Part shown: piece by piece, positions 1 to 64,000 of the stretch
Layout: each line of letters begins with the position of its first letter
How positions within the stretch are numbered: position 1 is the first letter of the stretch
The notes under the pieces: generated by a model
Databases searched by the model: none
Told to the model about the DNA's origin: nothing
The model's input: the letters and a program-made list of their open reading frames with translations, nothing else
Source: Vicinamibacteraceae bacterium
Lineage (GTDB): Bacteria; Acidobacteriota; Vicinamibacteria; Vicinamibacterales; Vicinamibacteraceae
NCBI GenBank assembly: GCA_031407765.1
Contig: JANOIR010000077.1
Location: forward strand, 219 to 64,218
Length of the DNA stretch: 64,000 nt
Direction of reading: 5' to 3'
Made by a program: the position numbers and the translations under genes

Positions 1-1675
1 GCTGCTGGAGGGCGTGGGCTCGGGGGCCGTGTCCAACCAGGTCAGCGACGTGATGCTCGCGGAAGTCGTTCTGGTGATCGGCGCCAACCCGACCGTGAAC
101 CACCCGGTCGCTGCCACCTGGATGAAGAACGCGGCGAAGAACGGCACCAAGCTGATCATCGCCGACCCGCGCCGCACCGAACTCTCGCGCCACGCCGCCT
201 ACACGCTGCAGTTCAACGCCGACACCGACGTGGCGATGCTGAACGCGCTGATCCACACGATCATCGATGAAAATCTGGTCAATGAAGCTTTTGTAAAAGA
301 CCGGACCAGCGGGTTCGAAGCGCTGAAGGAAAACGCCAAGGACTACTCGCCCGAGAAGATGGCGCCGATCTGCGGCATTCCGGCGGCGACGCTCCGGGAA
401 GTCGCGCGCCTGTTCGCGACCTCCAAGGGCTCGATGATCCTCTGGGGCATGGGCATTTCGCAGCACGTGCACGGCACCGACAACGCGCGCTGCCTGATCG
501 CACTGTGCCTGATGACGGGGCAGGTCGGGCGCCCGGGCTGCGGGCTGCATCCGCTGCGCGGCCAGAACAACGTGCAGGGGGCGAGCGACTCCGGCCTGAT
601 CCCGATGATGTTCCCGGACTACCAGCGCGTGGACAATCCGGAAGCCAACAAGCGTTTTGAGAAGCTTTGGGGCACGACGCTGGACAAGAAGCCCGGCCTG
701 ACTGTGGTCGAGGTCATCCGCGCCGCCGACGCCGGGCAGGTGCGCGGCATGTACATCATGGGCGAGAACCCGGCGATGTCCGACCCGGACGCCGAGCACG
801 CGCGTGCCGCGATGGCAAAGTTCGAGCACCTGGTGGTGCAGGACATCTTCCTCACCGAGACCTGCTACCTCGCCGACGTGGTTCTGCCGGCGACGGCCTG
901 GCCTGAAAAGGACGGAACGGTGACAAACACCGACCGGATGGTCCAGATTGGCCGCAAGGCGCTCGAGCCGCCGGGCGACGCTCGGCCGGATCTCTGGATA
1001 ATCAATGAGTTGGCCAAGAGGATCGGGCTTTCCTGGGACTACACGCACCCGAAGCAGGTCTTCGACGAGATGCGCAAAGGCATGAATTCGATTGCCGGCA
1101 TTACCTGGGATCGCCTGGAACGGGATTCCGTGGTGATTTATCCCTGTGAGAACGAAGGAGATCCCGGAACTTCGGTTGTTTTCACGGAAGTTTTTCCGAC
1201 CGCCACGGGGCGAGCCAAGTTCGTCCCGGCCGACCTGATCCCCGCCGATGAACGGCCGGACAAGGAATACCCGGTCGTCCTGATCACTGGCCGCCAGCTC
1301 GAGCATTGGCATACCGGGGCGATGACCAGGCGCGCCGGCGTGCTCGACGCCATCGAGCCCGAACCCGTGGCATCGCTGCATCCCCTGGACATCGAAAGAC
1401 TGGGGGCGAAGCCGGGAGACATCATCACGGTGGCGTCCCGTCGCGGCAGCATCTCCCTTTATGCAAGGGCAGACGAGGGTACCCCGCTGGGTGCGGTGTT
1501 CATCCCGTTCGCGTTCTACGAAGCGGCGGCGAACATGCTCACCAACCCGAAGCTGGACCCGTTCGGCAAGATCCCGGAGTTCAAGTACTGCGCCGTGAAA
1601 GTGACGAAAGGCGGCACGCCCCCCGGCGATCCCGGCTACGGCAAGGGAAGCGCGCTCACCGAGATCTACGGCTAG
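1..1675 (+). CDS. Formate dehydrogenase alpha subunit (molybdopterin oxidoreductase family), C-terminal ~555 aa; 5' end lies outside the window
   Basis: ORF 14..1675 stays open in frame back to nt 2. The translation shows a molybdopterin-oxidoreductase core and a C-terminal dinucleotide-binding barrel as in NAD-linked FdsA/FdhA-type enzymes (VIGANPTVNHPV, LIIADPRRTEL, RGQNNVQGASD, TGRQLEHWHTGAMTRR, DPFGKIPEFKYCAVKV). Confidence 0.85.
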   Translation, partial: LLEGVGSGAVSNQVSDVMLAEVVLVIGANPTVNHPVAATWMKNAAKNGTKLIIADPRRTELSRHAAYTLQFNADTDVAMLNALIHTIIDENLVNEAFVKDRTSGFEALKENAKDYSPEKMAPICGIPAATLREVARLFATSKGSMILWGMGISQHVHGTDNARCLIALCLMTGQVGRPGCGLHPLRGQNNVQGASDSGLIPMMFPDYQRVDNPEANKRFEKLWGTTLDKKPGLTVVEVIRAADAGQVRGMYIMGENPAMSDPDAEHARAAMAKFEHLVVQDIFLTETCYLADVVLPATAWPEKDGTVTNTDRMVQIGRKALEPPGDARPDLWIINELAKRIGLSWDYTHPKQVFDEMRKGMNSIAGITWDRLERDSVVIYPCENEGDPGTSVVFTEVFPTATGRAKFVPADLIPADERPDKEYPVVLITGRQLEHWHTGAMTRRAGVLDAIEPEPVASLHPLDIERLGAKPGDIITVASRRGSISLYARADEGTPLGAVFIPFAFYEAAANMLTNPKLDPFGKIPEFKYCAVKVTKGGTPPGDPGYGKGSALTEIYG

Positions 1676-1685
1676 CGCAGGAGCG

Positions 1686-2342
1686 ATGGGAGACGATCCC
1701 TACGCGAAGGAACGCAGGCTGAAGAAGTACGAAGCGGCGGCGCAGGTCTGCGCCACCTCTGCGGGCGACCCGCCGCTCGATTTCTATTCCCCGTTCGGCC
1801 CGATGATCGCGAAGACGCGCCTGCCGGATTCGATCGTGCAGCGGGTGAACCGCCATGCCGACGGCGTCGTCGCCCCTGGCCGCAGTTCGGAATTCCTGCT
1901 GCCGGAGGGCGTGGTGGCCGAGGGCGGCGAGCAGTCCCTGTTGCGCCTGGTCGCGGGGCTCATCCGGCGCTACCTCGCCGGCGTCGAAGGCGAGGACGGC
2001 GGGCGGGTGGACTTCGAATCGTTCTGGGTGGTGAGCCAGGCCGCGGGGACGCCGAGCCCGGTGCATTTCCATTCGTCCGACATCTCGGGCGTGCTCTACC
2101 TCAAGGTGCCGGAAGTCGACGCGGCGGAGGAGCAGAAGAGCTACATCTCCAACCGGCATGCCGGGTACATCAACTTCCTGATCGGCGGCAAGCAGCGCCT
2201 CTCGAAGTCGCTGATCAGCTTCCGGCCGCAGGCGGGCGACTTCTACATCTTTCCAGGCTGGCTGCTGCACGGCGCCGAACCCTTCGCCGGGCGCGGCGAA
2301 CGCCGCTCGATGAGCTTCAACGCGAGATTGGCCGACGCCTAA
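1686..2342 (+). CDS. 2OG-Fe(II) oxygenase-like protein (TIGR02466 / PF13759-like, the 'Pass1-related' type)
   Basis: 218-aa ORF starting 10 nt after the fdh stop. It carries the metal-binding-type motif VHFHSSDISGVLYLKVP and the distal FPGWLLHGAEPF motif typical of this cupin/2OG family. Family assignment is from motif memory only. Confidence 0.6.
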   Translation: MGDDPYAKERRLKKYEAAAQVCATSAGDPPLDFYSPFGPMIAKTRLPDSIVQRVNRHADGVVAPGRSSEFLLPEGVVAEGGEQSLLRLVAGLIRRYLAGVEGEDGGRVDFESFWVVSQAAGTPSPVHFHSSDISGVLYLKVPEVDAAEEQKSYISNRHAGYINFLIGGKQRLSKSLISFRPQAGDFYIFPGWLLHGAEPFAGRGERRSMSFNARLADA

Positions 2343-3859
2343 CGCACCGGGGCGGCAATGTTCAACGCGTCGATAAGCTCGCCGTGGTCGGGCAGCTGGC
2401 GCGCCTGCGCGAGGTTGCGCGCCTTGATCTGCTCCAGCTTTTGCCGCGCCCTGGCGGGGTCCGCCTGGTCCGTCATCGGGTGGTGTTTGCGCGGCAGTCT
2501 GCCCAGGCCGGCCGCGATGGAATAGAAGCTTGCCTCGCGGAACAGCGGGCGCTGCTGCCAGTCGACGATGCCGGTCTCGTCGTAGTACTCGAGCGTCCGG
2601 GCCAGCGAGTCGGGCGGCGCGGCGTTGCGGTTCGCCTCCCAGAACGCGCCGTCCTCGCGACGGTTGAGCAGGTAGTGCAGGATGATGAAGTCGCGCACCT
2701 GCTCGAATTCCCCGGCCATGCGCTCGTTGTAGCGGCGGATCGGCGCGGGGCCGAACTCGGCGTCCGGAAAATGGTCGAGCAGCAGCTCCACGCCTTTCTG
2801 TATGAGGTAGATGCCGGTCGACTCGAGCGGTTCGAGGAAGCCGGCGGCAAGTCCGATGGAGACGCAGTTGCCGACCCAGAAGTTCTGCCGCCGGCCGATC
2901 CGCATCCGCAGGTGGCCGGGATTGCACTGCTTCGGGTCGAGGCCGGTGTGCGCGATCAATTCGTCCGCCGCCTGGTCCTGGGAAAGGAAGCGGCTGGAAT
3001 AGACGTAGCCGCTGCCGACGCGGTGCGTCAGCGGGATCTTCCATGCCCAGCCGGCTTTCAGCGCCGTTGCCAGCGTGTAAGGCGGCATCGGCCGGATGGC
3101 GGGCTGCGGCAGCACCACCGCGCGGTCGCAAAGCAGCGAGCCGGACCAGTCGATCCAGGGATCGCTCAGCGCCTTCTCGATGAGCAGGCCGGCGAAACCG
3201 GTGCAGTCGACATAGAGGTCCGCCGTGAGCGCGCCGTTCTCGCGCGTGTCAACCTGCTTGATATTTCCGCGTTCGTCGCGCACCACGTTGCGTACGTCGT
3301 CCACCAGGTACTTCACGCCGCGCCCGGTCGCCACCTGGGCGAGATAGGCCGCGAAAGCGCGCGCATCGAGGTGGTAGGCGTACGCGCCATACTGGATGAT
3401 CTCGGAGGTGTCGCGCAGGGAACGTGGCGCGCGGTTCATGTCTCCGAGCAGTGCCTGCAGCGAGTACGAGGTGAAGGCGGAGCCGTCCCGCCCGGAACGG
3501 TGGTTTTTCAGCCAGTGGTGGAATAGCGGCACGCCTTCGATAGGCGCGGCGCCGATGTGCCCGAAGGGGTGCCAGGCCGGCGGGCTGCCGCGGCGGCCCC
3601 AGCCGACGAACTTGATGCCGAGCTTGTAGGTGGCGTGGCAGGCGCGCAGGAACTCGTCTTCCGGGATGCCCAGCAGCCGCAGCAGGGCCACCAGCGGCGG
3701 CACCGTCGCCTCGCCGACGCCGATGGTGCCGATCGAGGCCGACTCCACCAGCGTGATGCTGCACAGCGCGGGGTCGAGGAAGCGGTTGAGGAACGCGGCG
3801 GTGATCCAGCCGCTGGTGCCGCCGCCGACGATGAGGATTTTCTGGATGGGACGCGCCAT
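2339..3859 (-). CDS. Flavin-dependent halogenase (tryptophan halogenase family)
   Basis: 506 aa. N-terminal FAD fold ILIVGGGTSGW, GVGEATVP motif, and the WxWxIP signature (GWAWKIPL) characteristic of flavin-dependent halogenases. Overall length fits PF04820 proteins. Confidence 0.85.
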   Translation of the reverse strand: MARPIQKILIVGGGTSGWITAAFLNRFLDPALCSITLVESASIGTIGVGEATVPPLVALLRLLGIPEDEFLRACHATYKLGIKFVGWGRRGSPPAWHPFGHIGAAPIEGVPLFHHWLKNHRSGRDGSAFTSYSLQALLGDMNRAPRSLRDTSEIIQYGAYAYHLDARAFAAYLAQVATGRGVKYLVDDVRNVVRDERGNIKQVDTRENGALTADLYVDCTGFAGLLIEKALSDPWIDWSGSLLCDRAVVLPQPAIRPMPPYTLATALKAGWAWKIPLTHRVGSGYVYSSRFLSQDQAADELIAHTGLDPKQCNPGHLRMRIGRRQNFWVGNCVSIGLAAGFLEPLESTGIYLIQKGVELLLDHFPDAEFGPAPIRRYNERMAGEFEQVRDFIILHYLLNRREDGAFWEANRNAAPPDSLARTLEYYDETGIVDWQQRPLFREASFYSIAAGLGRLPRKHHPMTDQADPARARQKLEQIKARNLAQARQLPDHGELIDALNIAAPVR

Positions 3860-3879
3860 GAACTCGGTATCCTAGCAAC

Positions 3880-4911
3880 GTGCGCGCAGCCCAAGATGAA
3901 ACTATAGGCTATCTCTGCGCCGACGACTTCCTGCGGGACGCCGTCGGCGCGCGCGCGCTCGCGAGCGCCTTCGAGCTCGGCCTGGTCGACGCGCTGCTGG
4001 AGCGGGAGCGGGGTGCGGCGGCGCTGGCGGAGCGCACGAAGCTGGACGAAAGCGGGCTCGGGCTGCTGCTTGGCATGCTGGAGGCGGGGAACGTGCTTGC
4101 GCGGGCCGCGGGGGAGGTGAAGCTCACCGCCTCCTTCATGCAAGCGCTCCGCTACCGGGACCTGTTGGAGGCCAAGCTCGATTTCATCGGCCTGGCGGCG
4201 CCGGATTTCGTCGAGCTTTTCAGCATGCTGCTGGCCGATCCGAGGGGCTTCACCGGCAATGCGAGGATCTTCGAGCTGTTCTCCTACCAGCGCTGCTTCG
4301 ATCCCACGCCGGAGAATTTCGCCAACACCGCCCGCTGGATGCGGTTGACCACGGCGCTGACGAAGTACGAAGCCCCGGTCTGTCTCGCGCGGCACGACTT
4401 CTCGCGCTATGGGCGGATGCTGGACGTGGGCGGCAACAGCGGCGAATTCGCGCTGCAGGCGTGCCGCCGGCATGCGGGGCTGCGCGCCACCGTGCATGAC
4501 CTGCCGCTGGTCTGCGAGCTCGGCATGCGCCGCCTGAACGCGGAGCCCGAGGCGGCGCGCATCGATTTCGTGAAAGTGGGCGTGCCCGCCCGCGACCTGC
4601 CGACGGGACACGACGTGGTGGTCTTCAAGTCGATGCTGCACGACTGGCCCGAGCAGCAGATGCGCGAGTTTCTTGCGCGCGCGCACCGGGCGCTGAATCC
4701 GGGCGGCACCCTGCTGATCTTCGAGCGCAGCCGGTTCGAGGTGGGAAAAACGCAGGTGCCGTACTCGACGATTCCGCTGATGCTTTTTTTCCGCTCCTAT
4801 CGCCCGGCGGACGGTTACCGCGACGCGCTCTCGGCGGCGGGATTCCATGGGATCAAGTCGGAGGCGATCGAACTCGACATGCCTTTCATGCTCGTGACGG
4901 CGAGGAAATGA
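3880..4911 (+). CDS. SAM-dependent O-methyltransferase (family 2 type with N-terminal dimerisation/winged-helix region)
   Basis: 343 aa. SAM-binding motif I MLDVGGNSGEF. N-terminal ALASAFELGLVDALL helix typical of the O-MT dimerisation domain. GTG start at 3880 is the only in-frame start upstream of that domain. Confidence 0.8.
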   Translation: MRAAQDETIGYLCADDFLRDAVGARALASAFELGLVDALLERERGAAALAERTKLDESGLGLLLGMLEAGNVLARAAGEVKLTASFMQALRYRDLLEAKLDFIGLAAPDFVELFSMLLADPRGFTGNARIFELFSYQRCFDPTPENFANTARWMRLTTALTKYEAPVCLARHDFSRYGRMLDVGGNSGEFALQACRRHAGLRATVHDLPLVCELGMRRLNAEPEAARIDFVKVGVPARDLPTGHDVVVFKSMLHDWPEQQMREFLARAHRALNPGGTLLIFERSRFEVGKTQVPYSTIPLMLFFRSYRPADGYRDALSAAGFHGIKSEAIELDMPFMLVTARK

Positions 4912-5762
4912 TGGAACGAGCGGCCGACGGCGAGCGCCTGTACGACTTCTGCCTGTGGGAATACCCGCCCGCGGCGCCCTGCGCGGGCAAGCTGCGCTCG
5001 ATCAACCTGCTGTCGCGCTCGTTCGAGCAGCATGGGGTCGCCGTGCGAGGCATGGAGATCGTGCGCGCGATCCGCGAAGGGCTCGGCGATTCGCGCACCG
5101 TCTGGGGAATCAAGCAGGAAGGCGGCAGGACCAGCTGGGAATTCTATTTCTACGACTATGAGCGCCTTCAGCGGCAGCGCTCGATCCCGAAGCTGCTGGA
5201 GATTCTCCGGCCCTGGATCGCCTGCGATATCGCGCCCGGCGAGCAGTATCCCTACTTCATGTTCTCCATCGACCTGGACGGCGAGCTGATCGCCGGCCGC
5301 CGCCCCATGGAGGAGATCCAGGTCTATGTCGGCAACATCGGCAGCCAGGTGTCCTCCGGCATCTGCTACGCGGCGACGCGCGCGGGCATGAGGCTGAAGA
5401 ACCTCTACTATTTCTTCGACGCCAGGACGGAGATGCAGGAGATCGTGGGCAAGGCGACATCGTCGGTGCACCTCGATCCCGCGAAAGTGCCGCTGCGCGA
5501 GGTGTTCTGGCCCGAGCTGGTGGATTGCCAGACCATCGTGGTCGCCAACAAGCAGGACCGCGACGGCGTCTATTTCTGCAGGATCAGGGTCGGGCAGCTG
5601 CTCCACTTCCTGCGGCGCATGGGCTTCCCGGCCGAGGAAGTGTTGTTCCTCGAGGAGAACAGGAGTAGCTTGGATCACATGCTCTACGACGTCGGATTCG
5701 ACTACCGCATGGATGGCGATCGCCTGTCGATCGTGAAGGGCGCGTGGTATGGCGTCTTCTGA
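4908..5762 (+). CDS. Hypothetical protein (284 aa), translationally coupled between the methyltransferase and the radical SAM gene
   Basis: ATGA start/stop overlap with the O-MT gene (4908-4911) and a 14-nt overlap with the next ORF. Coding-type GC3 bias. I recognise no family; it is rich in aromatic beta-strand-like stretches (SWEFYFYDY, YFMFSIDLD, GVYFCRIRV, GAWYGVF). Confidence 0.6.
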   Translation: MMERAADGERLYDFCLWEYPPAAPCAGKLRSINLLSRSFEQHGVAVRGMEIVRAIREGLGDSRTVWGIKQEGGRTSWEFYFYDYERLQRQRSIPKLLEILRPWIACDIAPGEQYPYFMFSIDLDGELIAGRRPMEEIQVYVGNIGSQVSSGICYAATRAGMRLKNLYYFFDARTEMQEIVGKATSSVHLDPAKVPLREVFWPELVDCQTIVVANKQDRDGVYFCRIRVGQLLHFLRRMGFPAEEVLFLEENRSSLDHMLYDVGFDYRMDGDRLSIVKGAWYGVF

Positions 5763-6741
5763 AGCGTCGGTGCGTCCCATCCGCCTGGTCCGGCGCAAGC
5801 CGGGCGTTCCCACCCCGGCCGTCGCCGGCACCATGGGCCGGTTCGACTACAACCAGTACGTGTCGATGACCATGGAGTTCCGCTGCAACCTCAAGTGCGT
5901 CCACTGCATGATCGAGGGCACCATGGACCGCCTTGAGCCGCAATCGTTCGCGCAGTTCATGCGCGTGCTCGAGGGCAACGCCACGCACCGCAGGTTCAAG
6001 GGGCTGATCCTCACGGGCTCCGAAATCACCCTGCACCGCGACCTGCCGCAGTGGGCGCGGTTGGCGCGCGAGCACGGTTTCGAGCACGTCCGCATCCAGA
6101 CGCACGGGATGCGGCTCGCGTCCCGCGGCTACGTCCAGGAACTGGTCGGGGCCGGGGTGGACGAGTTTTTCGTCAGCGTGGCCTCCTCCGACGCCGAAAC
6201 CCACGACGCCATCACCCAGGTGCCGGGTTCCTTCGACAAGACGATCCGGGGCCTGGAGCTGCTCGAAGAGTTCGAAAATGTGACTTCCATCACGAATTCG
6301 GTCGTCACGAGCCGCAGTTTCAGGCAGTTGCCGGCCCTGGTCGAACGCCTGAGACCGCTCAAGCGCCTCGCCCAGATGGAGTTCTGGTTCTACTTTCCGA
6401 TGGCCGAATCGGACGACAAGGGCCTGGTCGCTTCCCACCTGGAGGTTCTGCCTTACTTGCGGCAAGCCATTGCCGCGGCAAGGGATTCCGGGCGTGGAGT
6501 GGAGGTGAAGAACTTCCCCGAGTGCCTGCTCGGCGAGGACCGGGGCGCCCTGTACAACGACCAGCCGCAGCTCCTCATTGATCCCGCGTTCTGGGACGAG
6601 TTCGTGCGCAATGGTTTCCACCAGTGCGTCTACCGCGAACGCTGCGCCTCCACGAAATGTCTAGGCCTGAACAGCGCTTACGTGCGGAAGTTCGGTGACC
6701 ACGCCGATGTCCTGAAACCCTTCGCCCTCGGGGATTTGTAA
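5749..6741 (+). CDS. Radical SAM enzyme with a C-terminal 4-Cys region
   Basis: Canonical CX3CX2C motif (CNLKCVHC) about 45 aa from the 5749 start. GLILTGSEITL glycine-rich SAM motif. C-terminal cysteines at PEC...HQCVYRERCASTKC. Alternative start ATG 5833 (MGRFDYNQ). Confidence 0.85.
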   Translation: MASSEASVRPIRLVRRKPGVPTPAVAGTMGRFDYNQYVSMTMEFRCNLKCVHCMIEGTMDRLEPQSFAQFMRVLEGNATHRRFKGLILTGSEITLHRDLPQWARLAREHGFEHVRIQTHGMRLASRGYVQELVGAGVDEFFVSVASSDAETHDAITQVPGSFDKTIRGLELLEEFENVTSITNSVVTSRSFRQLPALVERLRPLKRLAQMEFWFYFPMAESDDKGLVASHLEVLPYLRQAIAAARDSGRGVEVKNFPECLLGEDRGALYNDQPQLLIDPAFWDEFVRNGFHQCVYRERCASTKCLGLNSAYVRKFGDHADVLKPFALGDL

Positions 6742-6894
6742 AAGAACATAAAAACGGGGAATTAGTCCGCGAGATGACAAGGCTTTCCGTCTTTGTTTTG
6801 AAATGTAGTAAGCGCTTGAAAATTTGACCGAAAAGCCGGCTCCGGGGCAATCAAAGCAAGTAGAATCCGGTCTTCATCTGGCGGCCGGGGGGCT
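6742..6894 (+). promoter_or_regulatory. AT-rich intergenic region; candidate promoter/leader for sapC-tolC-giant ORF
   Basis: This is the only sizeable non-coding, visibly AT-enriched stretch in the first 54 kb (taaaagaacataaaaacgg..., ttttgaaatgtagtaagcgcttgaaaatttgacc). It contains two TTGAAA -35-like hexamers. No -10 box could be assigned with confidence. Confidence 0.3.
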
Positions 6895-7752
6895 GTGTTG
6901 GCGACTCTTCTTTTTTATCAGCGTCCAATACCGCTCAATTCCGACATTCACCGCAAGACTCGCCTCGGTCCGGCCCGCAACGATTTCAGCTTCTGCGCGC
7001 AGACGAATTCGATTCCGCTGGCCGCGGTGGAATTTTTCGATACCGCGCGCGAATACCCGATCGCCTTCACAGGCAGGGACGCCGGGCCGATGTTCCCGAT
7101 CGCGCTCGTCGGCGTGCGGCAGAACGAAAACCTGTTCGTCAACGCCGCAGGGCGCTGGGAGGGCCGCTACATCCCGGCCTTCGTGCGCCGCTATCCGTTC
7201 GTCCTCGCGGAGAAGCAGGACGCGGACGATTTCAACGTCTACCTCGACGAGGCCTACCCGGGCTTCGGCGCCGACCAGGGCGAGCGCCTGTTCACCGACG
7301 AGGGCGAGCACACGCCGCTGCTGAAGCAGGCGCTGGATTTTCTCAGCACTTACCAGGGCGAGATCAAGCGCACCCGGCTGTTCGTCGAGCGGCTCCAGTC
7401 GCTCGAGCTGCTGGTGCCGCGGGTGATGGAAGTGGTGCGCCCCGGCCAGCAGCCCATGGTGCTCGAAGGCTTCAGCGTGGTCGACGAGCAGCGGCTGCAG
7501 GCGCTCGATGACGCGAAGCTGCTGGAGCTGGCGCGCAGCGGCCTGCTCGCGTGGATCCACGCGCACCTGATGTCGCTTGCCAACGTCGCGCATCTCGCGG
7601 AGCGGCTGGATGGCGCGAAGCGCGGCGATGCAGGCAACGCACCGGCGGCCCGGCCGGCGGAGCAGGCGGCGCCTGCGGCGGCATCCAAGGAGAAGGCGAA
7701 GGAAAAAGACAAAGCGCGCGACACTCGAAGCAAGTCGGGCAAGGGCCGGTAG
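6895..7752 (+). CDS. SapC family protein
   Basis: 285 aa, GTG start preceded by a G-rich RBS. N-terminal LFYQRPIPLNSDIH...IPLAAVEFFDTAREYPIAF...YIPAFVRRYPF matches my recollection of the SapC (PF07277) consensus. The Lys/Ala/Glu-rich C-terminal tail is low complexity. Confidence 0.75.
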   Translation: MLATLLFYQRPIPLNSDIHRKTRLGPARNDFSFCAQTNSIPLAAVEFFDTAREYPIAFTGRDAGPMFPIALVGVRQNENLFVNAAGRWEGRYIPAFVRRYPFVLAEKQDADDFNVYLDEAYPGFGADQGERLFTDEGEHTPLLKQALDFLSTYQGEIKRTRLFVERLQSLELLVPRVMEVVRPGQQPMVLEGFSVVDEQRLQALDDAKLLELARSGLLAWIHAHLMSLANVAHLAERLDGAKRGDAGNAPAARPAEQAAPAAASKEKAKEKDKARDTRSKSGKGR

Positions 7753-9104
7753 TGAGGACAACGGTCTTCAGGCTGCTCATACTCGCTGGCCTGACCGGTC
7801 CCGTATTTGCTCCCGGGTTTGTTTCCTCTGCTTGGGCGGAGGACCTGGTCCAGATCTACAGCCTGTCCAAGCTGAACGACCCGAAGTACAAGGGTGCGCG
7901 CTACGATTTCGAGGCCGCTTCCTACGCCGAGCCCCAGGCGCGCGCCGCGCTGCTGCCCACCATTTCGCTCGAAGCGCTCGAGATGCGGACGTACCAGCGC
8001 ATCATCAACAGCGCGAACACCGTGTTCGCGACCGGCTCGACGGACTATCCCACCTACAGCCAGACGCTGAACCTCACGCAGCCGATCTACAAGCTGTCCG
8101 CCTGGTTCGGCTACGAGCAGGCGAAGGTGAAGGTCAAGCAGGCCGCGGCCACCTTCAGCGCCGCGGAGCAGGACCTGATCGTGCGCGCGGCGACCGCCTA
8201 TTTCAGCGTGCTCGCGGCGCGCGACGTGCTCGAGTTCGCGGAGGCGGAGAAGAAGGCGATCCAGCGCCAGCTCGATCTCGTCCAGCAGCGCTTCAGCAGC
8301 GGCCTGGTCGCCGTCGCCGACCTGCACGACACCCGGGCGCGCAACGCGATCAAGGAAGCCGACGTGGTGGCCGCGCAGAACGAACGCGACGACAGGGTGC
8401 AGGCGCTGCGCGAGCTGACGGGCCGGACGATCCCGAACCTGAAGCCGCTGCGCCAGGCCATTCCACTCGAGAATCCCGAGCCGCTCGACATGAACGCCTG
8501 GGTCAGCGTCGCGGAGAAGCAGAACCTGCTGCTCGAAGCGCGCCGCCAGGCCGTGGAGGTCGCGCAGCAGGAGATCCGCCGCCAGCGCGCGGGCCATGCG
8601 CCGGTGCTCGATTTCGTCGCAACGCAGAACAAGAAGGACACCGGCGGCAGCCTGTTCGGCGGCGGCAGCAACGTCGAGACGCTCGATCTCATGTTCCGCC
8701 TGAACATTCCCATCTTCTCCGGCGGCCTCACATCCGCGCTGACCGGCGAGGCGGTGAAGCGCTACTACAGCTCGCTGGAGGACATGGAGCGCGACTGGCG
8801 CCAGGTGGAACGCCAGACCCGGGCCGCGTTCCAGGGCGTCACCGGCGGCGTGGTGCGCGCGCGCGCGCTCGCGCAAGGCATCCTGTCCGCCGAAAGCGCG
8901 CGCGAGCTCAAGGTCGAGGGCTACCGTTCGGGCCTGCAGACGATCCTGCAGGTGCTCGACGCGGAGCGCGACCTTTACGCGGCGAAACGCGACTCGGCGC
9001 GTGCGCGCTACGACCTCCTGATCAACCGGCTGCGCCTGAAGCAGGCCGCCGGCACGCTGGGCGAGGATGAATTGGTGGCGATCAACCGATTGCTCGAGCC
9101 CTAA
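7752..9104 (+). CDS. tolC: TolC-family outer-membrane channel (type I secretion / efflux outer-membrane factor)
   Basis: Track ORF 7551..9104. A GTG at 7752 gives a signal-peptide-like N-terminus (VRTTVFRLLILAGLTGPVFAPGFVSSAWA/EDL) followed by the TolC-family motif LVQIYSLSKLNDPKYKGARYDFEAA, two coiled-coil/beta-barrel repeats, and LGEDELVAINRLL at the end. The GTG overlaps the sapC stop codon (TAG 7750-7752). Confidence 0.85.
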   Translation: MRTTVFRLLILAGLTGPVFAPGFVSSAWAEDLVQIYSLSKLNDPKYKGARYDFEAASYAEPQARAALLPTISLEALEMRTYQRIINSANTVFATGSTDYPTYSQTLNLTQPIYKLSAWFGYEQAKVKVKQAAATFSAAEQDLIVRAATAYFSVLAARDVLEFAEAEKKAIQRQLDLVQQRFSSGLVAVADLHDTRARNAIKEADVVAAQNERDDRVQALRELTGRTIPNLKPLRQAIPLENPEPLDMNAWVSVAEKQNLLLEARRQAVEVAQQEIRRQRAGHAPVLDFVATQNKKDTGGSLFGGGSNVETLDLMFRLNIPIFSGGLTSALTGEAVKRYYSSLEDMERDWRQVERQTRAAFQGVTGGVVRARALAQGILSAESARELKVEGYRSGLQTILQVLDAERDLYAAKRDSARARYDLLINRLRLKQAAGTLGEDELVAINRLLEP

Positions 9105-9121
9105 CGGAAAAACTGGCGAAC

Positions 9122-12100
9122 TTGACCCGCATACCGGCAATGGAAGCGATGAAGAACCTGGCGGCACGGCTCGCCCGGGGATTCCGAGCCTCCAGGCTGC
9201 AGCCGCCGATGCGCCGCAAGGCGATGTTCGAGGCGCTCGAGCAGCGCTTCATGCTGTCCGCGGAACTGGTGGTTCCCCCGCCGCCGCCGCCCGCGGCGCA
9301 GGCTCCCGCGCTGGAGGCGCCACTCAATCCGACCGTGCCGTCGACGATCACGGCGGCCTCGACGCCGATCCAGTTCACGCTGCAGGCGCAGGCGGAGCTG
9401 CCGGAAGCGGCCGAAGCCCAGCCGGATCCGGGCGGGGTACAGGCGACCACGCCCGAGATCGAGGCGGTCGACACCTCGCTGCCGAAGGCGAACAACGCTG
9501 CTCTCGACGAGCTGAGCGAAGCGGCGGCAGGTACCACCGCCGCGCCGGCCGCGGTGGCCCAGGAGGCGCCTGCGCCGATGAATCTCGCGGCGTACGCGGC
9601 CTCGGTCCAGAATCGCCCGGCGCCGATGCAGGTCATCATCATCGACCCGTCGGTGCCGAACTACGAGGCGCTGGTCAAGAGCCTGCTGAACTACGGTGCT
9701 GCGCAGGCCCCGGCAACTCCCGTGCAGGAGAGTGTCGCCTCCAGCAGCAAGCCTGAGGAAACGTCCATCTCGCTCCCTGCCGTATCAACCGTCCAGGATG
9801 CGCAGGCGCAACAACCGTCGCGCGGCGACGAACAGGTGGTGCAGGTCCAGCGCATCGGCGACATCGAAGTGGTGGTGCTCGATGCGCGCTTCGACGGCGT
9901 CGACCAGATCACGGACATCCTTTCCGCGCACCATGGCCTTGGCGCGGTGCAGGTGCTTTCGCACGGCGGCAGCGGCGCCCTGCGGCTGGGCACGAGCCAG
10001 CTGAATGAAGCCAAGCTGGAGCAACAGAAGGCGCGTATCGCGGGCTGGGGCGCGGCGCTGCGTCCGGACGGCGACATCCTCCTGTATGGCTGCGACGTCG
10101 CCGCGGGCGCGGGCGGCCTGGAATTCGTCGGCAGCCTCGCCGCGCTCACGGGCGCCGACGTCGCGGCTTCGACCAACCAAACCGGCGCTGCCGGCCTGGG
10201 CGGCGATTGGGCGCTCGAGTACCACACCGGCATCATTGAATCGCAGCCCCTGTTTACGGAGAGCGTGCTTTCGAGCTACGCCTACCTCCTCGCCAACCTG
10301 ACGGGTACTGCGGGCGCCGACACCCTGACCAGCACCGGCGCTGCCGACGTGTTGACCGGCCTGGCGGGCGACGACATCTACAAGTTCAACAACGCCTGGG
10401 GCAGCGACACGGTCACCGAGCTCGCCGCCGGCGGCATGGACACGCTGGACTTCTCGTCGGTCACGGCGAACCTGACCTTCACGGTGAATGCCGATGGCAG
10501 CGTCGATGTCGCGAACGGTACTGGAAGCGCGCTTCACGCGACCGGCGTCGAAAAGCTGATCGGCGGCCTCGGGGTCAACACCTTCCGTTTCCTGGACCAG
10601 GCCGTCTTCAACGGCAGCATCGTCGGCAAGAGCGGCGGCCAGGACGTGTTCGACTTCGGCACCTTTGCCAGCGCACTCAACTGGGCCGTCACCGACGTCC
10701 AGGCGGGCAGCGTCAACGGCGGGTCGGTCACGGCTGCCTTCACCAATATCAGCAGGTTCACCGGCGGCACCGCGACGGATACCCTCACCGGCCCTGACGG
10801 GAGCGACACCTGGGACATCTGGAACGTCACCGGCGTGGGCGCCGGTAACGCAGGCGGCACCACGTTCACCGGCATGGAGCAGCTCGAGGGGCGCGGCACG
10901 AACATCCTGAACTACTCCGCCTACGGCAGCGCGGTATCGGTCGACCTGGATGGGTCCACCGCCACCGGCTTCAGCCAGATCACCGGCTTCCGCGGCGCGT
11001 ATGGCTCGCAGCACGACGACGTCCTTGTCGGGAACAGCGAAGACAACGTGTTTTCGGGCGGCGGCGGCAGCAACACGATCAACGGCGGCGGCGGCAGCGA
11101 CACCGTGTCCGAAGCGGCGGACGTCAACTTCGTCCTGACCGACGGCTCGCTGACGATCGGCGGGATCGGCACCGATTCGCTGAGCAACATCGAGCAGGCT
11201 TACTTGGTCGGCGGCGCCGGTTCGAACACGTTCGACATCACGGCCTTCACCAAGGGCGCAGTCACGTTGAACGGAGGCGCCGGCAACGACACCTACAAGC
11301 TCGGCAACACCTGGAACACCCACAGGATCACGGAAGCCGCGGCCAGCGGACAGGACACGCTCGATTTCTCCGCGGTCTCGTCGCTTGCGCTGACCTTCAC
11401 CGTCAACGCCGACGGCACGGTCGACGTCACCAACGAGGCGCTGCCCGACGCCGTCATCTACACGACCAACGTCGACAACCTCATCGGCGGCCAGGGCGCG
11501 ACCGCCAGCAACAGCTTCGTGTTCTTCGAGGATGCCGTCCTCGCGGGAACGGTCAGCGGCAAGGTCGGCGGGCAGGACACGCTCGACTACAGCGACTACG
11601 GCACCGCGGTCACGGTCAACCTCGCCACGGGCGCCGCGACGGCCACCCAGGGCGCAAGCAATTTCACCAACGTGATGGGCGGCTCGGCCGCCAGCACGCT
11701 GGTCGGCTGGAATGCCGCGAATACCTGGACCATCACGGAACACACCAGCGGCACGGTGGCGAGCGCGAGCGGCACTGTCACGTTCAGTGGCCTGAGCAGC
11801 ATCGCCGGCGGCAGCGCGGCCGACGTGTTGACCGGGCCGATCGACGGCGATGTCTGGAATATCAACTCCACGGGCGCCGGCAACGTGGATGGCCTGAATT
11901 TCAGCGGCATGGAGACGCTGGCCGCGCGCGGCACGATCAACGTGCTGGATTACGCCGCATACCCGACCGCGGGCAGCGGCATCGGCGTTACCGTCGACCT
12001 CGCGTCCGGCTCGGCGACCGGCTTCGTCGCCATCAGCGGTTTCCGCGACGTCTGGGGTTCCGCATACAACGACACGCTGCGCGGCGACGGCGCCAACAAC

Positions 12101-15100
12101 ACTCTGGCTGGTCGCGCGGGAAGCAACATCCTCGACGGCCGGGGCGGAACCAATACCGTCACGGAAGAAGGCGACTTCAATTTCACCCTGACCGATGGCT
12201 CGCTCACCATCACGGCCCTTTCGGGCGGCGCGGTGGTGGGCGCCGATACGCTGAGCAACATCACGCGCGCCGTCATCTCGGGCGAGGACGGCAACAACAC
12301 CCTCGATGCGAGCGCCTTCACGCTGGGCTCGGTCAAGCTGGACGGCGAAGGCGGCAACGACATCCTGAAGGGCGGCAGCGGCGACGACGTCCTGATCGGC
12401 AACTGGGGCGTCGACAACATCGACGGCGGCCTCGGCGTCAACACGCTCGAGGAACGGTCGGACTCGCGCTTCGTGCTCACCGATGCCAGCCTGGACTCGG
12501 GCGACGGCACGAGCGAGGTGCAGTCGATCACCATGGCGGCGGGCGTGACGAGCGGGCAGTTCTCGCTCAGCTTCAACGGCGAGACGACCAGCCCGATCAG
12601 CTACAACGCCTCCGCGCTGGCCGTGAAGACCGCGCTCACTTCCCTGAACGGCATCGGCGACAAGGACATCGACGTCACCAAGACGGGGAACGTCTGGACG
12701 GCGACGTTCAAGGGCAACCTGGCCGGGAAGGACGTCGCCAACCTCGACGCTACCAGCATCGACCTCTTCGGCGGCGGCGTAACGGCGAGCGTCGCCACCT
12801 CCGGCGCAGTGGTGGCCAGCTTCGCCGACACGCTGGCGCGCATCCAGCGCGCGACGCTCTACGGCGGCGCCGGCGACAACCTGATCGACACGTCCGCCTT
12901 CACCGGCTCGGCGACGCTCGACGGCGGCAGCGGCGACGACGTGCTGATCGGCGGCGCCGGCGCCGACTTCCTCTACGGCCGGGAAGGCGAGGACACGCTC
13001 ACCGGCGGCGGCGGCGCGGACACCATCAACGGCGGCTGGGGCATCGATACGCTCGCCGAAACGCGCGACGCGGACTTCACGCTGACCGATACCAGCCTCC
13101 TGATCGGCGGCGAGACCGACGTCCTGGCCCAGATCGAGCTCGCCAGGCTGACGGGCGGCGGCGGCGGCAACCAGCTGGACGCCAGCGGGTTTACGGGCCT
13201 TAGCGCCGATACACCTCTCCTCTTCTTCCACGGCGGCAATGGCATCGGGACCGCGACGGGCGAGAACACGGCGGACATCCGCATCACGCTCAGGGACGGC
13301 ACGACGAACGTCGACGTCGACCTGGGATTCGCGCGCACGCTGCAGGAGATCTTCACGGCCATCCATACGGCCAACGAGAACCTCAGCGCGGCGCTCGTCG
13401 GTGACCACATCGTCATCACGGACGCCTCGGCCGGTTCGTCCAGCGTCCGGGTCGCGGCGCTGAACAGCTCGACCGCGGCAGCCGACCTGGGAATCCTGGG
13501 TACCGGCGCCGGCGCGACCCTGACGGGGACGAGCATCACCGGCGTTGGCAGCGTCGTCCTGGACGGCGGCGCCGGCAACGACGTCCTGATCGGATCCGCG
13601 GGCTACGACACGCTCACGGGCGGCGCCGGTGCGGACACCATCACCGGCGGGCTCGGCGTCGACACGCTGGTGGAGACGCGCGATGCGAATTTCACCCTCA
13701 CCGATACCACCCTGATCATCGGCAGCGAAGGCACCGACACGCTGGCCGGCCTCGAGCACGCCACGCTCACGGGCGGCGCCGGCGCCAACATCCTGGACGC
13801 CTCGGCGTGGACCCTGGGTTCGCTGGAGCTCGGCACGGGCGGCGGCGCGGATACCCTGCGCGGCGGTGCGGTGAACGCGGCGGTTGCCGGCAGCGGCGAC
13901 GACACGTTCCGCATCGACGTGGGGAACCTGAGCGCCTCGAACCCGGCCCACAAGGTCACGATTAACACCTACGGCACGAGCGGCGACCGCATCGTGGTCG
14001 TCAACGGCGGCAACACGCTCACCAACCAGGCCTTCAACTGGGTCACGTTCGAAGGACTCAGCGACGCGGTCTACGAAATCACGCAGAAGGGCCTGCTGAA
14101 CGTACAGAACGTCACGCGCGTCGGCGGCAACGTCACCATCAAGGCCGACACCATCAGCATGACGGGGACCACGATCGATCTCCGCGGCGCGACCAAGGGC
14201 GGCGACCTGCGCATGGAGGCGCTGCAGATCAATATCGGCGCGGGCGCGCAGATCCTCACCAAGTCCACCGCGGGCGGGATCGACGGCAAGGTCGATCTCG
14301 TCGCCCTCGACGGCCTCAAGGAGCTGGGCGGCGGCGTCCTGGGGTTCTACAACGTCGAGAACGCCGACGCCCAGATCAACCTGACCGGCAATGCGCGCAT
14401 CGAAGGCGGCAACGTGAGCCTGTACGCGATCAGCGACAGCCGCCACTTCGTCACCGACGCCGAGTACTCCTCGAGCCTGGGCGCCAAGATCAAGGACACT
14501 TTCCTTTCGGCGATGGACAGCATGTCGCTATGGGGTGGCTCCGCCTTCACCGACAGCCGCGCGACCATCAGCGTCGGCACCCAGGCGAACATCACGGCGA
14601 CCAACTTCGTCGCGCATGCCAACGCGGTGGGTGTGGTGATGTCGAAGCCGACCAGCCTGCTGCTGCCGATTGCCATCGCCTACGCCGAGCTGACGACAGT
14701 CTCGAAGGTTACCTTCGAGGGCACGCTGACCACGTCCGGGGACGCGTCGCTGCGCGCCACCGCCGACAACAACATCAGCGTGATCGCCAAGGTGTTCAAC
14801 GAGACGCCGCAGCTGCAGCCCGACGGCACCTACAGCGCGCTGGGCAAGGCGAAGAACGCGATCAACAAGATCATCCCGATCCACGGCAAGGCGGTCTCGT
14901 TCGGAATGAGCGTGCTCGAGTCCGAGGCCAACGCCAACGTCACCGACACGGCGACCCTGACGATCGGCAACAACCTGGTGGTGCAGGGCGACACCGTCGA
15001 CCGCAACCGCACCTACGGCCGCTCGTTCACCGACGAGGACGGCAACTTCGGCATCGCCACCGCGGTTGCCATCGAGAACGGCAACACCTACGCGCTGCTC

Positions 15101-18100
15101 GACGGCAAGGCGACCGTGGGCGGCACGGTCACCGTCAATGCCCTGCAGCGCAAGGAGGCGTTCGGCGGCGAGCTGCCGACGACGCAGAACGCGGCGATCG
15201 ACACGGCGCTGGCGAAGAAGCAGTCGATCACCGCCTCGAAGATGTTCCTGCTGCCGACGCTGGACGGCGGCGTCAAGGCGACGACCAACATCGGCTCGAA
15301 CACCAGCGGCGACATCCTCGACGACATGGAGTCGCGCGCGACCACCGAGGTGGCGCTGGGCGCCATCAAGGCGCTGAAGGCGATCGGCAGCGGCCTCGGG
15401 GCGATCTACCACGCGATCGTCGACTCGTCCGCGGAGAAGGCTGACGCGAAGGCGAAGGCGGAGAAGGACAAGGCCGCGGTGAAGCCGGACAAGCCGGCGG
15501 AAACCCGCAAGCCCAACTCGCTGCAGTTCGGCGGCGCGGTCGCCTGGTCGGAGGACACGAACACCGTCACGGCGCGGATCGGCGACGGCAACTCCGCCGA
15601 CCATAACGCCCTCGGCGCCGACGTCGATGCGATCGGCTCGATCACGGTCCGGGCGACGGTCTCGAACCGTCCCGACGTCAGCGCCACGGCGCTGACCCTC
15701 GACAAGGGCAAGGCGAAGAAATTCCCGACCGACCCGGCCGCGAAGGCCGGCGCGGTGGCCTTCAACTACGGGCTGTACGAGAACAATGCCAACGCCTACA
15801 TCAACGGCGACGCGCAGGTGGACGGCAAGGGCACGATCACCGTCAAGGCCGACACGCTCAACCAGATCGATCCGAACAGCCTGTGGGGCGCGAACCTGGT
15901 CAGCCCGTGGAACAAGCAGGCCGACTTCTCCTCCACCGACGGCGTGCAGGCGGTCACGACCAATCAGATCGTCGACAAGGGCGGCGACTGGTACCAGTTT
16001 GTCGGCAGCAACCCGGGCGCCGCCCGCAACCTCGCCACCGAGGACTACACCGACTCGACCAACTGGCAGAGCCTCGGCACGGCGGGGCAGCATCGCACCA
16101 GCACGTTCGTCTCCAACCTGACGACGTACCTGAACAACAACTTCGGCCTGGACAACAACCTCGCCGACACGTGGACGCAGAGCAACGTCACCGGCGCGAA
16201 GTCCGCCATCGCCGGCGCGATCACGGTCCTGCGGCTCGAGCACAGCGCCGACGCGCGCATCAAGAACGGCGCGCGCGTCAACCAGAGCGCGCCCACCACG
16301 AGCACGCGCGACGTCGTGGTCGAGGCGACGAGCGTCAACCAGACCATCAACATCGCCGGCAACTTCAAGTTCCCGTTCGGCACGGTCACGCCAAATCAAA
16401 ACGGCAAGGGCTGGTTCCAGTCCGAGGGCGGCGGCTTCCAGCGCACCCCCGGGGGCAAGGGCGCGGCGGGCGGCGCGTTCATGTTCTTCTTCTACGAGAA
16501 CGACGTCACCGCCAAGATCGAGGACGGCGTCCTGCTGAACGCCGACAGCCTCAAGGTCAACGCCGATGGCTTCAACCTCGGCGTCGCGCTCGGCGCCTCG
16601 GGCGGGCAGTCCGACGGCACCGCCTTCAACGGCGCGTTCATCTACAGCCAGGTCGTGGATACCACGCTGGCCCAAATCGACAACGGCGCGACCATCACGG
16701 TCGGCAACCGCGCGGTGTCGGATCCGGCTGCGTCGAACGCCTCGGTGCTGGTCAAGGCCAACAACAAGACGTTCCTCGTGACGGTCGCGGGCGCGGTCGC
16801 CGTCTCGGATGAAACCGCGGTAGGCGCCTCAGGCGCGATCAACCGGATCGTGCGCGACACCGAGGCATTCATCGGCAACCGCCTGGGCGACAATTCGGTC
16901 ACTACCCGGCACACGCTCGAATCCGCCGGCGATGTGCGCGTGATGTCCAAGAACGAAGGCGTCGTGGCGGCCGTCGCCGTCGCCGGCGCCAAGTCCTCGA
17001 GCAAGCCGCCCGGCGCCGACGCCGCGGACAAGGGCACGCAAGGCACGCCCAAGCCCGACGGCACCTCGACCAATGACGCCGGCAAGCAGCCGACCAAGGA
17101 CGGCAAGTATCCGGACGGGCTGCTGTCGGAACTGACGTCCAACCCGCTCTTCCAGAGACTGGGGCTGGCCTCGGGCTCGACGCAGACCACGCCGCCACAG
17201 GCCACCCCGCCGGCCCAGCCGCCGGCGCAACCGCCGGCCCCGCCGCCGGCCACGCCGCCGCCGGCCGCGAACCCGAACACGCCCAAGTCGGGTCTCGGCT
17301 TCTCTGGCGCCGTGACCATCAATATCGCGGACGACAACTCGCGCGCCTATGTGCGCAACAGCGGCGACGTCAAGGTCACCAACGGCAGCCTGATCCTCAG
17401 GGCCGAGAACGCCGCGCACGTCGTTTCGATCGCCGGCGGCGTCGCCTACGCTACCAATGACGGCTCTAAGCCGGCGCGGGCGATTGGCGGCGCGGTCGGG
17501 GTCAACGTGGTCACGGGAACCACCGAGGCCTTCCTCGACGGCGCCACCCTGGTCAATACCAAGGGGCTGGACTTCGACGCGCTGCGCTCGGGCTCGATCG
17601 TCGCCGTCACGGCCGGCATCACCGGCGCGACCGGCAAGACCGGCCAGGCCGGCGCGGGCTCGATCGCGTTCACCCGCACCAGCTACACGACGCACACCGG
17701 CCTGTCGAACACCACGACCGGCGCAGGCAAGATCGACGGCGCCGTATCGCTGAACGCGCAGGACGACACCAACATCGTGGTCGTGGCGGGCGCGGGCGCC
17801 TTCGGCGGCAAGACCGGCGTCGGCATCAGCGCCGCCTACAGCCAGATCGAGAACGACATCTCCTCCACCGTCGACACGGTGGCCAACTTCAGGCACACGG
17901 GCAGCTTCGACGTCCTGGCCAGTACCGATGCCGACATCGTCGCCGTCACCGCCTCGGCCGGCGTGGCGACCGGCGGCGGCGGGGCCGAGGGCATGGGCGT
18001 CGGCGGCACGCTGACGATCAATTTCATCGACAACACGGTCAGCGCGAAGGTGCTCAACAGCAGCACCACCGCGGATTCGAGCGGCGACATCACGGTCTTC

Positions 18101-21100
18101 GCGCACGACACCTCGTCCATCTATGCGTTCTCGGGCGGCTTTGCATTCGGCAAGACTTCCGGGTACGGCGCGGCCTTCGCCCTGAACTACATGGGCAACA
18201 GCGTCACCGCCGCGGTCGAGGGCTCGACACTGCTCGAATCCTCCGGCGCGCTCAGCGTCAAGGCCGAAGCCGACGGCACCATCGTCAGCGTCGCGGTCGG
18301 CGGCGCCGGCTCGCAGAAGTCCGCGATCGCCGGCTCGGTCGCGGCGAACATCCTCACCAACTCGGCCGACGCGCACATCAGCGGCGGCTCCAACATCCGG
18401 CTGCTGGGCCCGATCACGGTCAAGGCGGCCGACCGGCTGTTGCTGACGTCGGTGGCCGGCGGCATCGGCGCCTCGTCCGGCGCCCGCGGCGTCGGCGTCT
18501 CGGCCAGCTGGAACCGCATCAGCTCCGGCGTGGCCGCCTACATCGACCATTCCGACGTGGAGTCCACCGGCTCGTCCGTCAGCGTGATCGCGACCTCGAG
18601 CCCGCTGCTGGTCGGCATCGGCTTCGCGGGCGGCGGCTCCAAGGGCCAGGGCGGCGCGGGCGTGCTCACCATCAACTCGATCGCCAACACGGTCGACGCG
18701 CACATCACGACGAGCTCCAACGTCACCGCGTTCGGAAACGTCACGGTCAGCGCGAGCGAAGCCGCGTCGATGTACGTCGGCGCGCTGGCCATCGCGGGCT
18801 CCGCCAACGGCAACGCGATCGGCGGGCTCCTGGCCTACAACTACGTCGGCAGCAGCTCGGATCCGGCCGATCCGAACGTCGTCAGCCTCGCCGACGGTGC
18901 CGCCGAAGGCACGAAGGCCGCCAAGGTCAGCGGCGCCGATACCGCGACCGCGAGCAACGTCAAGGCCTACATCGATTCGTCCAAGGTGATCGCGGGCGGC
19001 AGCGTGCTGGTGGTGGCCGGGTTCGACGATCCTTCCGCGCAGGCGGATCCCGGCCCGCTGATCTCCGCGACCAAGACGGTCAACCCGGCTTCGGCGGTGA
19101 CGACGACCGGCGACACGATCCGGTTCGCCGGCGCGCATGGCTTGAAAACCGGCGACGAGGTCCTCTATCACAAGGGCGCGGTCGGCGATGTCGCGGTCGG
19201 CACGCTGGTCGACGACGGCACCACCAAGTACTACGTCATCAAGGTCGACGACAACACGGTGAAGCTCGCGACGTCCCAGGACAACGCGCTCTCGCATGTC
19301 GCCATCGCCCTCGGTTCCGCGGGCTCCGGCACCAGCCACAACATCGTTTCCACCGCGACCGGCGCCACCGCCCTGACGTTCAATCCGGGAACGGCCGTCA
19401 CGACCACGGTGGCGCACGCCGACACGATTTCCTTCGGCAGCGCGCACGGTCTGAAGACCGGAGACGCGGTCGTCTACCGTAACGGCGGCGGCACCAGCAT
19501 CGGCGGCCTGGCCCAGAACGAGACCTACTACGTCATCAACGTTGACGCGACGCACATCAGGCTCGCGGCGACGCAGAGCGATGCGCTGGCGTCCACCGCG
19601 GTGCCAGTGTTCCTGAGCGCCGGCGCAACCGGCACGGCGCACAGCCTGCTGGTCAAGCGCGACAGCGTCGACGCACGGGGCATCACGCTCGCCCTGCCGA
19701 GCTCGATCGGCGGCCAGATCACGAGCGTCACGGCGGCGGGCGCCGGCGGCAAGACCTCTTCGGGCGCGGGCGCGGTATCGCTCAACTTCGTGCGCATGAA
19801 CGTGGACGCGCACATTTCGAACATCACCGGAACGAACCGGGTGCAGGCGGGTTCCGGCTCGGTCAGCGTGCTCGCCAACGACACTTCGCACGTCAACTCG
19901 GGCACCGGCGCGCTCGGCCTCGCGCTCGGCAAGAGCACCGCGCTCAACGCGTCGATCGGCGTCAACGACATCCGCAACACCGTCACCGCCCATATCGACA
20001 GCGCAAAAGTGGTGTCGACGGGCGGCAACGTGGCCGTGGGCGCGACCGAGACGGCGCGCAACATCAACGTGGTGATCGGCGGCAGCGTCTCGAACGGCGG
20101 CATCGCGCTCGGCGGCTCGTTCGCGATCAACACCATCAAGAACACGGTCGGCGCGCACATCAAGACCGCCTCCGACGTCACCGCCAACGGCAGCGTGTCG
20201 GTGCTGGCGAAGGACACCGCCTCGATCGCCACGCTGGCCGGCAACGTCGGCGCTTCGTTCAGCAAAGGCACCGCCGGGGTCGGCTTCGCCTTCGCGGTGA
20301 ACGACGTCAGCGATACCGTCACGGCGCTGATCGACGGCTCGGCCGTGACCGCGACGACCGGCGACATCCTGGTCGACGCGACGTTCGGCAAGCCGAGCGC
20401 GCTGCCGGCCGGGCTGGACGTGCAGATCGCCGCCATGGCGGTCAGCGGCGGCGGGTCTTCGACCATCGCCGGCGCCGGCTCGGTGGCGCTGAACTGGATC
20501 CGCAACACCGTCGACGCGAAAATCTCCAACATCGGCGACCTGCGGGCCGGCGCGCCGCACGAGCTGGTGGCCGGCGGCAAGCTCAGCGTCACCGCAAGCG
20601 ACTCCTCGACCATCAACTCGCTCGCGGGCGCGATCGCGATCTCGGGCATCGGCGCGAAGGCCTCGTCGGGCGCGATCGGCGCCTCGGTGGCCTACAACTT
20701 CCTCGGCGGCGACCCGAACAATCCGGGCAGCACCAATACCAACGTGGTGCGGGCGTCGATCGAGAACGTCACCGGCAGCATCCGGGCCGGGCAGGTGATC
20801 GTCAAGGCGACCTACGACGGCAGGATCAACAACATCACCGTGGCCGGCGCGGCGGCCGGAAGCTTCGCGCTGGGCGGCGCGGTATCGGTCAACCGCATCC
20901 GCAACACCACGGACGCGCACATCTCGGGTTCGACCAACATCGCCACCACGGGAACGCTGGCGCAAAGCGTCCTGGTGAATGCAGTGGACAACGCCGCCAT
21001 CTGGGTCCTGGCTGGCGGCGTGGGCATTGCGATCCCGAAGACGGGCGCTACCGGCATCGCGGCGGGCGTTTCCGCGGCGACCAACGACGTCGCCGAAACC

Positions 21101-24100
21101 GTGACCGCCTACATCGACGCCTCCAAGGTCACGTCGGCAGGCGGCGTCGAGGTCAGCGCGCTGTCGACCTCGTCGATCGCGGCGCTCACCTTCGGTGTCG
21201 CGGTGTCCGTCGGCACCACGGGCGGCGGCTTCAACGGTTCCGGCGCTGGCGCGGGCTCGGGCAACACGGTCAGAAACACGGTCAGCAGCTCCATCCGCAA
21301 CAGCCGCACGGGCGGCAATGGCGTGACCGCCAACGGCGGCAAGGTGGTCGTCAGCGCGACCGACAGCGCGGACGTGCTCGCCATTGCGGGAACCCTTTCG
21401 ATCGCCGCCTCGTTCGGCAAGGGCGGCGTCGGCGGCTCGGTCGGGATTTCGGTCGCGACCAATGACATCGCCGACACGGTCACGGCGTACATCGACAATT
21501 CCAACGTTACGGCGGCCGGCAACAACATCGAGCTGAGCGCGAGCGAGACGGCCCTGATCGAAGCCATCACCATCGGCGGCGCGGTCGGCGGCACCAGCGG
21601 CGGTGGCGGTGGCGTCGGCGTCGGCGCGGCCGGCGCCGGCTCCGGCAACAAGATCAGGAACACGGTTTCGGCATACATCGCCAACAGCAGCACGGTGACG
21701 ACCACGACCAGCGGGTCGGTGAAGCTGAGCGCGACGGACACCAGCACCATCACGGCCGTCGGCGGCGGACTGGGCATCGGGGTGACCGCGGGCGGCGGTG
21801 GCGGCGTGGGCGCCTCGCTCGGCGTCGCGGCGGCGACCAACGACATCGAGAACTCGGTCAAGGCCTACGTCTCTTCCTCCGGCGTGACCTCGGCCGGCAG
21901 CGTCGAATTGAGCGCGACGGAAGACGCAAACATCACGGCGGTCACGATCGGCGCCGCAGTGGCCGTGGCCGCGGGCGGTGGCGGTGGCATCGGCGTCGCC
22001 GGGGCCGGCTCGGGCTCGGGCAATACCGTCAAGAACACGGTCGAGGCTTACGTGCTGGACAGCATCGGCACCGGCAAGGGCATCAGCGCCACGGGCGGCG
22101 CGATCAAGCTGAGCGCGACCGACTCGGCCGAAATCGTCGCCGTGGCAGGCAGCCTCAGCGTCGGTGTTTCGGCCGGCGGCGGCGGCGGGACCGGCGGTGC
22201 CGTGGGCGTTTCGGTGGCCACGAACAACGTCACGGATACGGTGCGCGCGTACGCAAACAACTCGAGCCTCGGAACGACCGGCGCGAACAATATCGAGTTT
22301 GCCGCCAGCGAGAGTGCGGCCATCACGGCGGTCACCATCGGCGGCTCGGTGGCCGGCGCTGCCGGCAGCGGCGGCGGCGCGGCGGTCGCGCTGGCCGGCG
22401 CGGGCTCGGGCAACACGATCAAGAACAAGGTCTCGGCCCATGTCGAGAACGGCTCGTCGCTGACGACGACCGGCAGCGGCTCGATCAAGCTCAGCGCGGG
22501 CGACACGAGCAGCATCCTGTCCGTCGCGGGTGCGCTGGCCGGCTCGGGTGCGGGCGGTTCGGGCGGCGGCGCGGCGGGCTCGCTCGGCGCGGCGGCCTCG
22601 ACCAACACCATCGAGAACGAGGTCAAGGCCTACGTCAGCGCGTCGAAACTGACCTCGGCCGGCGGCGTCGAACTCAGCGCGTCCGAAACCGGATACATCA
22701 CCACGATCAGCATCGGCGCGGCGGTCGCGGGCGCGGGCGGCGCGGGCGGCGGCTTCGGCGGCACGGCGGCCGGGTCGACGTCCACCGCGACCGTCAAGAA
22801 CACGGTCGCCGCCTACATCACCGGCAGCAGCGGCGCGACCAATGGCGTCAGCGCTACCGGCGGCGCGGTCAAGCTGAGCGCGTCGGATTCGACGACGATC
22901 GTTGCCGTGGCGGGAAGCCTCGCGATCAGCGGCGCGGGCGGCGCGGGCGGCGGCGGCGCGGTCGCCGTCGGCGTCTCGGCGGCCACCACGGATGTCGCGA
23001 ACACCGTAAGTGCGTACGTCGACGGCTCCTCCGTCAGCGCCGCCGGGAACAATATCGAGCTGTCGGCAACCGAGAGCGCCAACATCACGGCGGTCAGCGT
23101 GGGTGGCTCGGTCGCGGGCTCGGGCGGCGCGGGCGGCGGCGCTTCCTTGTCGGCAGTGGGCGCGGGCGCATCGAATACGGTCAAGAACAAGACCTTCGCT
23201 TATGCCGCGAACAACAGCGCGCTGACCACCACCACGAGCGGCAGCGTGAAGCTCAGCGCGACCGACGGCAGCACGATCCTCGCGGTGGGCGGTGGACTTG
23301 CGGGTTCGGGCGCGGGCGGCGCGGGCGGCGGCGCGGCGGGCTCGCTCGGCATCGCCATCGCGATCAACACGATCGAAAACCAGGTCAAGGCCTACGCCGA
23401 TACGTCCAAGGTCACGTCGGCGGGCGGCATCGAGTTCGCCGCGAGTGAAACCGGCTACATCACGGCAGTCAGCGTGGGCGCCGCCGTGGCCGGCGCCGGT
23501 GGCGCGGGCGGCGGCTTCGGCGCTTCTGCGGCGGGGTCCACGTCCAAGAACATCGTCAAGAACACCGTCGCCGCGTACGTCACGGGCAGCACCGGCGCGA
23601 CCAACGGCGTTAGCGCTACGGGCGGTGCGATCAAGCTCAACGCGACCGATTCAGTGCACATCGTCGCGGCCGCGGGCAGCCTCGCGATCGGCGGCGCCGG
23701 CGGCGCCGGCGGCGGAGCAGCCGTCGCGGTCGGGATTTCGACCGCGCTCTCCGACGTGGCGAACACGGTCAGCGCGTACATCGACGGCTCGAGCGTCAGC
23801 ACGACGGCGCAGAACATCGAGCTCACCGCGAGCGAGGCGACCGACATCTTCGCGCTGAGCGTGGGCGGCTCATTCGCGGGCAGCGGTGGCGCGGGCGGCG
23901 GCGTGTCGATTGCCGCGGCAGGCGCGGGTTCCGACACCAAGGTCAAGAACAACGTATCGGCGTACATCGGCAATGGCAGTACCGTTACGACGACTACGAG
24001 CGGTGCCGTCAAACTCAGCGCGACCGACTCGAGCACGATCCTCGCGGTGGGCGGCGGCCTTGCGGGTTCGGGCGCCGGCGGCGCGGGCGGCGGTGGCGCG

Positions 24101-27100
24101 GGTTCGCTCGGCGCGGCCGCAGCCACCAACACCATCGAGAACACGGTCAAGGCCTATGTCGACGCGTCCAGGGTGACTTCGGCCGGCAGCGTCGAGCTTT
24201 CGGCGAGCGAAACCGGCTACATCACCTCGGTCAGCATCGGCGCGGCGGTCGCGGGCGCGGGCGGCGCGGGTGGCGGCTTCGGTGGCTCGGCGGCGGGCTC
24301 GGGCTCGGGCAACACGGTCACCAATACCGTCGCCGCGTACATCAACAACAGCATCGGCACCGGCAAGGGCGTGAGCGCCACCGGAGGCGCGATCAAGCTG
24401 ACCGCGACTGATTCGACCCATGTGTTCGCGGTCGGCGGCAGCCTCGCGATCGCAGGCGCGGGTGGCGCCGGCGGCGGAGCGGCGGTGGCGATCGGGGTGG
24501 CTTCGGCGACCAACAACGTCGGCAACACGGTCAGCGCCTACGCGAGCAACTCGAGCGTCAGCGCGACCGGGTTCAACATCGAATTCACCGCCACCGAGTC
24601 GGCCGACATGCAGGCGATGACGATCGGCGGCACGCTCGCGGGAAGCGGCGGCGCGGGCGGCGGTTTCTCCGCCGCGGCTGCCGGCGCGGGGTCGGGCAAC
24701 ACCATCCACAACACCGTGTCGGCGTACATCGCGAGCAACAGCGTGGTCACGACCACCACCAGCGGCTCGGTCAAGCTGAGCGCCAGCGACACGAGCTCGA
24801 TCTTCGCGATCGCCGGCAGCCTCGCGCTCTCGGGCGCGGGTGGCGCGGGCGGCGGCGCCGCAGGGTCGCTTGGCGTTTCGGCTGCCACCAACAGCATCAC
24901 CAACCAGGTCAAGGCGCACATCGACGCCTCGAAGGTGACGTCGGCCGGAACGGTCGAGCTCACCGCGAGCGAGACCGGAGCGATTTCCGCGTGGGCCATC
25001 GGCGGGGCGCTCGCCGGCGCGGGCGGCGCGGGCGGCGGCGGCGCGCTGAGCATGGCCGGCGCCGGCTCGGGCAACACGGTCCGTAACACGGTCGCGGCAT
25101 ACATCACCGGCAGCGACGCGGCAACGCGCGGCGTCTCGGCGAACGGCGCGATCAAGCTCACCGCGACTGACAGCACCGCCGTGAAAGCGGATGCGGGTGG
25201 CTACAGCATCGCGGTCTCGGGAGGCGCGGGCGGCGGACTTTCCGGCTCGCTCGGCGTCGCGGCGGCGACAAATGACATCGCCAATTCGGTCACCGCTTAT
25301 GTCGACGGCTCGGGCGTTACCGCAACCGGCGGCAACGTCGAACTCGCGGCGACCGAGTCGGCGACGATCGACGCGCTTGCCATCGGCGCAGCTCTTGCAG
25401 GCGCGGGTGGCGCGGGCGGTGGCGGAGCCGTCGGCGGGGCGGGGTCGGGCACAGGCAACACGATCCGCAACAGCGTCCTCGCCTACGTCGCCAATAGCAG
25501 CAGCGTCAGCACGATCTCCAGCGGCACCGCCAAGCTGACGGCCACGGACTCGAGCTCGATCATCGCGAACGGCGGCGGCGTCGGCGTCGCGATCTCGGGC
25601 GGCGCCGGCGGCGGATTCAGCGGCGCAGCCGGGGTATCGGCATCCGTCAACGATGTCGCCAATGCCGTCAAGGCCTATGTCGACAATTCGACCGTCACAT
25701 CCGCCGGCGGCGTCGAGCTGACGGCCACCGAGTCGGCGAGTATCTCGGCCAGGGCCATCGGCGGGGCGATCGCGGCCGCGGGTGCCGGCGGCGGCGCCGG
25801 CGCGATTGGCGCGGCGGGCGCCGATTCGCGCAACACGATCTCGAACACGGTCTGGGCCTACGTCAACAGCAGCGCCGGCACGAAAGGCGTCACGGCCTCG
25901 GGCGCGATCAAGCTGACCGCGAGCGACTCGTCGCAGATCGTCTCGGATGGCGGCGGCGCTGCGGCGGCGCTCGGTATCGGCGGCGGCGCGGGCGGCGCGG
26001 CCGCGGTCGGCTACTCCGTGTCGCTGAACAGCGTGACGAACAGCGTGCGCGCCTACGCGAGCGCCTCGCGCCTGAGCGCGACCGGCGCCAACATCGAACT
26101 CACGGCGACATCGACGACGACGATCAACGCCCTGAACGTCGGCGCCGCACTCGCGGTCGCGGGAGGTACGGTTGCGGTCTCCGCGGCCGGGGCAGGCGGC
26201 AATTCGACCAATACGATCCGCAACACGGTCGAGGCCTACGCATCGGGCGGCTCGACGCTGACGACGACGTCCAGCGGCGCGATCAAGCTCACCGCGACCG
26301 ACCAGTCGACCTCCAACGCGAGGACGGTGGCTACCAGCGTCGCGTTCGCGGCGGCGGGCGTGGGCGGCGCCTCGTTCTCGGTCGCGGCGGCAATCGCGAA
26401 GAACGACATCGCGAACACCGTGCGCGCCTACAGCGATACCTCGACGCTCACGTCGGCGGGCAGCATCGAGCTCACGGCGCGCTCGACGCCGACGATCTTC
26501 GCGCAATCGATCGCGGCGACGTTTGCCGCGGCGGCGGCGCCGCTCGGCGCCGCGCTCGCGGGGGCGGGCGCGCTGGCGAACAACGTCATCAACAGCACCG
26601 TCAGCGCGTTCATCCAGGGCGCCAGCGCGGGCTCGCGCAGCACGACGTCCGCCGCGGGCAACATCATCCTGACCGCCGGCCAGACGGCTTCGATCACGTC
26701 CAATGTCGGCTCCGGCGCGGCATCGGCTGGCCTGATTGGCGGCTCGGTCGGCATCTCGGAAGCGCGCGATTCGGTGACCAGCACCATTCGCGCCTACGCG
26801 GACAATGCAAACCTCACTTCGAGCGCGGGTGGTGTCTCGCTGAGCGCGACCTCGAACGACACGATCAACACGCTCGCAGTTGCGACCTCGGTCGCCGGCG
26901 CCATCGGCGGCGCGGCTTCCGGCGCGATTTCGTCGGCGACGGTCAGCCCGACGGTCGAGGCCTACCTCGGGACCGCGACCACGACCTCGACCGCGCTCGA
27001 CGTCTCGGTCGCCGCAAGTTCGACCAATACCGCCAACGCCAAGACCGTCGGCGTCGCGGCCGGCTTCGTGGCGGGCGGCACGAGCATCTCGGACGCGACC

Positions 27101-30100
27101 GCCAACGGCTCGGTGAAGGCGCACATCGACGGCCTGGTCGCCACTAGCCGCAACATTACCGTTTCGGCGACCGGCGTCGACAGTTCCAAAGCGGAAGCTT
27201 TCGCGCTCGCCGGCGGCATCGTTTCAGGCAGCGGCGCGTCCGCTACCGCGACCACTTCTCCCGTGGTCGAGGCCTACACCGGCAACGCGAACATCACCGC
27301 GACGGGCGCGGTGACCATCGTCGCCGCCCTGACGCCGAAGGCGAAGGCCGACTCGGTCGGCATAAGCGTCGCGGCCGGCCTTGCGATCGGCGTCTCGGAG
27401 GCTTATGCCACGACCTCGCCGAAGGTCTCCGCGCACGTGGGCGGCTCGAGCAGCACCATCAGCGCGGGCAGCCTGACCGTCCTCGCCTCGCAGCAGGTGC
27501 CGACCGCGGGCAACTCGGCCAACGCCACGGCGCTGGGCGCATCGGGCGGGTTGCTCGTCGGCATCAGCGCGACGCAGACGCGCGCGGAGTCGGGCACCGC
27601 CGGCGACAAGAACACCGTGTCGAGCTACGTCGCCGACAGCACGACCCTGAACATCGCGGGTGCGACCAACGTCACGGCCGTGGGCAACAGCAACCAGAAC
27701 GCCGCCTCGGACAACTACGCCTTCGGCCTGCTCGCGGGCGGCGCGGGCACCGCGGACGCCAACTCCAATACCGTCACCGAGGCCTACCTCGGGACCAACG
27801 TCAAGCTCACCGGATCGAGCCTGAGCATCACCGCGCTCGGCAACGACGAGAACAACGCCGCGGTGAAGGCGGGAAGCGGCGGCGCGATCGCCGGCGTCGG
27901 CGCCGCAGCTTCGACGAGCAACGTCAGTTCCACCACCGCGAAGATCAAGGACTCGAATTCCGGCCGCTCGATCGCCCTGAACACGGCCGGCGACGGCCAC
28001 TTCCTGATTTCCGCCGACCACACGGCCAAGTTCAACAGCCGGGAGCAGACTTTCGCGGGCGGCGTGCTCGCGGGCAGCGGCGCGACCGCGACGAACAACG
28101 TCAACGCGCTGGTCGAGGCCACGGTCGGCAACACAGTCTTCATCACCGCCCGCGACCTGGTGATCGAAGGGATCAGCCACGTCAGCAAGCCGGAGCTCGC
28201 CGAGGCGAACATCCAGGGCACGACGGGCGGCCTCGCCTCGGCCGCGGGCGGCACGAGCGACACGAACATCACGCTGAACACGCTGGTCAACATCGGCGCC
28301 GGCGCGAAGCTGGAGCGGCTCGGCGCGCAGCACGAAACAGGCCAGTTCGTGATCCGGGCGCTGAACGACATCGTCGCCTACGACAGGGTCACGCTGACCA
28401 CTGGCGGCGCGTTCTCGGGCGCCGGCGCGTTCTCCAACATCCGCGCCCTCACCGATGTCGCGCGGGTCAGTATCGGCACGGGGGCGGAGCTCCTGACCGC
28501 GGGTTCGCTCAACATTTCGGCCCGCGGCCAGGGCGTGGCCAAGGTCGCGGTCATGGCCGAGACCTACGGCGTGGCCACCGTCGCGGTCGCGGAGTCGATC
28601 GCCGACATCCGGCCGCTGAACGAGGTGCTGATCGGAGCCAACGTCCACATCCGCTCCGACGGCGACCTCAACATCTCGACCGGCACGAGCGTCGACTTCA
28701 ACCGCGACCAGTACACCATCTCGGCGCGCACCGATACCTTCGCGGGCAGCGCGATCCCGATCGACGACGTCGATTCGCGCGCCAACCTGCTGCAGAGGAA
28801 CAACATCGTGGTTTCCGGCGGCGCGCTGCTCGAGACCGCCGGCAACGCCAACCTGCACGCCGAGCGCAACGGCTTCGCCAACATGGCGAGCAAGGCCAAG
28901 GCGGTCAACTGGGCGAGCGCGATCGCCGACGGGATCAACGGCTCGGAATCCTTCTCCGGCACGCTCGATTCGGCCGCCAACAGCAGCGTGCGCGTCGACG
29001 GCACGATCCGCACCGGCATCAAGCGCCAGCTGACGCTCGTCCTGGGCAATCCCAACCCGCTGTCGAACGGCTCGGCCAACCCGGCCGGCTGGAACGCCGT
29101 CACCGGGCAGGTGTTCGCTTCGACGCAATCCGACGGCATCACCTACACGGTGACCCAGGAGCCGCTGCTCTCGAACCTGCAGAAGGAGCTGTTCGCGGCG
29201 CAGAATAACTACAACCAGTACAAGGACCAGAACCCGACGCTCAAATCGTTCTACGAAGCGGAGATGCAGCGCATCAAGAACGCGATGGACGCCGAGGGCC
29301 TGCTCGACGACCGGGGCAATTCGCGCGAGCGCTACGTGATGACCGTGACCGTGAATCCGATCAAGGCGCAGGCCGGCCAGATCGACATCCGCGGCGACGC
29401 CCTGATCGGCACGGGCGGCACGCTCGATGCGCCCGGCGACGCGTCGGTCAACATCATCAACTACACGCCGGCGTTCCTGGTCATCAAGGGGATCGACATT
29501 CCCGACACCAACGGCGGCGTGTACCTGAACGGCGTCGCCACGACCGGCAACGTGCAGCTCAACGGCACGCCCACGGTGGCCGCCCTCAACTCGTTCGACG
29601 TCGGCGTGGCGCCGCAGAACGCGGCTTTCCTCGCCATCTCGTCGAACACCACCGGCACCGATCCGGTGATCAACATTACCAACAACTTCAACGCGCTGGC
29701 GTTCAACAACCCGGCGCGTCCGAGCGACGAGTACACGCCGCCCGACATCACCATCGCGGGGCCGGTCAGCAACCTGCGGGGCGACCTGAACATCGTCGTC
29801 ATGGCCCCCGCCGCCGCCGCCGGCGACATCCTGATCCAGGCGCAGGCGCGCGCCAAGAACATGACGGTGATCACCGGGGGCAGCGTCTTCATCGAGGGCG
29901 TGACCCAGTACTCGGTCGGCGGCGAGGCATACTCGAAGTGGCGCGCGGTCACCGACATCGCGGTGGCGACCCGCAACGCGATCAACCAGCTCAGTCCCGA
30001 GAACAACCCCAACTATGCGACGCAGGTGGGAGCCCTCGAGACCTCGCGGATCGTCCAGACCGCCGCCGCCAAGACGACGATCCTGAATGCGCCGCTCGGC

Positions 30101-33100
30101 AACACGGGCGGCCAGGTGGTCGTCGGCTTCAAGCCGGACGGCACCCCGATCTACGGCCCGAGCTTCGGCGATGTCAACCTGTACGGCGACCGCATCCACA
30201 TCTCCGCCGCGTTCCTGAACGTCAACGGCGTCATCCAGAGCGGCAAGCAGGACTACAACCTGGATCTCGGCGGCGTCGGCGGGAACATCTGGCAGCAGAT
30301 CCAGGACATCCCGTGGTGGCAGCGCGGCCTGGTAACGCTGAACTCGCCGAACCAGGATTTCGTCGTCCGTTACGACACCGGCACCGGCAACATCCAGATC
30401 GAGGAGCTGCGCGTGAGCGGCGGCTTCGTCGAGCTCGAGGGCAACATCGTCAACACCGGCAAGGGCGAGATCCGCGTCCTCGGCGGCTACGCCAACATCA
30501 GCGTCAACAACCAGACCGGCTACAAGACGGTCATCAAGCGCCTGGACGCCTCGCAGCAGGGCGCCGGCCGGCTGGTGATCGTCGACAAGAACCGGGGCGC
30601 GGCCTACGCGACGATCTACGAGAAGTCCGGCGACACGGTCACCAAGACCGTGGATGCGGGCAACGGCAGCGCCGCGGTGTACTCGCAGGTCGCGAACAAC
30701 TCCACCTACGATCCGCTCGCCGGCATGCGCTACGGCTGGTCGGTGGGGGTCGAGCAGGCCGAGCGCAAGATGTCCGAAGTGGGCACGAGCAGCTGGGCCG
30801 GCATCGACGCGCTCGCCGCCGATCCCAGCGACATCAATTGGCAGAGCACTGAGCCGCTCGGCCTGCCGAAGCTGCGCGGTGACGCCGCGTACTACACCTA
30901 CCGTCCGGATCTCGTGGGCACGGACTACACCTACGACTATTCGCGCCAGAACGACGGCGCGGCCAAGCTCTACCAGACCAACCAGCACACCACCAGCACC
31001 TGGTACGGCAAGGAGACGCGCTGGGTCACGTTCGTGCAGGAGCAGAAGTTCCAGGACGTCCACACCCACACCATCAAGGCCGATTACGGGATCGGCATCA
31101 AGTTCATCGGCGTCGCGAGCAGCAACGTGACGGTGAACTCGCTCGGCTCGATCCTGCTGGTCGACGGGGTGATGAACTCCTCCGGCACGACGACGCTGAT
31201 CTCCGGCGGCGGGTCGATCGAGCAGATGAGCAGCGCGTCCGTCGTCACCGGCCAGCGGGTCGTGCTCTCGGCCGCCGGCGCGATCTCGGCGCAGACCCAG
31301 TCGGGCGCGTTCCTGGTCAACCTCGCGGACACGCCGCCGTTCGACTTCAAGAGCTCGGAGAGCGTCTCGCCCGCCAATCTGCTGCCGACGACGCGCGTCG
31401 TCGCCGGCCAGCAGGTGCTGGTCGCCCCGGGCTACATCCCGGGGCTGGGCGAGGCGAACAGCGTCTATCGCTACCTCGGCAATCCCGCCCAGCTCACGCT
31501 CGCCAACACGAACTATACGAACGCCGCGCTCTGGTCCCAGGTCGAGTGGAAGCCGAGCCTGCACGCGACCAGCCTCGCGAACGTCTCGATCGAGGAGATC
31601 TCCGGCGACCTGCTGATCGACCGGGTGCAGGCTGGTGTCGGAAACGACATCGTGATCAAGGCGCAAGGCAGCGTCTACGCGGGATACCAGGCGAACGGCA
31701 CGGACTCGAACAGCTTCGTCGGCAACCCGTCGGTGGGCGGCGCGGTCACCGTCACCGCGACGACCGGCAACATCGGCGCTGACGGCCGTTCGCTCATCCT
31801 CTACTCGGGCAGCACCGCGCGCGACAGCGTCACCGCCACCGCGCAGGGCAACATCTACCTGACGAACAGCCTGGGCGACATGCGCCTGAACAAGGCGGTG
31901 TCGAATGGCGCGAACGCGATCGTGCGCATCGAAGTGACCAACGGCGGCCTGTTCGACGCCAACAAGACGCAGACCCGCGACGAGCGCACCCGCACCGAGC
32001 TGCAGAACGGCGTCTGGAAGGACCTCGGCCTGACCGCGGCCGGGGGCTTCAACGCCAAGCTCAACGCGACCATCGAGGCCTTCAAGGCGGTCAAGGAGAT
32101 CGAGTACGAGACGTACTGGAAGTACCGCAACATGCAGAAGACGGCCGCTGGCGCGCCGATCTCCGCGGCGGCCTTCGATGCGACCGCGATCATCGGCCTG
32201 AGCACGGCCGAAGAGGAGTTCTACCGCACGCGGCTCGGCTACGACAACGCGGCGATCAACGTGCTGATCACGAAGCGCACGCTCGAGTACCGCGACCTGA
32301 ACACGCGCTACGGCAACGGCGTCGCCTACGGCACCGGCGGCGCCACGTTCACCAACAGCTACATCGCCAACTTCACCTACCAGCTGACCACGGCGGAAGA
32401 CACCTCGCTGCGCGGCAACATCGTGATCCGCACCGAGGACGAGCTCCTCAATACGCTGAGCGCCGGCCTGCTCAAGGCGACGGCGGACACGCAGCTCAAC
32501 GTCGAAGACCCGAACATCGTCGGCGCCGACATCACCATCATCACTTCCAAGGGCATCGGCAACACCATCGGCCGCAGGACCATCGACCTGACGGCGCAGC
32601 CGCTGAACCTGAGCGCGGACGACAAGGCCGCCTTCGCCGCGGCGGACCGCCCGGACGTCACCTACGTCGGCGGCACCATCGTCACCACGGTGGTGAATTT
32701 CGCCGACAGCGGCTCCGCCGACACGATTACCCGCACGAGCGGCAACTGGCTTACCGACGGCTATGCCGTGGGCATGCGCATCCAGGTCGAGAGCGGCACC
32801 GACAACGACTCGGCCCGCGGCAAGTCGTACCTGGTGACCGGCGTCAGCGGCACAACGCTCACGCTCGACGGCGCGGCATTTACCAACATGAACGGCGTCA
32901 ACGCCACGATCACGCCGATCGTCGAGGACCCGACCGGATTCACGCAGGTCAACGGGACGACTGTCCGAACCACCAGCGTCCAGTTCAAGGACAACGAGGC
33001 CGCGCGCGGCGCCGATACCATCAAGCGCAGCGACGGCGGCGACTGGTTCGCCGACGGCTTCAGGGACGGCAAGTACGTGCTCATCGCCGGCAGCGTCCTC

Positions 33101-36100
33101 AACAACACCGGCACCCAGGCCTACCGCATCGCGAACGTCACGGCCGACACGCTGACGCTGTACGCCAACCACCGGTTGCTCGACGAAACGCTGATCGCGA
33201 CGCTGACGCCCGTGTCGATCAACGCCGAGTTCATCACGAAAGTGATCATCGACGAGCGCGACGACGTCAACGTCCGCTCGCTGGGCTTGTCGGCCAAGCT
33301 CAACGTGACCGCGGGCGCGAACGTTTACCTGGGTACCGAGAAGCAGCTGTACATCGACCAGGTCACGGCCGCCGAAGCGGTGCGCATCAAGGCACGCGAA
33401 GGCATCTACGACGACGCCTCGGTCTCCCGCGTCAACGTGATCAGCAGCGACCTGATCCTCGAAGCGGGCAGGGGCGTGATCGGCACGTCCACGGAGCAGA
33501 TCCAGGTCGACCTGCGGCCGAAGACCCTGGCCGGCGGCGCGCTCCTCCGGGGTACGCTGACGGCGCGCGCCGACGGCAGCCTCTACATCTGGGGCCGGGA
33601 CACGGACGGCGCGGGAACGGCCAGCACCGGCGACCTGCGGCTCGAGGCGGTGTCCTCGGTGACCTCGAAGGTCTGGCTCAAGTCCGACGGCTCCATCACC
33701 GACGGGCTGCCCGGCACGAACTTCGCGAAGATCGGCGCGAACAGGATCGAGTTGACGGCGGCCGGCGACATCGGCACCGGCAGCGGTTCCGGCACCGATT
33801 ACGTCGAAACCGACCTGACGCTTACCGGCACGCTGACCGCGACGGCCGGCGGCAGCATCCGGCTGCGCGAGGCGCTCGGCAACTTCAACATCGACCGGAT
33901 CTTCTCGACCAGCGGCGACGTGGACCTGCGCGCGGACGTGTCGATCCTCGACGCGGCCACGGTCGCAAACGACTCGAGCGGACTCTCGAGCCTGCCCGGC
34001 GTCGACATCTTCGCCAACAACATCAAGCTCACTGCCGACCAGGGCACGATCGGCGTCTCGGGCAACGACATCGACCTGGACAGCGCTCGCGGCGGCACCG
34101 GGGTCCTCACCACCCTGAGCGCGCTGAACACGCACATCATCGAGCAGATCGGGGACCTAGCCGTCGACCAGGTCGGCACCGGCCTGGGCTTCACGGCCTT
34201 CATCGCGGCACCGACGGGCAGCATCACCAACGGCCGCGCCAGCGGCGGGAACAACGTGGTGTCCGGCAAGCTGCTGCTGCTGGCGAGGAACGACATCGGG
34301 TCCTCGCTCAAACCGTTCGCCACGGCCGCATCCTTTATCGAGGGGCGGTCCGCGCAGAATGGCGTGCATCTCACCAACACCGGCCCGGCAACGATCGGCG
34401 GCGTGGACGGCGGCGGAATCACCGCCGTGGGCCCGATCTACATCACGGCGCGCAGCCCGCTCACCATCTCCGCCAACATCACGTCGCAGCAGGAAGTCGT
34501 GGTGACCGCGGGCGAAAGCGGCGGCGCCGGCGACAACCTGACCATCTCGGCCGGGGTGAAGCTCGAATCGGCGACCTACGTGACCCTGCAGGGCGGCGAC
34601 AGAGTGACGCTCGACGCGACCGCGGAGCTGAAGGGCCCGCTGGTCCAGGTCCGGGTGGACGACGGCACCAACATGTTCGACGGCACCCTCGTCAACGACG
34701 GCCTGGCCGGCGAGATCGAGATGTTCGGCAAGCTGACCGCGAGCACCGTCAACATCTACGGCGGCATCCACGGCGACAACATCGCGCTGCGGAAGATCGA
34801 CAGCGTCACCAACGTCTTCGGCGGCGCGGGCAACGATACGGTCCGCGTCGGCACCACCGCGACCCTGACCACGAGCACGGGCGGCACCGCCAACAACATC
34901 ATCGCCCTGCTGACCATCAATGGCGAAGGCGGTGCCGATAGCGTGATCGTGGACGAGACCGGGGAGGGCGCCGTCACCAATCTTGTGCTTGATCGCGAGC
35001 CGGCGACGCCCTACGGCAGGCTCACCGGCCTGTCGGCGGCCAACATCCTGTACGACACGATCGAGAACCTGGACATCAACCTGGGCTCCGGCAGCGACGT
35101 GGTGCAGGTGAAGAGCACGCAGGCGGGCGCCACCACCACGCTGCGGACCGGTGGCGGTGCCACCAACGCGGTGACTGCCGGTAGCACCACGTCGGATGGC
35201 ACGAGCACCGTCAACGACCTGTCCGGCGCGCTGGTGGTCGACGGTCAGGGGGCCGCGGATACCCTGCGCATCAACGACTCGGGCGATGGCGCCGCCAACA
35301 CCGGCACGCTGACGTCGACCCAGGTCACCGGCCTGGGCATGAGTGCGGGCGGCGTCACCTACAGCAACCTGGAATTCCTGAACATCGACCTCGCCAACTT
35401 TGCGGCGGGCGGCGATGCCTTCACCATCGCGAGTACGCACGCAACCAACACTACCCTCAAGACCCAGGCCGGCGTCGACACGGTGCTGGTGCAGTCGATC
35501 TCGGGCGTCACGCTGGTCGACACCGGCTCCGAGGACGACACCGTCACGGTCGGCGATTTCGCCAACAACAAGAAGTTCTCCGGGATCATCCAGCAGCTCA
35601 CGGTGAACGGCGGCGCCGGCCTCAACGACCGCGTGGTGTTCGACAACCGCGCCGAGACGAACCAGCTGACCTGGACCCTCGCCTCGAACCGGCTGACGAG
35701 CAGCGGGCTCGGCATCCCCATCGACTACAACACGTTCGAGTTCGTCGACCTGACCACCGGCGCCGGCGCCGACAAGCTGTACATCGCGAGCACCATCAGC
35801 GACTCGAACCCGCTGGTCAACCACGTCGTCATCAACACCTACAACGGCGCGGACGAAGTCAATATCGGCACGCTCGCGGCGACCACGGACATTTCCGGCG
35901 GCGCCGGCAACGACACCTTCCGCGTCAACTACGCGCAGGACGGCCAGAGCCAGACCTTCGCCGACGGCGTGAACTACCTGACGCTGCACGGCAACGTCGG
36001 GGACGACAGCTACCTGATCGGCCTCTCGGGCACGGGCTCGGCAGTGATCTCGGTTGACGACGACGGCGTCGGCACGGACGTCGACCGCATGAACGTCTAC

Positions 36101-39100
36101 GGCACGAACGCCGCGGACTTCTTCCTGTTCCGCCCGAAGGCGATCTCCTCGCTGCAGACCGATGCCAACCGCGTGCCGGTCGTGGGCGGCCTTGCCGAGC
36201 GCGTCAACTACGAACTCCTGAGCGGCGGCATCACCATCTTCGGCCGCGACGGCGACGACACCTTCGTGCTGGACGACACGAGCGCGCCGCTCACAATCTA
36301 CGGCGACGCCGGGCACGATGCCTTCCAGATCGGCCAGGTTTTCCAGTCGCCGCGCGACGCCTACGCCGGCCTGCTGCCGCAGGACTACGTCGACACCACG
36401 CCGATCACGCTCGGCTACCTGACCCCGGGCGTGCGCCATGCCGCCACCCTGTTCGGGGGCATCGGCAACGACTCGTTCACCGTCTACAGCAACAAGGCCG
36501 ACCTGTTCCTGTTCGGCGAGGACGACGACGACACCTTCCGCATCCGCGCCTTCGTGGCGGTGAACCCGAACGACCTGAACGCGCCCGTCACCAACGTGAA
36601 CGGCGGCAAGGGCGCGGACTTCATCACCTACACCGTGAACGCGCCGGTCCACATCGAGGGCGGCGACGGCTTCGACACCCTGACGGTGGTCGGCACCGAG
36701 TTCGCGGACAAGTTCGTGGTGACCGAGGACGGGGTGTTCGGCGCCGGCCTGCACGTCGAATTCAACGGCATCGAGAGCGTCACGCTCGACGCGCTCGAGG
36801 GCAACGACCAGTTCTTCGTCGCGAGCACCAAGGAAGGCGTGTCGGTGCAGTTGACCGGCGGCAAGGGCAGCGACACTTTCAACGTCGCCGGCAGCGAGGG
36901 CGGCGGGGCGATCGAAGTGGTCAGCAACGACCTGCTCGGCCACAGCGCGCTGATCGGCATCGGCACATCGGGCAATTCGGTGGCGTCCAACTACAACAAC
37001 GTCAACGCCGCCGACCTCTCCGCGAGCGTCGCCGACAACGACGAGGCGGGCATCGTGGTCACGGCGATCGGCGGCGCGCTGCGCGTCTACGAGGCGGCGG
37101 GCGCCTCCTCGATGGTGCGCAACCGCTACTCGGTGGTCCTGACGCGCTCGCCGGACGAGGAAGTCTTCGTCACGGCCTCGGCGATCGTCTCCAAGGAGAG
37201 CGACACGCGCGCCGGCGGCGTGGGCGTGGTCCTGAACGGCGGCCAGAGCACGCTGGTGTTCGACCGCACCAACTGGTTCATCCCGCAGATCATCGAAATC
37301 ACGGCGCCGGACGACGACCTCGCCGAGGGCATCCGTTCGGTGAACATCCAGCACAGCGTGCGCCAGGGCGTGAAGATCGACGACGGCGGCGCCTACGACG
37401 GCCTCGCGATCCCGTCGATGCAGGTGCAGGTGGTCGACAACGACGCCGCCGGCCTGGTGATCAATCAGAACAACGGCAAGCTCATCATCAGCGAAGGCGC
37501 CGACGTGGGCCTGGGCGACGGGTACTCCAACACGTACACGGTCTCGCTTGGCCGCATACCCACCGGCAATGTGCAGGTCGACCTGCTGCCGCTGGTCGAC
37601 GACCACAACAACGCCCAGGTAAGGACCTACCTGCGGGCGCCCAACCCGAGCACCGGGGTGATCGAGGACACGCTGGTTTCCTTCCTCACGTTTACATCGT
37701 CGAACTGGAATTTGCCGCAGACGATCGTGGTGAAGGCGATCGATCCCGACATCGTTCCCGCCAATGCGCTCGAAGGCACGCACTACGCGCGCGTCACGCA
37801 CCAGATCCACGACGCCGCCAGCACCGCCGCGTTCTATGGCCTGTCGCTGGACGACGTGGCGCAGGGCATCGCCGACAAGGTGAAGGGCGGCGACCTGCTC
37901 AGCATCTTCACCGCCTCGGTGGACAGGGCCAACGACCGGGTGACGCTCGAGGGCAAGACGCCGTTCACGGCGGCGAACGGCGCCGGCGCCGCAATCAACG
38001 CGGGCCTGAGCGTGATGGCTTTCACTCAGGCCAACGTCGCGCTACCGGCGGCTGTCACCAGCGGCAGCGTCTGGAGCGTGGTGATCGACGGGCGCAGCTA
38101 CAGCTACACCGCCGGCTCCGGTTCGAGTCCCGCCCTCACTGGCTTGCGCGTTGCGCAAGGCCTGCGCGACGCGATCAACGCGGATACGTCCAACACGGGC
38201 TTCGTCGCGTCGTTCGCCGCGACCGGCACGCCGGACGCGGGAACCCTGAGCGTCGCGAAGGGCACCGACGCCTTCGTGCTGCGCAGCGGCTCGCTCGCCA
38301 CCATCACCGCGGGCATGATCAGCGGCACCCTGTCCGCGACCCAGTACGCGAAGCTGGTGCTCGATGTCTCGGGTGCCGTCGCGGTGGGCAATACCTGGGC
38401 CGTCACGCTGAACGGCGTCGAATACAAGTACGTCGCCGGCAAGAACGGCGAAATGACCACGCTGCCCTCGGTCGACGTCACGGTCAGCGACAAGGACGTG
38501 CCGGCGGTGCAGGTGACGCAGACCGGCGGCAGCACGCAGGTCACCGAGCCGACCACCAGCGTGACGCTCGGCGGCGGCCAGGTCTCCGGCATCGTCGCCG
38601 ACGGCGCCGCGCTGGTCCTCACCGCGGGCCCGGCGGCCTTCAACGCCTCGATCGAGATCACCAGCAACGGGCTGACCAACGCGAACGGCGTCGGCACGGT
38701 CAGCGGCACCAAGGTCTGGACCGCGGCGACGGTGACCCTGAGCGGCAGCGTGTCGCTGGGCGACACCTTCACGCTGCGGGTGAACAACACCGACTACAGC
38801 TACATCGCGGGCACCGACGGCCACACCGTGGACCTCGCGACGGTGACGCAGAAGCTCGGCGACAAGCTGGTGACGGCCGGCTTCGCGCCCGTGATCGTCG
38901 GCGCCAGCGGCACCATCTCGATGGCCAGAACGGCCGGCCTGGCGATCCAGGTGAAGAAGGGCGCCATGGCCGTCGCCGGAACCTCGGCGCTGTCGGACGC
39001 CACGGTCGCGCTGAGCGGCAGCACCGCGCTCGGCGATACCTGGACGCTCACCCTGGTGGACCCGGTGACGGGTACGGTCACGAAGTACAGCCACCAGACG

Positions 39101-42100
39101 CTGGCAACCGACGACCTGGAGGACGTGGCGGTCGGCCTGCTCGGCAAGCTTGGCAAGGCCGTGACCACCGGCGCCAAGAACTACAGCACCCCCGTGACCT
39201 TCGGCAGCGACCAGGTCTTCAGCATTAACCTGGGCGGCGGGGCGCAGACGCTCACGCTGCTCGCGGGCACCTACAACAGCGACGGCACGGGAGGCGCGAC
39301 CGAGATCGCGGCCGCCGTCAACGGCCTGATCGGCGCGTCGCCGCTGGCCGGCCTGGTCACGGCCTCGATGACCGGCGGCCTGCTCACGCTGACGACGACC
39401 GCCAGCGGCAGCGCGGCGCAGATCACGGTCGGCGGCCCGGACCAGGTCGCGATATTCAACAACTCCTCCATCGGCTACGGCCACGGCGGCAGCACCAAGC
39501 TGCTGACCCAGCTCACGGGCGACTTCGGCTCCGCGGTGCTGAAGGAGTCGTCGCACCACAACTCGATCTACACCGCCCAGGACATCGACGCCACCGCCTG
39601 GAGCGCGAGCGGCAACACCGATTTCGGCAACAGCAGCGTGCCCCACCTCACCATCAAGGGCACCGGAAACGGCGAGACGGACTTCTACAAGTTCGTGATC
39701 ACCCCGACGATGCTGGCGACGGGGGCCGTGAACGCCGTGTTCGACATCGACCACGGCTTCGATCCGAACTCCGACCCGGTGCTCTGGGGCAGCCTGCTGA
39801 CGCTGTACGACAGCCAGGGCCGCATCGTCGACCAGGGCGCCCGCGTCGTGCATCCGAGCATCGGGGGTGGAGGCAGCTCGTACCAGTACGACGGTTACCT
39901 CGCGCACACCTTCACCAACGCGCAGGACAGCTTCGGCAACTACATCAACGCCGGGGTCTATTTCGTCGAGGTGTCGAACTGGCTGACCTTCGTCACGCGC
40001 TCCGCGGGGCTGCCGAACGGCACGGATTACGACCTGAACGTGTCGCTGCCGCGGCACGACGTGGCGCGCTTCTCGTTCGCGCCCGCGCCGGTCATCGAGG
40101 CCGAGTCGCCCGGCAATCCGGTGCAGAGCATTGAATCCGCCAACAACTGGTACACCTTCACCAACCCGAACATCGGCAACCAGGCGGACCCGAATTCGTC
40201 GCACGCCACGGTCGACTCCAACACCGCCTACACCACGGTGCGCGGCACCGGCAACAACACCAGCGACGCCTACAGCTTCCGCATCACCGGCGACATGCTG
40301 AAGCAGAACGCCGCAACGCTGGACACGACCGCTTCCCCGACCGACAGCGGCCACCTTTACTACAGCACCGCCTCGGTCCAGGTCACCGGCTTGCCCGCGG
40401 TGGGCGACACCTGGGAACTGGTGATCGACGGCAAGAGCTTCAGCTATGTCGTGACGGCCGCCGACGCGGCCGGCGCGAACCCGGCGGCCATCGTCACCGG
40501 CCTGCTCGCCGATATCACGGCCGACAAGGCGGCCACCGCGACCTGGACGGTCAACTCGTCTACGCCGGGCACGATCAACATCAGCGACGCCAACGGCTTC
40601 TGGTACGAGGCGAACCACACCGTCAAGGCCGCCAGCATGGTCACCCAGGCCGGCAAGCCGCATTCCTCTTCGACGGTCAATTTCACAGCCGCCGACGTCG
40701 CGCTGGGCGGCACGGTCGCGGTCGGCGACGTGTGGCAGGTCCTGATCACGCAGGGCGGGGTGACGACGACCTTCGCCACCGACCCGGCGATTTCCACCAG
40801 CGACCTGCCCTCGATCACGCAGGCGCTCGCCGACAAGATCCAGAACACGAAGCCGGGCGGGGCGACCTACGACGCCACCGTCGTCGGCGGCAAGCTGCAC
40901 CTTTCAGCCGCGAGCGGCTCGTTCAGCTTCGAGGTCAAGCAGCAGTCGCGCACGCTCTCGACCAGCACGTTCACGATCAGCGCCACGCCGTTGCAGACCC
41001 AGGCAGAGTTCCAGAACCTGCTCTGGACCACGTCGGATGTCGTGTTGGGTGGCACCTACACGGCGCGCGAGACGTACACGATGGTCATCGACAGCGCCGT
41101 CAGTGGCGTGACGGCGAAGACCGTTAGCTACACGGCCGGCGACACGATCAGCGGCTACACGCTGACCAACACCTTGGCGGATGTCGCCAAGGGCCTGGTC
41201 GACAAGATCAATGCGCTGTCCGGCGCGACCTTCACCGCCAGCGTCCAGGGCGGAAACACGATCCGCATCACCGACACGAGCTCCGGTTCGCAGGGCTTCA
41301 CGCTGCAGTACGCGATCGCGCCGGCGCCGTCGGTCTCCGAGCTCGCCGACATCGGGGGCTGGGTGAAGACCGAAGCCTTCGCGACCACCCCCGCCGTCGT
41401 CCCCGGCCAGCTTTACACGGTGACGATCGAGCCGACGAGCGGCGCGACGATGACCTACGGCTACGTCGCCGACAGCGACGACGACATCACCGAGGTGCTG
41501 AACCAGCTCGCGGCGAAGATCGGCGCCGACAATACGGCCGATGGCGGCTATGAGGCGGTCGTCTCCAGCGTCACCGGCAACGTCGCCCTGACCGTCGTCA
41601 ATCCGGACAAGGTCTCGATCAACCTGCGCGTCGACCGAGGCACCGTCACCGCGGAGCCCGGCTATGCGAAAACGGTTTCGCTGACGACCGACGGCAGCCA
41701 CCAGATCGTGGCGGGCGAGACCTTCACGGTCACGGTGCGCACGGCAGGCGGCAGCACGGATGTCTTCGCGGTCAAGGCGGCCACCACGTCCCTCTCCGAC
41801 TTGCTCACCGCCCTCCAGGACAAGATCGACCTGGGCGGCGAGTATGAAGCCACCGCCGACGTGCAGAGCGCCTCCCAGGGCACCCTGACCATCGTCAATA
41901 AGGACACGTCCTCGCCGGAGTCCATCAGCGTGCTGCTCACGCGGGGCAGCCTGACCGACGCTTCGGCGTGGTCCGAGACGCTCCAGCTCTCCGCGATCGC
42001 GAACAACGAGGTGGTGAGCGTCACGCTGGTCGAGACCAGCGGCGGAACGCCGGCGACGAGGAGCTACAGCTACCGTTCCGCCGGTACCAATGACGCGAGC

Positions 42101-45100
42101 GTCGAAGCCGTCCTTTCCGGTCTCGCGAGCCAGATCACCAACGAGGCCGGCGCGCTCTACACGGCGACGTACGACACGGACCGCAACGCCCTGACGATCG
42201 TGAGCAAGGCGCGCACCAGCTTCGACACCCACCTGAGCCGCGGCACCTTCTCTAGCCCGGCGGCGAACTCCATCCAGACCGCCGAGCTCGCGTTCTCGTC
42301 GGCAAGCGGCGCAGCCGCCAACGACGTCTACACCCTCTCGCTCACGCAGTCGTCGGTCACCACGGTCTACAGCTACAAGGCGGCGGCCAACGACACGATC
42401 GCGACGATCCTGGGCGCCCTTGCCGGCGCGCTGCCCAGTGGCGCCACCGGTTTCACCAGCTACATCGATACGACGCGCGGCACGATAACCGTCGTGGACA
42501 ACGACGGCGGCGCCTTCAGCGTCTCGCTCAGCCAGGGCGCCTTCGCGACGACCGCGACGACGGAAGGCTGGACAGAGAGCGTGAAGCTGACCCAGGCGAC
42601 GATCACCAGCAATACGACGTTCACCGTGACCATCGGGACGGACACGATCAATACGACCGTCAACGCCTCGGGCGGCAGTCCGAAGACGGTGACCGATATC
42701 GCCACCGCGATCGCGGGGCAAATCGACGGCAGCGCCATCGGCAGTACGGGCAGCAACTACCGTGCCGTCGCCAACGGCGATGTCATCACGATCTTCACGA
42801 ACGCTTCGACCAGGACGCTCGGTGCGGTCAACATCACGGCGCCGGGCTCGGCTTCGATCGCCAGCGCCGCCGCCTACACCGAGACGTTCGAGCTCACAGG
42901 CTCGGTCGCTACCGGGAAGACCTGGAGCGTGGAACTCGGCGGCACCGTGTACAGCTATGCGGCACTGTCGTCGGATACCACGCTCGAGCTGGTCGCAACG
43001 GGCCTGCGCGGCGTGGTCAACGCGACTACTGCGTACGACGCCTACGTAGGCACGGCGAGCGGGAGTGCACGGACCGTGACCGTCAAGTCGGCCACGGCGA
43101 CGGCGTTCGCGACGGCGCACAACGTGACTTCGGTGACGGCGGCGGATGCCACAGCCGGCGGCTGGGCGGAAACCATCAAGCTCGATTCGGGCGCCACGAT
43201 CGCGGCGAACACGACCTGGGCGGTGTCCCTCGGTGGTTCGAGCGGCGCGCAGGAGAACTTCAGCGTGGTCCAGTCCGCGGCGACCGCCGACGCGACTGCT
43301 TCGGCTGCCGCCCGTGCCGCGCTGACCACCAGCCTCGTCTCGAAGATCAACACCTCGGGCTCCTACATCGCGCTCGTCACCGGCACCGACACCATCACGA
43401 TCATCCGCGAGAGCGGCACGACGGCGACCGACCAGAGGACCGCAGGGCAGACCACGCCGAGCGCCACCTGGGCGAACGCTTCGGTCTGGAGCGAGACTTA
43501 CGAACTCTCGACCGCTGGCACCGTCAACCAGTCGACCTGGGCGGTCGCCCTGCCGGGCGACGCCGCGGTCTACGCCGTCGCCGGCAGCACGCTCGCGATT
43601 GCGACATCCAACCTCGAGACGGCGATCGACGCCTCGAGCAACTACAAGGCCGCGGTCACGAGCACGAGCGCGTCGACGGGTCCGAACACGATCACGATCT
43701 TCAAGAACGCCATGACGGCCTTCGACGCCGGCACCGCGATCTCGACCGCCCAGCTTGCGGACGCCTCGGCTTGGACCGAAAGCTTCCTGCTCGAGGATGC
43801 GGTCCAGGACAACAGGACCTGGGCGGTTGCGCTGAATGACGGGACGGCGACGAGCGTCTTTGCCTACACAGCGGCGAACGGCTCGTCGAACATCACGACC
43901 GGGCTCGCCGGGACGGCGTCGGGAGGCTACCGCGCGATCGACTCGGGCAACGGCACGGTCACCTTCATCCGCACGAACGCTGCAACGCTGACGTCCTACA
44001 CCACAGCCGGCAATACGGCGACGCTGAATCCGACCTGGGTGCAGTCGGTGCTGGTGCGCAACCAGAACGACAGCGCCGACGCGGTCGTGGCGCGCGAGAC
44101 CTGGAAGCTGGACCTCGACACCAACCTGTACAGCTATGAAGCGGGTGTCGGCGGCCACGCGCTGACGCTGCTGAAGGTCGCGACCGAACTCACGACCACG
44201 GTGAACGGCGCCGGCAACTACGACGCGGCGCTCACTTCCGCGTCGGACAACACCTGGCACGTGATCACGGTGGCGCGCGAGGACGCGGCCGCCCTGGTCA
44301 CCACACCGAGCATCGACGGCGCGCCGACGCTGGCGACGCAGGCTGTGAGCGGCGACGTCAGGAACGCCTGGCGCCTGGAGCTCGACCTGGACAACAACAC
44401 GGTTTCGGGCGACACCTGGAGCGTGACGCTGGGCGGCACGAACGTGCTGGTCAACGGCGGCGGGAGCGCGGGCGACATCTCGGCGTTCACGACCGGAACC
44501 CTGGTGCCGGCGTTGACGGGCAACGGCTACTTGGTTACGACCACGAGCGCGGCGGCGGGCCAGGTCAGCATCTCGCTCGCTTCGGGCGCGCAGGTCACGG
44601 CCGACAAGATCGAGCACTTCAAGCGCCTGAAGAACCACGGCTTGACGACGAACCCGGCCTCTCCGATGACCGACCCGGCGCACTACACGCGCGCCGTGGT
44701 GGAGCTCGCGGGCGACGTGCGGGTGAACGACACCTGGACTATCAAGCTCAACGGCATCGAGTACACCGCCAAGGTCGCGCTCGGCGACAACATCAACGGC
44801 GTCGCGGAAAAGCTGAAGAACGCGATCCCCACCGGCCTGTACACGGTCACGCGCACCAACAGCACGCTCGACATCCGCGTCAACACCGCGACCGCCTGGT
44901 TCACCGGCTTCACGGTCGAGGCCTCGCAGGGCGGCGGCAAGGCGCAGGCCCTGTTCGATGTCGACAACGCCAACCTGGTGACGGGCCAGACGCGCGAGAC
45001 CCAGCTCGTGGAGCGCGACCGCCTGGTGCGCGACCCGTACAGCGGCGTCGAAACGATCATCAGAGAAACGGTGGAGGAGTACACGTATCACAGCTACGTG

Positions 45101-48100
45101 GACTACCTGACGCTCGGCCTGTACGATGAATCCGGCAGCCTGGTCGCGCGGATGAATCCGTTCCTGACCCCGGGCTACCTCGACCTCGGCAGCAAGGCCA
45201 ACAACTACTTCACGGTCGATTCGGGCGGCAACTACGTCCTCAACCAGGCGGTGGCCGACCCGCAGCTCTATTACGAGTTCACCGATCCGGACAAGAACTA
45301 CCAGATCCGGGCCGAGTCGTACCGCCACTACCTGGCCGCCAGCCCGTACAGCGACGGCTACCTCGGCGTGGTCTCCAGCGGCCAGTCCTACGACCTGGTG
45401 GTGGCGATCCAGAACCACGAAGTCAACCGCGAGGCGATTTCGCTGGTCGGCAAGACGATGACCTTCATGGACGGCACCGGCAAGGGCCAGAGCGCGAACG
45501 TGATCGCCTACGACCCGCTGACCAGCACCTACACGCTCGACAAGCAGCTCACCAACCCGTCGACCCTGCTCGTGGGTTCGGGCTTGACGACGGGCATGTT
45601 CTCGTCGTACCAGATCGATTACTCGATGCAGAGCGAGTTCCCGGGCTACTCGTCGAACTTCGACACCTTCGAAGTGGTGCTCACCGGCCGGCCGGGCGAC
45701 GTCACCACGGTCGACGTGGTGCCGCAGGTGACCGGCAGCTACAACTCCGACAAGGCCTTCTCGGCGCGTGACGGCTACGGCCTGCACGAGGCGGTGCAGG
45801 TCGACGTCGCGACGCCGCAGGCGAAGATCAAGCTCGCGTACGTCGACGCTGCGGGCAACGCGGTCACGAGCGTCGCAGGCGTCGAGACCTGGGTGCTGAC
45901 CCTGGGCGGTACGACGCTGGCGGAATCGACCTTCAGCTCCGCGACCGTCGCCGGGACCACGTTGACGGCCATCGCGACGGACCTGATCACGCAGGTCAAC
46001 CTGGCGAACATCGGCTACGTCGCGAGCAACGTTGGCGAGAACATCCTCCTGACCCGCTACAACGGCGACCGCCAGTCCTTCGTCGCCAAGCTCGCGGTGA
46101 AGGTCGGCAGCGGTTCGAGCGCGGTGCCCGATACCAAGGGCGCGATCGGGATCACCCAGTCGGACGCCAACAAGCAGCTGACCATCAGCCTCACCGGCGA
46201 GCCGCGGGTCGGCGAAGACTGGAAGGTCACGATCACGTCCGGCGCGTTCACCAGGACCTACACGCAGGCGGTCGGATTCGGCGACGAACTCGCCGACATC
46301 GCCGAGCACCTGAGCGCGCAGATCAAGGCCGAGAGCAGCGTCAACTTCCGCACGCTGCTCAAAGGGCGCGAGATCGTCGTCACGCGCGTGGACGGCGGCG
46401 TGATCACGTCCGCCAGCGCCGCGATCACCCCGGACAGCCGCGGCAGCGCCGCGGTCACCGCACAGCTCGTGTTCTCGAACGTGAACGGGGCCCTGAACGC
46501 CTGGAACATCCCCCAGAAAGTCGTCGTCACCGCGGTGGACGACCAGGTGATCGAGGGCGGCGACCTGAAGGTGTTCCCGGCGATGGACGAGCACGTGAAC
46601 CGCATCCGCGGGCCGCTCGTGATCCAGGGCGGCATCATCCACACCGAGGACAACGCCCTGCGCAATCCGTTCATGCTGCCGGGCGAGAACAACAACCCGC
46701 TGATCGAAGGCAGCACCACCGCCGACGCGGCGTCCGCCGGTAACACCCTCACCGACATCAACGCGGTGCACTACGACCCGCTGCGCGGCCAGATGCCGGG
46801 CTTCGACCCGCGCATGGACACCAGCACCACGGGCTTCCTCTACGACATGACCGTGGTGACCGGCGTCGGCACCGGCATCACGCAGCACGTCGAGGCGCTC
46901 ACCGGCACCGGCGTCGCGATCAAGTCCGAGACGCTCGGCACGGCGTTCTCCGCCTCGATCAGCGTCACCAGAAGCGATGGCGTCACTGTCGGCACGGGCT
47001 CCGGCACCATCAGCGGCACGGGTACTTCGGCCACCACGTACTCGAATGCGACGCTGGTGCTCGAAGGCGCGGTGTTCAAGGGCCAGGAATGGAGCATCCG
47101 GCTCAACGGCAGCACCGGCCCGACCTACACCTACATTGCGGGCTCGCGCCCCGGCGGTGGGCCGACCGACGATGTGCTCACACTGGACGTGGTGGCGCAA
47201 CGCCTCGCCCAGCTCATCAATGCGACCCCGCCGGCCGGCGTCGCGGCGACTACCGGCACCTCCATGCTCAAGCTGACCAGCACCACCGGCGTGAGTATCG
47301 ACGTGCTGAAGGGGCGCGCGCGCCTGAGCGATACGATCGCCACCGGCGCCACAAACTGGGAGCTGGCCCAGATCCAGCTGGCCGGTTCCCCTATCGACGG
47401 CTCCGTTACCGCGGGCGATCGCTGGAAGATTACGCTCGGTACCGCGGACTTCGTCTACATCGTTTCGGCCGGCGACACCCTCGCCAAGGTCGCGCGCGGG
47501 CTCGCCGACCAGGTCGACCAGGCGCTCGCCTACCACGCCGACGTCAAGCTCGACACGGTGCGGTTCACCTCGACGTGGGGCGCGGCGCTGACGAGCGGCA
47601 CCGGCTACTTCATCAGCCCGGTCAACAGCAACATCCTGGCGGTCGAAGCCGACCAGGTGGACGTGCTCAACGTCTACAACCGCAACAGCGTCTCGAACGA
47701 CGTCGGCACGCTGACCGAGAACCGGCTCTACGGCTTGGGCATGGGCCCGGACAGCGTGGTCGGCGGCAAGGCGATGAACGGCGGCATCACTTACGCCGGC
47801 CTGGAGCAGGTCAATCTCAGGCTGGGCTCGGGCAACGACCACATCGTCGTCGAGTCGACCCATCAGGGCGCCACGACGATCAGCGGCGCGGCGGGCGACG
47901 ATTGGATCGAAGTGAAGAAGGTGTCGGGCCACACCACGCTCGACCTTGGCACCAGCGTGACCACCGGCAACCGGGTGGACGTGGGCAGCGCCGACAATCG
48001 CGTCGACCAGGTCACGGGCCTCCTCGACATCATCGGCGGCGTCCAGGTGGTCAACCAGGCGCCGACCACGGTGCAGCTCGACACGGTCAACGTCAACGAC

Positions 48101-51100
48101 TCGGGCGACACCAACGCCAACACCGGCACTCTCACCGCCACGACGCTGACCGGGCTCGACATGGCCTCGGTCGAGGAAATCCAGCTGGTGCGCGTGCAGG
48201 CCAAGTCGGGCACCTTCCGCCTCACTTACACGACGCCGAACGCGACGCCGCTGCCGGTTCCGGTGACCTTCACGCAGGCCGATTTCGCGACCGCGGGCGT
48301 CGCCGCGGGCAAGGTGCAGGCCGCGCTGCGCAGCCTGTACGACAACACGACCGACATTCTCGTATTCGAAGACAGCCGCGAGGCGCTGGACGACGGCGTG
48401 CACGCCGTGACCTACAGGGTGGTGTTCACCGGCAATCTCGCCGGCCGCAACATGGAAGAGATCATCTGGGGCGAGACGCGCGCGGCGGCGGCGGCGACGC
48501 TGCAGGCCTTCGCGGGCGAGTCGATCGACGTCGGCGTCACGACGCTGCGCCAGGGCACCCCGACGCCCGCGATCGGCAACGTGCAGACGGTGACCGTCAA
48601 CGGCGCCGGCAGCTTCACGCTTACGATCAATGTTCCGGTTCCTGGCGGCACCCCGCTGCAGACCACGCAGACCACTGCTTCGATCCTGGTCGGCGCCTCG
48701 GCGGACGAGGTGCTCAAGATCCTCGACCTTATCCTCAACCCGAACGGCTCTGTCCTCGATCCGCTGAACGATCGCAACGACAACTCGAAGCCATACACGA
48801 ACAACGTCGCCGTCACGAAGGTCGGCAACGTCTACACGATCGCATTCCAGGGCGAGCATCGCGCCAAGGCGATCGTCGCCACCACCGGCAGCGTCGAAGT
48901 CGCCACGCGCACCAGCGGCATCAACTACTACGGCCTCAATACCCTCAATGTGACGCTCGGCTCGGGCGCGGATATCTTCAACGTCCAGGGCACGAGCGCG
49001 ATCACCAACCTGAAGACCGCCGGCGGCAACGACCAGGTCTTCGTCTCCTCGAGCGCCAATGTGCAGACCGACAGCGTGGTGACGCTGCGCAGCGGCGATC
49101 CGGCGGTCCTGGGATACAGCCTGGCCGAAGCGGCCGTGTCGGTCGTCATCGAAGTCAGGAACTCGAGCGGCGCGGTCGTGAAGTCCTTCACCCTTGGCCA
49201 GACGGCGGCGGGCGCCTATTCGCAGGCCTGGGACGGAACCGACACCCTGGGGCAAGCGGTAGCCGCAGGCACCTACACCTACTCGGTGACTGGCGTGCGC
49301 TCGACTGGCGCGCTGACGCAGGCCTCCGGCGACACGCCCGCGCTGGCCTTCAGCCTGGCAGAGGCGGCGGATTCGGTCAGCGTCGTCGTGAAGGATGCGA
49401 CCGGAGCCGTGGTCAAGACCATCGCTCTGGGCGTTACTGCCATAGGCGCGCACGCGCCGGTATGGGACGGCACGAATGCGGCGGGGGTGCTGGCGCCCTC
49501 GGGCCGATACACCTACACGGTGACCGCTACGCGCGCCAACGCGACGACCTTCGCCGGAATTGTCTCGACGTTCGCCGGCGTCGCAACGACGGCCAACGTA
49601 TCCGGGTTCCTGGCCGGCAACACCTTCGCCTTCCGGGGCGAAGGGGGCCATGCGCCGGCGCTGACGTATGAACTGTCGGCTGGCGTTGCCCAGGCCCTGG
49701 TCAAAATCTACGACACGACCGGAACGCTGGTGCGCACCATGACGGTGAATTCGCCGGCTGCCGGAACGCACACCACCACCTGGGACGGCAAAAACGAGAC
49801 GAACCAGCGCCTTGCGGCCGGCACTTACACCTACCAGGTGACCAATGCGCTTGGCGCGATCATCGGCACCACCGCCATGAACGGCACGCTGGACGCGGTG
49901 AACGGCCTGCTTAATATTGACTCGGGCAGCGGCACGAACGCGCTGATGGTGAGCGACGCGGGCTCGCGCGCGCCCAACACGGCGACCCTGAGCAACAGCC
50001 AGATCCTCGGCCTTGCCTCGGCCAACATCAATTACGTGGCTACCGCGAGCGCGCGCAACCTCGCCGGCACCGTTGTCGACACGCTCGGCGCCACGGGAAC
50101 CTTCGCCGGCGGCATCACGGTGTGGAGCGGCTACGGCGTCGACAACGTGACGGTCGCCAGCACCCGCCTTGAGACCGACGCGACGAAGCGGACGATCACG
50201 ACCCTGAACACGGGGCTGGGCGGCGATACCGTCGCCGTGAGGCTGGACGCCGTTGCCGGCTTGCCGGGCGACGGGATCGCGGACGGATTCTTCGCGCTGA
50301 ACACGCAGGGGCCGTTCGACCACGATTTCCTCGTCGGCCCCGCGCTCGGCGCCGACGACGACAAGGTCGACGCCAGCCTGTCGTCGCTGCCGCTCGTCAT
50401 CTTCGGCGGCCAGGGCAAGGATGAGATCGTCGGCGGCAGCGGCAACGACATCATCTTCGGCGACCGCGGCCGCGTGGAGTACACCGATTCCAGCGGCGCG
50501 GTGGTGCAGGTGCTCGGCTGGGGCGGCCTGGGCGACAGGACCGACGGCCTCGTTCACCTGGGCGGCGTCGCTCGCTCGGTGAACCTCGAGGTGGGCGCGA
50601 ACGACTACATCGATGGCGGCGAAGGGCGCAACGTCGTGATCGGCGGCAAGAATGGCGGCGGCGCGCTGCTCCATGCGGCGGCCGGCAGCTACGACGGTGA
50701 CTACCTGTGGGTCGGATCCGGCAACGACGTCGTGCTGGGCGACAACGGCCGGGTAGCGTTCAACGCGGCCGGCGACGTAACGCGCCTGGAGACCACGGAC
50801 GTCGATGCCTCGACTGGCGGCAACGACACGATCCGCGCCGGCGAGGGGGACAACCGGATTCTCGGCGGGATGGGCGTCGACACGATCACAGTGGGCAGCG
50901 GGAAAGACGCCATTCTGGGCGACAACGGCTTCATGCAGATGGACGTCAACGGCGGCAATTTCGAGACAATCGCCACGAACTCGCTCGCCTCGACGGGCGG
51001 CAGCGCCACCAGCCTGGGCGACGCGGACATCATCACGGGCCAGGACGGCAAGAAGATCGTGCTGGGCGGCGACGGTGGCGACACGATCAAGCTGGGCGAT

Positions 51101-54100
51101 GGCACGGCCGGGGTGAACGAGCACATCGTGCTGGGCGACAACGGGGTGGTGACCTTCGTGCCGCTGAGCGCGGGCGTGGCTGGCGGCGCGGGCAAGGTCC
51201 TGAGCTACGAGACAACCGACACGGTGGCGGGCACGGGCGGCATCGACCGGATCACGCTGGGCGATGGCACGGCGACGATCCTGGGCGGGATGCACGGCGA
51301 CATCATCATCACCGACACCGGCACGACGGTCGGTGGCGACGGGGCGGACACGATCCTGGGCGACAACGGCCTGGTGCAGATGGACATCCAGGGCGGCAAC
51401 TACGCGCTGATCGAGACCAAGTCGCTGGCCTCGACCGATCCGACGAGCCTGATCACGAGCCTGGGCGGGGACGACCAGATCACCACGGGCGATGGCAAGA
51501 AGATCGTGCTGGGCGGCGACGGGTTCGACCAGGTGACGATGGGCGCGGGCGATCACATCGTGCTGGGCGACAACGGCATCGTGACGTTCGTGCCGCTCAG
51601 CGCGGGCGTGGCCGGTGGCGCGGGCAACGCGCAGAAGTTCGAGACGACGGACACGCTGGACATCAGCTCGGTCGGCGGCACGGGCGATCGGGACAACATC
51701 ACGATCACGGGCAACGGCAACAACACGATCCTGGGCGGCATGGGGGTCGACACGATCATCCTGCAGAGCAACGTCGCGGGCGGCGCGGACGTGGTGCTGG
51801 GCGACAACGGCGTGGTGGAGATGGACGCGAAGGGCGTGAACTTCGCGCAGGTCACGACCAAGTCGTTGACCTCGGCCGGTGGCGGGACGGCGGACCAGGG
51901 CGCGGGGGATATCATCACGGCGCTCGACGGCAAGAAGATCGTGCTGGGCGGCGATGGCGGGGACACGATCAGGCTGGGCGATGGCACGGCGGGGACGAAC
52001 GAGCACATCGTGCTGGGCGACAACGGCTCGGTGACGTTCGTGCCGATGCTCGATGGGCTGGGCAACCCGAGCGTCGGCGCGGGCAAGGCGCTGAGCTTCA
52101 AGACCACGGATACGGTGCAGGCGACCGGCGGCATTGACCGCATCACGGTGGGCGACGGTACGGCGACGATCCTGGGCGGGATGCACGGGGACTTCATCAC
52201 CATCGATACGGGCACGGCGCCGGGCGCAGACGGGGCCGACACCATCCTTGGCGACAACGGCCTCGTGCAGATGGACACCCAGGGCGGCAACTACGCCCAG
52301 ATCACGACCTACTCCCTGGACTCGGCGGGTGGTGGCGTGGATGAGCTGGGCGGCGCCGACCAGATCGTGACCGGCGACGGCGCGAAGACCATCCTCGCTG
52401 GCGACGGCGGTGACACAGTCACCATGGGCGAGGGCACTCATACCGTTCTGGGCGACAACGGCAGCATCGGCTACGTCGCCCTGGGCCAGACCGGCGCCGG
52501 GAACATCCTGACGATCGAGACCGCGGATACGCTTGCGGCCACCGGCGGCAACGACCAGATCAACTCCGCCAATGGCACCAACGTGATCCTCGCCGGCATG
52601 GGGGCCGACACGGTCACCACCGCCGACGGCAGCGACATGATCCTCGGCGACAACGGCAGCGTGCAGATGGACGCCGCCGGCCAGGTGTTCCGCCAAGTGG
52701 ACAGCACGGAGACGCTGCAGGGCACCGGCGACGCGATCACCGCTGGCAACGGCGCGAAGACCGTCGTGGCCGGTTTCGGCGACGACACGGTCGATGTCGG
52801 CACCGGCACGCACACGCTGCTCGGCGACAACGGCAGCCTCAGCTACGGCCCGACCGGCATCCTTTCGTACGTCACGACCACCGAGCCAACCCGGGGCGGC
52901 GATGACGCGATCGAAGCCGCCGGCGGCGATACGCTGGTCATCGCGGGCCTGGGAGACGACACCGTCACCACGGGCGCGGGCGTGGACGTGGTGGTGGGCG
53001 ACGACGGCCGGATGTCCTTCGACGCGGCCGGGCGCCCCGCGATGGTGGAATCCACCCAGCCCGGCATCGGCGGCACGGACACCATCCATTCGGGCGAAGG
53101 CAACAATGTCCTGATCGGCGGCTTCGGGCCCGACAGCCTGGTTTCGGGCGGCGGAGTCGACATGCTCATGGGCGACGGCGGCCGCGTCACCTACGCCGGC
53201 GGGGCGCTCTACCTGGTGGAGAGCATCGATTCCTTCATCGGTTCGAGCGACTTCCTCGATGGCGGCGCAGGCCAGAACGTCCTGATCGCCGGCGACGGCG
53301 ACGACGTGATGGTTGGCGACCTCACCAACGACATCCTCGCGGGCGATTACGCCGCCGTGACCTTTGACGCTTCCGGCCACGTGACGTCGGTGATGCGCTT
53401 CGGCGGCCTGGGCGACCTGATCGCGCAGGTGCAGGACAGCCTGTTCACCTACACGCGTCCCGACGACGCGGCAGCGGCGGACCCGCAGGTGTATCGCGGC
53501 AATCTCATCCTGATCGGCGACGCGGCGAGCGAGCTCCGGCGCCTGTACGTGCTTGGCGACTACCTGTCTCTGCCGGTCTTCTCCGGGTTCGATTTCGCGG
53601 CGGCCCAGGCCCAGCACCACAGCAGCTCGAGCGTGGCCTCCCAGCCGGCCTCCTCGGCGACCCCCGGCAGCGAGTCCGGAGCCCCCGCGAGCGAGCCGGG
53701 TGCCGCCCCTGCCGGCGAGGAAGGGCAGGGCGAGCAAGGCGGGCAAGGTCCGGCCGAAGGCGCGCAAGAGGGCACGCCGTCCGCGGCAACGTCGAATGAA
53801 TTCGGCGGCGACAGCACCGGCCTGCAGATACTGGAACTGCCGCAGGTCGAAGGGAACGCGGCCGGCAGCTTTACGCTCGGCACCACTGGCCAGTCGACGC
53901 GCGACCAGCCGACGCGAGACCAAGCGGATCGGCAGCAACTGGCGCTCGCCGGCCTGGTCGGCGCGCAGGCCTGGTATGGCCGCCGGCAGGAGAGTTCCGC
54001 GCCGCGCATGACGGGCGCCACGACGGCGACGTCCGCGGGCAACAGGGGCGCCTGGATCCGGCCCGCCGGAGAAGCCGCGGCCGCGGGCGAGGTCATGCTC

Positions 54101-54280: not shown

Positions 54281-54305
54281 GTCGCCGGCGGTACCCGGCG
54301 GCACA

Positions 54306-54335
54306 GGCGCCTCTCCAGGGCGCCACTTCTTCTTT
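54306..54335 (+). terminator. Weak candidate intrinsic terminator/attenuator after the giant ORF
   Basis: GGCGCC (54306-54311), 7-nt loop TCTCCAG, GGCGCC (54319-54324), followed by the T-rich but interrupted ACTTCTTCTTT. The stem is only 6 bp. Confidence 0.3.
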
Positions 54336-54361
54336 ACTATAACGAGCTTTAAGGAGCTTGC

Positions 54362-54697
54362 ATGGCCACCAAGAACCCCGCCTCGGGCGAAGCCTCTACG
54401 CTTGATACCGCGAAGCGCAACATCGATCCACAGAGAGTCGTCTGGGATGATTCGCGGCTGAACACCTCATACTCGAACGTCTGCAACGTTCTCGGCTCGC
54501 GCGAGGAGATCACGCTGCTGTTCGGCGCCAACCAGGCCTGGCATTCCGGCCAGAAGGAAGTAAAGGTCATGCTCTCGGACCGGATCATCCTCAACCCCTA
54601 TGCGGCCAAGCGGCTGCAGGCCCTGCTGCAGCGGGTCCTGAAGGAGTACGAAACCCGCTTCGGCGAACTGAAGATCGAGGGCTCAGCGCAGAGCTGA
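54362..54697 (+). CDS. Small DUF3467-like protein (111 aa)
   Basis: ATG preceded by AAGGAG at 54351-54356. The core YSNVCNVLGSREEITLLFG...VKVMLSDRIILNPYAAKRLQALLQRVLKEYETRFGEL resembles the DUF3467 consensus as I recall it. No signal peptide or TM segment. Confidence 0.6.
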   Translation: MATKNPASGEASTLDTAKRNIDPQRVVWDDSRLNTSYSNVCNVLGSREEITLLFGANQAWHSGQKEVKVMLSDRIILNPYAAKRLQALLQRVLKEYETRFGELKIEGSAQS

Positions 54698-54713
54698 TGC
54701 GCGAGGCTCAACC

Positions 54714-56558
54714 ATGCCGGGTTCCGCCCTCGAGGAAACCGCCTCCGCGCTGAGTGCCGGGGACGCGCTCTGGCGGCAGCATGCCGCGGCGCAGTCCTCG
54801 GATGCCTACCTCAGGAGCTGGCTCGCGCTGCAGTGCTCCATGGTCGCGGGCGCCGCGCGCGGCGTGCTGCTGCTCGGCGCCCCCGATGCGGGGCCCTATG
54901 CGCCGGCGGCATTCTGGCCGGCGGCGCAGAACGCGAGCCCGCTGCTGGCCGATATCTCCAGCCGCACGCTGGAGGCTCGCCGCGGCATCGCGATGCAGGG
55001 CGCTCCGTACGCGGCGGTGAGCTGTCCCCTGATCTTCGAAGGGCAGTTGCACGGCCTGGTGGCCGTCGAACTCGCGCCGCAGCCGGACGCCGCGCTGCAG
55101 GAGGTGGTGCGGCAGCTGCAGTGGGGCCTGTATGCGGTGGAATGCGCGTTGCGCGGCGAGCAAGCGCGCCACGAGCACGGGACGCGCGAGCGCCTCATGG
55201 CCACCCTCGACCTGGTGGCTTCCGCGCTCGCGGAGGACGGCTTCCAGGCCTCCGCCCAGGCGCTCGCGACCGACCTCGCGGTACGCCTGGATTGCGACCG
55301 GGTCAGCATCGGCTTCGAGCGCGACGGCCATGCCCGCGTCGTGGCCGTGTCGCACAGCGCCGAGTTCGGCGAGCGCATGAACCTGATCCGGGCGATCGGC
55401 ACCGCCATGGACGAGTCCCTGGACCAGAAATCCATCATCGTGCTGCCGCAGGGCGACGGCGAGGCGCTGGTGACGCGCGACCACGAGGCGCTGGCGCGGC
55501 TCTTCGGCAGCGGCAGCGTGCTCACGGTGCCTTTTTCCGTGGGAGAGACCACCAAGGGGGCGTTCAATTTCGAGCGCCCGGCGGGGCGCCCGTTCGAGGC
55601 CGACACGGTCGAGCTGACGCAGGCGGTGGTCGCGCTGGGCAGCCGCATCCTCGAGGAAAAGCGGCTGAACGACCGGCTGCTGGTGAGCCGCGTCAAGGAT
55701 ATCGCGCGCGAGCAACTGGAGAAATTCATCGGCCCGCGCCATTTCGGCCGCAAGCTTGCCGCGGCGCTCGTCATGCTTGCCGCGATCTTCTTCAGCTTCG
55801 CGACCGGCGAGCACCGCGTCGGGGCGAGCGCCGCGCTCGAGGGGGCGGTGCGCCGCGTCCTGGTGGCGCCCTTCGACGGCTACGTCGCGAGCGCGACGCA
55901 CCGCGCGGGCGACATCGTTCCGGCCGGAACCGTGCTGGCCAGCCTCGACCAGCGCGACCTGAAGCTCGAGTACTACAAGTGGGCGAGCCAGCAGAGCCAG
56001 TATGCGCGCCAGTACCAGGAAGCCATGGCCAAGCACGACCGTGCCCAGGCCAACATCCTGCTTGCGCAGGTGCAGCAGGCAGAGGCGCAGATGAACCTAC
56101 TTGCCGAGCACCTCGGCAGGGCGCAGATCACCGCGCCCTTCGAAGGTCTGGTGGTGAGCGGCGACCTGCACCAGTCGCTGGGCGCCTCGGTGAAGCGCGG
56201 CCAGACGCTGTTCGAGATTTCGCCCCTGAACGCCTTTCGCGTGGTGCTCGAGGTGGACGAGACGGACATCGACAGCGTGGCGACCGGGCAGAAGGGAGCC
56301 CTGCAGCTCAGTTCGATCCCCGGCGAAGTCTTTCCATTCACCGTCAGCCAGCTGACGCCGATCGTCGCATCGCGCGAGGGACGCAGCTATTTCCGCGTCG
56401 AGGCGCTGCTCGAGAGGGCGCCGGAGGGCGCCGCGGGGCGGCTGCGCCCCGGCATGGAGGGCGTCGCCAAGATCGAGGCCGGGCGCCGCAAGCTGATCTG
56501 GATCGGCACCCACAAGATGCTCGACTGGGCGCGGCTCACCCTTTGGTCCTGGCTCTAG
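54714..56558 (+). CDS. Tandem GAF-like domains + single TM + HlyD-type membrane fusion (periplasmic adaptor) protein
   Basis: 614 aa. The N-terminal ~330 aa contains two GAF-like units (LIFEGQLHGLVAVEL; RVSIGFERDGHARVVAVSHSAEF...VPFSVGETTKGAFNFER). TM helix LAAALVMLAAIFFSFA. Then lipoyl/coiled-coil/beta-barrel adaptor motifs (VLVAPFDGYVASATHRAGDIVPAGTVLASLD; ITAPFEGLVVSGD...VKRGQTLFEI; FRVVLEVDETDI). Confidence 0.8.
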   Translation: MPGSALEETASALSAGDALWRQHAAAQSSDAYLRSWLALQCSMVAGAARGVLLLGAPDAGPYAPAAFWPAAQNASPLLADISSRTLEARRGIAMQGAPYAAVSCPLIFEGQLHGLVAVELAPQPDAALQEVVRQLQWGLYAVECALRGEQARHEHGTRERLMATLDLVASALAEDGFQASAQALATDLAVRLDCDRVSIGFERDGHARVVAVSHSAEFGERMNLIRAIGTAMDESLDQKSIIVLPQGDGEALVTRDHEALARLFGSGSVLTVPFSVGETTKGAFNFERPAGRPFEADTVELTQAVVALGSRILEEKRLNDRLLVSRVKDIAREQLEKFIGPRHFGRKLAAALVMLAAIFFSFATGEHRVGASAALEGAVRRVLVAPFDGYVASATHRAGDIVPAGTVLASLDQRDLKLEYYKWASQQSQYARQYQEAMAKHDRAQANILLAQVQQAEAQMNLLAEHLGRAQITAPFEGLVVSGDLHQSLGASVKRGQTLFEISPLNAFRVVLEVDETDIDSVATGQKGALQLSSIPGEVFPFTVSQLTPIVASREGRSYFRVEALLERAPEGAAGRLRPGMEGVAKIEAGRRKLIWIGTHKMLDWARLTLWSWL

Positions 56559-56593
56559 GTTGAGATGAGGGTTCCCCGCGTGAGAAATCCGGC

Positions 56594-58744
56594 ATGAGCA
56601 GCCCGTCGCTGTTCAGCTCCTCCTGGTACCGGGTCGCGGGCCTTCGCCCTCGACTGCGCAGCCACGCGCAGGTCCACCGCCACGTGTACCGGGGCGCGGT
56701 GTGGTACGTGATGCAGAATCACACCACCGGCAAGTTTCACCGCTTTACCCCGATCGCCAACCTGATCATTGGCCTGATGGACGGCAAGCGCACGGTCCAG
56801 GAGATCTGGGACCTTGCCTGCGTGCGCCTCGGCGACGAGGTGCCCTCCCAGGACGAAGCCATCAAGCTGCTTGCGGACCTGCACGCCGCGGACGTCCTGC
56901 AGGGTGACGCGCCCCCCGACCTGAACGAACTGCAGCAGCGCCGGCGCAAGCACGTGCGCACGCGCTGGAAGCAGTATCTGGGCAATCCGCTGTCGATGCG
57001 TTTCCCGCTGTTCGATCCGGACTGGATGCTGCAGCGGCTGTTGCCGCTGCTCGCGCCGCTGTTCGGTCGGGTGGGCGCGCTGCTGTGGCTCGGGGTCGTC
57101 GGCTGCGCCCTTGTCCTGATCGCGATGCACTGGAGAGAACTCTCGAGCGACGTGGTCGACCGCGTATTCTCGGTGGAGAACCTGCTGCTCATCTGGATAG
57201 TTTTCCCGCTCATCAAGCTGCTGCACGAACTCGGACACGCGCTCGCGACCAAGGCCATCGGCGGTGAAGTGCATGAGATGGGCGTCATGCTGCTGGTGCT
57301 GATACCCATCCCGTACGTCGACGCCTCCGCCGCGACCGCGTTCCGCGACCGGCGCAGCCGCGCGCTGGTCGGTGCGGCCGGCATGATCGTGGAGCTTTTC
57401 ATCGCCGCCCTCGCGGTGTTCGCCTGGGTGCACCTCGAGCCTGGCATGGCCCGGGCGATCGCCTACGACGTGATCCTGGTCGCGGGCGTGTCGACGCTGC
57501 TGTTCAACGCCAATCCGCTGCTGCGCTACGACGGCTACTACATTCTCGCCGACAGCCTGGAGATCCCGAACCTCGGACAGCGCTCCAACGACTACCTGGG
57601 TTACCTGGTGAACCGGTACCTCTTCGGCGTCGAAGGCGGCACCTCGCCGATCGCCGCGCCGGGCGAGCGCGGCTGGTTCGTCGGTTACGCGATCGGCTCG
57701 TTCATCTATCGCATGTTCATGATGGTTTCGATCGCGGTGCTGGTGGCCACGCAGTTCTTCGTGCTGGGCGTGCTACTGGCCATCTGGGCCTGTGTCAGCA
57801 TGCTGCTGCTGCCCGTGGCGAAGAAGATCCATTACCTCTTCTACAGCCCGCGGCTCGCCAGCCACCGGCAGCGCGCGGTGCTGGTCAGCACCGGCGGCGT
57901 CGGCCTGCTTGTCGCTGCGCTGCTGTGGCTGCCCGCGCCCTCGTCCACGAGGGCCGAGGGCGTGATCTGGGCGCCGGAGCAGGCGCAGGTGCGCGCCACC
58001 GTCGACGGGTTCGTGACCAAGGTTCTCGCGAAGCCGGATCAGGCGGTGCGCGAGGGCGATGTCCTGATCGAAAGCCAGGATCCGGAGCTGTCCGCGCGCA
58101 CCGGCGTGCTGCAGGCGCAGCTCGCGGAGCTCGACGCGCGCTACTCGGCGGCGATCACCGGCAACCGGGTGCAGGCCGGGGTCATCAACGAGCAGCGAAC
58201 TCACGTGATGGAGGCGCTCGGCCTCGCGCAGCGACGCCAGGAGGACTTGCTGGTGCGCAGCCCCGGCAACGGACTATTCGTGATCCAGGACCCGCAGAAC
58301 CTGCCCGGCCGCTATGCCCAGCGCGGAGAGGTGCTCGCCTACGTCACCGATCGGGCAGCCCGTTCCGTGCGCGTGGTGGTGTCCCAGTCCGAGGGCGCGC
58401 TCGTCAGCAAGCGCACCGAGCGCGTGGAGATCCGCCCGGCCGACCGCGTGAGCCGGCCGATCCAGGCGCGCATCGAGCGCGAAGTGCCCGCGGCGACGGA
58501 CGAATTGCCCAGCATGACGCTCAGCCTGCAGGGCGGCGGCAAGATCGGGCTCGATCCGGCCCGGCCGGGCGACGGCAGATCGCTGGAGAAGCTGTTCGTG
58601 CTGGACCTCGAGCTGCCGCAGGGCGAGCAGACGAACTACCTCGGCGGACGCGTCTACGTGCGCTTCGAGCATGAGCCCGAGCCGCTTGCCAGCCAGTGGT
58701 ACCGCGACCTGCGGCGCGCTTTCCTGAAGAAGTTCAATGTCTGA
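56594..58744 (+). CDS. PqqD-like (RRE-like) N-terminal domain + M50/site-2-protease-type membrane metalloprotease + C-terminal HlyD-type adaptor domain
   Basis: 716 aa. HELGH at 57224-57238 within a hydrophobic segment. Second S2P motif NANPLLRYDGYY at 57506-57541. Multiple TM helices. N-terminal FHRFTPIANLIIGLMDGKRTVQEIWDLACVRLGDEVPSQDEAIKLLADLHAADVL resembles PqqD/RiPP-recognition elements. C-terminal VRATVDGFVTKVLAKPDQAVREGDVLIESQDPEL plus coiled coil resembles the HlyD lipoyl/hairpin region. Confidence 0.8.
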   Translation: MSSPSLFSSSWYRVAGLRPRLRSHAQVHRHVYRGAVWYVMQNHTTGKFHRFTPIANLIIGLMDGKRTVQEIWDLACVRLGDEVPSQDEAIKLLADLHAADVLQGDAPPDLNELQQRRRKHVRTRWKQYLGNPLSMRFPLFDPDWMLQRLLPLLAPLFGRVGALLWLGVVGCALVLIAMHWRELSSDVVDRVFSVENLLLIWIVFPLIKLLHELGHALATKAIGGEVHEMGVMLLVLIPIPYVDASAATAFRDRRSRALVGAAGMIVELFIAALAVFAWVHLEPGMARAIAYDVILVAGVSTLLFNANPLLRYDGYYILADSLEIPNLGQRSNDYLGYLVNRYLFGVEGGTSPIAAPGERGWFVGYAIGSFIYRMFMMVSIAVLVATQFFVLGVLLAIWACVSMLLLPVAKKIHYLFYSPRLASHRQRAVLVSTGGVGLLVAALLWLPAPSSTRAEGVIWAPEQAQVRATVDGFVTKVLAKPDQAVREGDVLIESQDPELSARTGVLQAQLAELDARYSAAITGNRVQAGVINEQRTHVMEALGLAQRRQEDLLVRSPGNGLFVIQDPQNLPGRYAQRGEVLAYVTDRAARSVRVVVSQSEGALVSKRTERVEIRPADRVSRPIQARIEREVPAATDELPSMTLSLQGGGKIGLDPARPGDGRSLEKLFVLDLELPQGEQTNYLGGRVYVRFEHEPEPLASQWYRDLRRAFLKKFNV

Positions 58745-60731
58745 CGTACTCGCCGCGCCGCGCGCCTTCGACGAGCTCTACGCCGAGCGGCGCGAGCTGG
58801 CCGGCGAGCAATGGCTGGACCGCGCCGGCACGGCCGTCGCCGGACGCCTGACGCGCGCGATGCGCGCGCGTCCAGCGCGCGTCGATTTCATCGTCGGCGC
58901 GGTGGCCGCGGTCGAGGCGCGCTACCGCGGGCTGGACGTCGCCCGGCTCGCCGAAGAGGCGCGCGAGCTCAAGCGCCGGCTGCGGCGGGACGGTTTGCGC
59001 GATGCGCTGGTGGCGGAGGCCTTCGCGCTGGTGCGCGAAGCCTCGGACCGCGTTCTGGGCATGCGCCACTTCGACGTGCAGCTGAAGGGCGCCTGGATCA
59101 TGCTGAACGGCATGGTCGCCGAGATGCAGACCGGCGAGGGCAAGACGCTGACCGCCACGCTGGCCGCCTGCACGGCGGCGCTGGCGGGTATCCCGGTGCA
59201 CGTGGTCACCGTCAACGACTATCTCGTGGCGCGGGACTGCGAGACGCTGCGGCCGGTCTACGAGGCGCTCGGCATCACGGTGGCGGCGGCGACCGAGGAA
59301 ATGACGCCGCAGGAGCGCCGGGCGTCATACGCCTGCGACGTCGCGTATTGCACCAATAAGACCCTGGTGTTCGATTACCTGCGCGACCGGATACTGCTGG
59401 CGACGGGCGCGAGCACGCTGCACCTGCGGCTGGAGAAGATCTACGGGCCGGATTCCCGCAGCCGCCGCCTGCACCTGCGCGGCCTGCATTTCGCGATCGT
59501 CGACGAGGCCGACAGCGTGCTGATCGACGAGGCCCGCACCCCGCTCATCATTTCCGCGGAAGTGCCGCCGGGCGACGAGGCGGCAGTGGCTGCGCAGGCC
59601 CTGGCGATCGCCCGGGGCCTGGCGCTCGGCGCGGATTTCGTCATCGTCATCGCCGAGCGCAGGGTCGCGCTGACCGAGACGGGCCACGCAAAGGTGGTCG
59701 AACTGTGCAAGGAACTGGGCGGCGTCTGGGCGGGCTCGCTCAGGCGCGAGGAACTGGTCACTCAGGCGCTGAGCGCGCTGCACCTGTTCCTGCGCGACGA
59801 CCACTACGTGGTGCGCGAGGGCAAGATCCAGGTCGTCGACGAGCACACCGGGCGGGTGATGGCCGACCGCTCCTGGGGCCAGGGACTGCACCAGTTGATC
59901 GAGGCGAAGGAGGGCTGCGAGATCACGCCGCGCAAGGAAACGCTCGCCAAGATCAGCTACCAGCGGTTTTTCCGGCGCTACCTTCACCTGTCCGGGATGA
60001 CCGGTACCGGTTCCGAGGTGGCCGGGGAACTCGGGTCGGTCTACGGCCTGCCGGTGGTGCGCGTCCCGACGCACCGGCCCGGCCGGCGCCTGCGCGAGGT
60101 GGATCGCATCTTCGAGACGGAAGAAGAGAAATGGAATCGCATCGCGGAACGGGTCGCCGAGCTGCACGCCAAGGGCGTGCCGATCCTGCTGGGCACGCGT
60201 TCGGTGGCGTCCTCCGAGATCGCGAGCCGGCTGCTCGAGCAGCGCGGCCTCGCGCACCGCGTGCTGAACGCCAAGCAGGACGAGGAAGAGGCGCAGATCG
60301 TCGAGCGCGCGGGCGAGGCGGGCGCGATCACGATCGCGACCAACATGGCGGGCCGCGGCACCGACATCAAGCTCGCGCCAGGCGTCGCCGAACTGGGCGG
60401 GCTGCACGTGATTCTGTCGGAGCGGCACGAGGCCGGGCGCATCGATCGCCAGCTGGAAGGGCGCTGTTCCCGCCAGGGGGATCCGGGGCACTTCGAGGCC
60501 ATCATTTCCCTCGAGGACCCGGTGCTCGAGCCCTACCGCGGGGGCCTGCCGGAACTGCTGATGCGCCGGCTCGCCGCGCTCAGGCCCGGCGCGGCCCAGG
60601 AAGTGAAGCGGCGCTGGATCCGACTCGCCCAGCTGCGCACCGAACGCGCGCAGTCGAAGGTGCGCCGCAATCTGCTGAAGACCGACAAGCAGACTGGCGA
60701 TATCCTCTCGTTCTCCGGCAGGCCGGAATGA
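58737..60731 (+). CDS. SecA-family ATPase paralogue, C-terminally shortened (664 aa)
   Basis: SecA motor signatures: MRHFDVQL, Walker A MQTGEGKTL (59124-59150), VVTVNDYLA/V, IVDEADSVLIDEARTPLIIS (about 59495), YQRFFRRY..LSGMTGTG, TNMAGRGTDIKL (about 60338-60374), GGLHVILSERHEAGRIDRQLEGRCSRQGDPG. Only about 100 aa follow the last motor motif, whereas several hundred follow in housekeeping SecA. The start overlaps the upstream stop (ATGTCTGA). Confidence 0.85.
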   Translation: MSDVLAAPRAFDELYAERRELAGEQWLDRAGTAVAGRLTRAMRARPARVDFIVGAVAAVEARYRGLDVARLAEEARELKRRLRRDGLRDALVAEAFALVREASDRVLGMRHFDVQLKGAWIMLNGMVAEMQTGEGKTLTATLAACTAALAGIPVHVVTVNDYLVARDCETLRPVYEALGITVAAATEEMTPQERRASYACDVAYCTNKTLVFDYLRDRILLATGASTLHLRLEKIYGPDSRSRRLHLRGLHFAIVDEADSVLIDEARTPLIISAEVPPGDEAAVAAQALAIARGLALGADFVIVIAERRVALTETGHAKVVELCKELGGVWAGSLRREELVTQALSALHLFLRDDHYVVREGKIQVVDEHTGRVMADRSWGQGLHQLIEAKEGCEITPRKETLAKISYQRFFRRYLHLSGMTGTGSEVAGELGSVYGLPVVRVPTHRPGRRLREVDRIFETEEEKWNRIAERVAELHAKGVPILLGTRSVASSEIASRLLEQRGLAHRVLNAKQDEEEAQIVERAGEAGAITIATNMAGRGTDIKLAPGVAELGGLHVILSERHEAGRIDRQLEGRCSRQGDPGHFEAIISLEDPVLEPYRGGLPELLMRRLAALRPGAAQEVKRRWIRLAQLRTERAQSKVRRNLLKTDKQTGDILSFSGRPE

Positions 60732-60747
60732 ATTCAGGAGCAGATCA

Positions 60748-61566
60748 ATGAACCGTGGGACCGCCCTTTTCCTGCTTGCGTCGCTTGCAGCAGCCGTTTC
60801 TCCTGCGAACGCCCAGGCCCCGCAGCGTCCCGCTGCGCTCAAACCGGAGGCGGTCCCGTTCACCCCGGTGCGTCCGCCGATGGCCAGCGGCAACGCCGGC
60901 AAGCAATTCGGCGATGACATGGATTGCCTGGTGGAGCCGCACATCGTCACAAGCGTCGGAAGCCCCGTGGAAGGCACACTCGCGGAAGTGCTCGTGGACC
61001 GGGGCTCGCTCGTCTCCAGGGGACAGGTCGTCGCCCGCTTGAACTCGAAAGTGGAGGAGGCCACAGTCAACCTGAAGGCGGCGCAGGAGGATTTCGGCAA
61101 GCGCAAGGTGGACCGCAACGAGGAGCTTTACAAGAAGCAGCTCATCTCCGCCAACGAGAAGGACGAACTGGAGACGCAGACGCGCATCGCGGGCCTGGAG
61201 CTGCAGCAGCAAAGGCAGGTGCTGGAGCAGCGCACCATCCGCAGCCCTTTGAACGGCGTCGTGGTCGAGCGCATGCTCAGCCCGGGCGAGCGCGTCGGCG
61301 ACGGCAAGATCGTGAAGATCGCCCAGATCGACCCGCTGAACGTGGAGGTCGTCGCGCCGGTGGAGATGTTCGGCCGGGTGAAGCCCGGCATGGCGGGCGA
61401 AGTCCGCTTCCAGCCGCTGCTGCAGGGGACCTTCAAGGCGACCGTGACGGTCGTCGACCGTGTCGTGGACGCGGCCAGCGGCACCTTTGGCGTACGCCTG
61501 CGGCTGCCCAATCCGAACAGCACGGTGCCGGCCGGCATCAAGTGCAGCGTCCGATTCCTCAAGTAG
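60748..61566 (+). CDS. Periplasmic adaptor (membrane fusion protein, RND/MFP family) with a cleavable signal peptide
   Basis: 272 aa. AGGAG RBS at 60737-60741. Signal peptide MNRGTALFLLASLAAAVSPANA/QAP. Lipoyl-like VGSPVEGTLAEVLVDRGSLVSRGQVVARLNS. Coiled-coil hairpin. IRSPLNGVVVERMLSPGERV. Beta-barrel segment VEVVAPVEMFGRVKPGMAGEVRF...ASGTFGVRLRLPN. Confidence 0.8.
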   Translation: MNRGTALFLLASLAAAVSPANAQAPQRPAALKPEAVPFTPVRPPMASGNAGKQFGDDMDCLVEPHIVTSVGSPVEGTLAEVLVDRGSLVSRGQVVARLNSKVEEATVNLKAAQEDFGKRKVDRNEELYKKQLISANEKDELETQTRIAGLELQQQRQVLEQRTIRSPLNGVVVERMLSPGERVGDGKIVKIAQIDPLNVEVVAPVEMFGRVKPGMAGEVRFQPLLQGTFKATVTVVDRVVDAASGTFGVRLRLPNPNSTVPAGIKCSVRFLK

Positions 61567-61637
61567 CGGGCGACGGCGGCAGGCTGCTCGGGCTGCTGCG
61601 CGGCCAGCGTTTCGAGGGCTTTGAGAAATCCTTCAAG

Positions 61638-62339
61638 ATGGCGCGCGGGTCGCTGCTCGCGGAGCGTGTGCTGTTCGGCGTGCCGCGCGCGGGCGCGGAT
61701 CCGGCGAGTCTCGCAGGCGTTTGCCGAGCGCTCGCGATGCCTGAGCCGTACCTTGCCGCCTTCGAGGGAGGCCTCGCGGAGGCCGACACCGTGCACTTCG
61801 GCTTCGAAGCGGGAGAGGGCCTGCTGTACAAGGTTTACCTGGAGTACGCGCGCCGATACCACGGCGCGCCTCGGGGCGGGCCGCCGGTCGTGCTGCACCA
61901 CGCCTACAAGTGGGACGCGTCGGATCCGCGCCGCCGTGCGGTCGCGCGCTACGAATGCTTTCCAGGCCTGCCGGCAGCCGGCATCCGTGCGCGGCTGGCT
62001 GCGCTATATGGCCATCGGGGCGCGCCCTCGCAGGCCGCCGCGTGCGCCGCGCTCGACCTTGCCGGCCGGCGCAGCGTCAAGCCGCTGATGTACCTGGAGG
62101 TCGCGGAAGAGGGCAATCCCCGCGCATCGTTCGACCTCAACCTGCATCCGGCCGACCTCCGCGTGGCCGACCTGGAGGCCGGGTTGCGGGAACTGCAGCA
62201 GCGCTATGCCATCGCCGAGGACGCGTTCGAGCCGGTGTGGGAGAACGTCCGTGGGCAGGCGCTCGGCCACGTCGCCGGCGGCACGAGCCGCGGGGGCGGC
62301 GATTTCTTCACCGTCTACCACGGCGTCGGGGCGCCTTGA
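61638..62339 (+). CDS. Hypothetical protein (233 aa from ATG 61638; in-frame CTG at 61584 also possible)
   Basis: This is the downstream part of track ORF 60924..62339, which overlaps the adaptor gene in another frame before 61566. Coding-type GC3 bias. No recognised family. Ends ...GGTSRGGGDFFTVYHGVGAP. Confidence 0.55.
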   Translation: MARGSLLAERVLFGVPRAGADPASLAGVCRALAMPEPYLAAFEGGLAEADTVHFGFEAGEGLLYKVYLEYARRYHGAPRGGPPVVLHHAYKWDASDPRRRAVARYECFPGLPAAGIRARLAALYGHRGAPSQAAACAALDLAGRRSVKPLMYLEVAEEGNPRASFDLNLHPADLRVADLEAGLRELQQRYAIAEDAFEPVWENVRGQALGHVAGGTSRGGGDFFTVYHGVGAP

Positions 62340-62911
62340 ATCCCTTCGTTGTGGCGGTCGCCGGGCCGATCGGCGCGGGCAAGTCGACGCTCGTGCGTGG
62401 TCTCGCCGCGCGCCTGCCCCAGGCCGCGGCAATCTACATGGACGACTACGAGCAGTTCACCAGACAGCCGCTCGACGAGGTGCGCCGCTGGCTGCGCGAA
62501 GGGGCCGATCCCAACCGGCTGCCCATCCCCGGCCTCGCCGAGAAGCTGGCGGCCCTGAAGAGCGGGCCGGACCGCTTCCTCGTCTTCGAGACGCAGTTCG
62601 GCCGCACGCACGCCGCGACTGCCTGCCATATCGACTTCCTCGTCTGGATCGACCTGCCGCTGGAGTTCGCGCATGCGCGCAAGCTCGCGCAAATGGGGGC
62701 TGCGGCCGACGTCCGAGATCCGGCCGGTGCTGCGGATTTCCTCGCCTGGATCACCGGCTACGAGGCGAGCTACGCCGACGTGGTTGAGCCTGCGCTGCGC
62801 ATTCAGCGCGAGACCGTGCGCGCCGGCGCGGATCTCGTGGTCGATGGCGTGCGCAAGCCCGCGGTGCTCCTCTCGCAGATCGAATCCGCCGTGCTCGCCG
62901 GGCGTCGCTAG
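62336..62911 (+). CDS. P-loop NTPase / nucleoside-kinase-like protein (uridine kinase-like fold)
   Basis: This is the downstream part of track ORF 61910..62911. TTG 62336 (TTGA overlap with the upstream stop) or GTG 62351 as start. Walker A VAVAGPIGAGKSTLV directly at the N-terminus. IYMDDY and a DFLVWIDLPLE (Walker-B-like) segment, as in small P-loop kinases. Confidence 0.65.
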   Translation: MNPFVVAVAGPIGAGKSTLVRGLAARLPQAAAIYMDDYEQFTRQPLDEVRRWLREGADPNRLPIPGLAEKLAALKSGPDRFLVFETQFGRTHAATACHIDFLVWIDLPLEFAHARKLAQMGAAADVRDPAGAADFLAWITGYEASYADVVEPALRIQRETVRAGADLVVDGVRKPAVLLSQIESAVLAGRR

Positions 62912-62990
62912 GCGCAGGCCTTGATCGTGGTCAAGGCCGGACGCGGGCCGGCTCTCTCACAATGCGTCGTCCAAAATTGGGGAGCACCGC

Positions 62991-64000
62991 ATGGCGTCCG
63001 ATATCGAGATCGCACAGGCTGCGAAGATGCAGCGCATTTCCAAGGTGGCGCTGGAAAAGCTCGGCATCGCCGAAGAGCACCTTGAGCCTTACGGCCACTA
63101 CAAGGCCAAGGTCTCGCTGCCGTTTCTCGATACCCTGAAGTCGAAGAAGAACGGCAAGCTGATCCTGGTGACCGCGATCAGCCCGACGCCCGCGGGCGAG
63201 GGCAAGACCACCACCACCGTGGGCCTGGGCGACGCGCTGAACCACATCGGCAAGAAGGCGATCATCTGCCTGCGCGAGCCCTCGCTCGGGCCCGTGTTCG
63301 GCGTGAAGGGCGGCGCCGCCGGCGGCGGCTACGCGCAGATCGTGCCGATGGAGGACATCAACCTGCACTTCACCGGCGACTTCGGCGCGATCCAGCTCGC
63401 GAACAACCTGCTCGCCGCGCTGATCGACAACCATATCAGCCACGGCAACGAACTCGGCATCGACGTGCGCCGCATCCAATGGAAGCGCGTGCTCGACATG
63501 AACGACCGCGCGCTGCGCGACATCACCGTGGGTCTGGGCGGCACCGCCAACGGCTATCCCCGGCAGGATGGCTTCGACATCGTGGTCGCCTCCGAGGTGA
63601 TGGCGATCTTCTGCCTCGCCACCTCGCTGGAGGACCTGAAGAAGCGCCTCGGCAACATCGTGGTGGGCTATACGCGCGAGCAGAAACCGGTCACGGCGAA
63701 GGACCTGAAGGGACACGGCGCCATGACGGTGCTGCTGAAGGACGCGCTGGCGCCCAACCTCGTGCAGACGCTGGAGAACAACCCCGCGTTCGTGCACGGC
63801 GGCCCCTTCGCCAACATCGCGCACGGCTGCAATTCGGTGCTCGCCACGCAGAGTGCGCTAAAGCTGGCCGACTACGTGGTGACCGAGGCGGGCTTCGGCG
63901 CCGATCTTGGCGCGGAGAAATTCCTCGATATCAAGTGCCGCAAGACCGGCCTGATGCCGAGCGCCGCGGTGATCGTGGCGACCATGCGGGCGCTCAAGTA
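62991..64000 (+). CDS. fhs: Formate--tetrahydrofolate ligase (N-terminal 336 aa; 3' end outside the window)
   Basis: Not in the ORF track because no stop is reached. Manual translation from ATG 62991 (GGGGAG RBS 62979-62984) gives [20 protein letters not shown]...[25 protein letters not shown]...[38 protein letters not shown], the classic FTHFS signatures. Confidence 0.9.

What the first reader, a model, noticed from the sequence alone, without database searches (positions are those of the whole stretch)
9122..54280. Single 45-kb ORF encoding a protein of about 15,050 aa
Seen: one stop-free frame of 45,159 nt with consistent coding bias and protein-like motifs from end to end. It starts 17 nt after the tolC stop. 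Established: bacterial proteins above 10,000 aa are rare and are mostly surface or secreted repeat proteins. Inference: this is a secreted or cell-surface fibre/adhesin-like protein several hundred nm long if extended. Its mixture of repeat types (see the separate findings) is far more heterogeneous than a simple amplified adhesin.
Basis: partly seen in the sequence, partly recalled or inferred. Interest (0 to 1): 0.85.

Follow-up and report, generated by a model that had tools for sequence, protein, structure and literature searches.

The report
Giant secreted protein with dedicated exporter
The 45-kb open reading frame is real and encodes a 15,052-residue repeat-rich surface or secreted protein of a catalogued but unstudied class, and it sits inside a conserved, poorly understood export gene cluster that uses a shortened SecA motor instead of the usual ABC transporter.

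Summary
Observation confirmed: one ORF at 9122-54280 (+), 15,052 aa, with GC3 of 0.87-0.95 in every 3-kb block and no exact DNA repeat longer than 40 bp. Homologues support the TTG start.

The protein is a mosaic. It has an N-terminal LEPR-XLL leader (NF012209), DUF4347, RTX modules at both ends, a 53-aa/254-aa repeat array, about 23 copies of an uncatalogued ~70-aa alpha/beta domain, three FlgD-Ig domains and about 2,900 aa of unique sequence.

The gene lies in an operon-like cluster: SapC, TolC, giant, DUF3467, GAF-HlyD, PqqD-M50 protease-HlyD, truncated SecA-like ATPase, third MFP. No ABC transporter lies in the window. Kamneva et al. (2015) described this module bioinformatically and named no cargo.

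In beta-, gamma- and alphaproteobacterial loci, every cassette locus with readable upstream sequence has a very large ORF beside it (9,292-12,918 aa where complete). Each N-terminus I could inspect carries the LEPR-XLL motif.

Best explanation: the giant is the cargo of this SecA-driven, TolC-dependent route. The mechanism is inferred. It is a new member of a known but uncharacterised kind.

The parts
9122..54280 (+). Giant gene, 15,052 aa (TTG start)
   Evidence: ORF; GC3 0.87-0.95 throughout; start supported by the homologue alignment
9122..9301 (+). N-terminal leader, aa 1-60: about 30 basic residues, then 'RRKAMFEALEQRFMLSAEL', then poly-Pro. The LEPR-XLL motif is at aa 35-56
   Evidence: NF012209, 27.6 bits against a cutoff of 17; E37, E40, R42 and S46 invariant in 11 sequences; weak PF07595 Planc_extracel hit; the motif occurs only once in the window
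9857..10288 (+). DUF4347 domain, aa 246-389
   Evidence: PF14252, E = 2.5e-50; 111 homologues, nearly all of them N-terminal fragments
10289..14071 (+). N-proximal RTX-bearing modules, aa about 390-1650
   Evidence: PF00353 hits; RTX-family NCBIfam hits; PDB sequence hits to CyaA and serralysin RTX blocks; self-similarity to the C-proximal RTX modules
16190..28171 (+). 53-aa tandem repeat array organised as a 254-aa super-repeat, aa about 2357-6350
   Evidence: NF012206 LktA_tand_53, at least 39 copies, E down to 4.8e-114; lag-254 autocorrelation; self-HMM finds 24 segments; AF2 model all-beta with 12-17-residue strands, pTM 0.65
28172..34738 (+). Unique region, aa about 6351-8539, with no repeats and no database match
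   Evidence: No Pfam, NCBIfam or PDB sequence hit; no internal repeats
37877..47581 (+). About 23 copies of an uncatalogued ~70-aa beta-beta-alpha-beta-beta domain, aa 9586-12820
   Evidence: Self-HMM; alignment A3; 931 representative proteins elsewhere at E <= 1e-3; AF2 per-unit pLDDT 70-88; no Pfam or NCBIfam hit
48989..49921 (+). Three FlgD-Ig domains plus a CHU_C-like beta-sandwich, aa about 13290-13600
   Evidence: PF13860, E = 1.3e-51; PF13585, E = 2.7e-10; PDB FlgD sequence hits
50099..53401 (+). Nine ~150-aa RTX-bearing modules, aa 13660-14760
   Evidence: Self-HMM; PF00353; this is the part best conserved in relatives' giants
53522..54280 (+). C-terminal tail, aa 14801-15052, low complexity followed by motifs LALAGL.GAQA, LDRR, WLDGALG and IEWG
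   Evidence: Conserved only among the betaproteobacterial relatives and not alignable with the alphaproteobacterial giants
6895..7752 (+). SapC-family protein
   Evidence: PF07277, E = 4.7e-72; SapC also lies inside the cassette in Pseudosulfitobacter and Sinorhizobium
7551..9104 (+). TolC-family outer-membrane channel (mature protein probably starts near 7749)
   Evidence: TIGR01844, 314.7 bits against a cutoff of 225; a signal-peptide-like segment at aa 67-95 of the ORF
54362..54697 (+). DUF3467 small protein (111 aa); a chaperone role is my speculation
   Evidence: PF11950, E = 3.9e-24; found between the giant and the cassette in most loci
54714..56558 (+). GAF-HlyD membrane-fusion protein with one transmembrane helix
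   Evidence: Pfam GAF and HlyD_3/HlyD_D23; TM-like segment at aa 344-366
56594..58744 (+). PqqD-like domain, M50/S2P-type metalloprotease (HELGH, NxxPxxxxDG) and HlyD, fused in one polytopic membrane protein
   Evidence: NF041824 daptide_HExxH, E = 1.1e-46; PqqD, M50 and HlyD Pfam hits; motifs; several TM-like segments; RefSeq orthologues named 'PqqD family protein' and 'site-2 protease family protein'
58737..60731 (+). Truncated SecA-like ATPase (664 aa): NBD1, PPXD and NBD2 only
   Evidence: SecA_DEAD E = 1.3e-101, SecA_PP_bind, P-loop_SecA; aligns only to B. subtilis SecA residues 18-599; GEGKT and DEAD motifs present
60748..61566 (+). Third membrane-fusion protein with an N-terminal signal-peptide-like segment
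   Evidence: TIGR01730, 113.8 bits against a cutoff of 94.9; sequence
3880..6741 (+). O-methyltransferase, unknown 284-aa protein and radical-SAM enzyme. This accessory set co-travels with the cassette in some relatives
   Evidence: Pfam; homologues at 54-72% identity lie directly downstream of the cassette in Actimicrobium and Polaromonas

Best explanation
The ORF is a genuine gene for a 15,052-aa extracellular repeat protein of the LEPR-XLL/DUF4347/RTX class. It is most likely the dedicated cargo of the export machine encoded around it, which consists of TolC (with SapC) upstream and DUF3467, GAF-MFP, PqqD-M50 protease-MFP, a truncated SecA-like ATPase and a third MFP downstream. Proposed mechanism, all of it inferred: the non-hydrophobic N-terminal leader ('RRKxLFEALExRxLLSA') is recognised in the cytoplasm by the PqqD-like peptide-binding domain of the M50-MFP fusion. 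The M50 metalloprotease domain, which retains its catalytic motifs, removes the leader. The SecA-like motor lacks the region that in canonical SecA holds the SecY-inserting two-helix finger. It uses ATP to thread the unfolded chain, N-terminus first, into an inner-membrane and periplasmic conduit made by the polytopic M50 domain and the MFPs, which is docked to TolC. Outside the cell, calcium-driven folding of the RTX modules, which sit just after the N-terminus and again near the C-terminus, prevents back-sliding. The product is a fibre several hundred nm long, made of beta-rich arrays and bead-like domains, that acts in attachment, aggregation or matrix formation.
For: Shown:
(1) The gene is real.
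(2) It belongs to named classes: NF012209 above cutoff, PF14252 at E = 2.5e-50, NF012206 repeats, PF00353 RTX.
(3) Spacing is operon-like: 17 nt after tolC, 81 nt before the DUF3467 gene, 13-35 nt between the next genes, and an 8-nt overlap between the M50-HlyD and SecA-like genes.
(4) The order 'giant 3' end, DUF3467, GAF-MFP, M50-MFP, SecA-like, MFP' is conserved in ten beta- and gammaproteobacterial genome loci wherever the contig extends far enough.
(5) Complete giants of 9,292, 10,417 and 12,860 aa sit next to the cassette in Actimicrobium, Polaromonas and Methylotenera.
(6) At only 47-58% SecA-like identity, alphaproteobacterial plasmids show the same pairing: Methylosinus 8,847 aa, Pseudosulfitobacter 12,918 aa, Mesorhizobium 10,518 aa, Pontibrevibacter 10,603 aa, Sinorhizobium at least 4,977 aa and Rhodobacteraceae M382 at least 4,212 aa.
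(7) Every partner giant whose N-terminus I could inspect has the LEPR-XLL motif, either by sequence or by RefSeq name. DUF4347 was not evident in the first 140-200 residues of the Methylosinus and Mesorhizobium giants, and the C-terminal tail is not shared.
(8) In a complete Burkholderiales genome the cassette is followed directly by a DUF4347 gene.
(9) Catalytic motifs are intact in the M50 and SecA-like proteins.
(10) The M50 domain is homologous to RiPP leader-processing metalloproteases (daptide E = 1.1e-46; YydH/LiaK E = 1.7e-8) and is fused to a PqqD-like domain.
(11) No ABC transporter is encoded in the 64-kb window.
Literature: Kamneva et al. 2015 (PMC4452313) defined this module and proposed SecA_DEAD as the ATPase and M50 as the membrane component, with no cargo named. 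West-Roberts et al. 2023 (bioRxiv 10.1101/2023.11.21.568195) found scaffold- and wing-less SecA domains fused to Omnitrophota giants and proposed self-export.
Against: There is no experimental evidence for any step. Gene adjacency does not prove a cargo relationship. The PqqD Pfam hit in the window protein itself is below the gathering cutoff (20.7 against 23.4 bits), and the daptide-protease match is below the equivalog cutoff (159.7 against 300 bits). An inner-membrane pore has not been identified; M50 proteases are not known channels. RTX repeats and a C-terminal element conserved among close relatives are also compatible with classical C-terminus-first T1SS export by an ABC transporter encoded outside the window. 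Neither the direction of translocation nor leader cleavage was tested. An adhesive function is only by analogy. About 5,000 aa have no recognisable fold, and both Foldseek searches returned nothing significant.
Confidence: 0.6

Rival explanations
1. It is a classical T1SS giant RTX adhesin of the LapA/MpIBP/SiiE kind. It would be exported C-terminus first by an ABC transporter encoded elsewhere in the genome, using TolC and one of the local MFPs. The SecA-like and M50 genes would have a different or only regulatory role.
For: RTX nonapeptide blocks lie near the C-terminus. A C-terminal ~120-aa element is conserved among betaproteobacterial relatives. TolC and HlyD-family genes are adjacent. 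SapC is associated with T1SS operons according to the Chlorochromatium preprint. Only 64 kb of the genome is visible.
Against: No ABC transporter lies in the window or in the roughly 20 related loci, while the SecA-like and M50-MFP genes are always there. The last RTX block is followed by about 250-300 aa rather than a short terminal signal, and the C-termini of the alphaproteobacterial partner giants are unrelated. The shared element is the N-terminal leader. No LapG/LapD-type genes and no recognisable N-terminal retention module were detected.
Confidence: 0.2
2. The cassette exports or matures a small ribosomally made peptide (RiPP-like) that is processed by the PqqD-M50 protease and modified by the nearby radical-SAM and methyltransferase enzymes. 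The giant gene would be an unrelated neighbour.
For: The M50 domain is most similar to RiPP leader peptidases (daptide, YydH/LiaK) and has a PqqD-like domain. Radical-SAM, O-methyltransferase and 2OG-oxygenase genes lie nearby and partly co-travel with the cassette.
Against: The alphaproteobacterial loci have the giant and the cassette but no annotated radical-SAM gene within 20 kb. The LEPR-type motif occurs only once in the window, on the giant. I did not search for other small precursor genes. A protein-translocating SecA motor fits a polypeptide cargo. The giant is present wherever the upstream sequence can be read.
Confidence: 0.08
3. It is a MARTX-like delivered toxin, in which the RTX-type repeat regions at both ends form a translocation device that carries the central unique region (aa about 6350-8500) into a target cell.
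For: Related RTX-bearing modules flank the protein at aa 400-1650 and 13660-14760, and a 2,100-aa non-repetitive core has no annotation. The Chlorochromatium preprint reports transfer of SapC/TolC-linked giants into a partner cell.
Against: No cysteine-protease, effector or toxin domain was detected anywhere. Most of the length between the RTX regions consists of structural repeat arrays. The relatives come mostly from environmental MAGs and from methylotrophs, rhizobia and marine roseobacters, where no target is obvious.
Confidence: 0.05
4. The giant ORF is an assembly or annotation artefact, or a non-expressed relic.
For: The window comes from a 67.9-kb NCBI contig of unstated quality. Giant repeat genes are often misassembled, and some related loci are fragmented by frameshifts.
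Against: GC3 is uniformly 0.87-0.95 over 45 kb with no stop. The longest exact DNA repeat is 40 bp. Intact 9-13k-aa orthologues lie at the same position in isolate genomes and complete plasmids.
Confidence: 0.04

Closest known systems
RefSeq 'LEPR-XLL domain-containing protein' giants (NCBIfam NF012209), e.g. WP_114295156.1 of Pseudosulfitobacter sp. DSM 107133 (12,918 aa) and WP_205793450.1 of Pontibrevibacter nitratireducens (10,603 aa)
   Same: An N-terminal LEPR-XLL leader within the first ~60 residues. A size above 10,000 aa. The gene lies immediately upstream of the GAF/HlyD, M50-HlyD, SecA-like and MFP genes, with DUF3467 or SapC nearby.
   Different: The body of the protein differs. 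Only the RTX-type modules were recognisable across the betaproteobacterial relatives, the C-termini are unrelated, and RefSeq names other partner giants by different domains, such as LamG-like and Ig-like. At 15,052 aa the window protein is larger than any of the complete partner giants sampled here.
Secondary SecA_DEAD / T1SS-related module of Kamneva, Poudel and Ward 2015 (PLoS One, PMC4452313)
   Same: [quoted passage not shown]
   Different: The paper named no cargo and called the biological role 'completely unknown'. It did not mention RTX or DUF4347. Here the module is flanked by a LEPR-XLL giant, DUF3467 and SapC in every locus examined. That link is my inference from about 20 loci, not a census.
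Classical T1SS giant RTX adhesins (LapA of Pseudomonas fluorescens, MpIBP of Marinomonas primoryensis)
   Same: A very large repeat-rich protein with calcium-binding RTX repeats, TolC and MFP dependence, and a likely extended surface fibre. The two-step retention model is cited. MpIBP structures appear among the non-significant fold hits.
   Different: No ABC transporter and no LapG/LapD-type genes lie nearby. There is a conserved N-terminal leader with a dedicated protease-MFP fusion. RTX modules lie at both ends. The repeat units are not BIg domains.
Omnitrophota and actinobacterial giant proteins with fused SecA_DEAD domains (West-Roberts et al. 2023, bioRxiv 10.1101/2023.11.21.568195)
   Same: A giant protein is paired with a SecA motor that has the DEAD and preprotein-binding domains but lacks the scaffold and wing. 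The authors proposed that this motor helps export the giant.
   Different: In those proteins the SecA domains are part of the giant polypeptide, which also has many transmembrane helices. Here the motor is a separate 664-aa protein, the giant has no convincing TM helix, and export appears to be TolC-linked.
Chlorobium chlorochromatii giants Cag_663 and Cag_665 (bioRxiv 10.64898/2026.03.19.712371)
   Same: Giant proteins without conventional signals, flanked by SapC and TolC homologues. The same preprint describes one secA gene in that genome as recently acquired. Chlorobi are among the phyla carrying the Kamneva module.
   Different: Those proteins are described as haemagglutinin-repeat/beta-helix types, and transfer to a partner cell was shown experimentally.

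Membership tests
LEPR-XLL domain-containing proteins (NCBIfam NF012209) | The LEPRxLL-type motif near the N-terminus scores above the curated cutoff | tested here: met
   27.6 bits against a cutoff of 17, at aa 35-56. The motif here is LEQRFML rather than LEPRxLL. E37, E40, R42 and S46 are invariant among homologues.
DUF4347 (Pfam PF14252) | Domain match above the gathering threshold | tested here: met
   170.9 bits against a cutoff of 24.6, E = 2.5e-50, aa 246-389
Tandem repeat-containing filamentous protein (NCBIfam NF012206, 53-aa repeat) | Multiple tandem 53-aa repeats above the cutoff | tested here: met
   At least 39 matched stretches across aa about 2950-6300; scores of 84-372 bits per 1000-aa chunk against a cutoff of 50
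RTX / classical type I secretion substrates | Calcium-binding GGxGxD nonapeptide repeats | tested here: met
   PF00353 above the cutoff in four regions; PDB sequence hits to CyaA and serralysin RTX blocks
RTX / classical type I secretion substrates | An uncleaved secretion signal in the last ~60 residues, directly after the RTX block | tested here: inconclusive
   About 250-300 aa follow the last RTX module. The tail motifs are conserved only among close relatives and are absent from the alphaproteobacterial partner giants. No sequence model for T1SS signals was available.
RTX / classical type I secretion substrates | A cognate ABC transporter (HlyB type) together with an MFP and TolC | tested here: not met
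   MFPs and TolC are present, but no ABC transporter lies in the 64-kb window or next to the giant in the related loci. One encoded elsewhere cannot be excluded.
LapA/MpIBP-type two-step T1SS adhesins | An N-terminal retention module with a LapG cleavage site, and LapG/LapD-type (BTLCP protease) genes | tested here: not met
   No such domains or neighbouring genes were detected by Pfam or NCBIfam. The retention-module fold was not tested by structure.
Secondary SecA_DEAD / T1SS-related module (Kamneva 2015) | Co-encoded short SecA_DEAD protein, Peptidase_M50-HlyD protein, GAF-HlyD protein and HlyD/biotin-lipoyl protein, optionally with OEP | tested here: met
   All five are present at 54714-61566 and 7551-9104. 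The definition comes from PMC4452313.
Canonical SecA / accessory SecA2 | Full architecture including the helical scaffold, the helical wing domain and the two-helix finger | tested here: not met
   The protein aligns only to B. subtilis SecA residues 18-599 of about 780-840. All SecA and SecA2 NCBIfam scores are below their cutoffs, e.g. 612.6 against 814. The assignment of the missing domains to the unaligned C-terminal part of SecA rests on my own knowledge of SecA structure.
Two-partner secretion (TpsA/FHA-like) exoproteins | An N-terminal TPS domain and an adjacent TpsB (Omp85-family) transporter | tested here: not met
   No haemagglutination-activity/TPS or ShlB/POTRA hits in the giant or its neighbours
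MARTX toxins | A cysteine protease domain and effector domains between the repeat regions | tested here: not met
   No such Pfam, NCBIfam or PDB sequence hits anywhere in the protein

The most novel reading that the evidence does not exclude
LEPR-XLL giants are the long-sought cargo of the secondary-SecA module. Together they would form a distinct, ABC-independent, TolC-dependent secretion pathway for proteins above 10,000 aa. An N-terminal cleavable leader would be read by an RRE-like (PqqD) domain fused to an intramembrane M50 protease and a membrane-fusion domain. A truncated SecA motor would drive N-to-C threading. In some lineages radical-SAM and methyltransferase enzymes might modify the cargo or the leader in a RiPP-like way. 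The weak match to the planctomycete N-terminal motif PF07595 hints that smaller proteins could use the same route.
Probability: 0.4. Interest if true: 0.8.

Novelty: new member of a known kind. Interest (0 to 1): 0.6.

Why it matters
Proteins above 10,000 aa are rare, and how a bacterium moves such a chain across two membranes is largely unknown outside classical T1SS adhesins. This locus pairs a giant with a conserved export cassette whose role has been called 'completely unknown' since 2015 (PMC4452313). It suggests a concrete cargo and targeting signal (the LEPR-XLL leader), a processing enzyme (PqqD-M50) and a motor (truncated SecA). That makes the question testable by genetics in cultured hosts that carry the same cluster, such as Actimicrobium antarcticum, Methylosinus sp. 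C49, Mesorhizobium ciceri and Pseudosulfitobacter. It also links to the independent observation that Omnitrophota giants carry the same kind of truncated SecA domain in cis. Separately, the protein holds at least one widespread domain family (~70 aa, 931 representative proteins) that my Pfam and NCBIfam scans did not match.

Tried and rejected
1. Pfam and NCBIfam scans of the whole giant in 600-1,052-aa chunks found nothing for aa about 1650-2350 and 6350-13250.
2. PDB sequence searches hit only the RTX and FlgD parts. DUF3467 had no PDB relative.
3. AF2 of the 53-aa repeat array, without an alignment, gave pTM 0.65 and pLDDT 61. Foldseek against the PDB found nothing significant (best E = 0.97). 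The beta-solenoid proteins in that list are not evidence.
4. AF2 of a 404-aa unit, using internal copies as the alignment, gave good per-domain but poor global confidence. Foldseek's best E was 0.055. The flagellin, FliD and baseplate outer-domain resemblance is only a hint.
5. The word-indexed homologue search with aa 11215-11618 found nothing. The exhaustive profile search then showed that the domain is widespread.
7. Literature searches for DUF4347, LEPR-XLL, DUF3467 and PF07595 returned no functional studies.
8. Rfam found nothing in the window. The promoter and terminator scan around tolC and the giant's start was uninformative.
9. I considered and rejected TpsA/FHA, MARTX, S-layer protein and NRPS/PKS: no matching domains, and no cysteines or enzyme domains.


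Full report
OBSERVATION. The ORF is exactly as described: 9122..54280 on the plus strand, 45,159 nt, 15,052 codons, first possible start TTG, beginning 17 nt after the tolC-frame stop at 9104. The window has about 68% G+C, a composition in which long spurious ORFs are common. A 4,466-aa ORF lies on the opposite strand of the same DNA, so length alone is not proof of a gene. The codon-position signal decides it. G+C at position 3 is 0.87-0.95 in every 3-kb block of the frame, against 0.47-0.74 at positions 1 and 2. The protein has no cysteine and is rich in Ala, Gly, Thr, Ser, Val, Asp and Asn. The longest exact DNA repeat inside the ORF is 40 bp and only 14 30-mers recur, so collapse or expansion of repeats during assembly is unlikely.

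ANATOMY OF THE PROTEIN. Residues 1-60 form a non-hydrophobic leader: about 30 basic residues, then 'RRKAMFEALEQRFMLSAEL', then a poly-proline stretch. This matches NCBIfam NF012209, 'LEPR-XLL domain-containing protein', at 27.6 bits against a cutoff of 17. It matches Pfam PF07595, 'Planctomycete extracellular', only weakly. E37, E40, R42 and S46 are invariant among 11 aligned sequences. After a variable spacer comes DUF4347 at aa 246-389 (E = 2.5e-50). The rest of the protein is laid out as follows:
- aa about 390-1650: RTX-bearing modules.
- aa about 1650-2350: unique sequence.
- aa about 2357-6350: an array of NF012206 53-aa repeats, at least 39 copies, organised as a 254-aa super-repeat. 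It is predicted to be all-beta with regularly spaced strands of 12-17 residues (pTM 0.65).
- aa about 6350-8540: about 2,100 aa with no repeats and no database match.
- aa 8540-9300: modules of about 120 aa.
- aa 9586-12820: about 23 copies of a ~70-aa unit.
- aa 13290-13600: three FlgD-Ig domains and a CHU_C-like sandwich.
- aa 13660-14760: nine ~150-aa RTX modules, related to the N-proximal ones.
- The last ~250 aa: a C-terminal tail.

The ~70-aa unit is predicted as beta-beta-alpha-beta-beta, with per-unit pLDDT of 70-88. Pfam and NCBIfam did not match it. A profile built from the 22 internal copies finds 931 representative proteins at E <= 1e-3 (70 at E <= 1e-30), usually as many tandem copies in large proteins. 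It is therefore a real and widespread domain family that those two libraries did not match. Neither predicted structure has a significant PDB neighbour.

CONTEXT. Upstream lie a SapC-family gene (E = 4.7e-72) and tolC (TIGR01844 above its cutoff). Downstream, tightly spaced, lie five genes:
- a DUF3467 gene (E = 3.9e-24);
- a GAF-HlyD membrane-fusion protein;
- a polytopic protein that fuses a PqqD-like domain, an M50/S2P-type metalloprotease (HELGH and NxxPxxxxDG intact) and a HlyD domain;
- a 664-aa SecA-like ATPase (GEGKT and DEAD intact);
- a third MFP with a signal-peptide-like N-terminus.

The SecA-like protein aligns only to residues 18-599 of B. subtilis SecA. It therefore has NBD1, the preprotein-binding domain and NBD2 but lacks the C-terminal part of SecA. 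By my own knowledge of SecA structure, that missing part holds the helical wing, the two-helix finger that inserts into SecY, and the C-terminal tail. The M50 domain is most similar to RiPP leader-processing intramembrane proteases (daptide family E = 1.1e-46; YydH/LiaK E = 1.7e-8). No ABC transporter is encoded anywhere in the window.

COMPARATIVE EVIDENCE. Ten genome loci recovered with the M50-HlyD protein come from Burkholderiales, Methylophilaceae and Acidiferrobacterales MAGs. They keep the order 'RTX-type 3' end of a large ORF, DUF3467, GAF-MFP, M50-MFP, SecA-like, MFP' wherever the contig extends far enough. On long contigs the upstream gene is 9,292 aa in Actimicrobium antarcticum (an isolate), 10,417 aa in Polaromonas and 12,860 aa in Methylotenera. 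A tblastn of the SecA-like protein against plasmids found the same cassette at only 47-58% identity in Alphaproteobacteria, again beside giants:
- Methylosinus pMSC49a: 8,847 aa, with DUF3467 and TolC.
- Pseudosulfitobacter: 12,918 aa, named by RefSeq 'LEPR-XLL domain-containing protein', with SapC inside the cassette.
- Mesorhizobium ciceri: 10,518 aa.
- Pontibrevibacter: 10,603 aa, also named 'LEPR-XLL'.
- Sinorhizobium chiapasense: at least 4,977 aa, with SapC.
- Rhodobacteraceae M382: at least 4,212 aa.

The Methylosinus and Mesorhizobium giants are named after other domains, but their N-termini read '...FDTLEPRVLLNAD' and '...FEALEPRLLLSAD'. In contrast, the C-terminal ~120 aa are conserved only among the betaproteobacterial relatives and do not align with the alphaproteobacterial giants. 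DUF4347 was not evident in the first 140-200 residues of those two alphaproteobacterial giants. The one element shared by all the partner giants I examined is thus the N-terminal leader. A complete Burkholderiales genome has the cassette followed directly by a DUF4347 gene. The M50-HlyD family is large, with at least 7,900 90%-identity clusters at E <= 1e-5.

WHAT IS KNOWN. Kamneva, Poudel and Ward (2015, PMC4452313) described this module as 'secondary SecA_DEAD' with Peptidase_M50/HlyD, GAF/HlyD and HlyD/biotin-lipoyl proteins, sometimes with OEP. [quoted passage not shown] They proposed SecA_DEAD as the ATPase replacing the ABC transporter and M50 as a possible membrane component. They stated that the biological role is 'completely unknown' and named no cargo. 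The only other paper I found that uses their term is a 2017 study of microbial co-occurrence. West-Roberts et al. (2023) found that Omnitrophota giants, and some actinobacterial ones, carry fused SecA_DEAD and preprotein-binding domains without the scaffold and wing, and suggested self-export. A 2026 preprint on Chlorochromatium reports SapC- and TolC-flanked giants and one secA gene described as recently acquired in that genome. I found no functional literature on LEPR-XLL, DUF4347 or DUF3467. The link between LEPR-XLL giants and this module is visible in RefSeq annotation, but I did not find it stated in the searched literature.

MECHANISM. Shown: the gene is real, its domain content is as listed, the gene neighbourhood is conserved, the leader is conserved, the catalytic motifs are intact and the SecA is truncated. 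Inferred: the giant is the cargo. Its leader is bound by the PqqD-like domain, by analogy with RiPP recognition elements, and cut by the M50 protease. The SecA-like motor threads the unfolded chain N-to-C into an MFP-TolC conduit. DUF3467 may act as a holdase, which is speculation. Calcium-dependent folding of the RTX modules, placed right after the N-terminal domain and again near the C-terminus, ratchets the chain out. The mature product is a long beta-rich fibre. From typical rises per residue of beta-solenoids and bead-like domains, I estimate a length of several hundred nm. The main rival is classical C-terminus-first T1SS export by an ABC transporter encoded outside the window. It cannot be excluded from 64 kb, but it does not explain why the SecA-like and M50 genes always accompany the giants, nor why the N-terminus rather than the C-terminus is the shared element.

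ACCESSORY GENES. An O-methyltransferase, an unknown 284-aa protein and a radical-SAM enzyme lie upstream in the window (3880-6741), and a P-loop kinase-like gene lies downstream (about 62348-62911). All four have homologues at 42-72% identity directly after the cassette in Actimicrobium and Polaromonas. No radical-SAM gene is annotated in the alphaproteobacterial loci. They may modify the cargo or be unrelated passengers. This was not resolved.

VERDICT. The protein is a new and unusually large member of a catalogued but uncharacterised class, so the gene itself is not a new kind of thing. The interest lies in three points: the probable cargo-machine relationship with an ABC-less, SecA-driven, TolC-linked exporter; the N-terminal leader paired with an RRE-protease; and the thousands of residues of unannotated domains. 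Interest is 0.6. The most novel reading not excluded is a distinct secretion pathway for giant proteins, with probability about 0.4 and interest 0.8 if true.

Noticed in passing
window 1686-6741 (+) and about 62348-62911 (+): A putative 2OG-Fe(II) oxygenase (1686-2342), an unknown 380-aa ORF, an O-methyltransferase (3880-4911), an unknown 284-aa ORF (4908-5762) and a radical-SAM enzyme (5749-6741) lie upstream of SapC. The OMT, the 284-aa protein, the rSAM enzyme and the P-loop kinase-like gene downstream of the cassette all recur directly after the cassette in Actimicrobium (L011) and Polaromonas (L012) at 42-72% identity. This suggests a lineage-specific modification module linked to the system. 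The 2OG oxygenase and the 380-aa ORF do not recur there.
   Followed up: partly
window about 61570-62339 (+): The ~800-nt stretch between the third MFP and the kinase-like gene reads as a plausible protein ('...LLRGQRFEGFEKSFKMARGSLLAERVLFGVPRAG...LYKVYLEYARRYHG...') inside ORF 60924..62339. Pfam finds nothing in it. A gap of similar size exists at this position in L001 and L004, so it may be a conserved unknown gene.
   Followed up: no
window 40904-54304 (-), and other minus-strand ORFs of 1,000-2,300 aa between 9785 and 40900: Very long antisense ORFs (up to 4,466 aa) overlie the giant gene. They are most likely shadow ORFs caused by the extreme GC3 of the sense frame, not genes, and they could mislead automatic gene callers.
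   Followed up: partly
protein P0132 (518 aa, JGI metagenome contig of 14,853 bp): This predicted protein starts with a LEPR-XLL leader and DUF4347 and ends with the C-terminal part of the SecA-like protein ('...MAGRGTDIKLGPGVAEVGG...VLSFSGRPE'). It looks as if the whole giant body and the cassette genes up to SecA had been deleted or mis-joined. It is either an assembly chimera or a natural deletion between the two ends of the locus.
   Followed up: no
L016 (CP070653.1, complete 3.64-Mb Burkholderiales genome), 3032-12092: A variant layout. The cassette (GAF-MFP, M50-MFP, SecA-like, a 444-aa MFP with a Cds6_C domain) comes before a DUF4347 gene called at only 256 aa, followed by ORFs of 247 and 125 aa. 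This is either a much smaller cargo or a degraded or frameshifted one.
   Followed up: no
window 14-1675 (+): The window opens inside a molybdopterin oxidoreductase of the formate dehydrogenase alpha type (TIGR01591, E = 1.5e-174, below the equivalog cutoff, aligning to model positions 141-672). It is ordinary housekeeping context and appears unrelated to the cluster.
   Followed up: no
L021 / L024 (Mesorhizobium ciceri plasmid NZ_CP088148.1), record 9466-11674: A CBASS anti-phage system (cGAMP-activated phospholipase and a nucleotidyltransferase) lies about 5 kb upstream of the giant gene on this plasmid. The association is probably coincidental.
   Followed up: no
RefSeq annotations in L019, L020, L021 and L026: The truncated SecA-like gene is inconsistently and sometimes wrongly named in RefSeq: 'prepilin peptidase', 'DEAD/DEAH box helicase' or 'hypothetical protein'. 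The M50-HlyD fusion is variously called 'PqqD family protein', 'site-2 protease family protein', 'PqqD family peptide modification chaperone' or 'hypothetical'. This hides the module from keyword searches.
   Followed up: yes

Follow-up and report, generated by a model that had tools for sequence, protein, structure and literature searches.

Organization of the locus

The DNA analysed, a 64,000-nt stretch of a Vicinamibacteraceae contig (referred to here as the window), contains at positions 54362–62911 a cluster of seven co-directional ORFs on the plus strand (Table 1). The gaps between them are, in order, 16, 35, −8, 16, 71 and −4 nt. The −8 nt junction is a ATGTCTGA overlap at 58737–58744 that joins the M50-HlyD and SecA-like genes, and the −4 nt junction is a TTGA overlap at 62336–62339 between the genes for the 233-aa protein and the P-loop kinase-like protein; AGGAG precedes the gene starts at 54362 and 60748. 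All of these features had been described at the same positions in a first-pass annotation, as had the TolC homologue upstream of the giant ORF, now assigned by its match to TIGR01844. The GTG start of the TolC gene overlaps the stop codon of the SapC gene.

The first-pass annotation had also held that the window contains no ABC transporter. A scan of all six frames for Walker A, LSGGQ and Walker B motifs bore this out, and each of the non-giant ORFs of the window was given some assignment other than ABC transporter.

Table 1. Features of the window and the evidence for their assignment
Feature	Position	Strand	Evidence
O-methyltransferase, accessory 'maturation' cassette	3880..4911	+	Methyltransf_2 72 bits
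unkB, 284 aa, accessory cassette	4908..5762	+	Pfam and NCBIfam: no family
Radical SAM enzyme, peptide-maturase-like, accessory cassette	5749..6741	+	Radical_SAM 63 bits
SapC-family protein	6895..7752	+	PF07277 SapC 242.6 bits
TolC-family outer-membrane channel	7752..9104	+	TIGR01844 315 bits (cut-off 225)
Giant repeat protein, 15,052 aa, proposed cargo	9122..54280	+	DUF4347 170.9 bits, RTX repeats (HemolysinCabind)
N-terminal LEPR-XLL leader of the giant protein, residues 35–56, RRKAMFEALEQRFMLSAE	9224..9289	+	NF012209 27.6 bits (cut-off 17)
DUF3467 small cytosolic protein	54362..54697	+	PF11950 84.9 bits (GA 25)
GAF(-GAF?)-TM-HlyD inner-membrane adaptor	54714..56558	+	GAF 40.6 bits, HlyD_3 73 bits
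PqqD-like/M50 (site-2-protease type) intramembrane metalloprotease/HlyD fusion	56594..58744	+	Pfam/NCBIfam profiles, invariant motifs
Truncated SecA paralogue, 664 aa: NBD1, PPXD, NBD2, scaffold-helix start	58737..60731	+	Pfam
Signal-peptide-bearing periplasmic HlyD/MFP adaptor	60748..61566	+	RND_mfp 113.8 bits (cut-off 94.9)
unkA, 233 aa, accessory cassette rather than core	61638..62339	+	No family
P-loop nucleoside/nucleotide-kinase-like protein, accessory cassette	62336..62911	+	Weak matches only

Adaptors, protease and accessory proteins

Profile searches upheld the domain assignments of the first-pass annotation, apart from the first of its two tandem GAF domains, for which the match was weak (GAF_2, 17.2 bits, below GA). 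The other GAF match in this adaptor spans residues 180–308, and a single hydrophobic segment is found at 344–366. The N-terminus of the periplasmic adaptor is MNRGTALFLLASLAAAVSPANA. No TM segment was found in the DUF3467 protein, which is possibly an adaptor or chaperone; a SecB-like reading of it was searched for and was unsupported.

The M50-HlyD protein of the window scores just 20 bits against Peptidase_M50, and the PqqD match of its isolated N-terminus is marginal (23.6 bits, GA 23.4). Its HExxH motif (H211, E212, H215) and the residues N305, N307, P308, L309 and D313 (NPLLRFDGY) are invariant across 34 diverse homologues. Peptidase_M50 matches all 34 family members and PqqD 16 of them; partial matches to daptide_HExxH (160 bits, cut-off 300) and to YydH/LiaK were also observed. 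The family is large, with 4,515 clusters at 50% identity (E≤1e–30). Since the PqqD-like domain is located before the first TM segment, it is probably cytoplasmic, a position that would fit recognition before export and not after.

The best NCBIfam matches of the radical SAM enzyme are partial ones to HxsC-type and SPASM maturases, all under cut-off, and the P-loop kinase-like protein reaches 65 bits to PRK08233 (cut-off 198) besides weak matches to AAA families. A 2OG-oxygenase gene is also present near the cluster.

A truncated SecA paralogue

The SecA-like protein matches SecA_DEAD (340 bits), SecA_PP_bind (85 bits) and P-loop_SecA (181 bits). It scores ~600 bits to SecA models and is ~42% identical to the SecA proteins of E. 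coli and B. subtilis; nevertheless, it falls under the cut-off of all SecA and SecA2 NCBIfam equivalog models. The alignment covers residues 18–599 of B. subtilis SecA only. The protein breaks off where the scaffold helix has only begun; everything beyond, including the wing domain, two-helix finger/IRA1 and C-terminal tail, is missing. In SecA, the two-helix finger and the wing domain are used with SecY.

In 67/67 loci the position of the C-terminus agrees to within one residue, and the ATPase motifs are retained (GEGKT in 67/70 loci, DE[AV]D in 68/70 and GRGTD in 62/70). Copies of the gene are present on plasmids. Judged from its sequence, the protein is a conserved truncated paralogue and not the housekeeping SecA, in agreement with the first-pass annotation.

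Conservation of the module

Synteny was compared in 80 genomes from several phyla, with 84 loci used for flank counts (individual loci are designated by L numbers). The GAF-HlyD gene was found upstream of the M50-HlyD gene in 70/70 loci, and the SecA-like gene followed the latter in 65/68, a tight co-occurrence of the trio, about which the first-pass annotation had asked. The periplasmic HlyD adaptor is part of the module in 53/62 loci, and the DUF3467 gene immediately precedes GAF-HlyD in at least 26/67, across classes. Alpha-, beta-, gamma- and deltaproteobacteria, Nitrospira and Myxococcota all include members with the order GAF-HlyD, M50-HlyD, SecA-like, HlyD. The cluster is not a product of chance, because 80+ loci of different classes and phyla share the gene order. 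No linked exporter-type ABC gene was detected among the 84 loci; five small ABC-like ORFs were seen, none of them within the core.

An adjacent ORF of at least 1,500 aa was present in at least 31 of the 37 loci with full 10-kb flanks (29 identified by filter, plus L074 and L082, which the filter missed). A SapC gene is located no more than 10 kb from the module in about 14/84 loci, and SapC adjoins LEPR giants in Alisedimentitalea and Chlorochromatium. TolC is found within the operon in Methylosinus, Thalassospira, Azospirillum, L049, L062, L065 and L083. The link to giant DUF4347 genes and TolC raised by the first-pass annotation, and a link to SapC, are supported across other genomes.

The accessory genes are distributed differently, the radical SAM/methyltransferase maturase cassette being situated beside the module in few loci only. 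O-methyltransferase orthologues adjoin the module in L001, L002, L045 and L079; unkB and the radical SAM gene occur together in L001, L002, L033, L045 and L079, and radical SAM orthologues in five other loci are 56–72% identical. Homologues of unkA were found only in L004, L033, L045 and L079, adjoining radical SAM/unkB genes, and those of the P-loop kinase-like protein in L001, L002, L004, L032 and L079.

The operon is devoid of a SecA-like gene in several loci with LEPR cargo (Thalassospira, Azospirillum, L060, L067 and L074), and such variants retain the M50-MFP, MFPs and TolC. It follows that the SecA-like protein is not an obligatory cis component, and that the core comprises the M50-MFP, two MFPs, TolC and LEPR cargo; the SecA-like protein, DUF3467 and GAF are additions within the main clade. 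These loci, with their like cargo, weaken the earlier proposal that the SecA paralogue is the sole possible motor.

The LEPR-XLL leader of the giant protein

The LEPR-XLL motif (NF012209) is present on the large neighbouring ORF in all 17 loci with a visible N-terminus (13 loci from the HMM scan and four annotated plasmids). In the 13 loci, the HMM matches were confined to the N-termini of module-adjacent large ORFs; six-frame translations of ~1.4 Mb yielded no match elsewhere and no small ORF with the leader motif. Some loci encode the cargo upstream of the module and others downstream of it, and cargo lengths run from ~700 to >15,000 aa. Such variation in side and size argues for functional linkage and not for inherited synteny.

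The giant LEPR-XLL protein is likely to be the cargo of the module. Read directly, it is neither a Sec- nor a Tat-type signal that the leader presents; a role in targeting and cleavage is proposed for it. Given this conserved N-terminal leader, a classical type I secretion system (T1SS) substrate with a C-terminal signal is not the best description of the giant. A search of the literature retrieved no paper linking the LEPR-XLL motif to the M50/SecA module.

Relationship to known systems

The canonical T1SS (HlyB-HlyD-TolC, or LapB-LapC-LapE for giant RTX adhesins) shares with the window MFP adaptors, TolC, RTX-repeat cargo of very large size that has no Sec signal peptide and, probably, assistance from extracellular Ca2+ folding. 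The window cluster differs in having no ABC transporter, three distinct adaptors (two being fusions with other modules), a SecA-type ATPase with an intramembrane metalloprotease, and cargo whose conserved signal is N-terminal rather than (only) C-terminal. In the PCAT exporters (colicin V CvaAB-TolC, bacteriocin exporters), a protease module of the inner-membrane exporter reads an N-terminal leader, which is cut off during export through MFP/TolC. This is an analogy and not homology, as PCATs combine a C39 cysteine protease, an ABC ATPase and peptide cargo, in contrast to the M50 metalloprotease with PqqD-like domain, SecA-type ATPase and cargo of 10^3–10^4 residues in the window.

Housekeeping SecA and SecA2 (Gram-positives, mycobacteria) have NBD1, PPXD and NBD2 in common with the window protein, and the Walker A, DEAD and arginine-finger motifs are intact in both. 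SecA2 systems differ from the window cluster, which has no SecY2 or Asp genes. RiPP proteases (daptide MpaP-type NF041824; YydH/LiaK) share an N-terminal PqqD-like domain followed by a polytopic HExxH protease, and their systems a short conserved leader motif available for recognition; the window protease is instead fused to an MFP domain and would have a giant-protein substrate.

SapC and TolC/SapF homologues adjoin an exported large protein in the sapCDEF S-layer secretion locus of Campylobacter fetus. That locus, unlike the window cluster, uses the ABC transporter SapD and the MFP SapE. SapC and TolC homologues likewise adjoin exported giants in the sapC-giant-tolC-giant locus of Chlorobium chlorochromatii. 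Export and transfer of the Chlorochromatium LEPRxLL giants, flanked by sapC and tolC, were found experimentally; the authors invoked a sap-like T1SS and left the SecA_DEAD/M50 module out of consideration. Giants of Omnitrophota and actinobacteria contain fused SecA_DEAD and preprotein-binding domains, for which a role in the export of the giants themselves was proposed (West-Roberts et al. 2023 preprint). They share with the window a truncated SecA unit without scaffold or wing that is tied to giant proteins, but there the unit lies within the giant polypeptide (cis), and no M50/MFP/TolC module was reported.

Export of the giant protein and alternative explanations

The locus is best regarded, with somewhat better than even confidence, as a conserved SecA_DEAD/three-adaptor/M50 module that acts as an ABC-less, TolC-dependent exporter/processor of the adjacent giant via its N-terminal LEPR-XLL leader. 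An export function is what we infer from the composition, conservation and cargo/leader association described above. The experimental export of the Chlorochromatium LEPRxLL giants, the SecA_DEAD + PPXD unit fused in cis in Omnitrophota giants and the secretion hypothesis to which Kamneva et al. (2015) came independently speak for it, while the SecA-less loci, the RTX repeats near the C-terminus of the giant and the marginal PqqD match speak against it.

It is possible, though rather unlikely, that the giant crosses the inner membrane by some other route, and that the M50/MFP/GAF module acts only on the N-terminal leader. This route could be the housekeeping SecYEG, assisted by the SecA paralogue, or a distantly encoded canonical T1SS ABC transporter reading a C-terminal signal; the module would then serve in maturation, periplasmic retention or release, like LapG/LapD control of LapA, before the giant is passed from the periplasm to TolC. 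The RTX repeats of the giant protein are indeed close to its C-terminus, as in classical T1SS substrates, and a short [IV]xW[GS] motif occurs at 14/34 cargo C-termini, compared with 0.035 per 100 aa in protein bodies. The retention of M50-MFP, MFPs and TolC in SecA-less variants, the GAF sensor, which suggests regulated gating, and the Chlorochromatium LEPRxLL giants, reported to remain periplasmic until contact with the partner, are also consistent with processing alone. Against it are the lack of a linked ABC transporter in the 84 loci and the window, the loss from the SecA paralogue of the finger and wing used with SecY, the leader's dissimilarity to Sec and Tat signals and the probably cytoplasmic PqqD-like domain.

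An improbable alternative is that the module matures and exports a RiPP-like peptide or a radical SAM/methyltransferase/kinase metabolite, the giant being a regulatory or historical neighbour. RiPP clusters characteristically encode PqqD-like domains and HExxH intramembrane proteases, the M50-HlyD protein partially matches such proteases, radical SAM, O-methyltransferase and 2OG-oxygenase genes are close by, and HlyD/TolC systems also export small molecules. However, the maturase cassette occurs in few loci while the large LEPR-XLL ORF is nearly universal, the leader motif is absent from small ORFs, and a small product would not be expected to need a polypeptide motor of the SecA type with its preprotein clamp. 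That the 664-aa protein is a housekeeping or redundant SecA, its adjacency to the adaptors being meaningless, is most improbable, for its general resemblance to SecA is outweighed by the sub-cut-off equivalog scores, the constant truncation, the fixed place after M50-HlyD, the plasmid copies and the canonical SecA encoded elsewhere in module-bearing genomes (Kamneva, Poudel & Ward, PLoS One 2015, PMC4452313).

For the favoured reading, that of an ABC-less exporter, the following steps are proposed. The basic/LEPR-XLL leader of nascent or unfolded cargo would dock, on the cytoplasmic side, on the PqqD-like (RiPP-recognition-element-type) domain of M50-HlyD. The truncated SecA, which has both nucleotide-binding domains and the preprotein clamp but not the SecY-docking finger, wing and C-terminal tail, would hold the polypeptide and feed it N-terminus-first with ATP, perhaps assisted by DUF3467. 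Entry into the inner membrane would be through the transmembrane parts of M50-HlyD and GAF-HlyD, although no M50 protease is known to serve as a channel for proteins. The three adaptor paralogues would form a periplasmic tube to TolC, the M50 active site would remove the leader and the GAF domain would gate export; Ca2+-dependent folding of the RTX repeats outside the cell may help to pull the chain out.

The first-pass annotation knew of no described system of this composition. The module had, however, been reported in silico by Kamneva et al. (2015, PMC4452313) as a conserved 'secondary SecA_DEAD domain protein' locus, e.g. Methylobacterium extorquens AM1 META1p2402-2399, with the identical four core genes in the identical order (GAF-HlyD, Peptidase_M50-HlyD, SecA_DEAD, HlyD/Biotin_lipoyl) and with an OEP/TolC gene at times present and, as in the window, no ABC transporter. 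The same secretion hypothesis was offered there, in which SecA_DEAD would supply the ATPase and M50 the membrane part; no substrate was named, no experiment was performed and the biological role was called 'completely unknown'. In M. extorquens AM1 most of the operon was barely expressed. DUF3467, SapC, the PqqD-like domain and the LEPR-XLL leader are not mentioned in that study. The module and the hypothesis were, then, already known, and what the present analysis adds to them is the link to a cargo via LEPR-XLL and the existence of SecA-less variants.

Gene organization of the module and its surroundings

Seven open reading frames in the same direction on the + strand fill the module (see table), with intergenic spacings of 16, 35, –8, 16, 71 and –4 nt, two gene overlaps, and AGGAG sites. 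When re-read from the sequence, these spacings, overlaps and sites agreed with the first-pass annotation, as did the domain calls for the seven proteins in profile searches, the second GAF-like stretch being weak. The observed locus is real and non-random.

Features of the window, with coordinates
Feature	Coordinates	Strand	Remark
Formate dehydrogenase alpha	14–1675		C1-metabolism gene, cut at left edge
Accessory cassette, upstream part	1686–6741		
Gene placed by caller on short public contig	2339–3859	–	Contig of identical sequence
ORF overlapping the caller's gene	2384–3526	+	
Giant ORF (cargo)	9122–54280	+	
Antisense ORF, 4,466 aa	40904–54304	–	
Region of C-terminal motif copy	54150–54280		
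Hairpin with T-rich tail	54306–54324		
Seven-gene module	54362–62911	+	
Gene overlap	58737		ATGTCTGA
Accessory cassette, downstream part	61638–62911		
Gene overlap	62336		TTGA
Formate–tetrahydrofolate ligase	62988–64000		C1-metabolism gene, cut at right edge

The encoded proteins are, in order, a DUF3467 protein (84.9 bits); GAF-HlyD (GAF at 40.6 bits with a weakly supported second copy, a single hydrophobic segment, and an HlyD/membrane fusion protein (MFP) domain); M50-HlyD (PqqD-like at the N-terminus, then a polytopic stretch bearing HExxH, then HlyD); a SecA paralogue; an MFP with a signal peptide; an orphan of 233 aa (unkA); and a P-loop kinase-like protein. Upstream lie genes for an O-methyltransferase, the orphan unkB and a radical SAM enzyme. 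They are followed by SapC (242.6 bits) and by TolC (315 bits, where 225 is the cut-off), whose start codon overlaps the SapC stop, and then by a 15,052-aa ORF in which DUF4347 and RTX repeats were found by profile search. The nearest homologues of the module proteins bear Sulfuritalea or Rhodocyclaceae names, at 74–75 % identity, so that a betaproteobacterium akin to these is the probable source.

No promoter-like site was found in the module region, and two terminator-like hairpins were found, below chance expectation. A possible attenuator of read-through into the module, a GC-rich hairpin with a T-rich tail, lies between the stop codon of the giant and the start of the DUF3467 gene; hairpins of this type are no commoner in the region than chance predicts. 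A 4,466-aa ORF runs antisense to the giant gene, and several further antisense ORFs of 1,000–2,300 aa lie within it. These translate to Arg/Ala/Gly-rich low-complexity sequence; almost certainly they are not genes but shadow ORFs that arise from GC-rich, repetitive coding sequence. The + strand ORF that overlaps the caller's gene near the left edge had 0 family matches and a 36 % tblastn match in L079, one of the numbered comparison loci.

Conservation of the module in other genomes

In Actimicrobium, Polaromonas and one metagenomic contig, a giant gene (9,292–15,258 aa) is followed by DUF3467, GAF-HlyD, M50-HlyD, SecA-like and HlyD genes, and in two of these three loci the methyltransferase, orphan and radical SAM trio lies downstream of that array. 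With one genome taken per species, 80 loci were found, from α-, β-, γ- and δ-proteobacteria, Nitrospira, Myxococcota and others; they share the order of the GAF-HlyD, M50-HlyD and HlyD/Biotin_lipoyl genes co-encoded in the window. The M50-HlyD family comprises 4,515 clusters at 50 % identity (E≤1e–30), nearly all of about 715 aa.

Component counts were obtained by mapping the window proteins onto the loci wherever the flank sufficed. GAF-HlyD lies immediately upstream of M50-HlyD in 70/70 loci and the SecA-like gene immediately downstream in 65 of 68; periplasmic HlyD is present in 53 of 62, and DUF3467 in at least 26 of 67 (by tblastn, a lower bound). Where the upstream flank is complete at 10 kb, it is in most cases taken up by a single + strand ORF that is open-ended and exceeds 2,300 aa; in other loci the giant ORF is downstream. 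An ORF of at least 1,500 aa adjoins the module in at least 31 of the 37 full-flank loci (29 by size filter, plus L074 and L082, which the filter missed). The co-occurrence of the SecA-like, M50-HlyD and GAF-HlyD genes beside giant genes, on which the first-pass annotation had staked its reading, is thus borne out.

An accessory cassette (O-methyltransferase, unkB, radical SAM enzyme, unkA, P-loop kinase-like protein and sometimes a 2OG-Fe oxygenase) was seen in L001, L002, L033, L045 and L079. It accompanies the module in only a subset of the α- and β-proteobacterial loci, is split around the giant gene in the window, and might modify the cargo or its leader.

In public records the SecA paralogue is misnamed 'prepilin peptidase' (Methylosinus, Pseudosulfitobacter) or 'DEAD/DEAH box helicase', and M50-HlyD 'PqqD family protein', 'biotin/lipoyl-binding protein' or 'efflux RND adaptor'. 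Sites of annotation error lie at 22213–24129 in L085 and 1725–1830 in L088.

The LEPR-XLL motif and the minimal core

Residues 35–56 of the window giant match NF012209, the 'LEPR-XLL domain', whose cut-off of 17 they exceed with 27.6 bits. All loci, translated in six frames, were scanned for this motif, initially by regular expression and afterwards with a small HMM derived from the initial matches. LEPR-XLL was found in 13 loci including the window, solely at the N-termini (<120 residues from the upstream stop) of module-adjacent large ORFs, and nowhere else in those translations. Four annotated plasmids carry it as well. The 8,847-aa giant of Methylosinus pMSC49a has TLEPRVLLNAD, in an operon ordered giant, DUF3467, GAF-HlyD, 'PqqD family protein', SecA-like, HlyD and TolC; on an Alisedimentitalea plasmid EQLEPRLLLAAD lies directly upstream of the giant's mis-annotated start, SapC adjoining divergently; the cargo of Thalassospira marina pCSC3H3 is annotated 'LEPR-XLL domain-containing protein'; and that of Azospirillum brasilense Sp7 p2 has MALEPRFMFDA. 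The motif is therefore present at 17/17 visible N-termini, with the consensus of a basic stretch, a few residues and then phi-phi-E-x-L-E-P-R-phi-L-phi-S-A-D. The start of the Alisedimentitalea gene has been called too far downstream, so that the leader is lost from the annotation.

Cargo genes are found on either side of the module, upstream or downstream, and the length of the cargo ranges from about 700 to more than 15,000 residues. Because both vary, the module is linked to the LEPR-XLL tag and not to size or inherited gene order.

No SecA-like gene was found in the operons of Thalassospira, L060, L067, L074 or Azospirillum. The first four keep a LEPR cargo, GAF/TM-HlyD, M50-HlyD and HlyD, sometimes with DUF3467 and TolC. 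The Azospirillum type (distant, at 30 % identity) has TolC, two GAF-less HlyD proteins and M50-HlyD beside a LEPR/DUF4347 protein, with no DUF3467. The evolutionary core is thus the M50-MFP, two MFPs, TolC and the LEPR cargo; the SecA-like protein, DUF3467, GAF and the PqqD-like domain mark the dominant clade, which includes the window. The ATPase of the SecA-less variants may be encoded elsewhere in the genome or, alternatively, may not be strictly needed; unlinked SecA_DEAD copies were noted by Kamneva et al. (PMC4452313). The steady link of the module to LEPR-XLL large proteins, and the definition of a minimal core, appear to be new.

The truncated SecA paralogue

The only Pfam domains in the SecA paralogue are SecA_DEAD, PP_bind and P-loop_SecA. 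It aligns with residues 18–599 of Bacillus subtilis SecA and no further: it has the two nucleotide-binding domains, the preprotein domain that forms the clamp, and the first part of the scaffold helix, and it lacks the wing domain, the two-helix finger (IRA1) and the C-terminal tail. With NF009538 it scores 612.6 bits, short of the 814 required, and no SecA or SecA2 model gives it a score above cut-off. The end position is constant within one residue in 67/67 related loci, and GEGKT, DE[AV]D and GRGTD are each kept in 62–68 of 70 SecA-like proteins. With its end point fixed and its ATPase motifs retained, the paralogue is a truncated motor that has been conserved and is probably active, and not a copy in decay. 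Membership of an accessory SecA2 system was rejected, as all four SecA2 models are under cut-off and the window lacks a SecY-like gene.

M50-HlyD and DUF3467

M50-HlyD residues H211, E212 and H215, together with N305, N307, P308, L309 and D313, are invariant across 34 diverse homologues (37–57 % identity), and several hydrophobic segments lie within residues 149–448. M50 site-2-proteases have HExxH in a transmembrane segment and an NxxPxxxxDG-type third-ligand motif in a polytopic core, and both are found in M50-HlyD. Peptidase_M50 scores 20 bits in the window protein and matches 34/34 homologues. The PqqD match of the isolated N-terminus is marginal (23.6 bits against a gathering threshold of 23.4); 16 of the 34 homologues match the domain (best E value 6e–8).

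A SecB-like chaperone role for DUF3467 was considered and not adopted. Its hhalign probability was below 1 % against Escherichia coli SecB, with a 16-residue 'ILxPYAxxxL' resemblance at most. AF2 models reached pLDDT 40 (single sequence) and 54 (shallow alignment of 55 sequences); Foldseek with the latter gave noise only (E>1), and a profile search of PDB sequences gave nothing relevant.

Comparison with type I secretion

Classical type I secretion uses a C-terminal signal, so that the whole chain must be made before export, and Ca2+-driven RTX folding outside the cell serves as a ratchet. The MFP and TolC-family channel of such systems are present here (HlyD_3/HlyD_D23 in three proteins; TIGR01844), but the HlyB-type ABC transporter is absent from the 64-kb window, and canonical membership was rejected for this reason. 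A motif scan and domain assignment of all flanking ORFs found no ABC transporter in the window, as had been claimed from the sequence, and the motif scan found none in the module core among 84 loci, five small ABC-like ORFs all lying outside the core.

When a shared C-terminal secretion signal was looked for, the C-termini of 34 module-adjacent giants proved heterogeneous and poorly conserved, short recurring motifs aside. A motif of the [IV]xW[GS] type, in fuller form [IV][DNESR]W[GSDTA], lies within the last 100 residues of 14 of them, against a background rate of 0.035 per 100 aa in giant protein bodies. The window copy, RIEWGDKSD, lies 8 residues from the end, and RTX repeats sit close to the same terminus; the other carriers are L001, L002, L004, L010, L014, L016, L021, L042, L043, L047, L059, L078 and L083. 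A second motif, W[LV]xDF[LV]N...RNPN, occurs in six other giants. These motifs may be functional elements of the cargo.

Discussion

Kamneva, Poudel & Ward (PLoS One 2015; PMC4452313) described SecA_DEAD proteins co-encoded with GAF-, Peptidase_M50- and HlyD/Biotin_lipoyl-domain proteins, sometimes with OEP. They remarked on the missing ABC transporter, proposed SecA_DEAD as the ATPase and the M50 protein for membrane passage, and called the biological role "completely unknown"; a substrate, DUF3467, SapC and the PqqD domain are not named there (PMC4452313). The window has the truncated SecA_DEAD (without scaffold/wing, and distinct from canonical SecA), the three co-encoded adaptors and the ABC-less locus of their module. 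The first-pass annotation knew of no described system with this composition, but the composition was reported, and the functional idea put forward as a hypothesis, in 2015 (PMC4452313); the functional idea itself is reasonable. Literature searches found no follow-up studies of that module, and no functional work on DUF3467, DUF4347, LEPR-XLL/LEPRxLL or SecA-like proteins with HlyD.

In Omnitrophota giant proteins, the identical truncated SecA unit is fused in cis (West-Roberts et al. 2023, preprint). Two giants of the Chlorochromatium symbiosis have N-terminal LEPRxLL domains and flanking sapC and tolC, and 'lack known signals'; all the same, they are exported and pass to the partner cell, and a laterally acquired secA lies elsewhere in that genome (preprint). 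A link from these facts to the module is made in neither preprint.

Taken together, the data make it somewhat probable that the module is a dedicated export/processing machine for its LEPR-XLL neighbour, the individual steps being held less likely. Analogies are provided by peptidase-containing bacteriocin exporters (PCAT) and the PqqD-type leader recognition elements of RiPP pathways. The LEPR-XLL leader is predicted to bind M50-HlyD at its PqqD-like domain, on the cytoplasmic side. The truncated SecA would grip the unfolded chain and push it, N-terminus first, into an inner-membrane assembly for which M50-HlyD and GAF-HlyD supply their transmembrane parts; the three paralogous adaptors would form a periplasmic duct to TolC, the M50 site would cut off the leader, GAF would give regulation, and Ca2+-driven RTX folding outside the cell would add a ratchet.

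More tentatively, and at somewhat less than an even chance, LEPR-XLL may be the N-terminal address tag of a distinct, unnamed diderm secretion pathway. Its ABC-independent conduit would be the M50-protease/MFP fusion with two MFPs and TolC; the truncated SecA (with DUF3467) would feed giants into it N-terminus-first in most lineages, possibly co-translationally, and the intramembrane protease would clip the leader.

The RTX repeats at the cargo C-terminus, the short motif recurring there in 14/34 cargo proteins, the SecA-less variants and the periplasmic waiting state reported for Chlorochromatium would all fit a role in two steps or in processing only, the inner membrane being crossed through SecYEG or a distant ABC transporter; this is considered unlikely, though of some weight. 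Export of a small RiPP-like product is quite improbable, given that the LEPR ORF is always there and the maturase cassette occurs only sporadically. That the 664-aa protein is the housekeeping SecA is scarcely credible, since housekeeping SecA has a wing, two-helix finger, C-terminal tail and above-cut-off equivalog score, and the window protein, ending at the scaffold helix start, has none of these.

The export of bacterial proteins of 5,000–36,000 residues is largely unexplained. The module occurs in thousands of genomes, including those of cultivable, genetically tractable bacteria, and its tie to an easily mutated N-terminal tag on a neighbour, together with the minimal core, makes a ten-year-old in silico hypothesis directly testable. 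There is also a gain for annotation, as the SecA paralogue is misnamed and a mis-called start codon can remove the leader. The same tie suggests that a SecA motor may be put to a new use, apart from SecYEG, and that a site-2-type protease may take part in transport. N-terminal targeting would spare the cell from completing and storing a 1.5-MDa unfolded chain before export and, if true, the LEPR-XLL pathway would explain the exit of proteins of 10,000–36,000 residues, including those of the Chlorochromatium symbiosis.

Follow-up and report, generated by a model that had tools for sequence, protein, structure and literature searches.

Housekeeping SecA, the motor of the SecA-SecYEG pathway (TIGR00963 / NF009538), is encoded by a stand-alone gene and comprises two DEAD-type nucleotide-binding domains (NBD1, NBD2) that carry all ATPase motifs, a PPXD clamp, a first long scaffold helix, a wing, a two-helix finger (IRA1) and a SEC-C zinc tail. 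Accessory SecA2 proteins, which work with SecY2 on serine-rich-repeat adhesins or occur as SecA2-only systems (Mycobacterium, Listeria, C. difficile), are paralogues apparently dedicated to special, very large or unusual cargo, and keep the scaffold and finger region in chains of 770-780 aa. Type I secretion systems (ABC-MFP-TolC, e.g. HlyBD-TolC, or LapBCE for giant RTX adhesins) combine an ABC transporter with HlyD-type adaptors and a TolC-family factor, and export giant RTX-repeat cargo that lacks a Sec signal peptide and carries a C-terminal secretion signal. RiPP leader peptidases (daptide NF041824; YydH/LiaK NF058609) join a PqqD-like RRE to a downstream membrane protease of M50 type (HExxH…NPxxxDG) and act on a small peptide. 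Furthermore, giant proteins of Omnitrophota and Actinobacteria contain SecA_DEAD and PPXD modules without scaffold and wing, fused into the giant protein beside TM segments and near T2SS-like genes; a normal SecA coexists with them, and they were suggested to drive export of the giant protein that contains them (bioRxiv 10.1101/2023.11.21.568195).

No description of an export system built on a short SecA and an M50-MFP protein was found in the literature. Such a set of genes is present in the window, by which we mean the whole 64,000-nt stretch of DNA analysed, and its features are listed below.

1686-6741: methyltransferase, radical-SAM, 2OG-oxygenase and halogenase genes
6895..7752, + strand: SapC family protein (Pfam SapC, E 5e-72)
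7752..9104, + strand: TolC-family outer-membrane factor (Pfam OEP, 2 repeats, E 9e-43)
9122..54280, + strand: giant protein ORF, 15,052 aa from TTG 9122, proposed cargo (ORF call, GC3, domains)
9224..9289, + strand: LEPR-XLL N-terminal leader motif, …RRKAMFEALEQRFMLSAE… (NCBIfam NF012209, score 25.4 bits, cutoff 17)
54362..54697, + strand: DUF3467 protein, 111 aa, strong RBS (Pfam PF11950, E 4e-24)
54714..56558, + strand: GAF-MFP (Pfam: GAF, E 5e-10; HlyD_3, E 4e-20; TM prediction)
56594..58744, + strand: RRE(PqqD-like)-M50 intramembrane metalloprotease-MFP fusion, here M50-MFP (NCBIfam daptide_HExxH; Pfam PqqD, Peptidase_M50, HlyD)
58737..60731, + strand: short SecA, ATG start, 664 aa, with NBD1, PPXD, NBD2 and first scaffold helix
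60748..61566, + strand: third MFP, 272 aa, soluble periplasmic adaptor (Pfam HlyD_D23, E 4e-20; TIGR01730)

We regard it as probable, though not secure, that the 664-aa SecA serves as dedicated ATPase to a conserved exporter that spans the envelope and handles giant LEPR-XLL proteins, and that it is not part of housekeeping Sec. A short SecA, adaptors, a protease and a channel, encoded beside giant surface proteins with an unusual N-terminal tag, suggest an undescribed export route for giant proteins.

The motor itself was found to be intact. An earlier note, made from the window alone, had quoted four SecA motor motifs in this ORF, and all of them were located: MQTGEGKTL at residues 130-138, VDEADSVLIDEARTPLIIS at 255-273, TNMAGRGTDIKL at 535-546 and ERHEAGRIDRQLEGRCSRQGDPG at 562-584. 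Its total length of 664 aa was correct, and the PPXD-like insert that it had proposed is matched by a Pfam domain; the ORF does end downstream of the last motor motif, but 80 aa after it instead of about 100. Pfam SecA_DEAD covers residues 47-432 (E 1e-101), P-loop_SecA also matches (E 4e-53), and the protein shares about 40-44% identity with SecA from many phyla. An AF2 model (pLDDT 81) matched only SecA structures in Foldseek, the best being substrate-engaged SecA 6ITC and 5EUL (TMq 0.79 and 0.77). Among the matches was the engineered E. coli SecA-N68 (PDB 5K9T), which likewise comprises NBD1-PPXD-NBD2 without the C-domain; this is a laboratory fragment without the scaffold helix, whereas the natural protein has this helix as well as conserved motifs at its termini. 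Five parts of the protein deserve separate mention.

58737..58877, + strand: family-specific N-terminal extension, residues 1-47, with a conserved YPER motif (comparison with canonical SecA, consensus, AF2)
59421..59477, + strand: family-specific 19-aa NBD1 insertion, residues 229-247, immediately before the DEAD box (occupancy comparison)
59586..59903, + strand: PPXD, preprotein cross-linking (clamp) domain, residues 284-389 (Pfam SecA_PP_bind 5-110/110, E 5e-24)
60585..60692, + strand: long helix, residues 617-652, first helix of the helical scaffold domain (AF2, B. subtilis SecA alignment, consensus)
60693..60728, + strand: conserved tail at the C-terminus, with LSFSGRPE at its end (LAFSGxxE in the family consensus; pLDDT, conservation)

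Neither SecA_SW nor SEC-C was found by Pfam in the short SecA, whereas canonical SecA, used as a positive control, gives both. The sub-domain mapping called for by the earlier note was carried out with the B. subtilis SecA alignment and the AF2 model; the protein lacks the wing domain, two-helix finger/IRA1 and the C-terminal linker that bears the zinc finger. Its view that most of the C-terminal translocation/scaffold region is absent was borne out, yet the first scaffold helix is retained, because the tail can be aligned to B. subtilis SecA as far as residue 599 and the model ends in one scaffold helix, in which the pattern AQxxxExxxxxxRxxLLxxDxQ is conserved. Compared with canonical SecA, segment 25-47 is specific to the short form; the N-terminal ~25 residues are of low confidence (mean pLDDT 46-62 in the first three 10-residue blocks), and residues 26-43 are modelled as a helix. 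The 19-aa insertion, a gap in the B. subtilis SecA alignment, is present in >70% of short SecAs versus <20% of canonical ones. The tail is probably disordered, as modelled (pLDDT <50 for residues 654-664); A2 shows no variation at its residues L657, F659, G661 and E664, in A1 the conservation of G661 is 90% or higher, and the tail is a candidate docking motif. The SecB-binding zinc tail is lost, judging from the missing SEC-C motif. It is plausible, as an inference from the missing two-helix finger and the different N-terminus, that the protein cannot dock to SecYEG.

The truncation is shared by a whole family. At 50% identity the relatives fall into at least 150 clusters of ~660 aa, and the top 150 representative clusters are almost all 645-690 aa long. 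In all 48 complete metagenomic copies the stop falls within 0-3 residues of the same position. A sequencing or frameshift artefact at the stop was ruled out, since the relatives are equally long and these copies end alike. Short length is the only argument for regarding the gene as a truncated pseudogene or an assembly error of an ordinary secA, and this idea has already been refuted: length and C-terminal motif are conserved over at least 150 clusters from several phyla, the ATPase residues show little or no variation, and the protein occurs in complete genomes of cultured Achromobacter species. The short SecA is confirmed as a real and widely conserved shortened version of the export motor SecA.

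This form is distinct from the described motors. In an NJ tree the short SecAs split from canonical SecA as a clan of their own (bootstrap 100/100), and the query scores below every NCBIfam SecA and SecA2 cutoff, including the SecA equivalog cutoffs and all four SecA2 models. Hosts of the gene cluster are Alpha-, Beta- and Gammaproteobacteria as well as Planctomycetes; cultured Achromobacter and plasmids of rhizobia or of Methylosinus are among the carriers. The presence of the short SecA on plasmids (Methylosinus, Alisedimentitalea) implies that it is an extra, non-housekeeping copy, although a canonical secA in the same genome was not directly shown. Export of large adhesins by the aSec system is a parallel to a short SecA with giant cargo. 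However, SecA2 retains the region that the short SecA has lost, and the hosts here are Gram-negative Proteobacteria and Planctomycetes, with no secY2-type or asp genes at the operon and with MFPs, an M50 protease and TolC as partners. The Omnitrophota and Actinobacteria modules are alike in tying a scaffold- and wing-less motor to giant proteins; unlike them, the short SecA is free-standing and belongs to a fixed MFP/M50/TolC operon with LEPR-XLL-led cargo. Both findings that would have overturned the earlier note, a frameshift or a placement inside housekeeping SecA, failed to appear.

Across phyla, the core set reads DUF3467, GAF-MFP, M50-MFP, short SecA (the fourth gene) and periplasmic MFP, with TolC and SapC as frequent companions. 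The M50-MFP gene lies directly upstream of the short SecA gene in 65 of the 68 informative metagenome loci, and GAF-MFP lies upstream of M50-MFP in 64 of 66. The same order was observed in Beta-, Gamma- and Alphaproteobacteria and Planctomycetes; it is conserved in L001, L002, L005 from Achromobacter piechaudii and L006, and in the Planctomycete loci L007, L008 and L017, and the complete operon of the Methylosinus plasmid pMSC49a reads giant-DUF3467-MFP-PqqD/M50-short SecA-MFP-TolC. In the window the M50-MFP and short SecA genes overlap by 8 nt (ATGTCTGA), which confirms the translational coupling proposed in the earlier note. Its further proposal of a specialised accessory motor partnering the M50-MFP protein is supported by the separate clan, the sub-cutoff scores, this synteny and the plasmid copies; physical contacts remain an inference.

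The M50-MFP protein consists of an RRE (~19-130), ~8 TM helices (152-446) and a periplasmic MFP domain (450-716). Its catalytic motifs are intact (HExxH at 211-215, NPLLRYDG at 307-314), and H211, E212, H215, N305, N307, P308 and D313 are invariant across phyla. The daptide_HExxH model matches residues 19-405 (E 1e-46) with a score of 159.7, below its cutoff of 300, and the YydH/LiaK model matches as well. Since such RRE and HExxH intramembrane proteases are typical of RiPP pathways, the locus could be read as maturing and exporting a small peptide with the help of the methyltransferase, radical SAM and oxygenase, the giant gene being merely adjacent; the MT/hyp284/rSAM trio also follows the system in L002. 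We consider this very improbable. Tailoring genes were found in 0/80 metagenome loci and in none of the plasmid operons, so they are lineage-specific; no conserved variable-core precursor ORF was found beside the system, DUF3467 being uniformly conserved; and the recurrent neighbours are LEPR-XLL giant genes, not small ORFs. Unlike in the RiPP peptidases, the RRE-M50 part is fused at its C-terminus to a periplasmic MFP domain, and its likely substrate is the leader of an 8,000-15,000-aa protein.

The giant ORF, whose probable start is ATG 9140, keeps a GC3 of 0.90-0.95 in its frame across the full 45 kb and encodes DUF4347, RTX nonapeptide repeats and FlgD-Ig domains (Pfam, NCBIfam). A K/R-rich stretch precedes its LEPR-XLL motif, its N-terminus has no hydrophobic signal-peptide core, and such giants have no known export signal. 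Next to the system, another 13 large ORFs begin with LEPR-XLL in their N-terminal part, among them the Methylosinus and Alisedimentitalea giants. There were 10 such N-termini in ~1.0 Mb of system loci versus 1 in 1.3 Mb of canonical-SecA loci, and three Planctomycete loci had no LEPR-XLL gene within 10 kb. The recurrent adjacency is an observation; the giant protein as cargo is an inference from it.

With its TolC-family factor, HlyD-type adaptors and giant RTX-repeat protein, the locus resembles type I secretion. It differs in that a SecA-type motor replaces the ABC transporter, a component missing from both the window and the annotated operons; in its three different MFPs, one GAF-fused and one RRE-M50-fused; and in its N-terminal LEPR-XLL element. 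The GAF-MFP is built from a cytoplasmic GAF region (~1-345), a single TM helix (348-366) and, on the periplasmic side, a membrane-fusion domain of the HlyD type. The third MFP, present in 42/80 metagenome loci, scores 113.8 on TIGR01730 (cutoff 94.9) and carries a cleavable Sec-type signal peptide (…SPANA/Q) in its N-terminal sequence. DUF3467 was found in 26/80 metagenome loci and in L001, L002, L017 and Methylosinus; it is extremely conserved, its relatives being 72-92% identical with uniform conservation along the length, and profile searches against PDB and against SecB gave nothing significant.

The best reading of the system is a T1SS-like envelope-spanning exporter with a SecA-type motor and RRE-M50 leader capture and cleavage. 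This mechanism is inferred: all functional links rest on gene neighbourhood, without experimental evidence. The giant protein would enter without a hydrophobic signal peptide, led by a basic stretch and [F/L]ExLE(P/E/Q)RxLL(S/A)(A)(D/E), and this leader would be captured by the cytoplasmic PqqD-like RRE at the N-terminus of M50-MFP. The short SecA would be tethered at the membrane complex, probably via its YPER N-tail, LAFSGxxE C-tail and NBD1 insertion, while its PPXD would clamp the unfolded chain for ATP-driven feeding from N to C, possibly co-translationally. The M50 metalloprotease may then remove the leader within the membrane. The periplasmic domains of GAF-MFP and M50-MFP and the soluble third MFP would bridge to the TolC-like channel, so that the chain is proposed to leave the cell directly, and outside it Ca2+ would fold the RTX repeats, as happens in type I secretion. 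Gating or regulation of the exporter is the probable task of the GAF domain; DUF3467 may be a chaperone or adaptor, which is speculation.

The identity of the inner-membrane conduit is inferred, as are leader cleavage and the direction of transport. The operon has no gene for an obvious protein-conducting channel, and neither M50 domains of ~8 TM helices nor single MFP anchors are known to form one, so the exporter may still depend on SecYEG. It is possible, if unlikely, that the short SecA acts in the manner of SecA2, driving the giant through housekeeping SecYEG into the periplasm, where M50 trims the leader and MFP/TolC carry out a second step across the outer membrane. SecA2-only systems of mycobacteria, Listeria and C. 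difficile use SecYEG, PPXD and the first scaffold helix (both SecY contacts in SecA-SecY structures) are retained here, and the model superposes best on SecY-engaged SecA, although an AF2 conformation is no evidence of a partner. Against such a route, the short SecA has no finger to insert into SecY and bears the family-specific extension in place of the canonical N-terminal region, the gene is almost absolutely coupled to M50-MFP with no secY2-type gene, and TolC/MFP systems are normally fed by an inner-membrane partner other than SecYEG.

The two-helix finger is the pushing element in power-stroke models, and its loss leaves force generation by the short SecA unclear, which counts against the proposed exporter. 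With finger and wing absent, the protein might be no translocase but a cytoplasmic unfoldase, holdase or leader-presentation ATPase that keeps the giant chain unfolded and feeds its leader to RRE-M50, transport being powered elsewhere, e.g. by extracellular Ca2+-dependent folding, for which the RTX repeats could act as a ratchet, or by an unlinked ABC transporter. The SecA-N68 truncation reportedly retains ATPase activity in deregulated form. Nevertheless, we give this idea little credence: the PPXD clamp is conserved, the gene sits among envelope-spanning components, no examined operon has an ABC transporter, and the conserved tag is N-terminal, not C-terminal as in the T1SS signal.

A separate observation, beyond the scope of the earlier note, is that the short SecA belongs to a conserved TolC/three-MFP/DUF3467 apparatus beside giant LEPR-XLL proteins. 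Loci with TolC within the core operon or next to it are L102, L103, L112, L114, L155 and Methylosinus pMSC49a; TolC is within reach in only 5/80 metagenome loci, and giant genes often push it past the flank. In the window its likely start is GTG 7752, followed by a signal-peptide-like segment, and the SapC stop overlaps this start (TAG/GTG at 7750-7752). SapC itself, which also lies near type I secretion genes in the Campylobacter sapCDEF locus, also accompanies the system in 5 of the metagenome loci and on the plasmid of Alisedimentitalea.

The ORF at 58737-60731 (+) encodes a 664-aa SecA-like protein, referred to together with its relatives of about 660 aa as the short SecA. The genes of the window were annotated as follows.

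14-1675 (+): molybdopterin oxidoreductase, C-terminal part, unrelated to the putative export operon
1686-2342: 2OG-Fe(II) oxygenase
2339-3859 (-): tryptophan halogenase
3880-4911: O-methyltransferase
4908-5762: 284-aa protein without family (hyp284)
5749-6741: radical SAM enzyme
6895-7752 (+): SapC
7752-9104 (+): TolC-family outer-membrane factor (Pfam OEP, E 9e-43), start overlapping the SapC stop
9122/9140-54280 (+): giant ORF, 15,052 aa
54362-54697 (+): DUF3467 protein
54714-56558 (+): GAF domain, one TM segment and HlyD-type adaptor (GAF-MFP)
56594-58744 (+): PqqD-like RRE, M50 intramembrane metalloprotease (~8 TM) and HlyD-type adaptor (M50-MFP)
58737-60731 (+): short SecA
60748-61566 (+): third adaptor (MFP) with a Sec signal peptide
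about 62300-62911: P-loop kinase-like gene, between the export operon and the formate-tetrahydrofolate ligase
62990-64000 (+): formate-tetrahydrofolate ligase, N-terminal part, at the window end

The earlier note had described a SecA paralogue that carries the ATPase signatures of the family and is translationally coupled to the M50-MFP gene. Both points were recovered: all the quoted signatures were found in the 664-aa ORF, and the M50-MFP stop overlaps the short SecA start by 8 nt. By sequence reading, DEAD-type NBD1 and NBD2 with Walker A, DEAD box and motifs III, V and VI are present, the ATPase motif residues were conserved across the family in our alignments, and Pfam matched SecA_DEAD at residues 47-432 (E 1e-101) as well as P-loop_SecA (E 4e-53). 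The PPXD within NBD1 was matched over model positions 5-110 of 110 (SecA_PP_bind, E 5e-24, residues 284-389). In the same Pfam search no match was obtained to SecA_SW (PF07516), which represents the wing and scaffold including the two-helix finger/IRA1, or to the SEC-C zinc tail (PF02810); the canonical SecA of Acidovorax, used as positive control, matched both (SecA_SW E 1e-67, SEC-C E 4e-10). The SEC-C zinc-binding tail, which is common in Proteobacteria, binds SecB and the ribosome. The part of Bacillus subtilis SecA that could be aligned with the short SecA was residues 18-599. In an AlphaFold2 model (pLDDT 81, pTM 0.75) the C-terminal end was one long helix (617-652) plus a tail of 12 residues modelled with low confidence; this first scaffold helix is the only one retained, and the columns specific to canonical SecA begin directly after it. 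Pfam, alignment and AlphaFold2 thus together indicate that the motor, the clamp and the first scaffold helix are retained, and that the protein lacks the wing domain, the two-helix finger/IRA1 and the zinc-finger-bearing C-terminal linker. When the model was searched with Foldseek, only SecA structures were among the high-scoring matches. The best superpositions were with substrate-engaged SecA in SecA-SecY complexes (6ITC, TMq 0.79; 5EUL, 0.77), and the engineered truncation SecA-N68 (5K9T) was also among the matches.

Two results had been named in the earlier note as able to overturn its view of the protein, namely a frameshift or stop artefact at the ORF end and placement within the housekeeping SecAs without a second copy in the genome, and neither was borne out. 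The 120 best relatives were 61-85% identical and almost all 650-708 aa long, and the 150 best representatives in a library clustered at 50% identity were 42-57% identical and almost all 645-690 aa long. A C-terminus of the form …AQxxxExxxxxxRxxLLxxDxQxxxxLAFSGxxE and an N-terminal YPER motif are conserved in the family, and all 48 SecAs with a complete 3' end in the metagenome loci end 0-3 residues from the last residue of the window protein (48/48). An artefact was therefore ruled out by the conserved length and tail. In a neighbour-joining tree, 46 short SecAs were split from 69 canonical SecAs with a bootstrap of 100/100, which places the protein outside the housekeeping SecAs. Against these 69 sequences, two features are specific to the short SecA, an N-terminal segment (25-47) and 19 aa inserted into NBD1 (229-247), and everything beyond the first scaffold helix is absent from it. 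The cross-phylum loci and the canonical outgroup of the tree came from a profile scan of genome contigs with the short-SecA alignment; its patterns also matched canonical SecA, and about 12 of 80 loci, among the matches listed, were of the short type.

Scores of the short SecA were below the NCBIfam cutoffs for SecA (NF009538, 612.6 vs 814; TIGR00963, 596.3 vs 800) and for SecA2 (TIGR03714, 493.7 vs 930; TIGR04221, 440.4 vs 725; TIGR04397, 546.2 vs 1085; NF012136, 410.3 vs 1100). No secY2 or asp genes of the aSec type were found in the window or related loci. Judged from sequence, the protein is SecA-like as a motor but lies outside the curated SecA and SecA2 families: it has no wing/finger region of the defining kind, scores below the model cutoffs and groups apart from the housekeeping SecAs in the tree.

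A smaller second clade of short SecAs (~657-707 aa) was seen in Planctomycetes, at loci L072 (9692-11875) and L073 (1623-3596). Its members also end after the first scaffold helix, with the tail …MGQDPYLD, and no M50-MFP gene adjoins them at these two loci. At L073 a protein with the N-terminal LEPR-XLL motif (4846-7962; …CALEPLEERQLLS…) lies 1.2 kb downstream. Two metagenomic representatives were considered as Rosetta-stone fusions and set aside. In P0250 (993 aa) a SecA motor with a truncated NBD2 is joined to an HlyD-type adaptor domain; this could be a genuine fusion between a short SecA and the MFP encoded downstream, or else an error of assembly or gene calling, and the protein was not used because of the truncated NBD2 and the possible misassembly. 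The other, P0208, was a long SecA with SecA_SW.

The order giant, small ORF (DUF3467), GAF-MFP, 715-aa M50-MFP, short SecA and MFP was found on two betaproteobacterial contigs, with giants of 15,258 and 9,292 aa and the identical 8-nt overlap in both. By tblastn, the order was also kept in Achromobacter piechaudii NBRC 102461, in two Gammaproteobacteria MAGs and in Planctomycetaceae, Tepidisphaerales and Phycisphaerales MAGs. As a reverse test, metagenomes were scanned with the M50-MFP alignment, which gave 80 loci. The short SecA lies directly 3' of M50-MFP in 65 of the 68 loci where 500 bp or more of sequence was available, and GAF-MFP directly 5' of M50-MFP in 64 of 66 metagenome loci. DUF3467 was present in 26 of the 80, the third MFP in 42, and TolC and SapC in 5 each; TolC lies within or beside the operon in six loci other than the window. 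From Betaproteobacteria to Planctomycetes, H211, E212 and H215 (HExxH) and N305, N307, P308 and D313 (NxNPLLRYDG) of the M50 domain are invariant.

The DUF3467 protein was 72-92% identical among the 120 best relatives listed (alignment A3), compared with 61-85% for the neighbouring SecA, a conservation that is unusual for a protein of ~106-111 aa without known function. Its AlphaFold2 model from a shallow alignment was unusable (pLDDT 46), and phmmer and profile searches of the PDB returned nothing meaningful. A SecB-like nature found no support in hhalign against an approximate sequence of Escherichia coli SecB (probability 0.2%, a 14-residue ILxPYA segment aligned) and remains a guess. At L013, a locus from an Isosphaeraceae MAG, the stretch 9875-19892 encodes a 1,219-aa canonical-type SecA, a 479-aa ORF, DUF3467 and a 1,300-aa protein with an N-terminal LEERQVL, which hints that DUF3467 accompanies LEPR-XLL proteins even without the short SecA.

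The giant ORF at 9122-54280 (+) is uninterrupted, occupies ~70% of the window and keeps GC3 at 0.90 or more along all 45 kb. It encodes a DUF4347 domain, many RTX repeats, FlgD-Ig domains and a single cysteine. A hydrophobic signal-peptide core is absent from its N-terminus, and residues 35-56 match the LEPR-XLL leader (NCBIfam NF012209, 25.4 bits vs a cutoff of 17). Next to the system, large ORFs recurrently start with a stretch rich in K/R and then the motif [F/L]ExLE(P/E/Q)RxLL(S/A)(A)(D/E). LEPR-XLL N-termini numbered 10 per ~1.0 Mb of system loci vs 1 per 1.3 Mb of canonical-SecA loci, and the sole case in the latter was the L013 protein adjoining the DUF3467 gene. The N-terminus of the Methylosinus giant reads …RRAKIIFDTLEPRVLLNAD. 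In the Alisedimentitalea giant (WP_343211605.1) the stretch …VVEQLEPRLLLAAD was found just 5' of the annotated start, which appears to lie downstream of the LEPR-XLL motif.

The system also occurs in cultured hosts. By exact-sequence look-up, a 657-aa short SecA was found in Achromobacter piechaudii, A. kerstersii, A. spanius and A. pestifer, and the M50-MFP protein additionally in A. xylosoxidans, A. marplatensis and A. anxifer; copies of the short SecA occur in complete Achromobacter genomes. The M50-MFP/short SecA pair was found on plasmids or chromids of Methylosinus, Sinorhizobium, Ensifer adhaerens, Mesorhizobium, Rhizobium and several Rhodobacterales. PLSDB includes chromosomes that are mislabelled and bear canonical secA, so a tblastn search of it with the short SecA gave no informative count of plasmid-borne SecAs; only the 12 top records that also carry the M50-MFP gene were used. 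The plasmid-borne copies, in Methylosinus sp. C49 and Alisedimentitalea, and those in complete Achromobacter genomes suggest, by inference alone, that the short SecA is an additional SecA and not the essential one. On plasmid pMSC49a of Methylosinus sp. C49 the row is an 8,847-aa protein, DUF3467, MFP, 'PqqD family protein', 'prepilin peptidase' (the short SecA), MFP and TolC, and on the Alisedimentitalea plasmid it is SapC, an 8,148-aa 'calcium-binding protein', HlyD, 'peptidase M50' and SecA. In public records the short SecA is also named 'preprotein translocase subunit SecA' or 'DEAD/DEAH box helicase', and M50-MFP appears as 'efflux RND transporter periplasmic adaptor subunit', 'PqqD family protein', 'site-2 protease family protein', 'putative peptide zinc metalloprotease' (Achromobacter) or 'hypothetical protein'. 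Present annotation names thus conceal what may be an export system.

The operon resembles a type I secretion system (T1SS) in having TolC, MFPs and a putative cargo with RTX repeats, but the ABC transporter that defines such systems is lacking: no ABC_tran domain was found in the window ORFs outside the giant gene or in the annotated plasmid operons. The T1SS cargo signal is uncleaved and C-terminal; the window giant carries RTX repeats, and the conserved element found on it is N-terminal. Of the three HlyD-type MFP domains in the window, only the third was above a curated cutoff (TIGR01730, 113.8 vs 94.9). A RiPP cluster was weighed as another reading, since M50-MFP shares an RRE and invariant HExxH and NPxxxDG membrane-protease motifs with RiPP leader peptidases of the daptide type. 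It differs from them in its fused MFP domain and in its score (NF041824, 159.7 vs a cutoff of 300), no small precursor ORF with a variable core was seen with the system, and DUF3467 is uniformly conserved. The RiPP reading was given less weight because conservation of the system does not extend to the tailoring genes: none of the 80 metagenome loci contains the methyltransferase, the radical-SAM or the hyp284 gene, and this trio is lineage-specific. The same trio was also observed 3' of the export operon in Actimicrobium antarcticum (L002, 13432-16236).

No description of the short SecA family or its operon was found in the literature. In giant proteins of Omnitrophota and Actinobacteria, SecA modules are fused inside and have been proposed as their exporters (10.1101/2023.11.21.568195), a related theme with a different architecture. 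In 'Chlorochromatium aggregatum', proteins of 36,806 and 20,647 aa carry N-terminal LEPRxLL domains and are flanked by sapC and tolC, and the co-expression cluster of Cag_663 and Cag_665 also includes Cag_1676, a secA gained by horizontal transfer (2026 preprint, 10.64898/2026.03.19.712371). The authors proposed a sap-like T1SS and did not mention the M50-MFP/short-SecA module (10.64898/2026.03.19.712371). The sapC/tolC flanking is the arrangement seen in the window.

In the accepted view, SecA powers the SecYEG translocon, and ABC, RND or MFS transporters drive tripartite TolC/MFP machines. A conserved and widespread operon in which a trimmed SecA is combined with three adaptors, an intramembrane leader protease and TolC, but with no ABC transporter, would contradict both views and amount to a new export route. 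Our reading, which is tentative and falls a little short of being the probable one, is that the short SecA, GAF-MFP, RRE-M50-MFP, third MFP, DUF3467 and TolC form an unrecognised one-step secretion class of diderm bacteria, in which a SecA-family motor replaces the ABC transporter and giants of up to at least 15,000 aa are read through a cleavable LEPR-XLL leader by a RiPP-type recognition element. By inference, these components fit together as a type-I-like exporter that spans the envelope. The N-terminal leader would be captured by the RRE, and the short SecA, docked via its family-specific termini and insertion, would clamp the unfolded chain and feed it from the N- to the C-terminus. Feeding could start during translation, an advantage for a 15,000-residue protein. 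The M50 protease would remove the leader, the three adaptors would provide the link to TolC, extracellular folding of the RTX repeats, driven by Ca2+, would keep the chain from sliding back, and the GAF domain may regulate the machine. The scheme is inferred, and its weak points are the missing two-helix finger and the absence of experimental evidence. In addition, the operon encodes no obvious channel for the inner membrane, which leaves SecYEG as a possible conduit; this main rival is considered unlikely but was kept. If the one-step SecA-driven exporter is real, it would allow N-to-C and possibly co-translational export, and the same machinery would explain the exit of LEPRxLL giants such as the Chlorochromatium symbiosis proteins. 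It would offer a testable answer to how giant LEPR-XLL proteins without a recognisable signal are exported; such proteins include many giants of Planctomycetes as well as the symbiosis proteins of Chlorobium chlorochromatii, which are 20,000-36,000 aa long. The system occurs in hosts that can be cultivated and are genetically tractable (Achromobacter spp., Ensifer adhaerens, Rhizobium, Mesorhizobium and the Methylosinus plasmids), which puts knock-outs and biochemistry within reach.

Some minor features were also noted. Between the giant-gene stop and DUF3467, at 54306-54324 (+), a GC-rich stem-loop precedes a run rich in T. It may act as an attenuating terminator and so set how many cargo transcripts are made relative to machinery transcripts; a promoter and terminator scan of the window gave nothing above chance, and such stem-loop sites were no commoner than expected. 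Homologues of the P-loop kinase-like gene were observed 3' of the operon in three loci (L001, L002 and L149). The 297-aa ORF at 62931-63824 (-) is an antisense shadow of the formate-tetrahydrofolate ligase gene.

Follow-up and report, generated by a model that had tools for sequence, protein, structure and literature searches.

The window, the whole stretch of 64,000 nucleotides that we analysed, contains an open reading frame (ORF) for a 716-amino acid (aa) protein, together with a giant ORF and a group of smaller genes on the same strand:

6895-7752, + strand: SapC-family protein (Pfam SapC, E 5e-72)
7749-9104, + strand: TolC-family outer-membrane channel (TIGR01844, 315 bits, cut-off 225; start codon uncertain)
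9122-54280, + strand: giant ORF, 15,052 aa from the first start codon, with RTX and FlgD-Ig repeats; presumed cargo
9224-9289, + strand: LEPR-XLL N-terminal motif of the giant protein, aa 35-56, containing MFEALEQRFMLSAE (NF012209, 26.6 bits, cut-off 17)
9857-10288, + strand: DUF4347 domain of the giant protein, aa 246-389, which holds C324
54362-54697, + strand: DUF3467 protein, 111 aa, a conserved small accessory protein (Pfam E 4e-24)
54714-56558, + strand: GAF-HlyD protein, 614 aa, with a cytoplasmic GAF region, a membrane helix (aa 344-366) and a periplasmic adaptor
56594-58744, + strand: the 716-aa protein, an RRE, an M50/site-2-protease (S2P) membrane core and an HlyD-type adaptor
58737-60731, + strand: truncated SecA-like ATPase, 664 aa, with NBD1, a preprotein cross-linking domain and NBD2
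60748-61566, + strand: short periplasmic HlyD/RND_mfp-type adaptor, 272 aa, with a signal peptide

The start codon of the 716-aa ORF is backed by the alignment of homologue N termini, and its stop overlaps the start of the SecA-like ORF by 8 nt. All three adaptors of the cassette have short alpha-hairpins. Genes for a radical SAM protein, an O-methyltransferase and a 2OG oxygenase lie upstream in the window.

Along the 716-aa protein we distinguished the following segments:

56648-56899, + strand: PqqD/RRE-like winged-helix domain, aa ~19-102, three strands and then three helices
57020-57844, + strand: M50/S2P membrane core, aa ~143-417, six helices and a re-entrant hairpin
57224-57238, + strand: HELGH zinc-binding/catalytic motif, aa 211-215, at the end of helix 194-222
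57269-57325, + strand: predicted beta-hairpin after the HExxH helix, aa 226-244, with conserved GGEVHEMG...PIPYVDAS
57506-57541, + strand: NANPLLRYDGYY motif, aa 305-316, including NANPLLRYDG (aa 305-314)
57848-57931, + strand: seventh membrane helix, aa ~419-446, which anchors the HlyD-type module at its N-terminal end
57932-58741, + strand: periplasmic adaptor, with lipoyl halves, a short alpha-hairpin (aa 497-550), a beta-barrel and a conserved C-terminal helix

The initial annotation had read this ORF as a head-to-tail fusion of a PqqD/RRE-like domain, an M50 core and an HlyD-type adaptor, and sequence profiles and structure prediction confirmed all three parts. Domain matches of the single sequence were weak, yet they agreed with each other. 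Pfam PqqD (PF05402) aligned with aa 38-101 (E 5e-4; 20.7 bits, cut-off 23.4), precomputed PF05402 matches are present in many homologues, and a profile built from 32 homologues and compared with the PDB matched PqqD (3g2b) over aa 17-102 (E 0.004). The Pfam model Peptidase_M50 (PF02163) aligned with aa 202-304 (E 5e-4), and despite its sub-threshold score (20 bits, cut-off 27.2) the combined evidence for M50/S2P homology is convincing. The positions first given for HELGH and NANPLLRYDGYY proved exact and both motifs end hydrophobic helices; as in M50 proteases, HExxH lies in a membrane helix and NxxPxxxxDG ends another. Among 32 full-length homologues of 37-83% identity, H211, E212, H215, N305, N307, P308 and D313 never vary, which shows that the observation is not due to chance. 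D313 is presumably the third zinc ligand, and by comparison with S2Ps we read the hairpin at aa 226-244 as an edge strand that re-enters the membrane.

At the C-terminal end, HlyD_3 (PF13437) scored above its cut-off (23.1 versus 22.2 bits) and HlyD_D23 matched too. The 32-homologue profile matched the solved adaptors MacA/MexA (E 3e-7), HlyD from the HlyBD complex (8dck, E 2.5e-6) and EmrA. Profiles, Foldseek and the predicted model all showed the arrangement of membrane fusion proteins (MFPs), in which lipoyl halves flank an alpha-hairpin and a beta-barrel follows. Alignments with TIGR01843 and 8dck start at aa 422-424.

AlphaFold2 models were confident for the full-length protein (pLDDT 84.8) and for aa 1-450 (pLDDT 85.1, pTM 0.75). 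Foldseek searches with the full-length model returned adaptors only (MexA/AcrA/MacA/EmrA, E about 1e-11), and the separate model of aa 1-450 was needed before S2P and RRE matches appeared. For this shorter model the S2P of M. jannaschii (3b4r) ranked first (E 0.02, probability 1.00), followed by the leader-bound RRE proteins TbiB1 (5v1v) and lasso B1 (6jx3), with TM-scores on the target of 0.74-0.77 and an rmsd of about 3 Å. The E-values of the S2P and RRE matches were weak (0.02-0.4), and their probabilities and TM-scores were high. The modelled RRE consists of strands at aa 25-32, 35-42 and 47-51 and helices at aa 53-60, 68-82 and 86-98; model and Foldseek both point to the winged-helix fold of the RRE/PqqD family.

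The predicted topology comprises seven membrane helices and the re-entrant beta-hairpin. Across the 32 homologues, the proposed cytoplasmic loops carry on average about 2.0, 5.1 and 4.0 lysines plus arginines, versus 1.0, 0 and 0 for the periplasmic loops, and a predicted cytoplasmic loop rich in lysine and arginine (net +3.3) precedes the helix at aa 419-446. This prediction places the adaptor in the periplasm behind an N-terminal membrane anchor, as in MFPs, with the RRE and the zinc site turned towards the cytoplasm or the inner leaflet, so that the domains are topologically compatible. An HExxH site and an adaptor on incompatible sides of the membrane had been named as an outcome that would speak against the initial reading; model and residue counts instead favour it.

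At E<=1e-30 the family of the 716-aa protein numbers 4,515 cluster representatives. It is very common in Proteobacteria, both environmental and host-associated ones; the top 150 members are nearly all full length, at about 715 aa. At 80 loci we found a fixed cassette in the order [DUF3467]-GAF-HlyD-716-aa homologue-truncated SecA-short HlyD, in hosts from the Alpha-, Beta- and Gammaproteobacteria, Desulfobacterota, Nitrospirota and Myxococcota. The GAF-HlyD gene lies immediately upstream of the 716-aa homologue in 68 of 70 loci and the SecA-like gene downstream of it in 65 of 68; the short HlyD gene was seen in 51/62 loci and the DUF3467 gene, by tblastn, in 25/67. SapC, TolC and giant genes often adjoin the cassette. 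SapC is in or beside it at 12 loci and also at L081, and 39 of the 59 loci with enough flank have a neighbouring stop-free frame of 1500 aa or more. RefSeq independently annotates a Pseudosulfitobacter locus as LEPR-XLL domain-containing protein, HlyD, site-2 protease, SapC, SecA-like protein and adaptor, in that order. Cultured bacteria that carry the system include Achromobacter piechaudii NBRC 102461, Marinobacterium mangrovicola DSM 27697 and Azotobacter beijerinckii DSM 378.

A distant variant (26% identity) is carried on E. coli IncF plasmids in 24 of 5,426 complete genomes. Its PF02163 match is above the cut-off (34.7 bits versus 27.2), and it is adjoined by TolC, two HlyD-like genes and a gene for a DUF4347 giant whose N terminus reads RRLRPRAHRFALESRQLFDGA. 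A TolC-family gene, the outer-membrane factor, is thus present in the operon of the window, at several related loci and in the E. coli variant. At three close loci (L055, L062 and L069) and in the E. coli variant the cassette has no SecA-like gene, so this motor is not universal.

The strongest single match of the 716-aa protein was to the NCBIfam model NF041824 (daptide biosynthesis intramembrane metalloprotease), which aligned over aa 19-405 (model positions 1-365 of 379, E 1.1e-46). Its score missed the equivalog cut-off (159.7 bits versus 300), and judged on sequence the protein is a homologue of this family rather than a member; the window holds no daptide genes. The daptide RRE-S2P fusion co-occurs with precursors that bear an N-terminal ELExMEAP motif and has been assigned leader removal (bioRxiv 10.1101/2023.03.08.531785). 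The 716-aa protein might accordingly cut the leader from a nearby small modified peptide and aid its export, with the giant gene merely a neighbour. The closest named families, daptide and YydH/LiaK, are indeed RiPP leader peptidases, and of the radical SAM, O-methyltransferase and 2OG oxygenase genes upstream in the window the first two recur near the cassette elsewhere. They do so in only 2 of the 80 loci (L040 and L074), however, and the neighbours across these loci are giant genes, SecA-like ATPase genes and HlyD paralogues rather than short precursor ORFs or modification enzymes. With the daptide model score also far under its cut-off (160 versus 300), we regard a role in RiPP maturation as very improbable.

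Database records name members of the family 'efflux RND transporter periplasmic adaptor subunit' or 'site-2 protease family protein', which would make the 716-aa protein an ordinary efflux-pump adaptor or a signalling protease. These names vary from record to record within one protein family and therefore reflect automatic annotation. The cassette, moreover, has no RND, MFS or ABC partner gene and no sigma or anti-sigma gene, and we give this reading hardly any credence. A hidden ABC exporter was also considered and rejected: a motif scan of the window and the 80 loci found no gene of the type used in type 1 secretion systems (T1SS), and the ABC-type ORFs seen were small nucleotide-binding ones only, in 5/80 loci.

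What the cassette does have beside it is the giant gene. Its product carries RTX repeats near the C terminus and the LEPR-XLL motif near the N terminus. The LEPR motif occurs at the N terminus of neighbouring large ORFs at 13 loci as well as in the window, that is, wherever the motif scan had the N terminus of the neighbour in view. Its pattern is a basic stretch followed by phi-E-x-L-E-P-R-x-L-L-S-A-D, and between it and DUF4347 lie about 60-190 aa of low-complexity spacer. LEPR-XLL and ELExMEAP have an L-E-(P) core in common. From gene context and homology we propose that the LEPR-XLL motif is a leader, which the RRE would bind and the M50 site would cleave. Linkage in cis is not strict: DUF4347 giants occur also with no cassette nearby, for example in Azospirillum and Dolichospermum, and this counts against the proposal.

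The initial annotation had offered two substrates, the N terminus of the giant protein and the DUF3467 protein. The first is well supported by context; the second resembles a conserved, folded accessory protein more than it does a cargo. A role of the DUF3467 protein as a SecB-like chaperone is not supported and is no more than a lead: a PDB profile search gave nothing significant (best E 0.28), and hhalign against E. coli SecB gave a probability of 0.3%. The only overlap of the two sequences was IILSPFAAKRL against NILFPYARECI.

The DUF4347 domain has an invariant His/Cys pair, in SHG and YGC motifs, and C324, which lies in this domain, is the sole cysteine among the 15,052 residues of the giant protein, so DUF4347 could itself be a processing protease. 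The maturation cut would then be made by the cargo, and the M50 core would serve mainly as a structural platform or as a quality-control peptidase for stalled chains and leftover leaders. No membrane channel component besides the M50 core is evident in the cassette, and the M50 helices may therefore be structural. Set against this, the full catalytic set is invariant across deep divergence, the retention of a dedicated RRE is easier to reconcile with a specific substrate than with general clearance, and DUF4347 does not detectably resemble any peptidase family; in a permissive Pfam scan it matched no family besides its own. We consider such a division of labour quite unlikely, although less so than a role in RiPP maturation.

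The SecA-like ATPase aligns with SecA and SecA2 structures at E 1e-135 and retains Walker A (aa 133) and DEAD (aa 256) motifs. It ends in the first scaffold helix, at a position equivalent to residue ~599 of the 841 of B. subtilis SecA, and thus has no helical wing domain, two-helix finger or C-terminal tail. The initial annotation had not connected the fusion with the truncated ATPase, the two further HlyD-like proteins or the absence of an ABC exporter.

Because a domain fusion and a conserved gene set lie together beside genes for giant surface proteins, the gene for the 716-aa protein is probably part of an undescribed route of giant-protein export. The reading that we favour, and hold to be probable, is that giant LEPR-XLL/DUF4347 surface proteins are exported by an apparatus of their own, which depends on TolC and has no ABC transporter, and that the 716-aa protein is its signature subunit in the inner membrane. 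The RRE would dock the N-terminal leader of the cargo. Where present, the SecA-like motor, with its preprotein clamp and no two-helix finger, would thread the unfolded chain at the expense of ATP. The M50 site would cut off the leader at the membrane, and the three HlyD-type proteins would form a periplasmic conduit to TolC. Export would be coupled to processing, with the logic of C39-peptidase ABC exporters (CvaAB-TolC) but different parts. The sub-threshold Pfam scores, the loci with no SecA-like gene, the short alpha-hairpins of all three adaptors and the lack of an evident channel component other than the M50 core speak against this reading. The initial annotation had suggested leader-processing export of this kind, and homology to the daptide leader peptidase and the TolC gene of the same operon lend that suggestion support.

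The same parts could be used to retain cargo rather than to release it at once. An RRE-bound LEPR-XLL leader would tether the exported adhesin through the TolC conduit until a signal-gated M50 cut freed it, and the sensor for that signal would perhaps be the GAF domain in the HlyD protein encoded next to it. By analogy, this is the logic of LapD/LapG control of LapA, with the cut made on the cytoplasmic or membrane side. This scheme draws on the same architecture and context as processing-coupled export. In 68/70 loci the partner adaptor has a GAF sensor domain fused to it, the spacer of ~60-190 aa is often long enough for part or all of a tripartite channel, and the RTX repeats near the C terminus recall adhesins that are exported C terminus first. 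Homologous RRE-S2P enzymes, however, have been assigned constitutive leader removal, the 60-aa spacer of the E. coli variant seems too short for the envelope, and a SecA-like motor combined with an N-terminal signal favours N-terminal engagement when export starts. Retention followed by release is unlikely in our view, if the least unlikely of the alternatives.

A further step is to regard the cassette as a distinct secretion pathway that has escaped description. It would combine a TolC/MFP conduit with an inner-membrane part that is an RRE-S2P-adaptor fusion instead of an ABC, RND or MFS transporter and, in most lineages, with a SecA motor that has no SecY-inserting parts; it would be dedicated to giants whose N-terminal LEPR-XLL leader is recognized as in RiPPs and cut during export. 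We advance this claim tentatively, as one that could well fall either way. To our knowledge, no export route has been described for LEPR-XLL/DUF4347 proteins, which are often 5,000-15,000 residues long. In the open-access literature we found no published description of the gene set when searching for domain combinations including DUF3467 with SecA and PqqD with M50 and HlyD, and LEPR-XLL and DUF4347 were mentioned there in passing only. If the claim is correct, it would account for the export of a large class among the biggest bacterial proteins, bring the kinds of inner-membrane partner in TolC-based tripartite machines to four, place RiPP-type leader recognition by an RRE in the service of protein secretion and provide a case of a SecA motor that operates without SecY. 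The compact variant on E. coli IncF plasmids makes the reading directly testable.

Several known systems resemble the cassette in part. Accessory SecA2 systems (streptococcal SecA2/SecY2 and mycobacterial SecA2) likewise have a specialized SecA paralogue encoded with a very large surface protein, but the cassette has no SecY2 or Asp protein and combines its truncated SecA-like protein with HlyD/TolC parts. With type 1 secretion of giant RTX adhesins (LapA/LapBCE, MpIBP, SiiE; HlyBD-TolC) it shares a TolC channel, HlyD-family adaptors and giant cargo with Ca-binding repeats. It differs in lacking the ABC transporter that energizes a T1SS, in the N-terminal LEPR-XLL signal of the cargo and in having three adaptor paralogues with short hairpins and a SecA-like ATPase; the 716-aa protein scored only 14.3 bits against TIGR01843, the model for HlyD at the T1SS level (cut-off 208.65).

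C39 exporters (CvaB/CvaA/TolC; PCAT1) recognize and cleave a leader on the cytoplasmic side and export their cargo in one step through MFP and TolC. Leader cleavage coupled to MFP-TolC export is what we propose, by analogy, for the 716-aa protein. In it a zinc S2P with an RRE takes the place of the C39 cysteine peptidase, and the fusion partner is an adaptor instead of an ABC transporter; the cassette has no ABC transporter. The RRE-S2Ps of RiPP pathways (daptide MpaP, NF041824; YydH/LiaK, NF058609) have the same succession of an N-terminal RRE/PqqD-like domain and an M50 domain with HExxH and NxxPxxxxDG. To this plan the 716-aa protein adds a seventh helix and a 270-aa HlyD-type periplasmic domain; its family belongs to Gram-negative bacteria with TolC, and its presumed substrate is the N terminus of a protein of thousands of residues rather than a peptide of ~40 aa.

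The open reading frame at 56594–58744 (+ strand) encodes 716 residues, and the three-part fusion proposed for it in the initial annotation (a PqqD-like RiPP recognition element (RRE), an M50 or site-2 protease (S2P) core and a HlyD-type adaptor) was borne out by Pfam, NCBIfam, PDB-profile and AlphaFold2/Foldseek matches. The catalytic motifs fall in the translation exactly where they had been placed, with HELGH at residues 211–215 (57224–57238) and NANPLLRYDGYY at residues 305–316 (57506–57541). Pfam matches of the single sequence to PqqD (residues 38–101, E 5e-4), Peptidase_M50 (residues 202–304, E 5e-4), and HlyD_D23 and HlyD_3 (residues 462–628; HlyD_3 barely exceeds its cut-off) are weak, yet they are arranged in the order expected for such a fusion. 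The decisive sequence evidence is the alignment of residues 19–405 to positions 1–365 of the 379 in NCBIfam NF041824, 'daptide biosynthesis intramembrane metalloprotease' (E 1.1e-46). The score of 160 bits lies below the equivalog cut-off of 300 bits and there are no daptide genes, which rules out a daptide protease identity. A model of the YydH/LiaK RiPP protease also matched (E 2e-8), and a PDB-sequence profile search with the family returned MacA/MexA, HlyD of the HlyBD complex, EmrA and PqqD. That the protein is a RiPP exporter, as the RiPP-protease matches might suggest, seems very improbable to us.

More than 7,900 relatives were found by word-indexed search; the closest (62–85% identity, 715–716 amino acids) belong to Betaproteobacteria (Sulfuritalea and Rhodocyclaceae among them) and carry generic, mutually inconsistent database names. 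In an exhaustive HMMER search, 12,756 cluster representatives passed E ≤ 1e-3, of which 4,515 also passed E ≤ 1e-30; the best 150 matches were nearly all full length (about 715 amino acids, 37–57% identity). Judged from sequence, the fusion is ancient and stable, and not an artefact of assembly or gene calling. Databases have listed the family for a long time, with generic names; its role and the surrounding system appear new, and we give hardly any credence to the database readings of an efflux adaptor or a signalling S2P. Residues H211, E212, H215, N305, N307, P308 and D313 were invariant in an alignment of 32 family members (37–83% identity), and the zinc site is therefore under selection.

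AlphaFold2, supplied with this alignment, modelled the full-length protein at a pLDDT of 84.8 and residues 1–450 at 85.1 (pTM 0.75). Three strands and three helices (residues 25–98) and a linker helix are followed by helices 143–178 and 194–222, the latter ending in HELGH, a β-hairpin (226–244), helices 253–280 and 285–305, the latter ending in NANP, short cytoplasmic helices, and helices 358–387, 389–417 and 419–445. The C-terminal part has lipoyl, α-hairpin (497–550) and β-barrel elements and a conserved terminal helix. With the whole model, Foldseek retrieved MexA, AcrA, MacA and EmrA (E about 1e-11); with residues 1–450, the Methanocaldococcus jannaschii S2P (3b4r) ranked first (E 0.02, probability 1.00), followed by the leader-peptide-bound RRE proteins TbiB1 and lasso B1 (TM-score on the target 0.74–0.77). 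We take the hairpin to be re-entrant by its likeness to solved S2Ps, and on that reading the protein would cross the membrane seven times. Averaged over 32 homologues, the proposed cytoplasmic loops contain 2.0, 5.1 and 4.0 Lys and Arg residues and the periplasmic loops 1.0, 0 and 0; the loop preceding the last membrane helix has a net charge of +3.3. Together, the loop pattern and the seven-crossing reading put the RRE, like both catalytic motifs, on the cytoplasmic face of the membrane, and the adaptor on the periplasmic one; this predicted topology is compatible with the initial annotation and does not refute it. HlyD alignments begin at residues 422–424 and so take in the last membrane helix; the model is therefore that of an RRE–S2P (N-in, C-in) joined head to tail to a HlyD-type adaptor, which brings its own anchor running from inside to outside. 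Sequence or prediction thus gives the protein three domains, an intact catalytic site and a compatible topology.

The gene lies in a run of + strand genes; counted from the giant gene, successive gaps measure 81, 16, 35, −8 and 16 nt.

Genes of the cassette region in the window
6895–7752, +, SapC
about 7749–9104, +, TolC-family channel (TIGR01844 above cut-off)
9122–54280, +, giant ORF, 15,052 amino acids
54362–54697, +, DUF3467
54714–56558, +, GAF domain, one membrane helix and HlyD-type periplasmic part
56594–58744, +, RRE–S2P–HlyD fusion
58737–60731, +, SecA-like protein, 664 amino acids
60748–61566, +, HlyD/RND_mfp-type protein, 272 amino acids, signal peptide

No ABC transporter gene was found among the window's genes or by motif scan. 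The end of the SapC-family gene overlaps the beginning of the TolC gene, and in 12 loci a SapC-family gene is again found within the cassette or next to it; SapC reportedly takes its name from an operon for S-layer secretion in Campylobacter fetus, in which its role is not known. The DUF3467 protein shows strong conservation, with N39, N42, E48, F54, G55, R74, P79, A82–L85, Y96 and E97 invariant; its SPFAAKRL aligns with LFPYARE of SecB without statistical support (hhalign probability 0.3%), and a chaperone role is a guess. Genes for a radical SAM protein, an unknown 284-residue protein, an O-methyltransferase and an unknown 380-residue protein lie upstream of SapC (1686–6741), and the cassette is followed downstream by a gene for a P-loop kinase-like protein (61910–62911). 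Members of this set also occur near the cassette in Methylobacterium aquaticum (locus L040, 2159–7404) and in an uncultured alphaproteobacterium (locus L074, 261–6057); the set might serve cargo modification or a linked pathway. Opposite the giant gene runs an antisense open frame of 4,466 codons (40904–54304, − strand), one of several long ones, most likely by-products of high G+C repetitive coding sequence and not genes.

The SecA-like protein consists of a DEAD motor, NBD2 and the preprotein cross-linking domain, and its Walker A and DEAD motifs are intact. It aligns solely to residues 18–599 of the 841-residue Bacillus subtilis SecA; by the domain boundaries of SecA it is therefore missing the helical wing domain, the C-terminal tail and the two-helix finger that enters SecY. 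It is not a canonical SecA or SecA2. This 664-residue paralogue is reduced to motor and preprotein clamp, with an N-terminal extension of about 47 residues, a 19-residue insertion in NBD1 and a C-terminus (FSGxPE) that is the same in distant genomes.

Scanning one genome per species gave at least 562 loci. We analysed the best 80, which span Alpha-, Beta- and Gammaproteobacteria, Desulfobacterota, Nitrospirota and Myxococcota, cultured strains included; tblastn searches with proteins of the window show that they keep the gene order and strand almost everywhere. The GAF–HlyD gene was directly upstream of the fusion homologue in 68 of the 70 loci whose flank was long enough, the SecA-like gene downstream in 65 of 68, the short HlyD gene present in 51 of 62 and DUF3467 in 25 of 67, a count that is probably too low because the protein is short. 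SapC and TolC recur. Of the 59 loci that offer 5 kb of flank or more, 39 have a stop-free frame of at least 1500 residues adjoining the cassette. In the 13 loci where a motif scan located the N-terminus of a neighbouring ORF, that ORF starts with a basic stretch and then phi-E-x-L-E-P-R-x-L-(L/F)-S-A-D. An independently annotated RefSeq plasmid of Pseudosulfitobacter sp. DSM 107133 has the order LEPR-XLL gene (38.7 kb, 'LEPR-XLL domain-containing protein'), HlyD, 'site-2 protease family protein', SapC, 'prepilin peptidase' and adaptor; 'prepilin peptidase' is RefSeq's misnomer for a SecA-like orthologue (54% identical). Sequence or prediction thus shows a fixed gene partnership with adaptors, SecA-like ATPase, TolC and LEPR-XLL giants. 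Conversely, some DUF4347 giants lack any cassette within 20 kb, so service in trans is likely.

The SecA-like gene is absent from three closer loci (L055, L062 and L069), of which the last two still adjoin a LEPR-motif giant. A distant, compact variant on Escherichia coli IncF plasmids (found in 24 of 5,426 complete genomes; L082, plasmid NZ_CP081687.1, 19707–39458) has neither SecA-like nor DUF3467 gene and reads DUF4347/cadherin giant (4,459 amino acids), TolC (639 amino acids), short HlyD, HlyD and M50–HlyD, flanked by IS elements. Its 710-residue M50–HlyD protein is 26% identical to the target, retains HELGH and NASPFMRFDGYF and matches the daptide model at E 1e-50, and its giant begins MTTIKNRRLRPRAHRFALESRQLFDGA, a variant of the LEPR motif. 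The link of M50–HlyD to LEPR/DUF4347 cargo is therefore deeper than its link to the motor.

The giant protein has a LEPR-XLL domain above the NCBIfam cut-off (residues 35–56, ...RRKAMFEALEQRFMLSAE...), DUF4347 (residues 246–389), RTX repeats and FlgD-Ig domains, and no Sec-type hydrophobic signal. An RRE fused N-terminally to an intramembrane S2P is a mark of daptide clusters; the precursors there have an ELExMEAP motif conserved at the N-terminus, and leader removal is assigned to the RRE-dependent intramembrane peptidase (bioRxiv 10.1101/2023.03.08.531785). The fusion protein very probably belongs to an apparatus dedicated to exporting the neighbouring giant. The RRE would dock the LEPR-XLL leader, whose L-E-(P) core is common to the daptide motif, the SecA-like motor, where present, would feed the unfolded chain, the M50 site would cut off the leader and the three HlyD-type proteins would make the connection to TolC. 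We lean towards this mechanism as a whole; for leader cleavage by the fusion protein itself, the chances seem even. The processing-coupled export first proposed from the sequence is in this form the best current hypothesis.

The partner adaptor's GAF domain (residues 180–308, cytoplasmic, N-terminal to the membrane helix) suggests small-molecule or nucleotide sensing coupled to the export machine. The main rival uses the same parts, but there the M50 cut would be a regulated release step, sensed through the GAF domain in the manner of LapD/LapG and LapA; we think it unlikely. The 15,052-residue cargo contains exactly one cysteine, C324 (10091–10093), the invariant Cys of the motif D-x-L-x-YGC in DUF4347 (9857–10288), and an SHG motif about 40 residues N-terminal to it is also invariant (10 sequences). 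A permissive Pfam scan of DUF4347 returned no second family; the His/Cys pair recalls clan CD (caspase/CHAT-type) peptidases, and the domain may be cysteine-dependent and perhaps self-processing. Maturation by DUF4347, with the M50 core as platform or clearance enzyme, is a still less likely account than regulated release.

Our searches of open-access texts found no account of how LEPR-XLL proteins are exported, nor any paper on the fusion or its cassette; whether the whole cassette deserves the name of a new secretion pathway we put slightly below even. By definition the cassette falls outside type 1 secretion, as it has no ABC transporter and the fusion scores 14 against a TIGR01843 cut-off of 209. 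We rate the export system preferred here as a kind of leader-processing tripartite exporter, which has the peptidase-coupled, one-step logic of C39-ABC/MFP/TolC machines but differs from them in its protease, the protease's fusion partner and the energiser.
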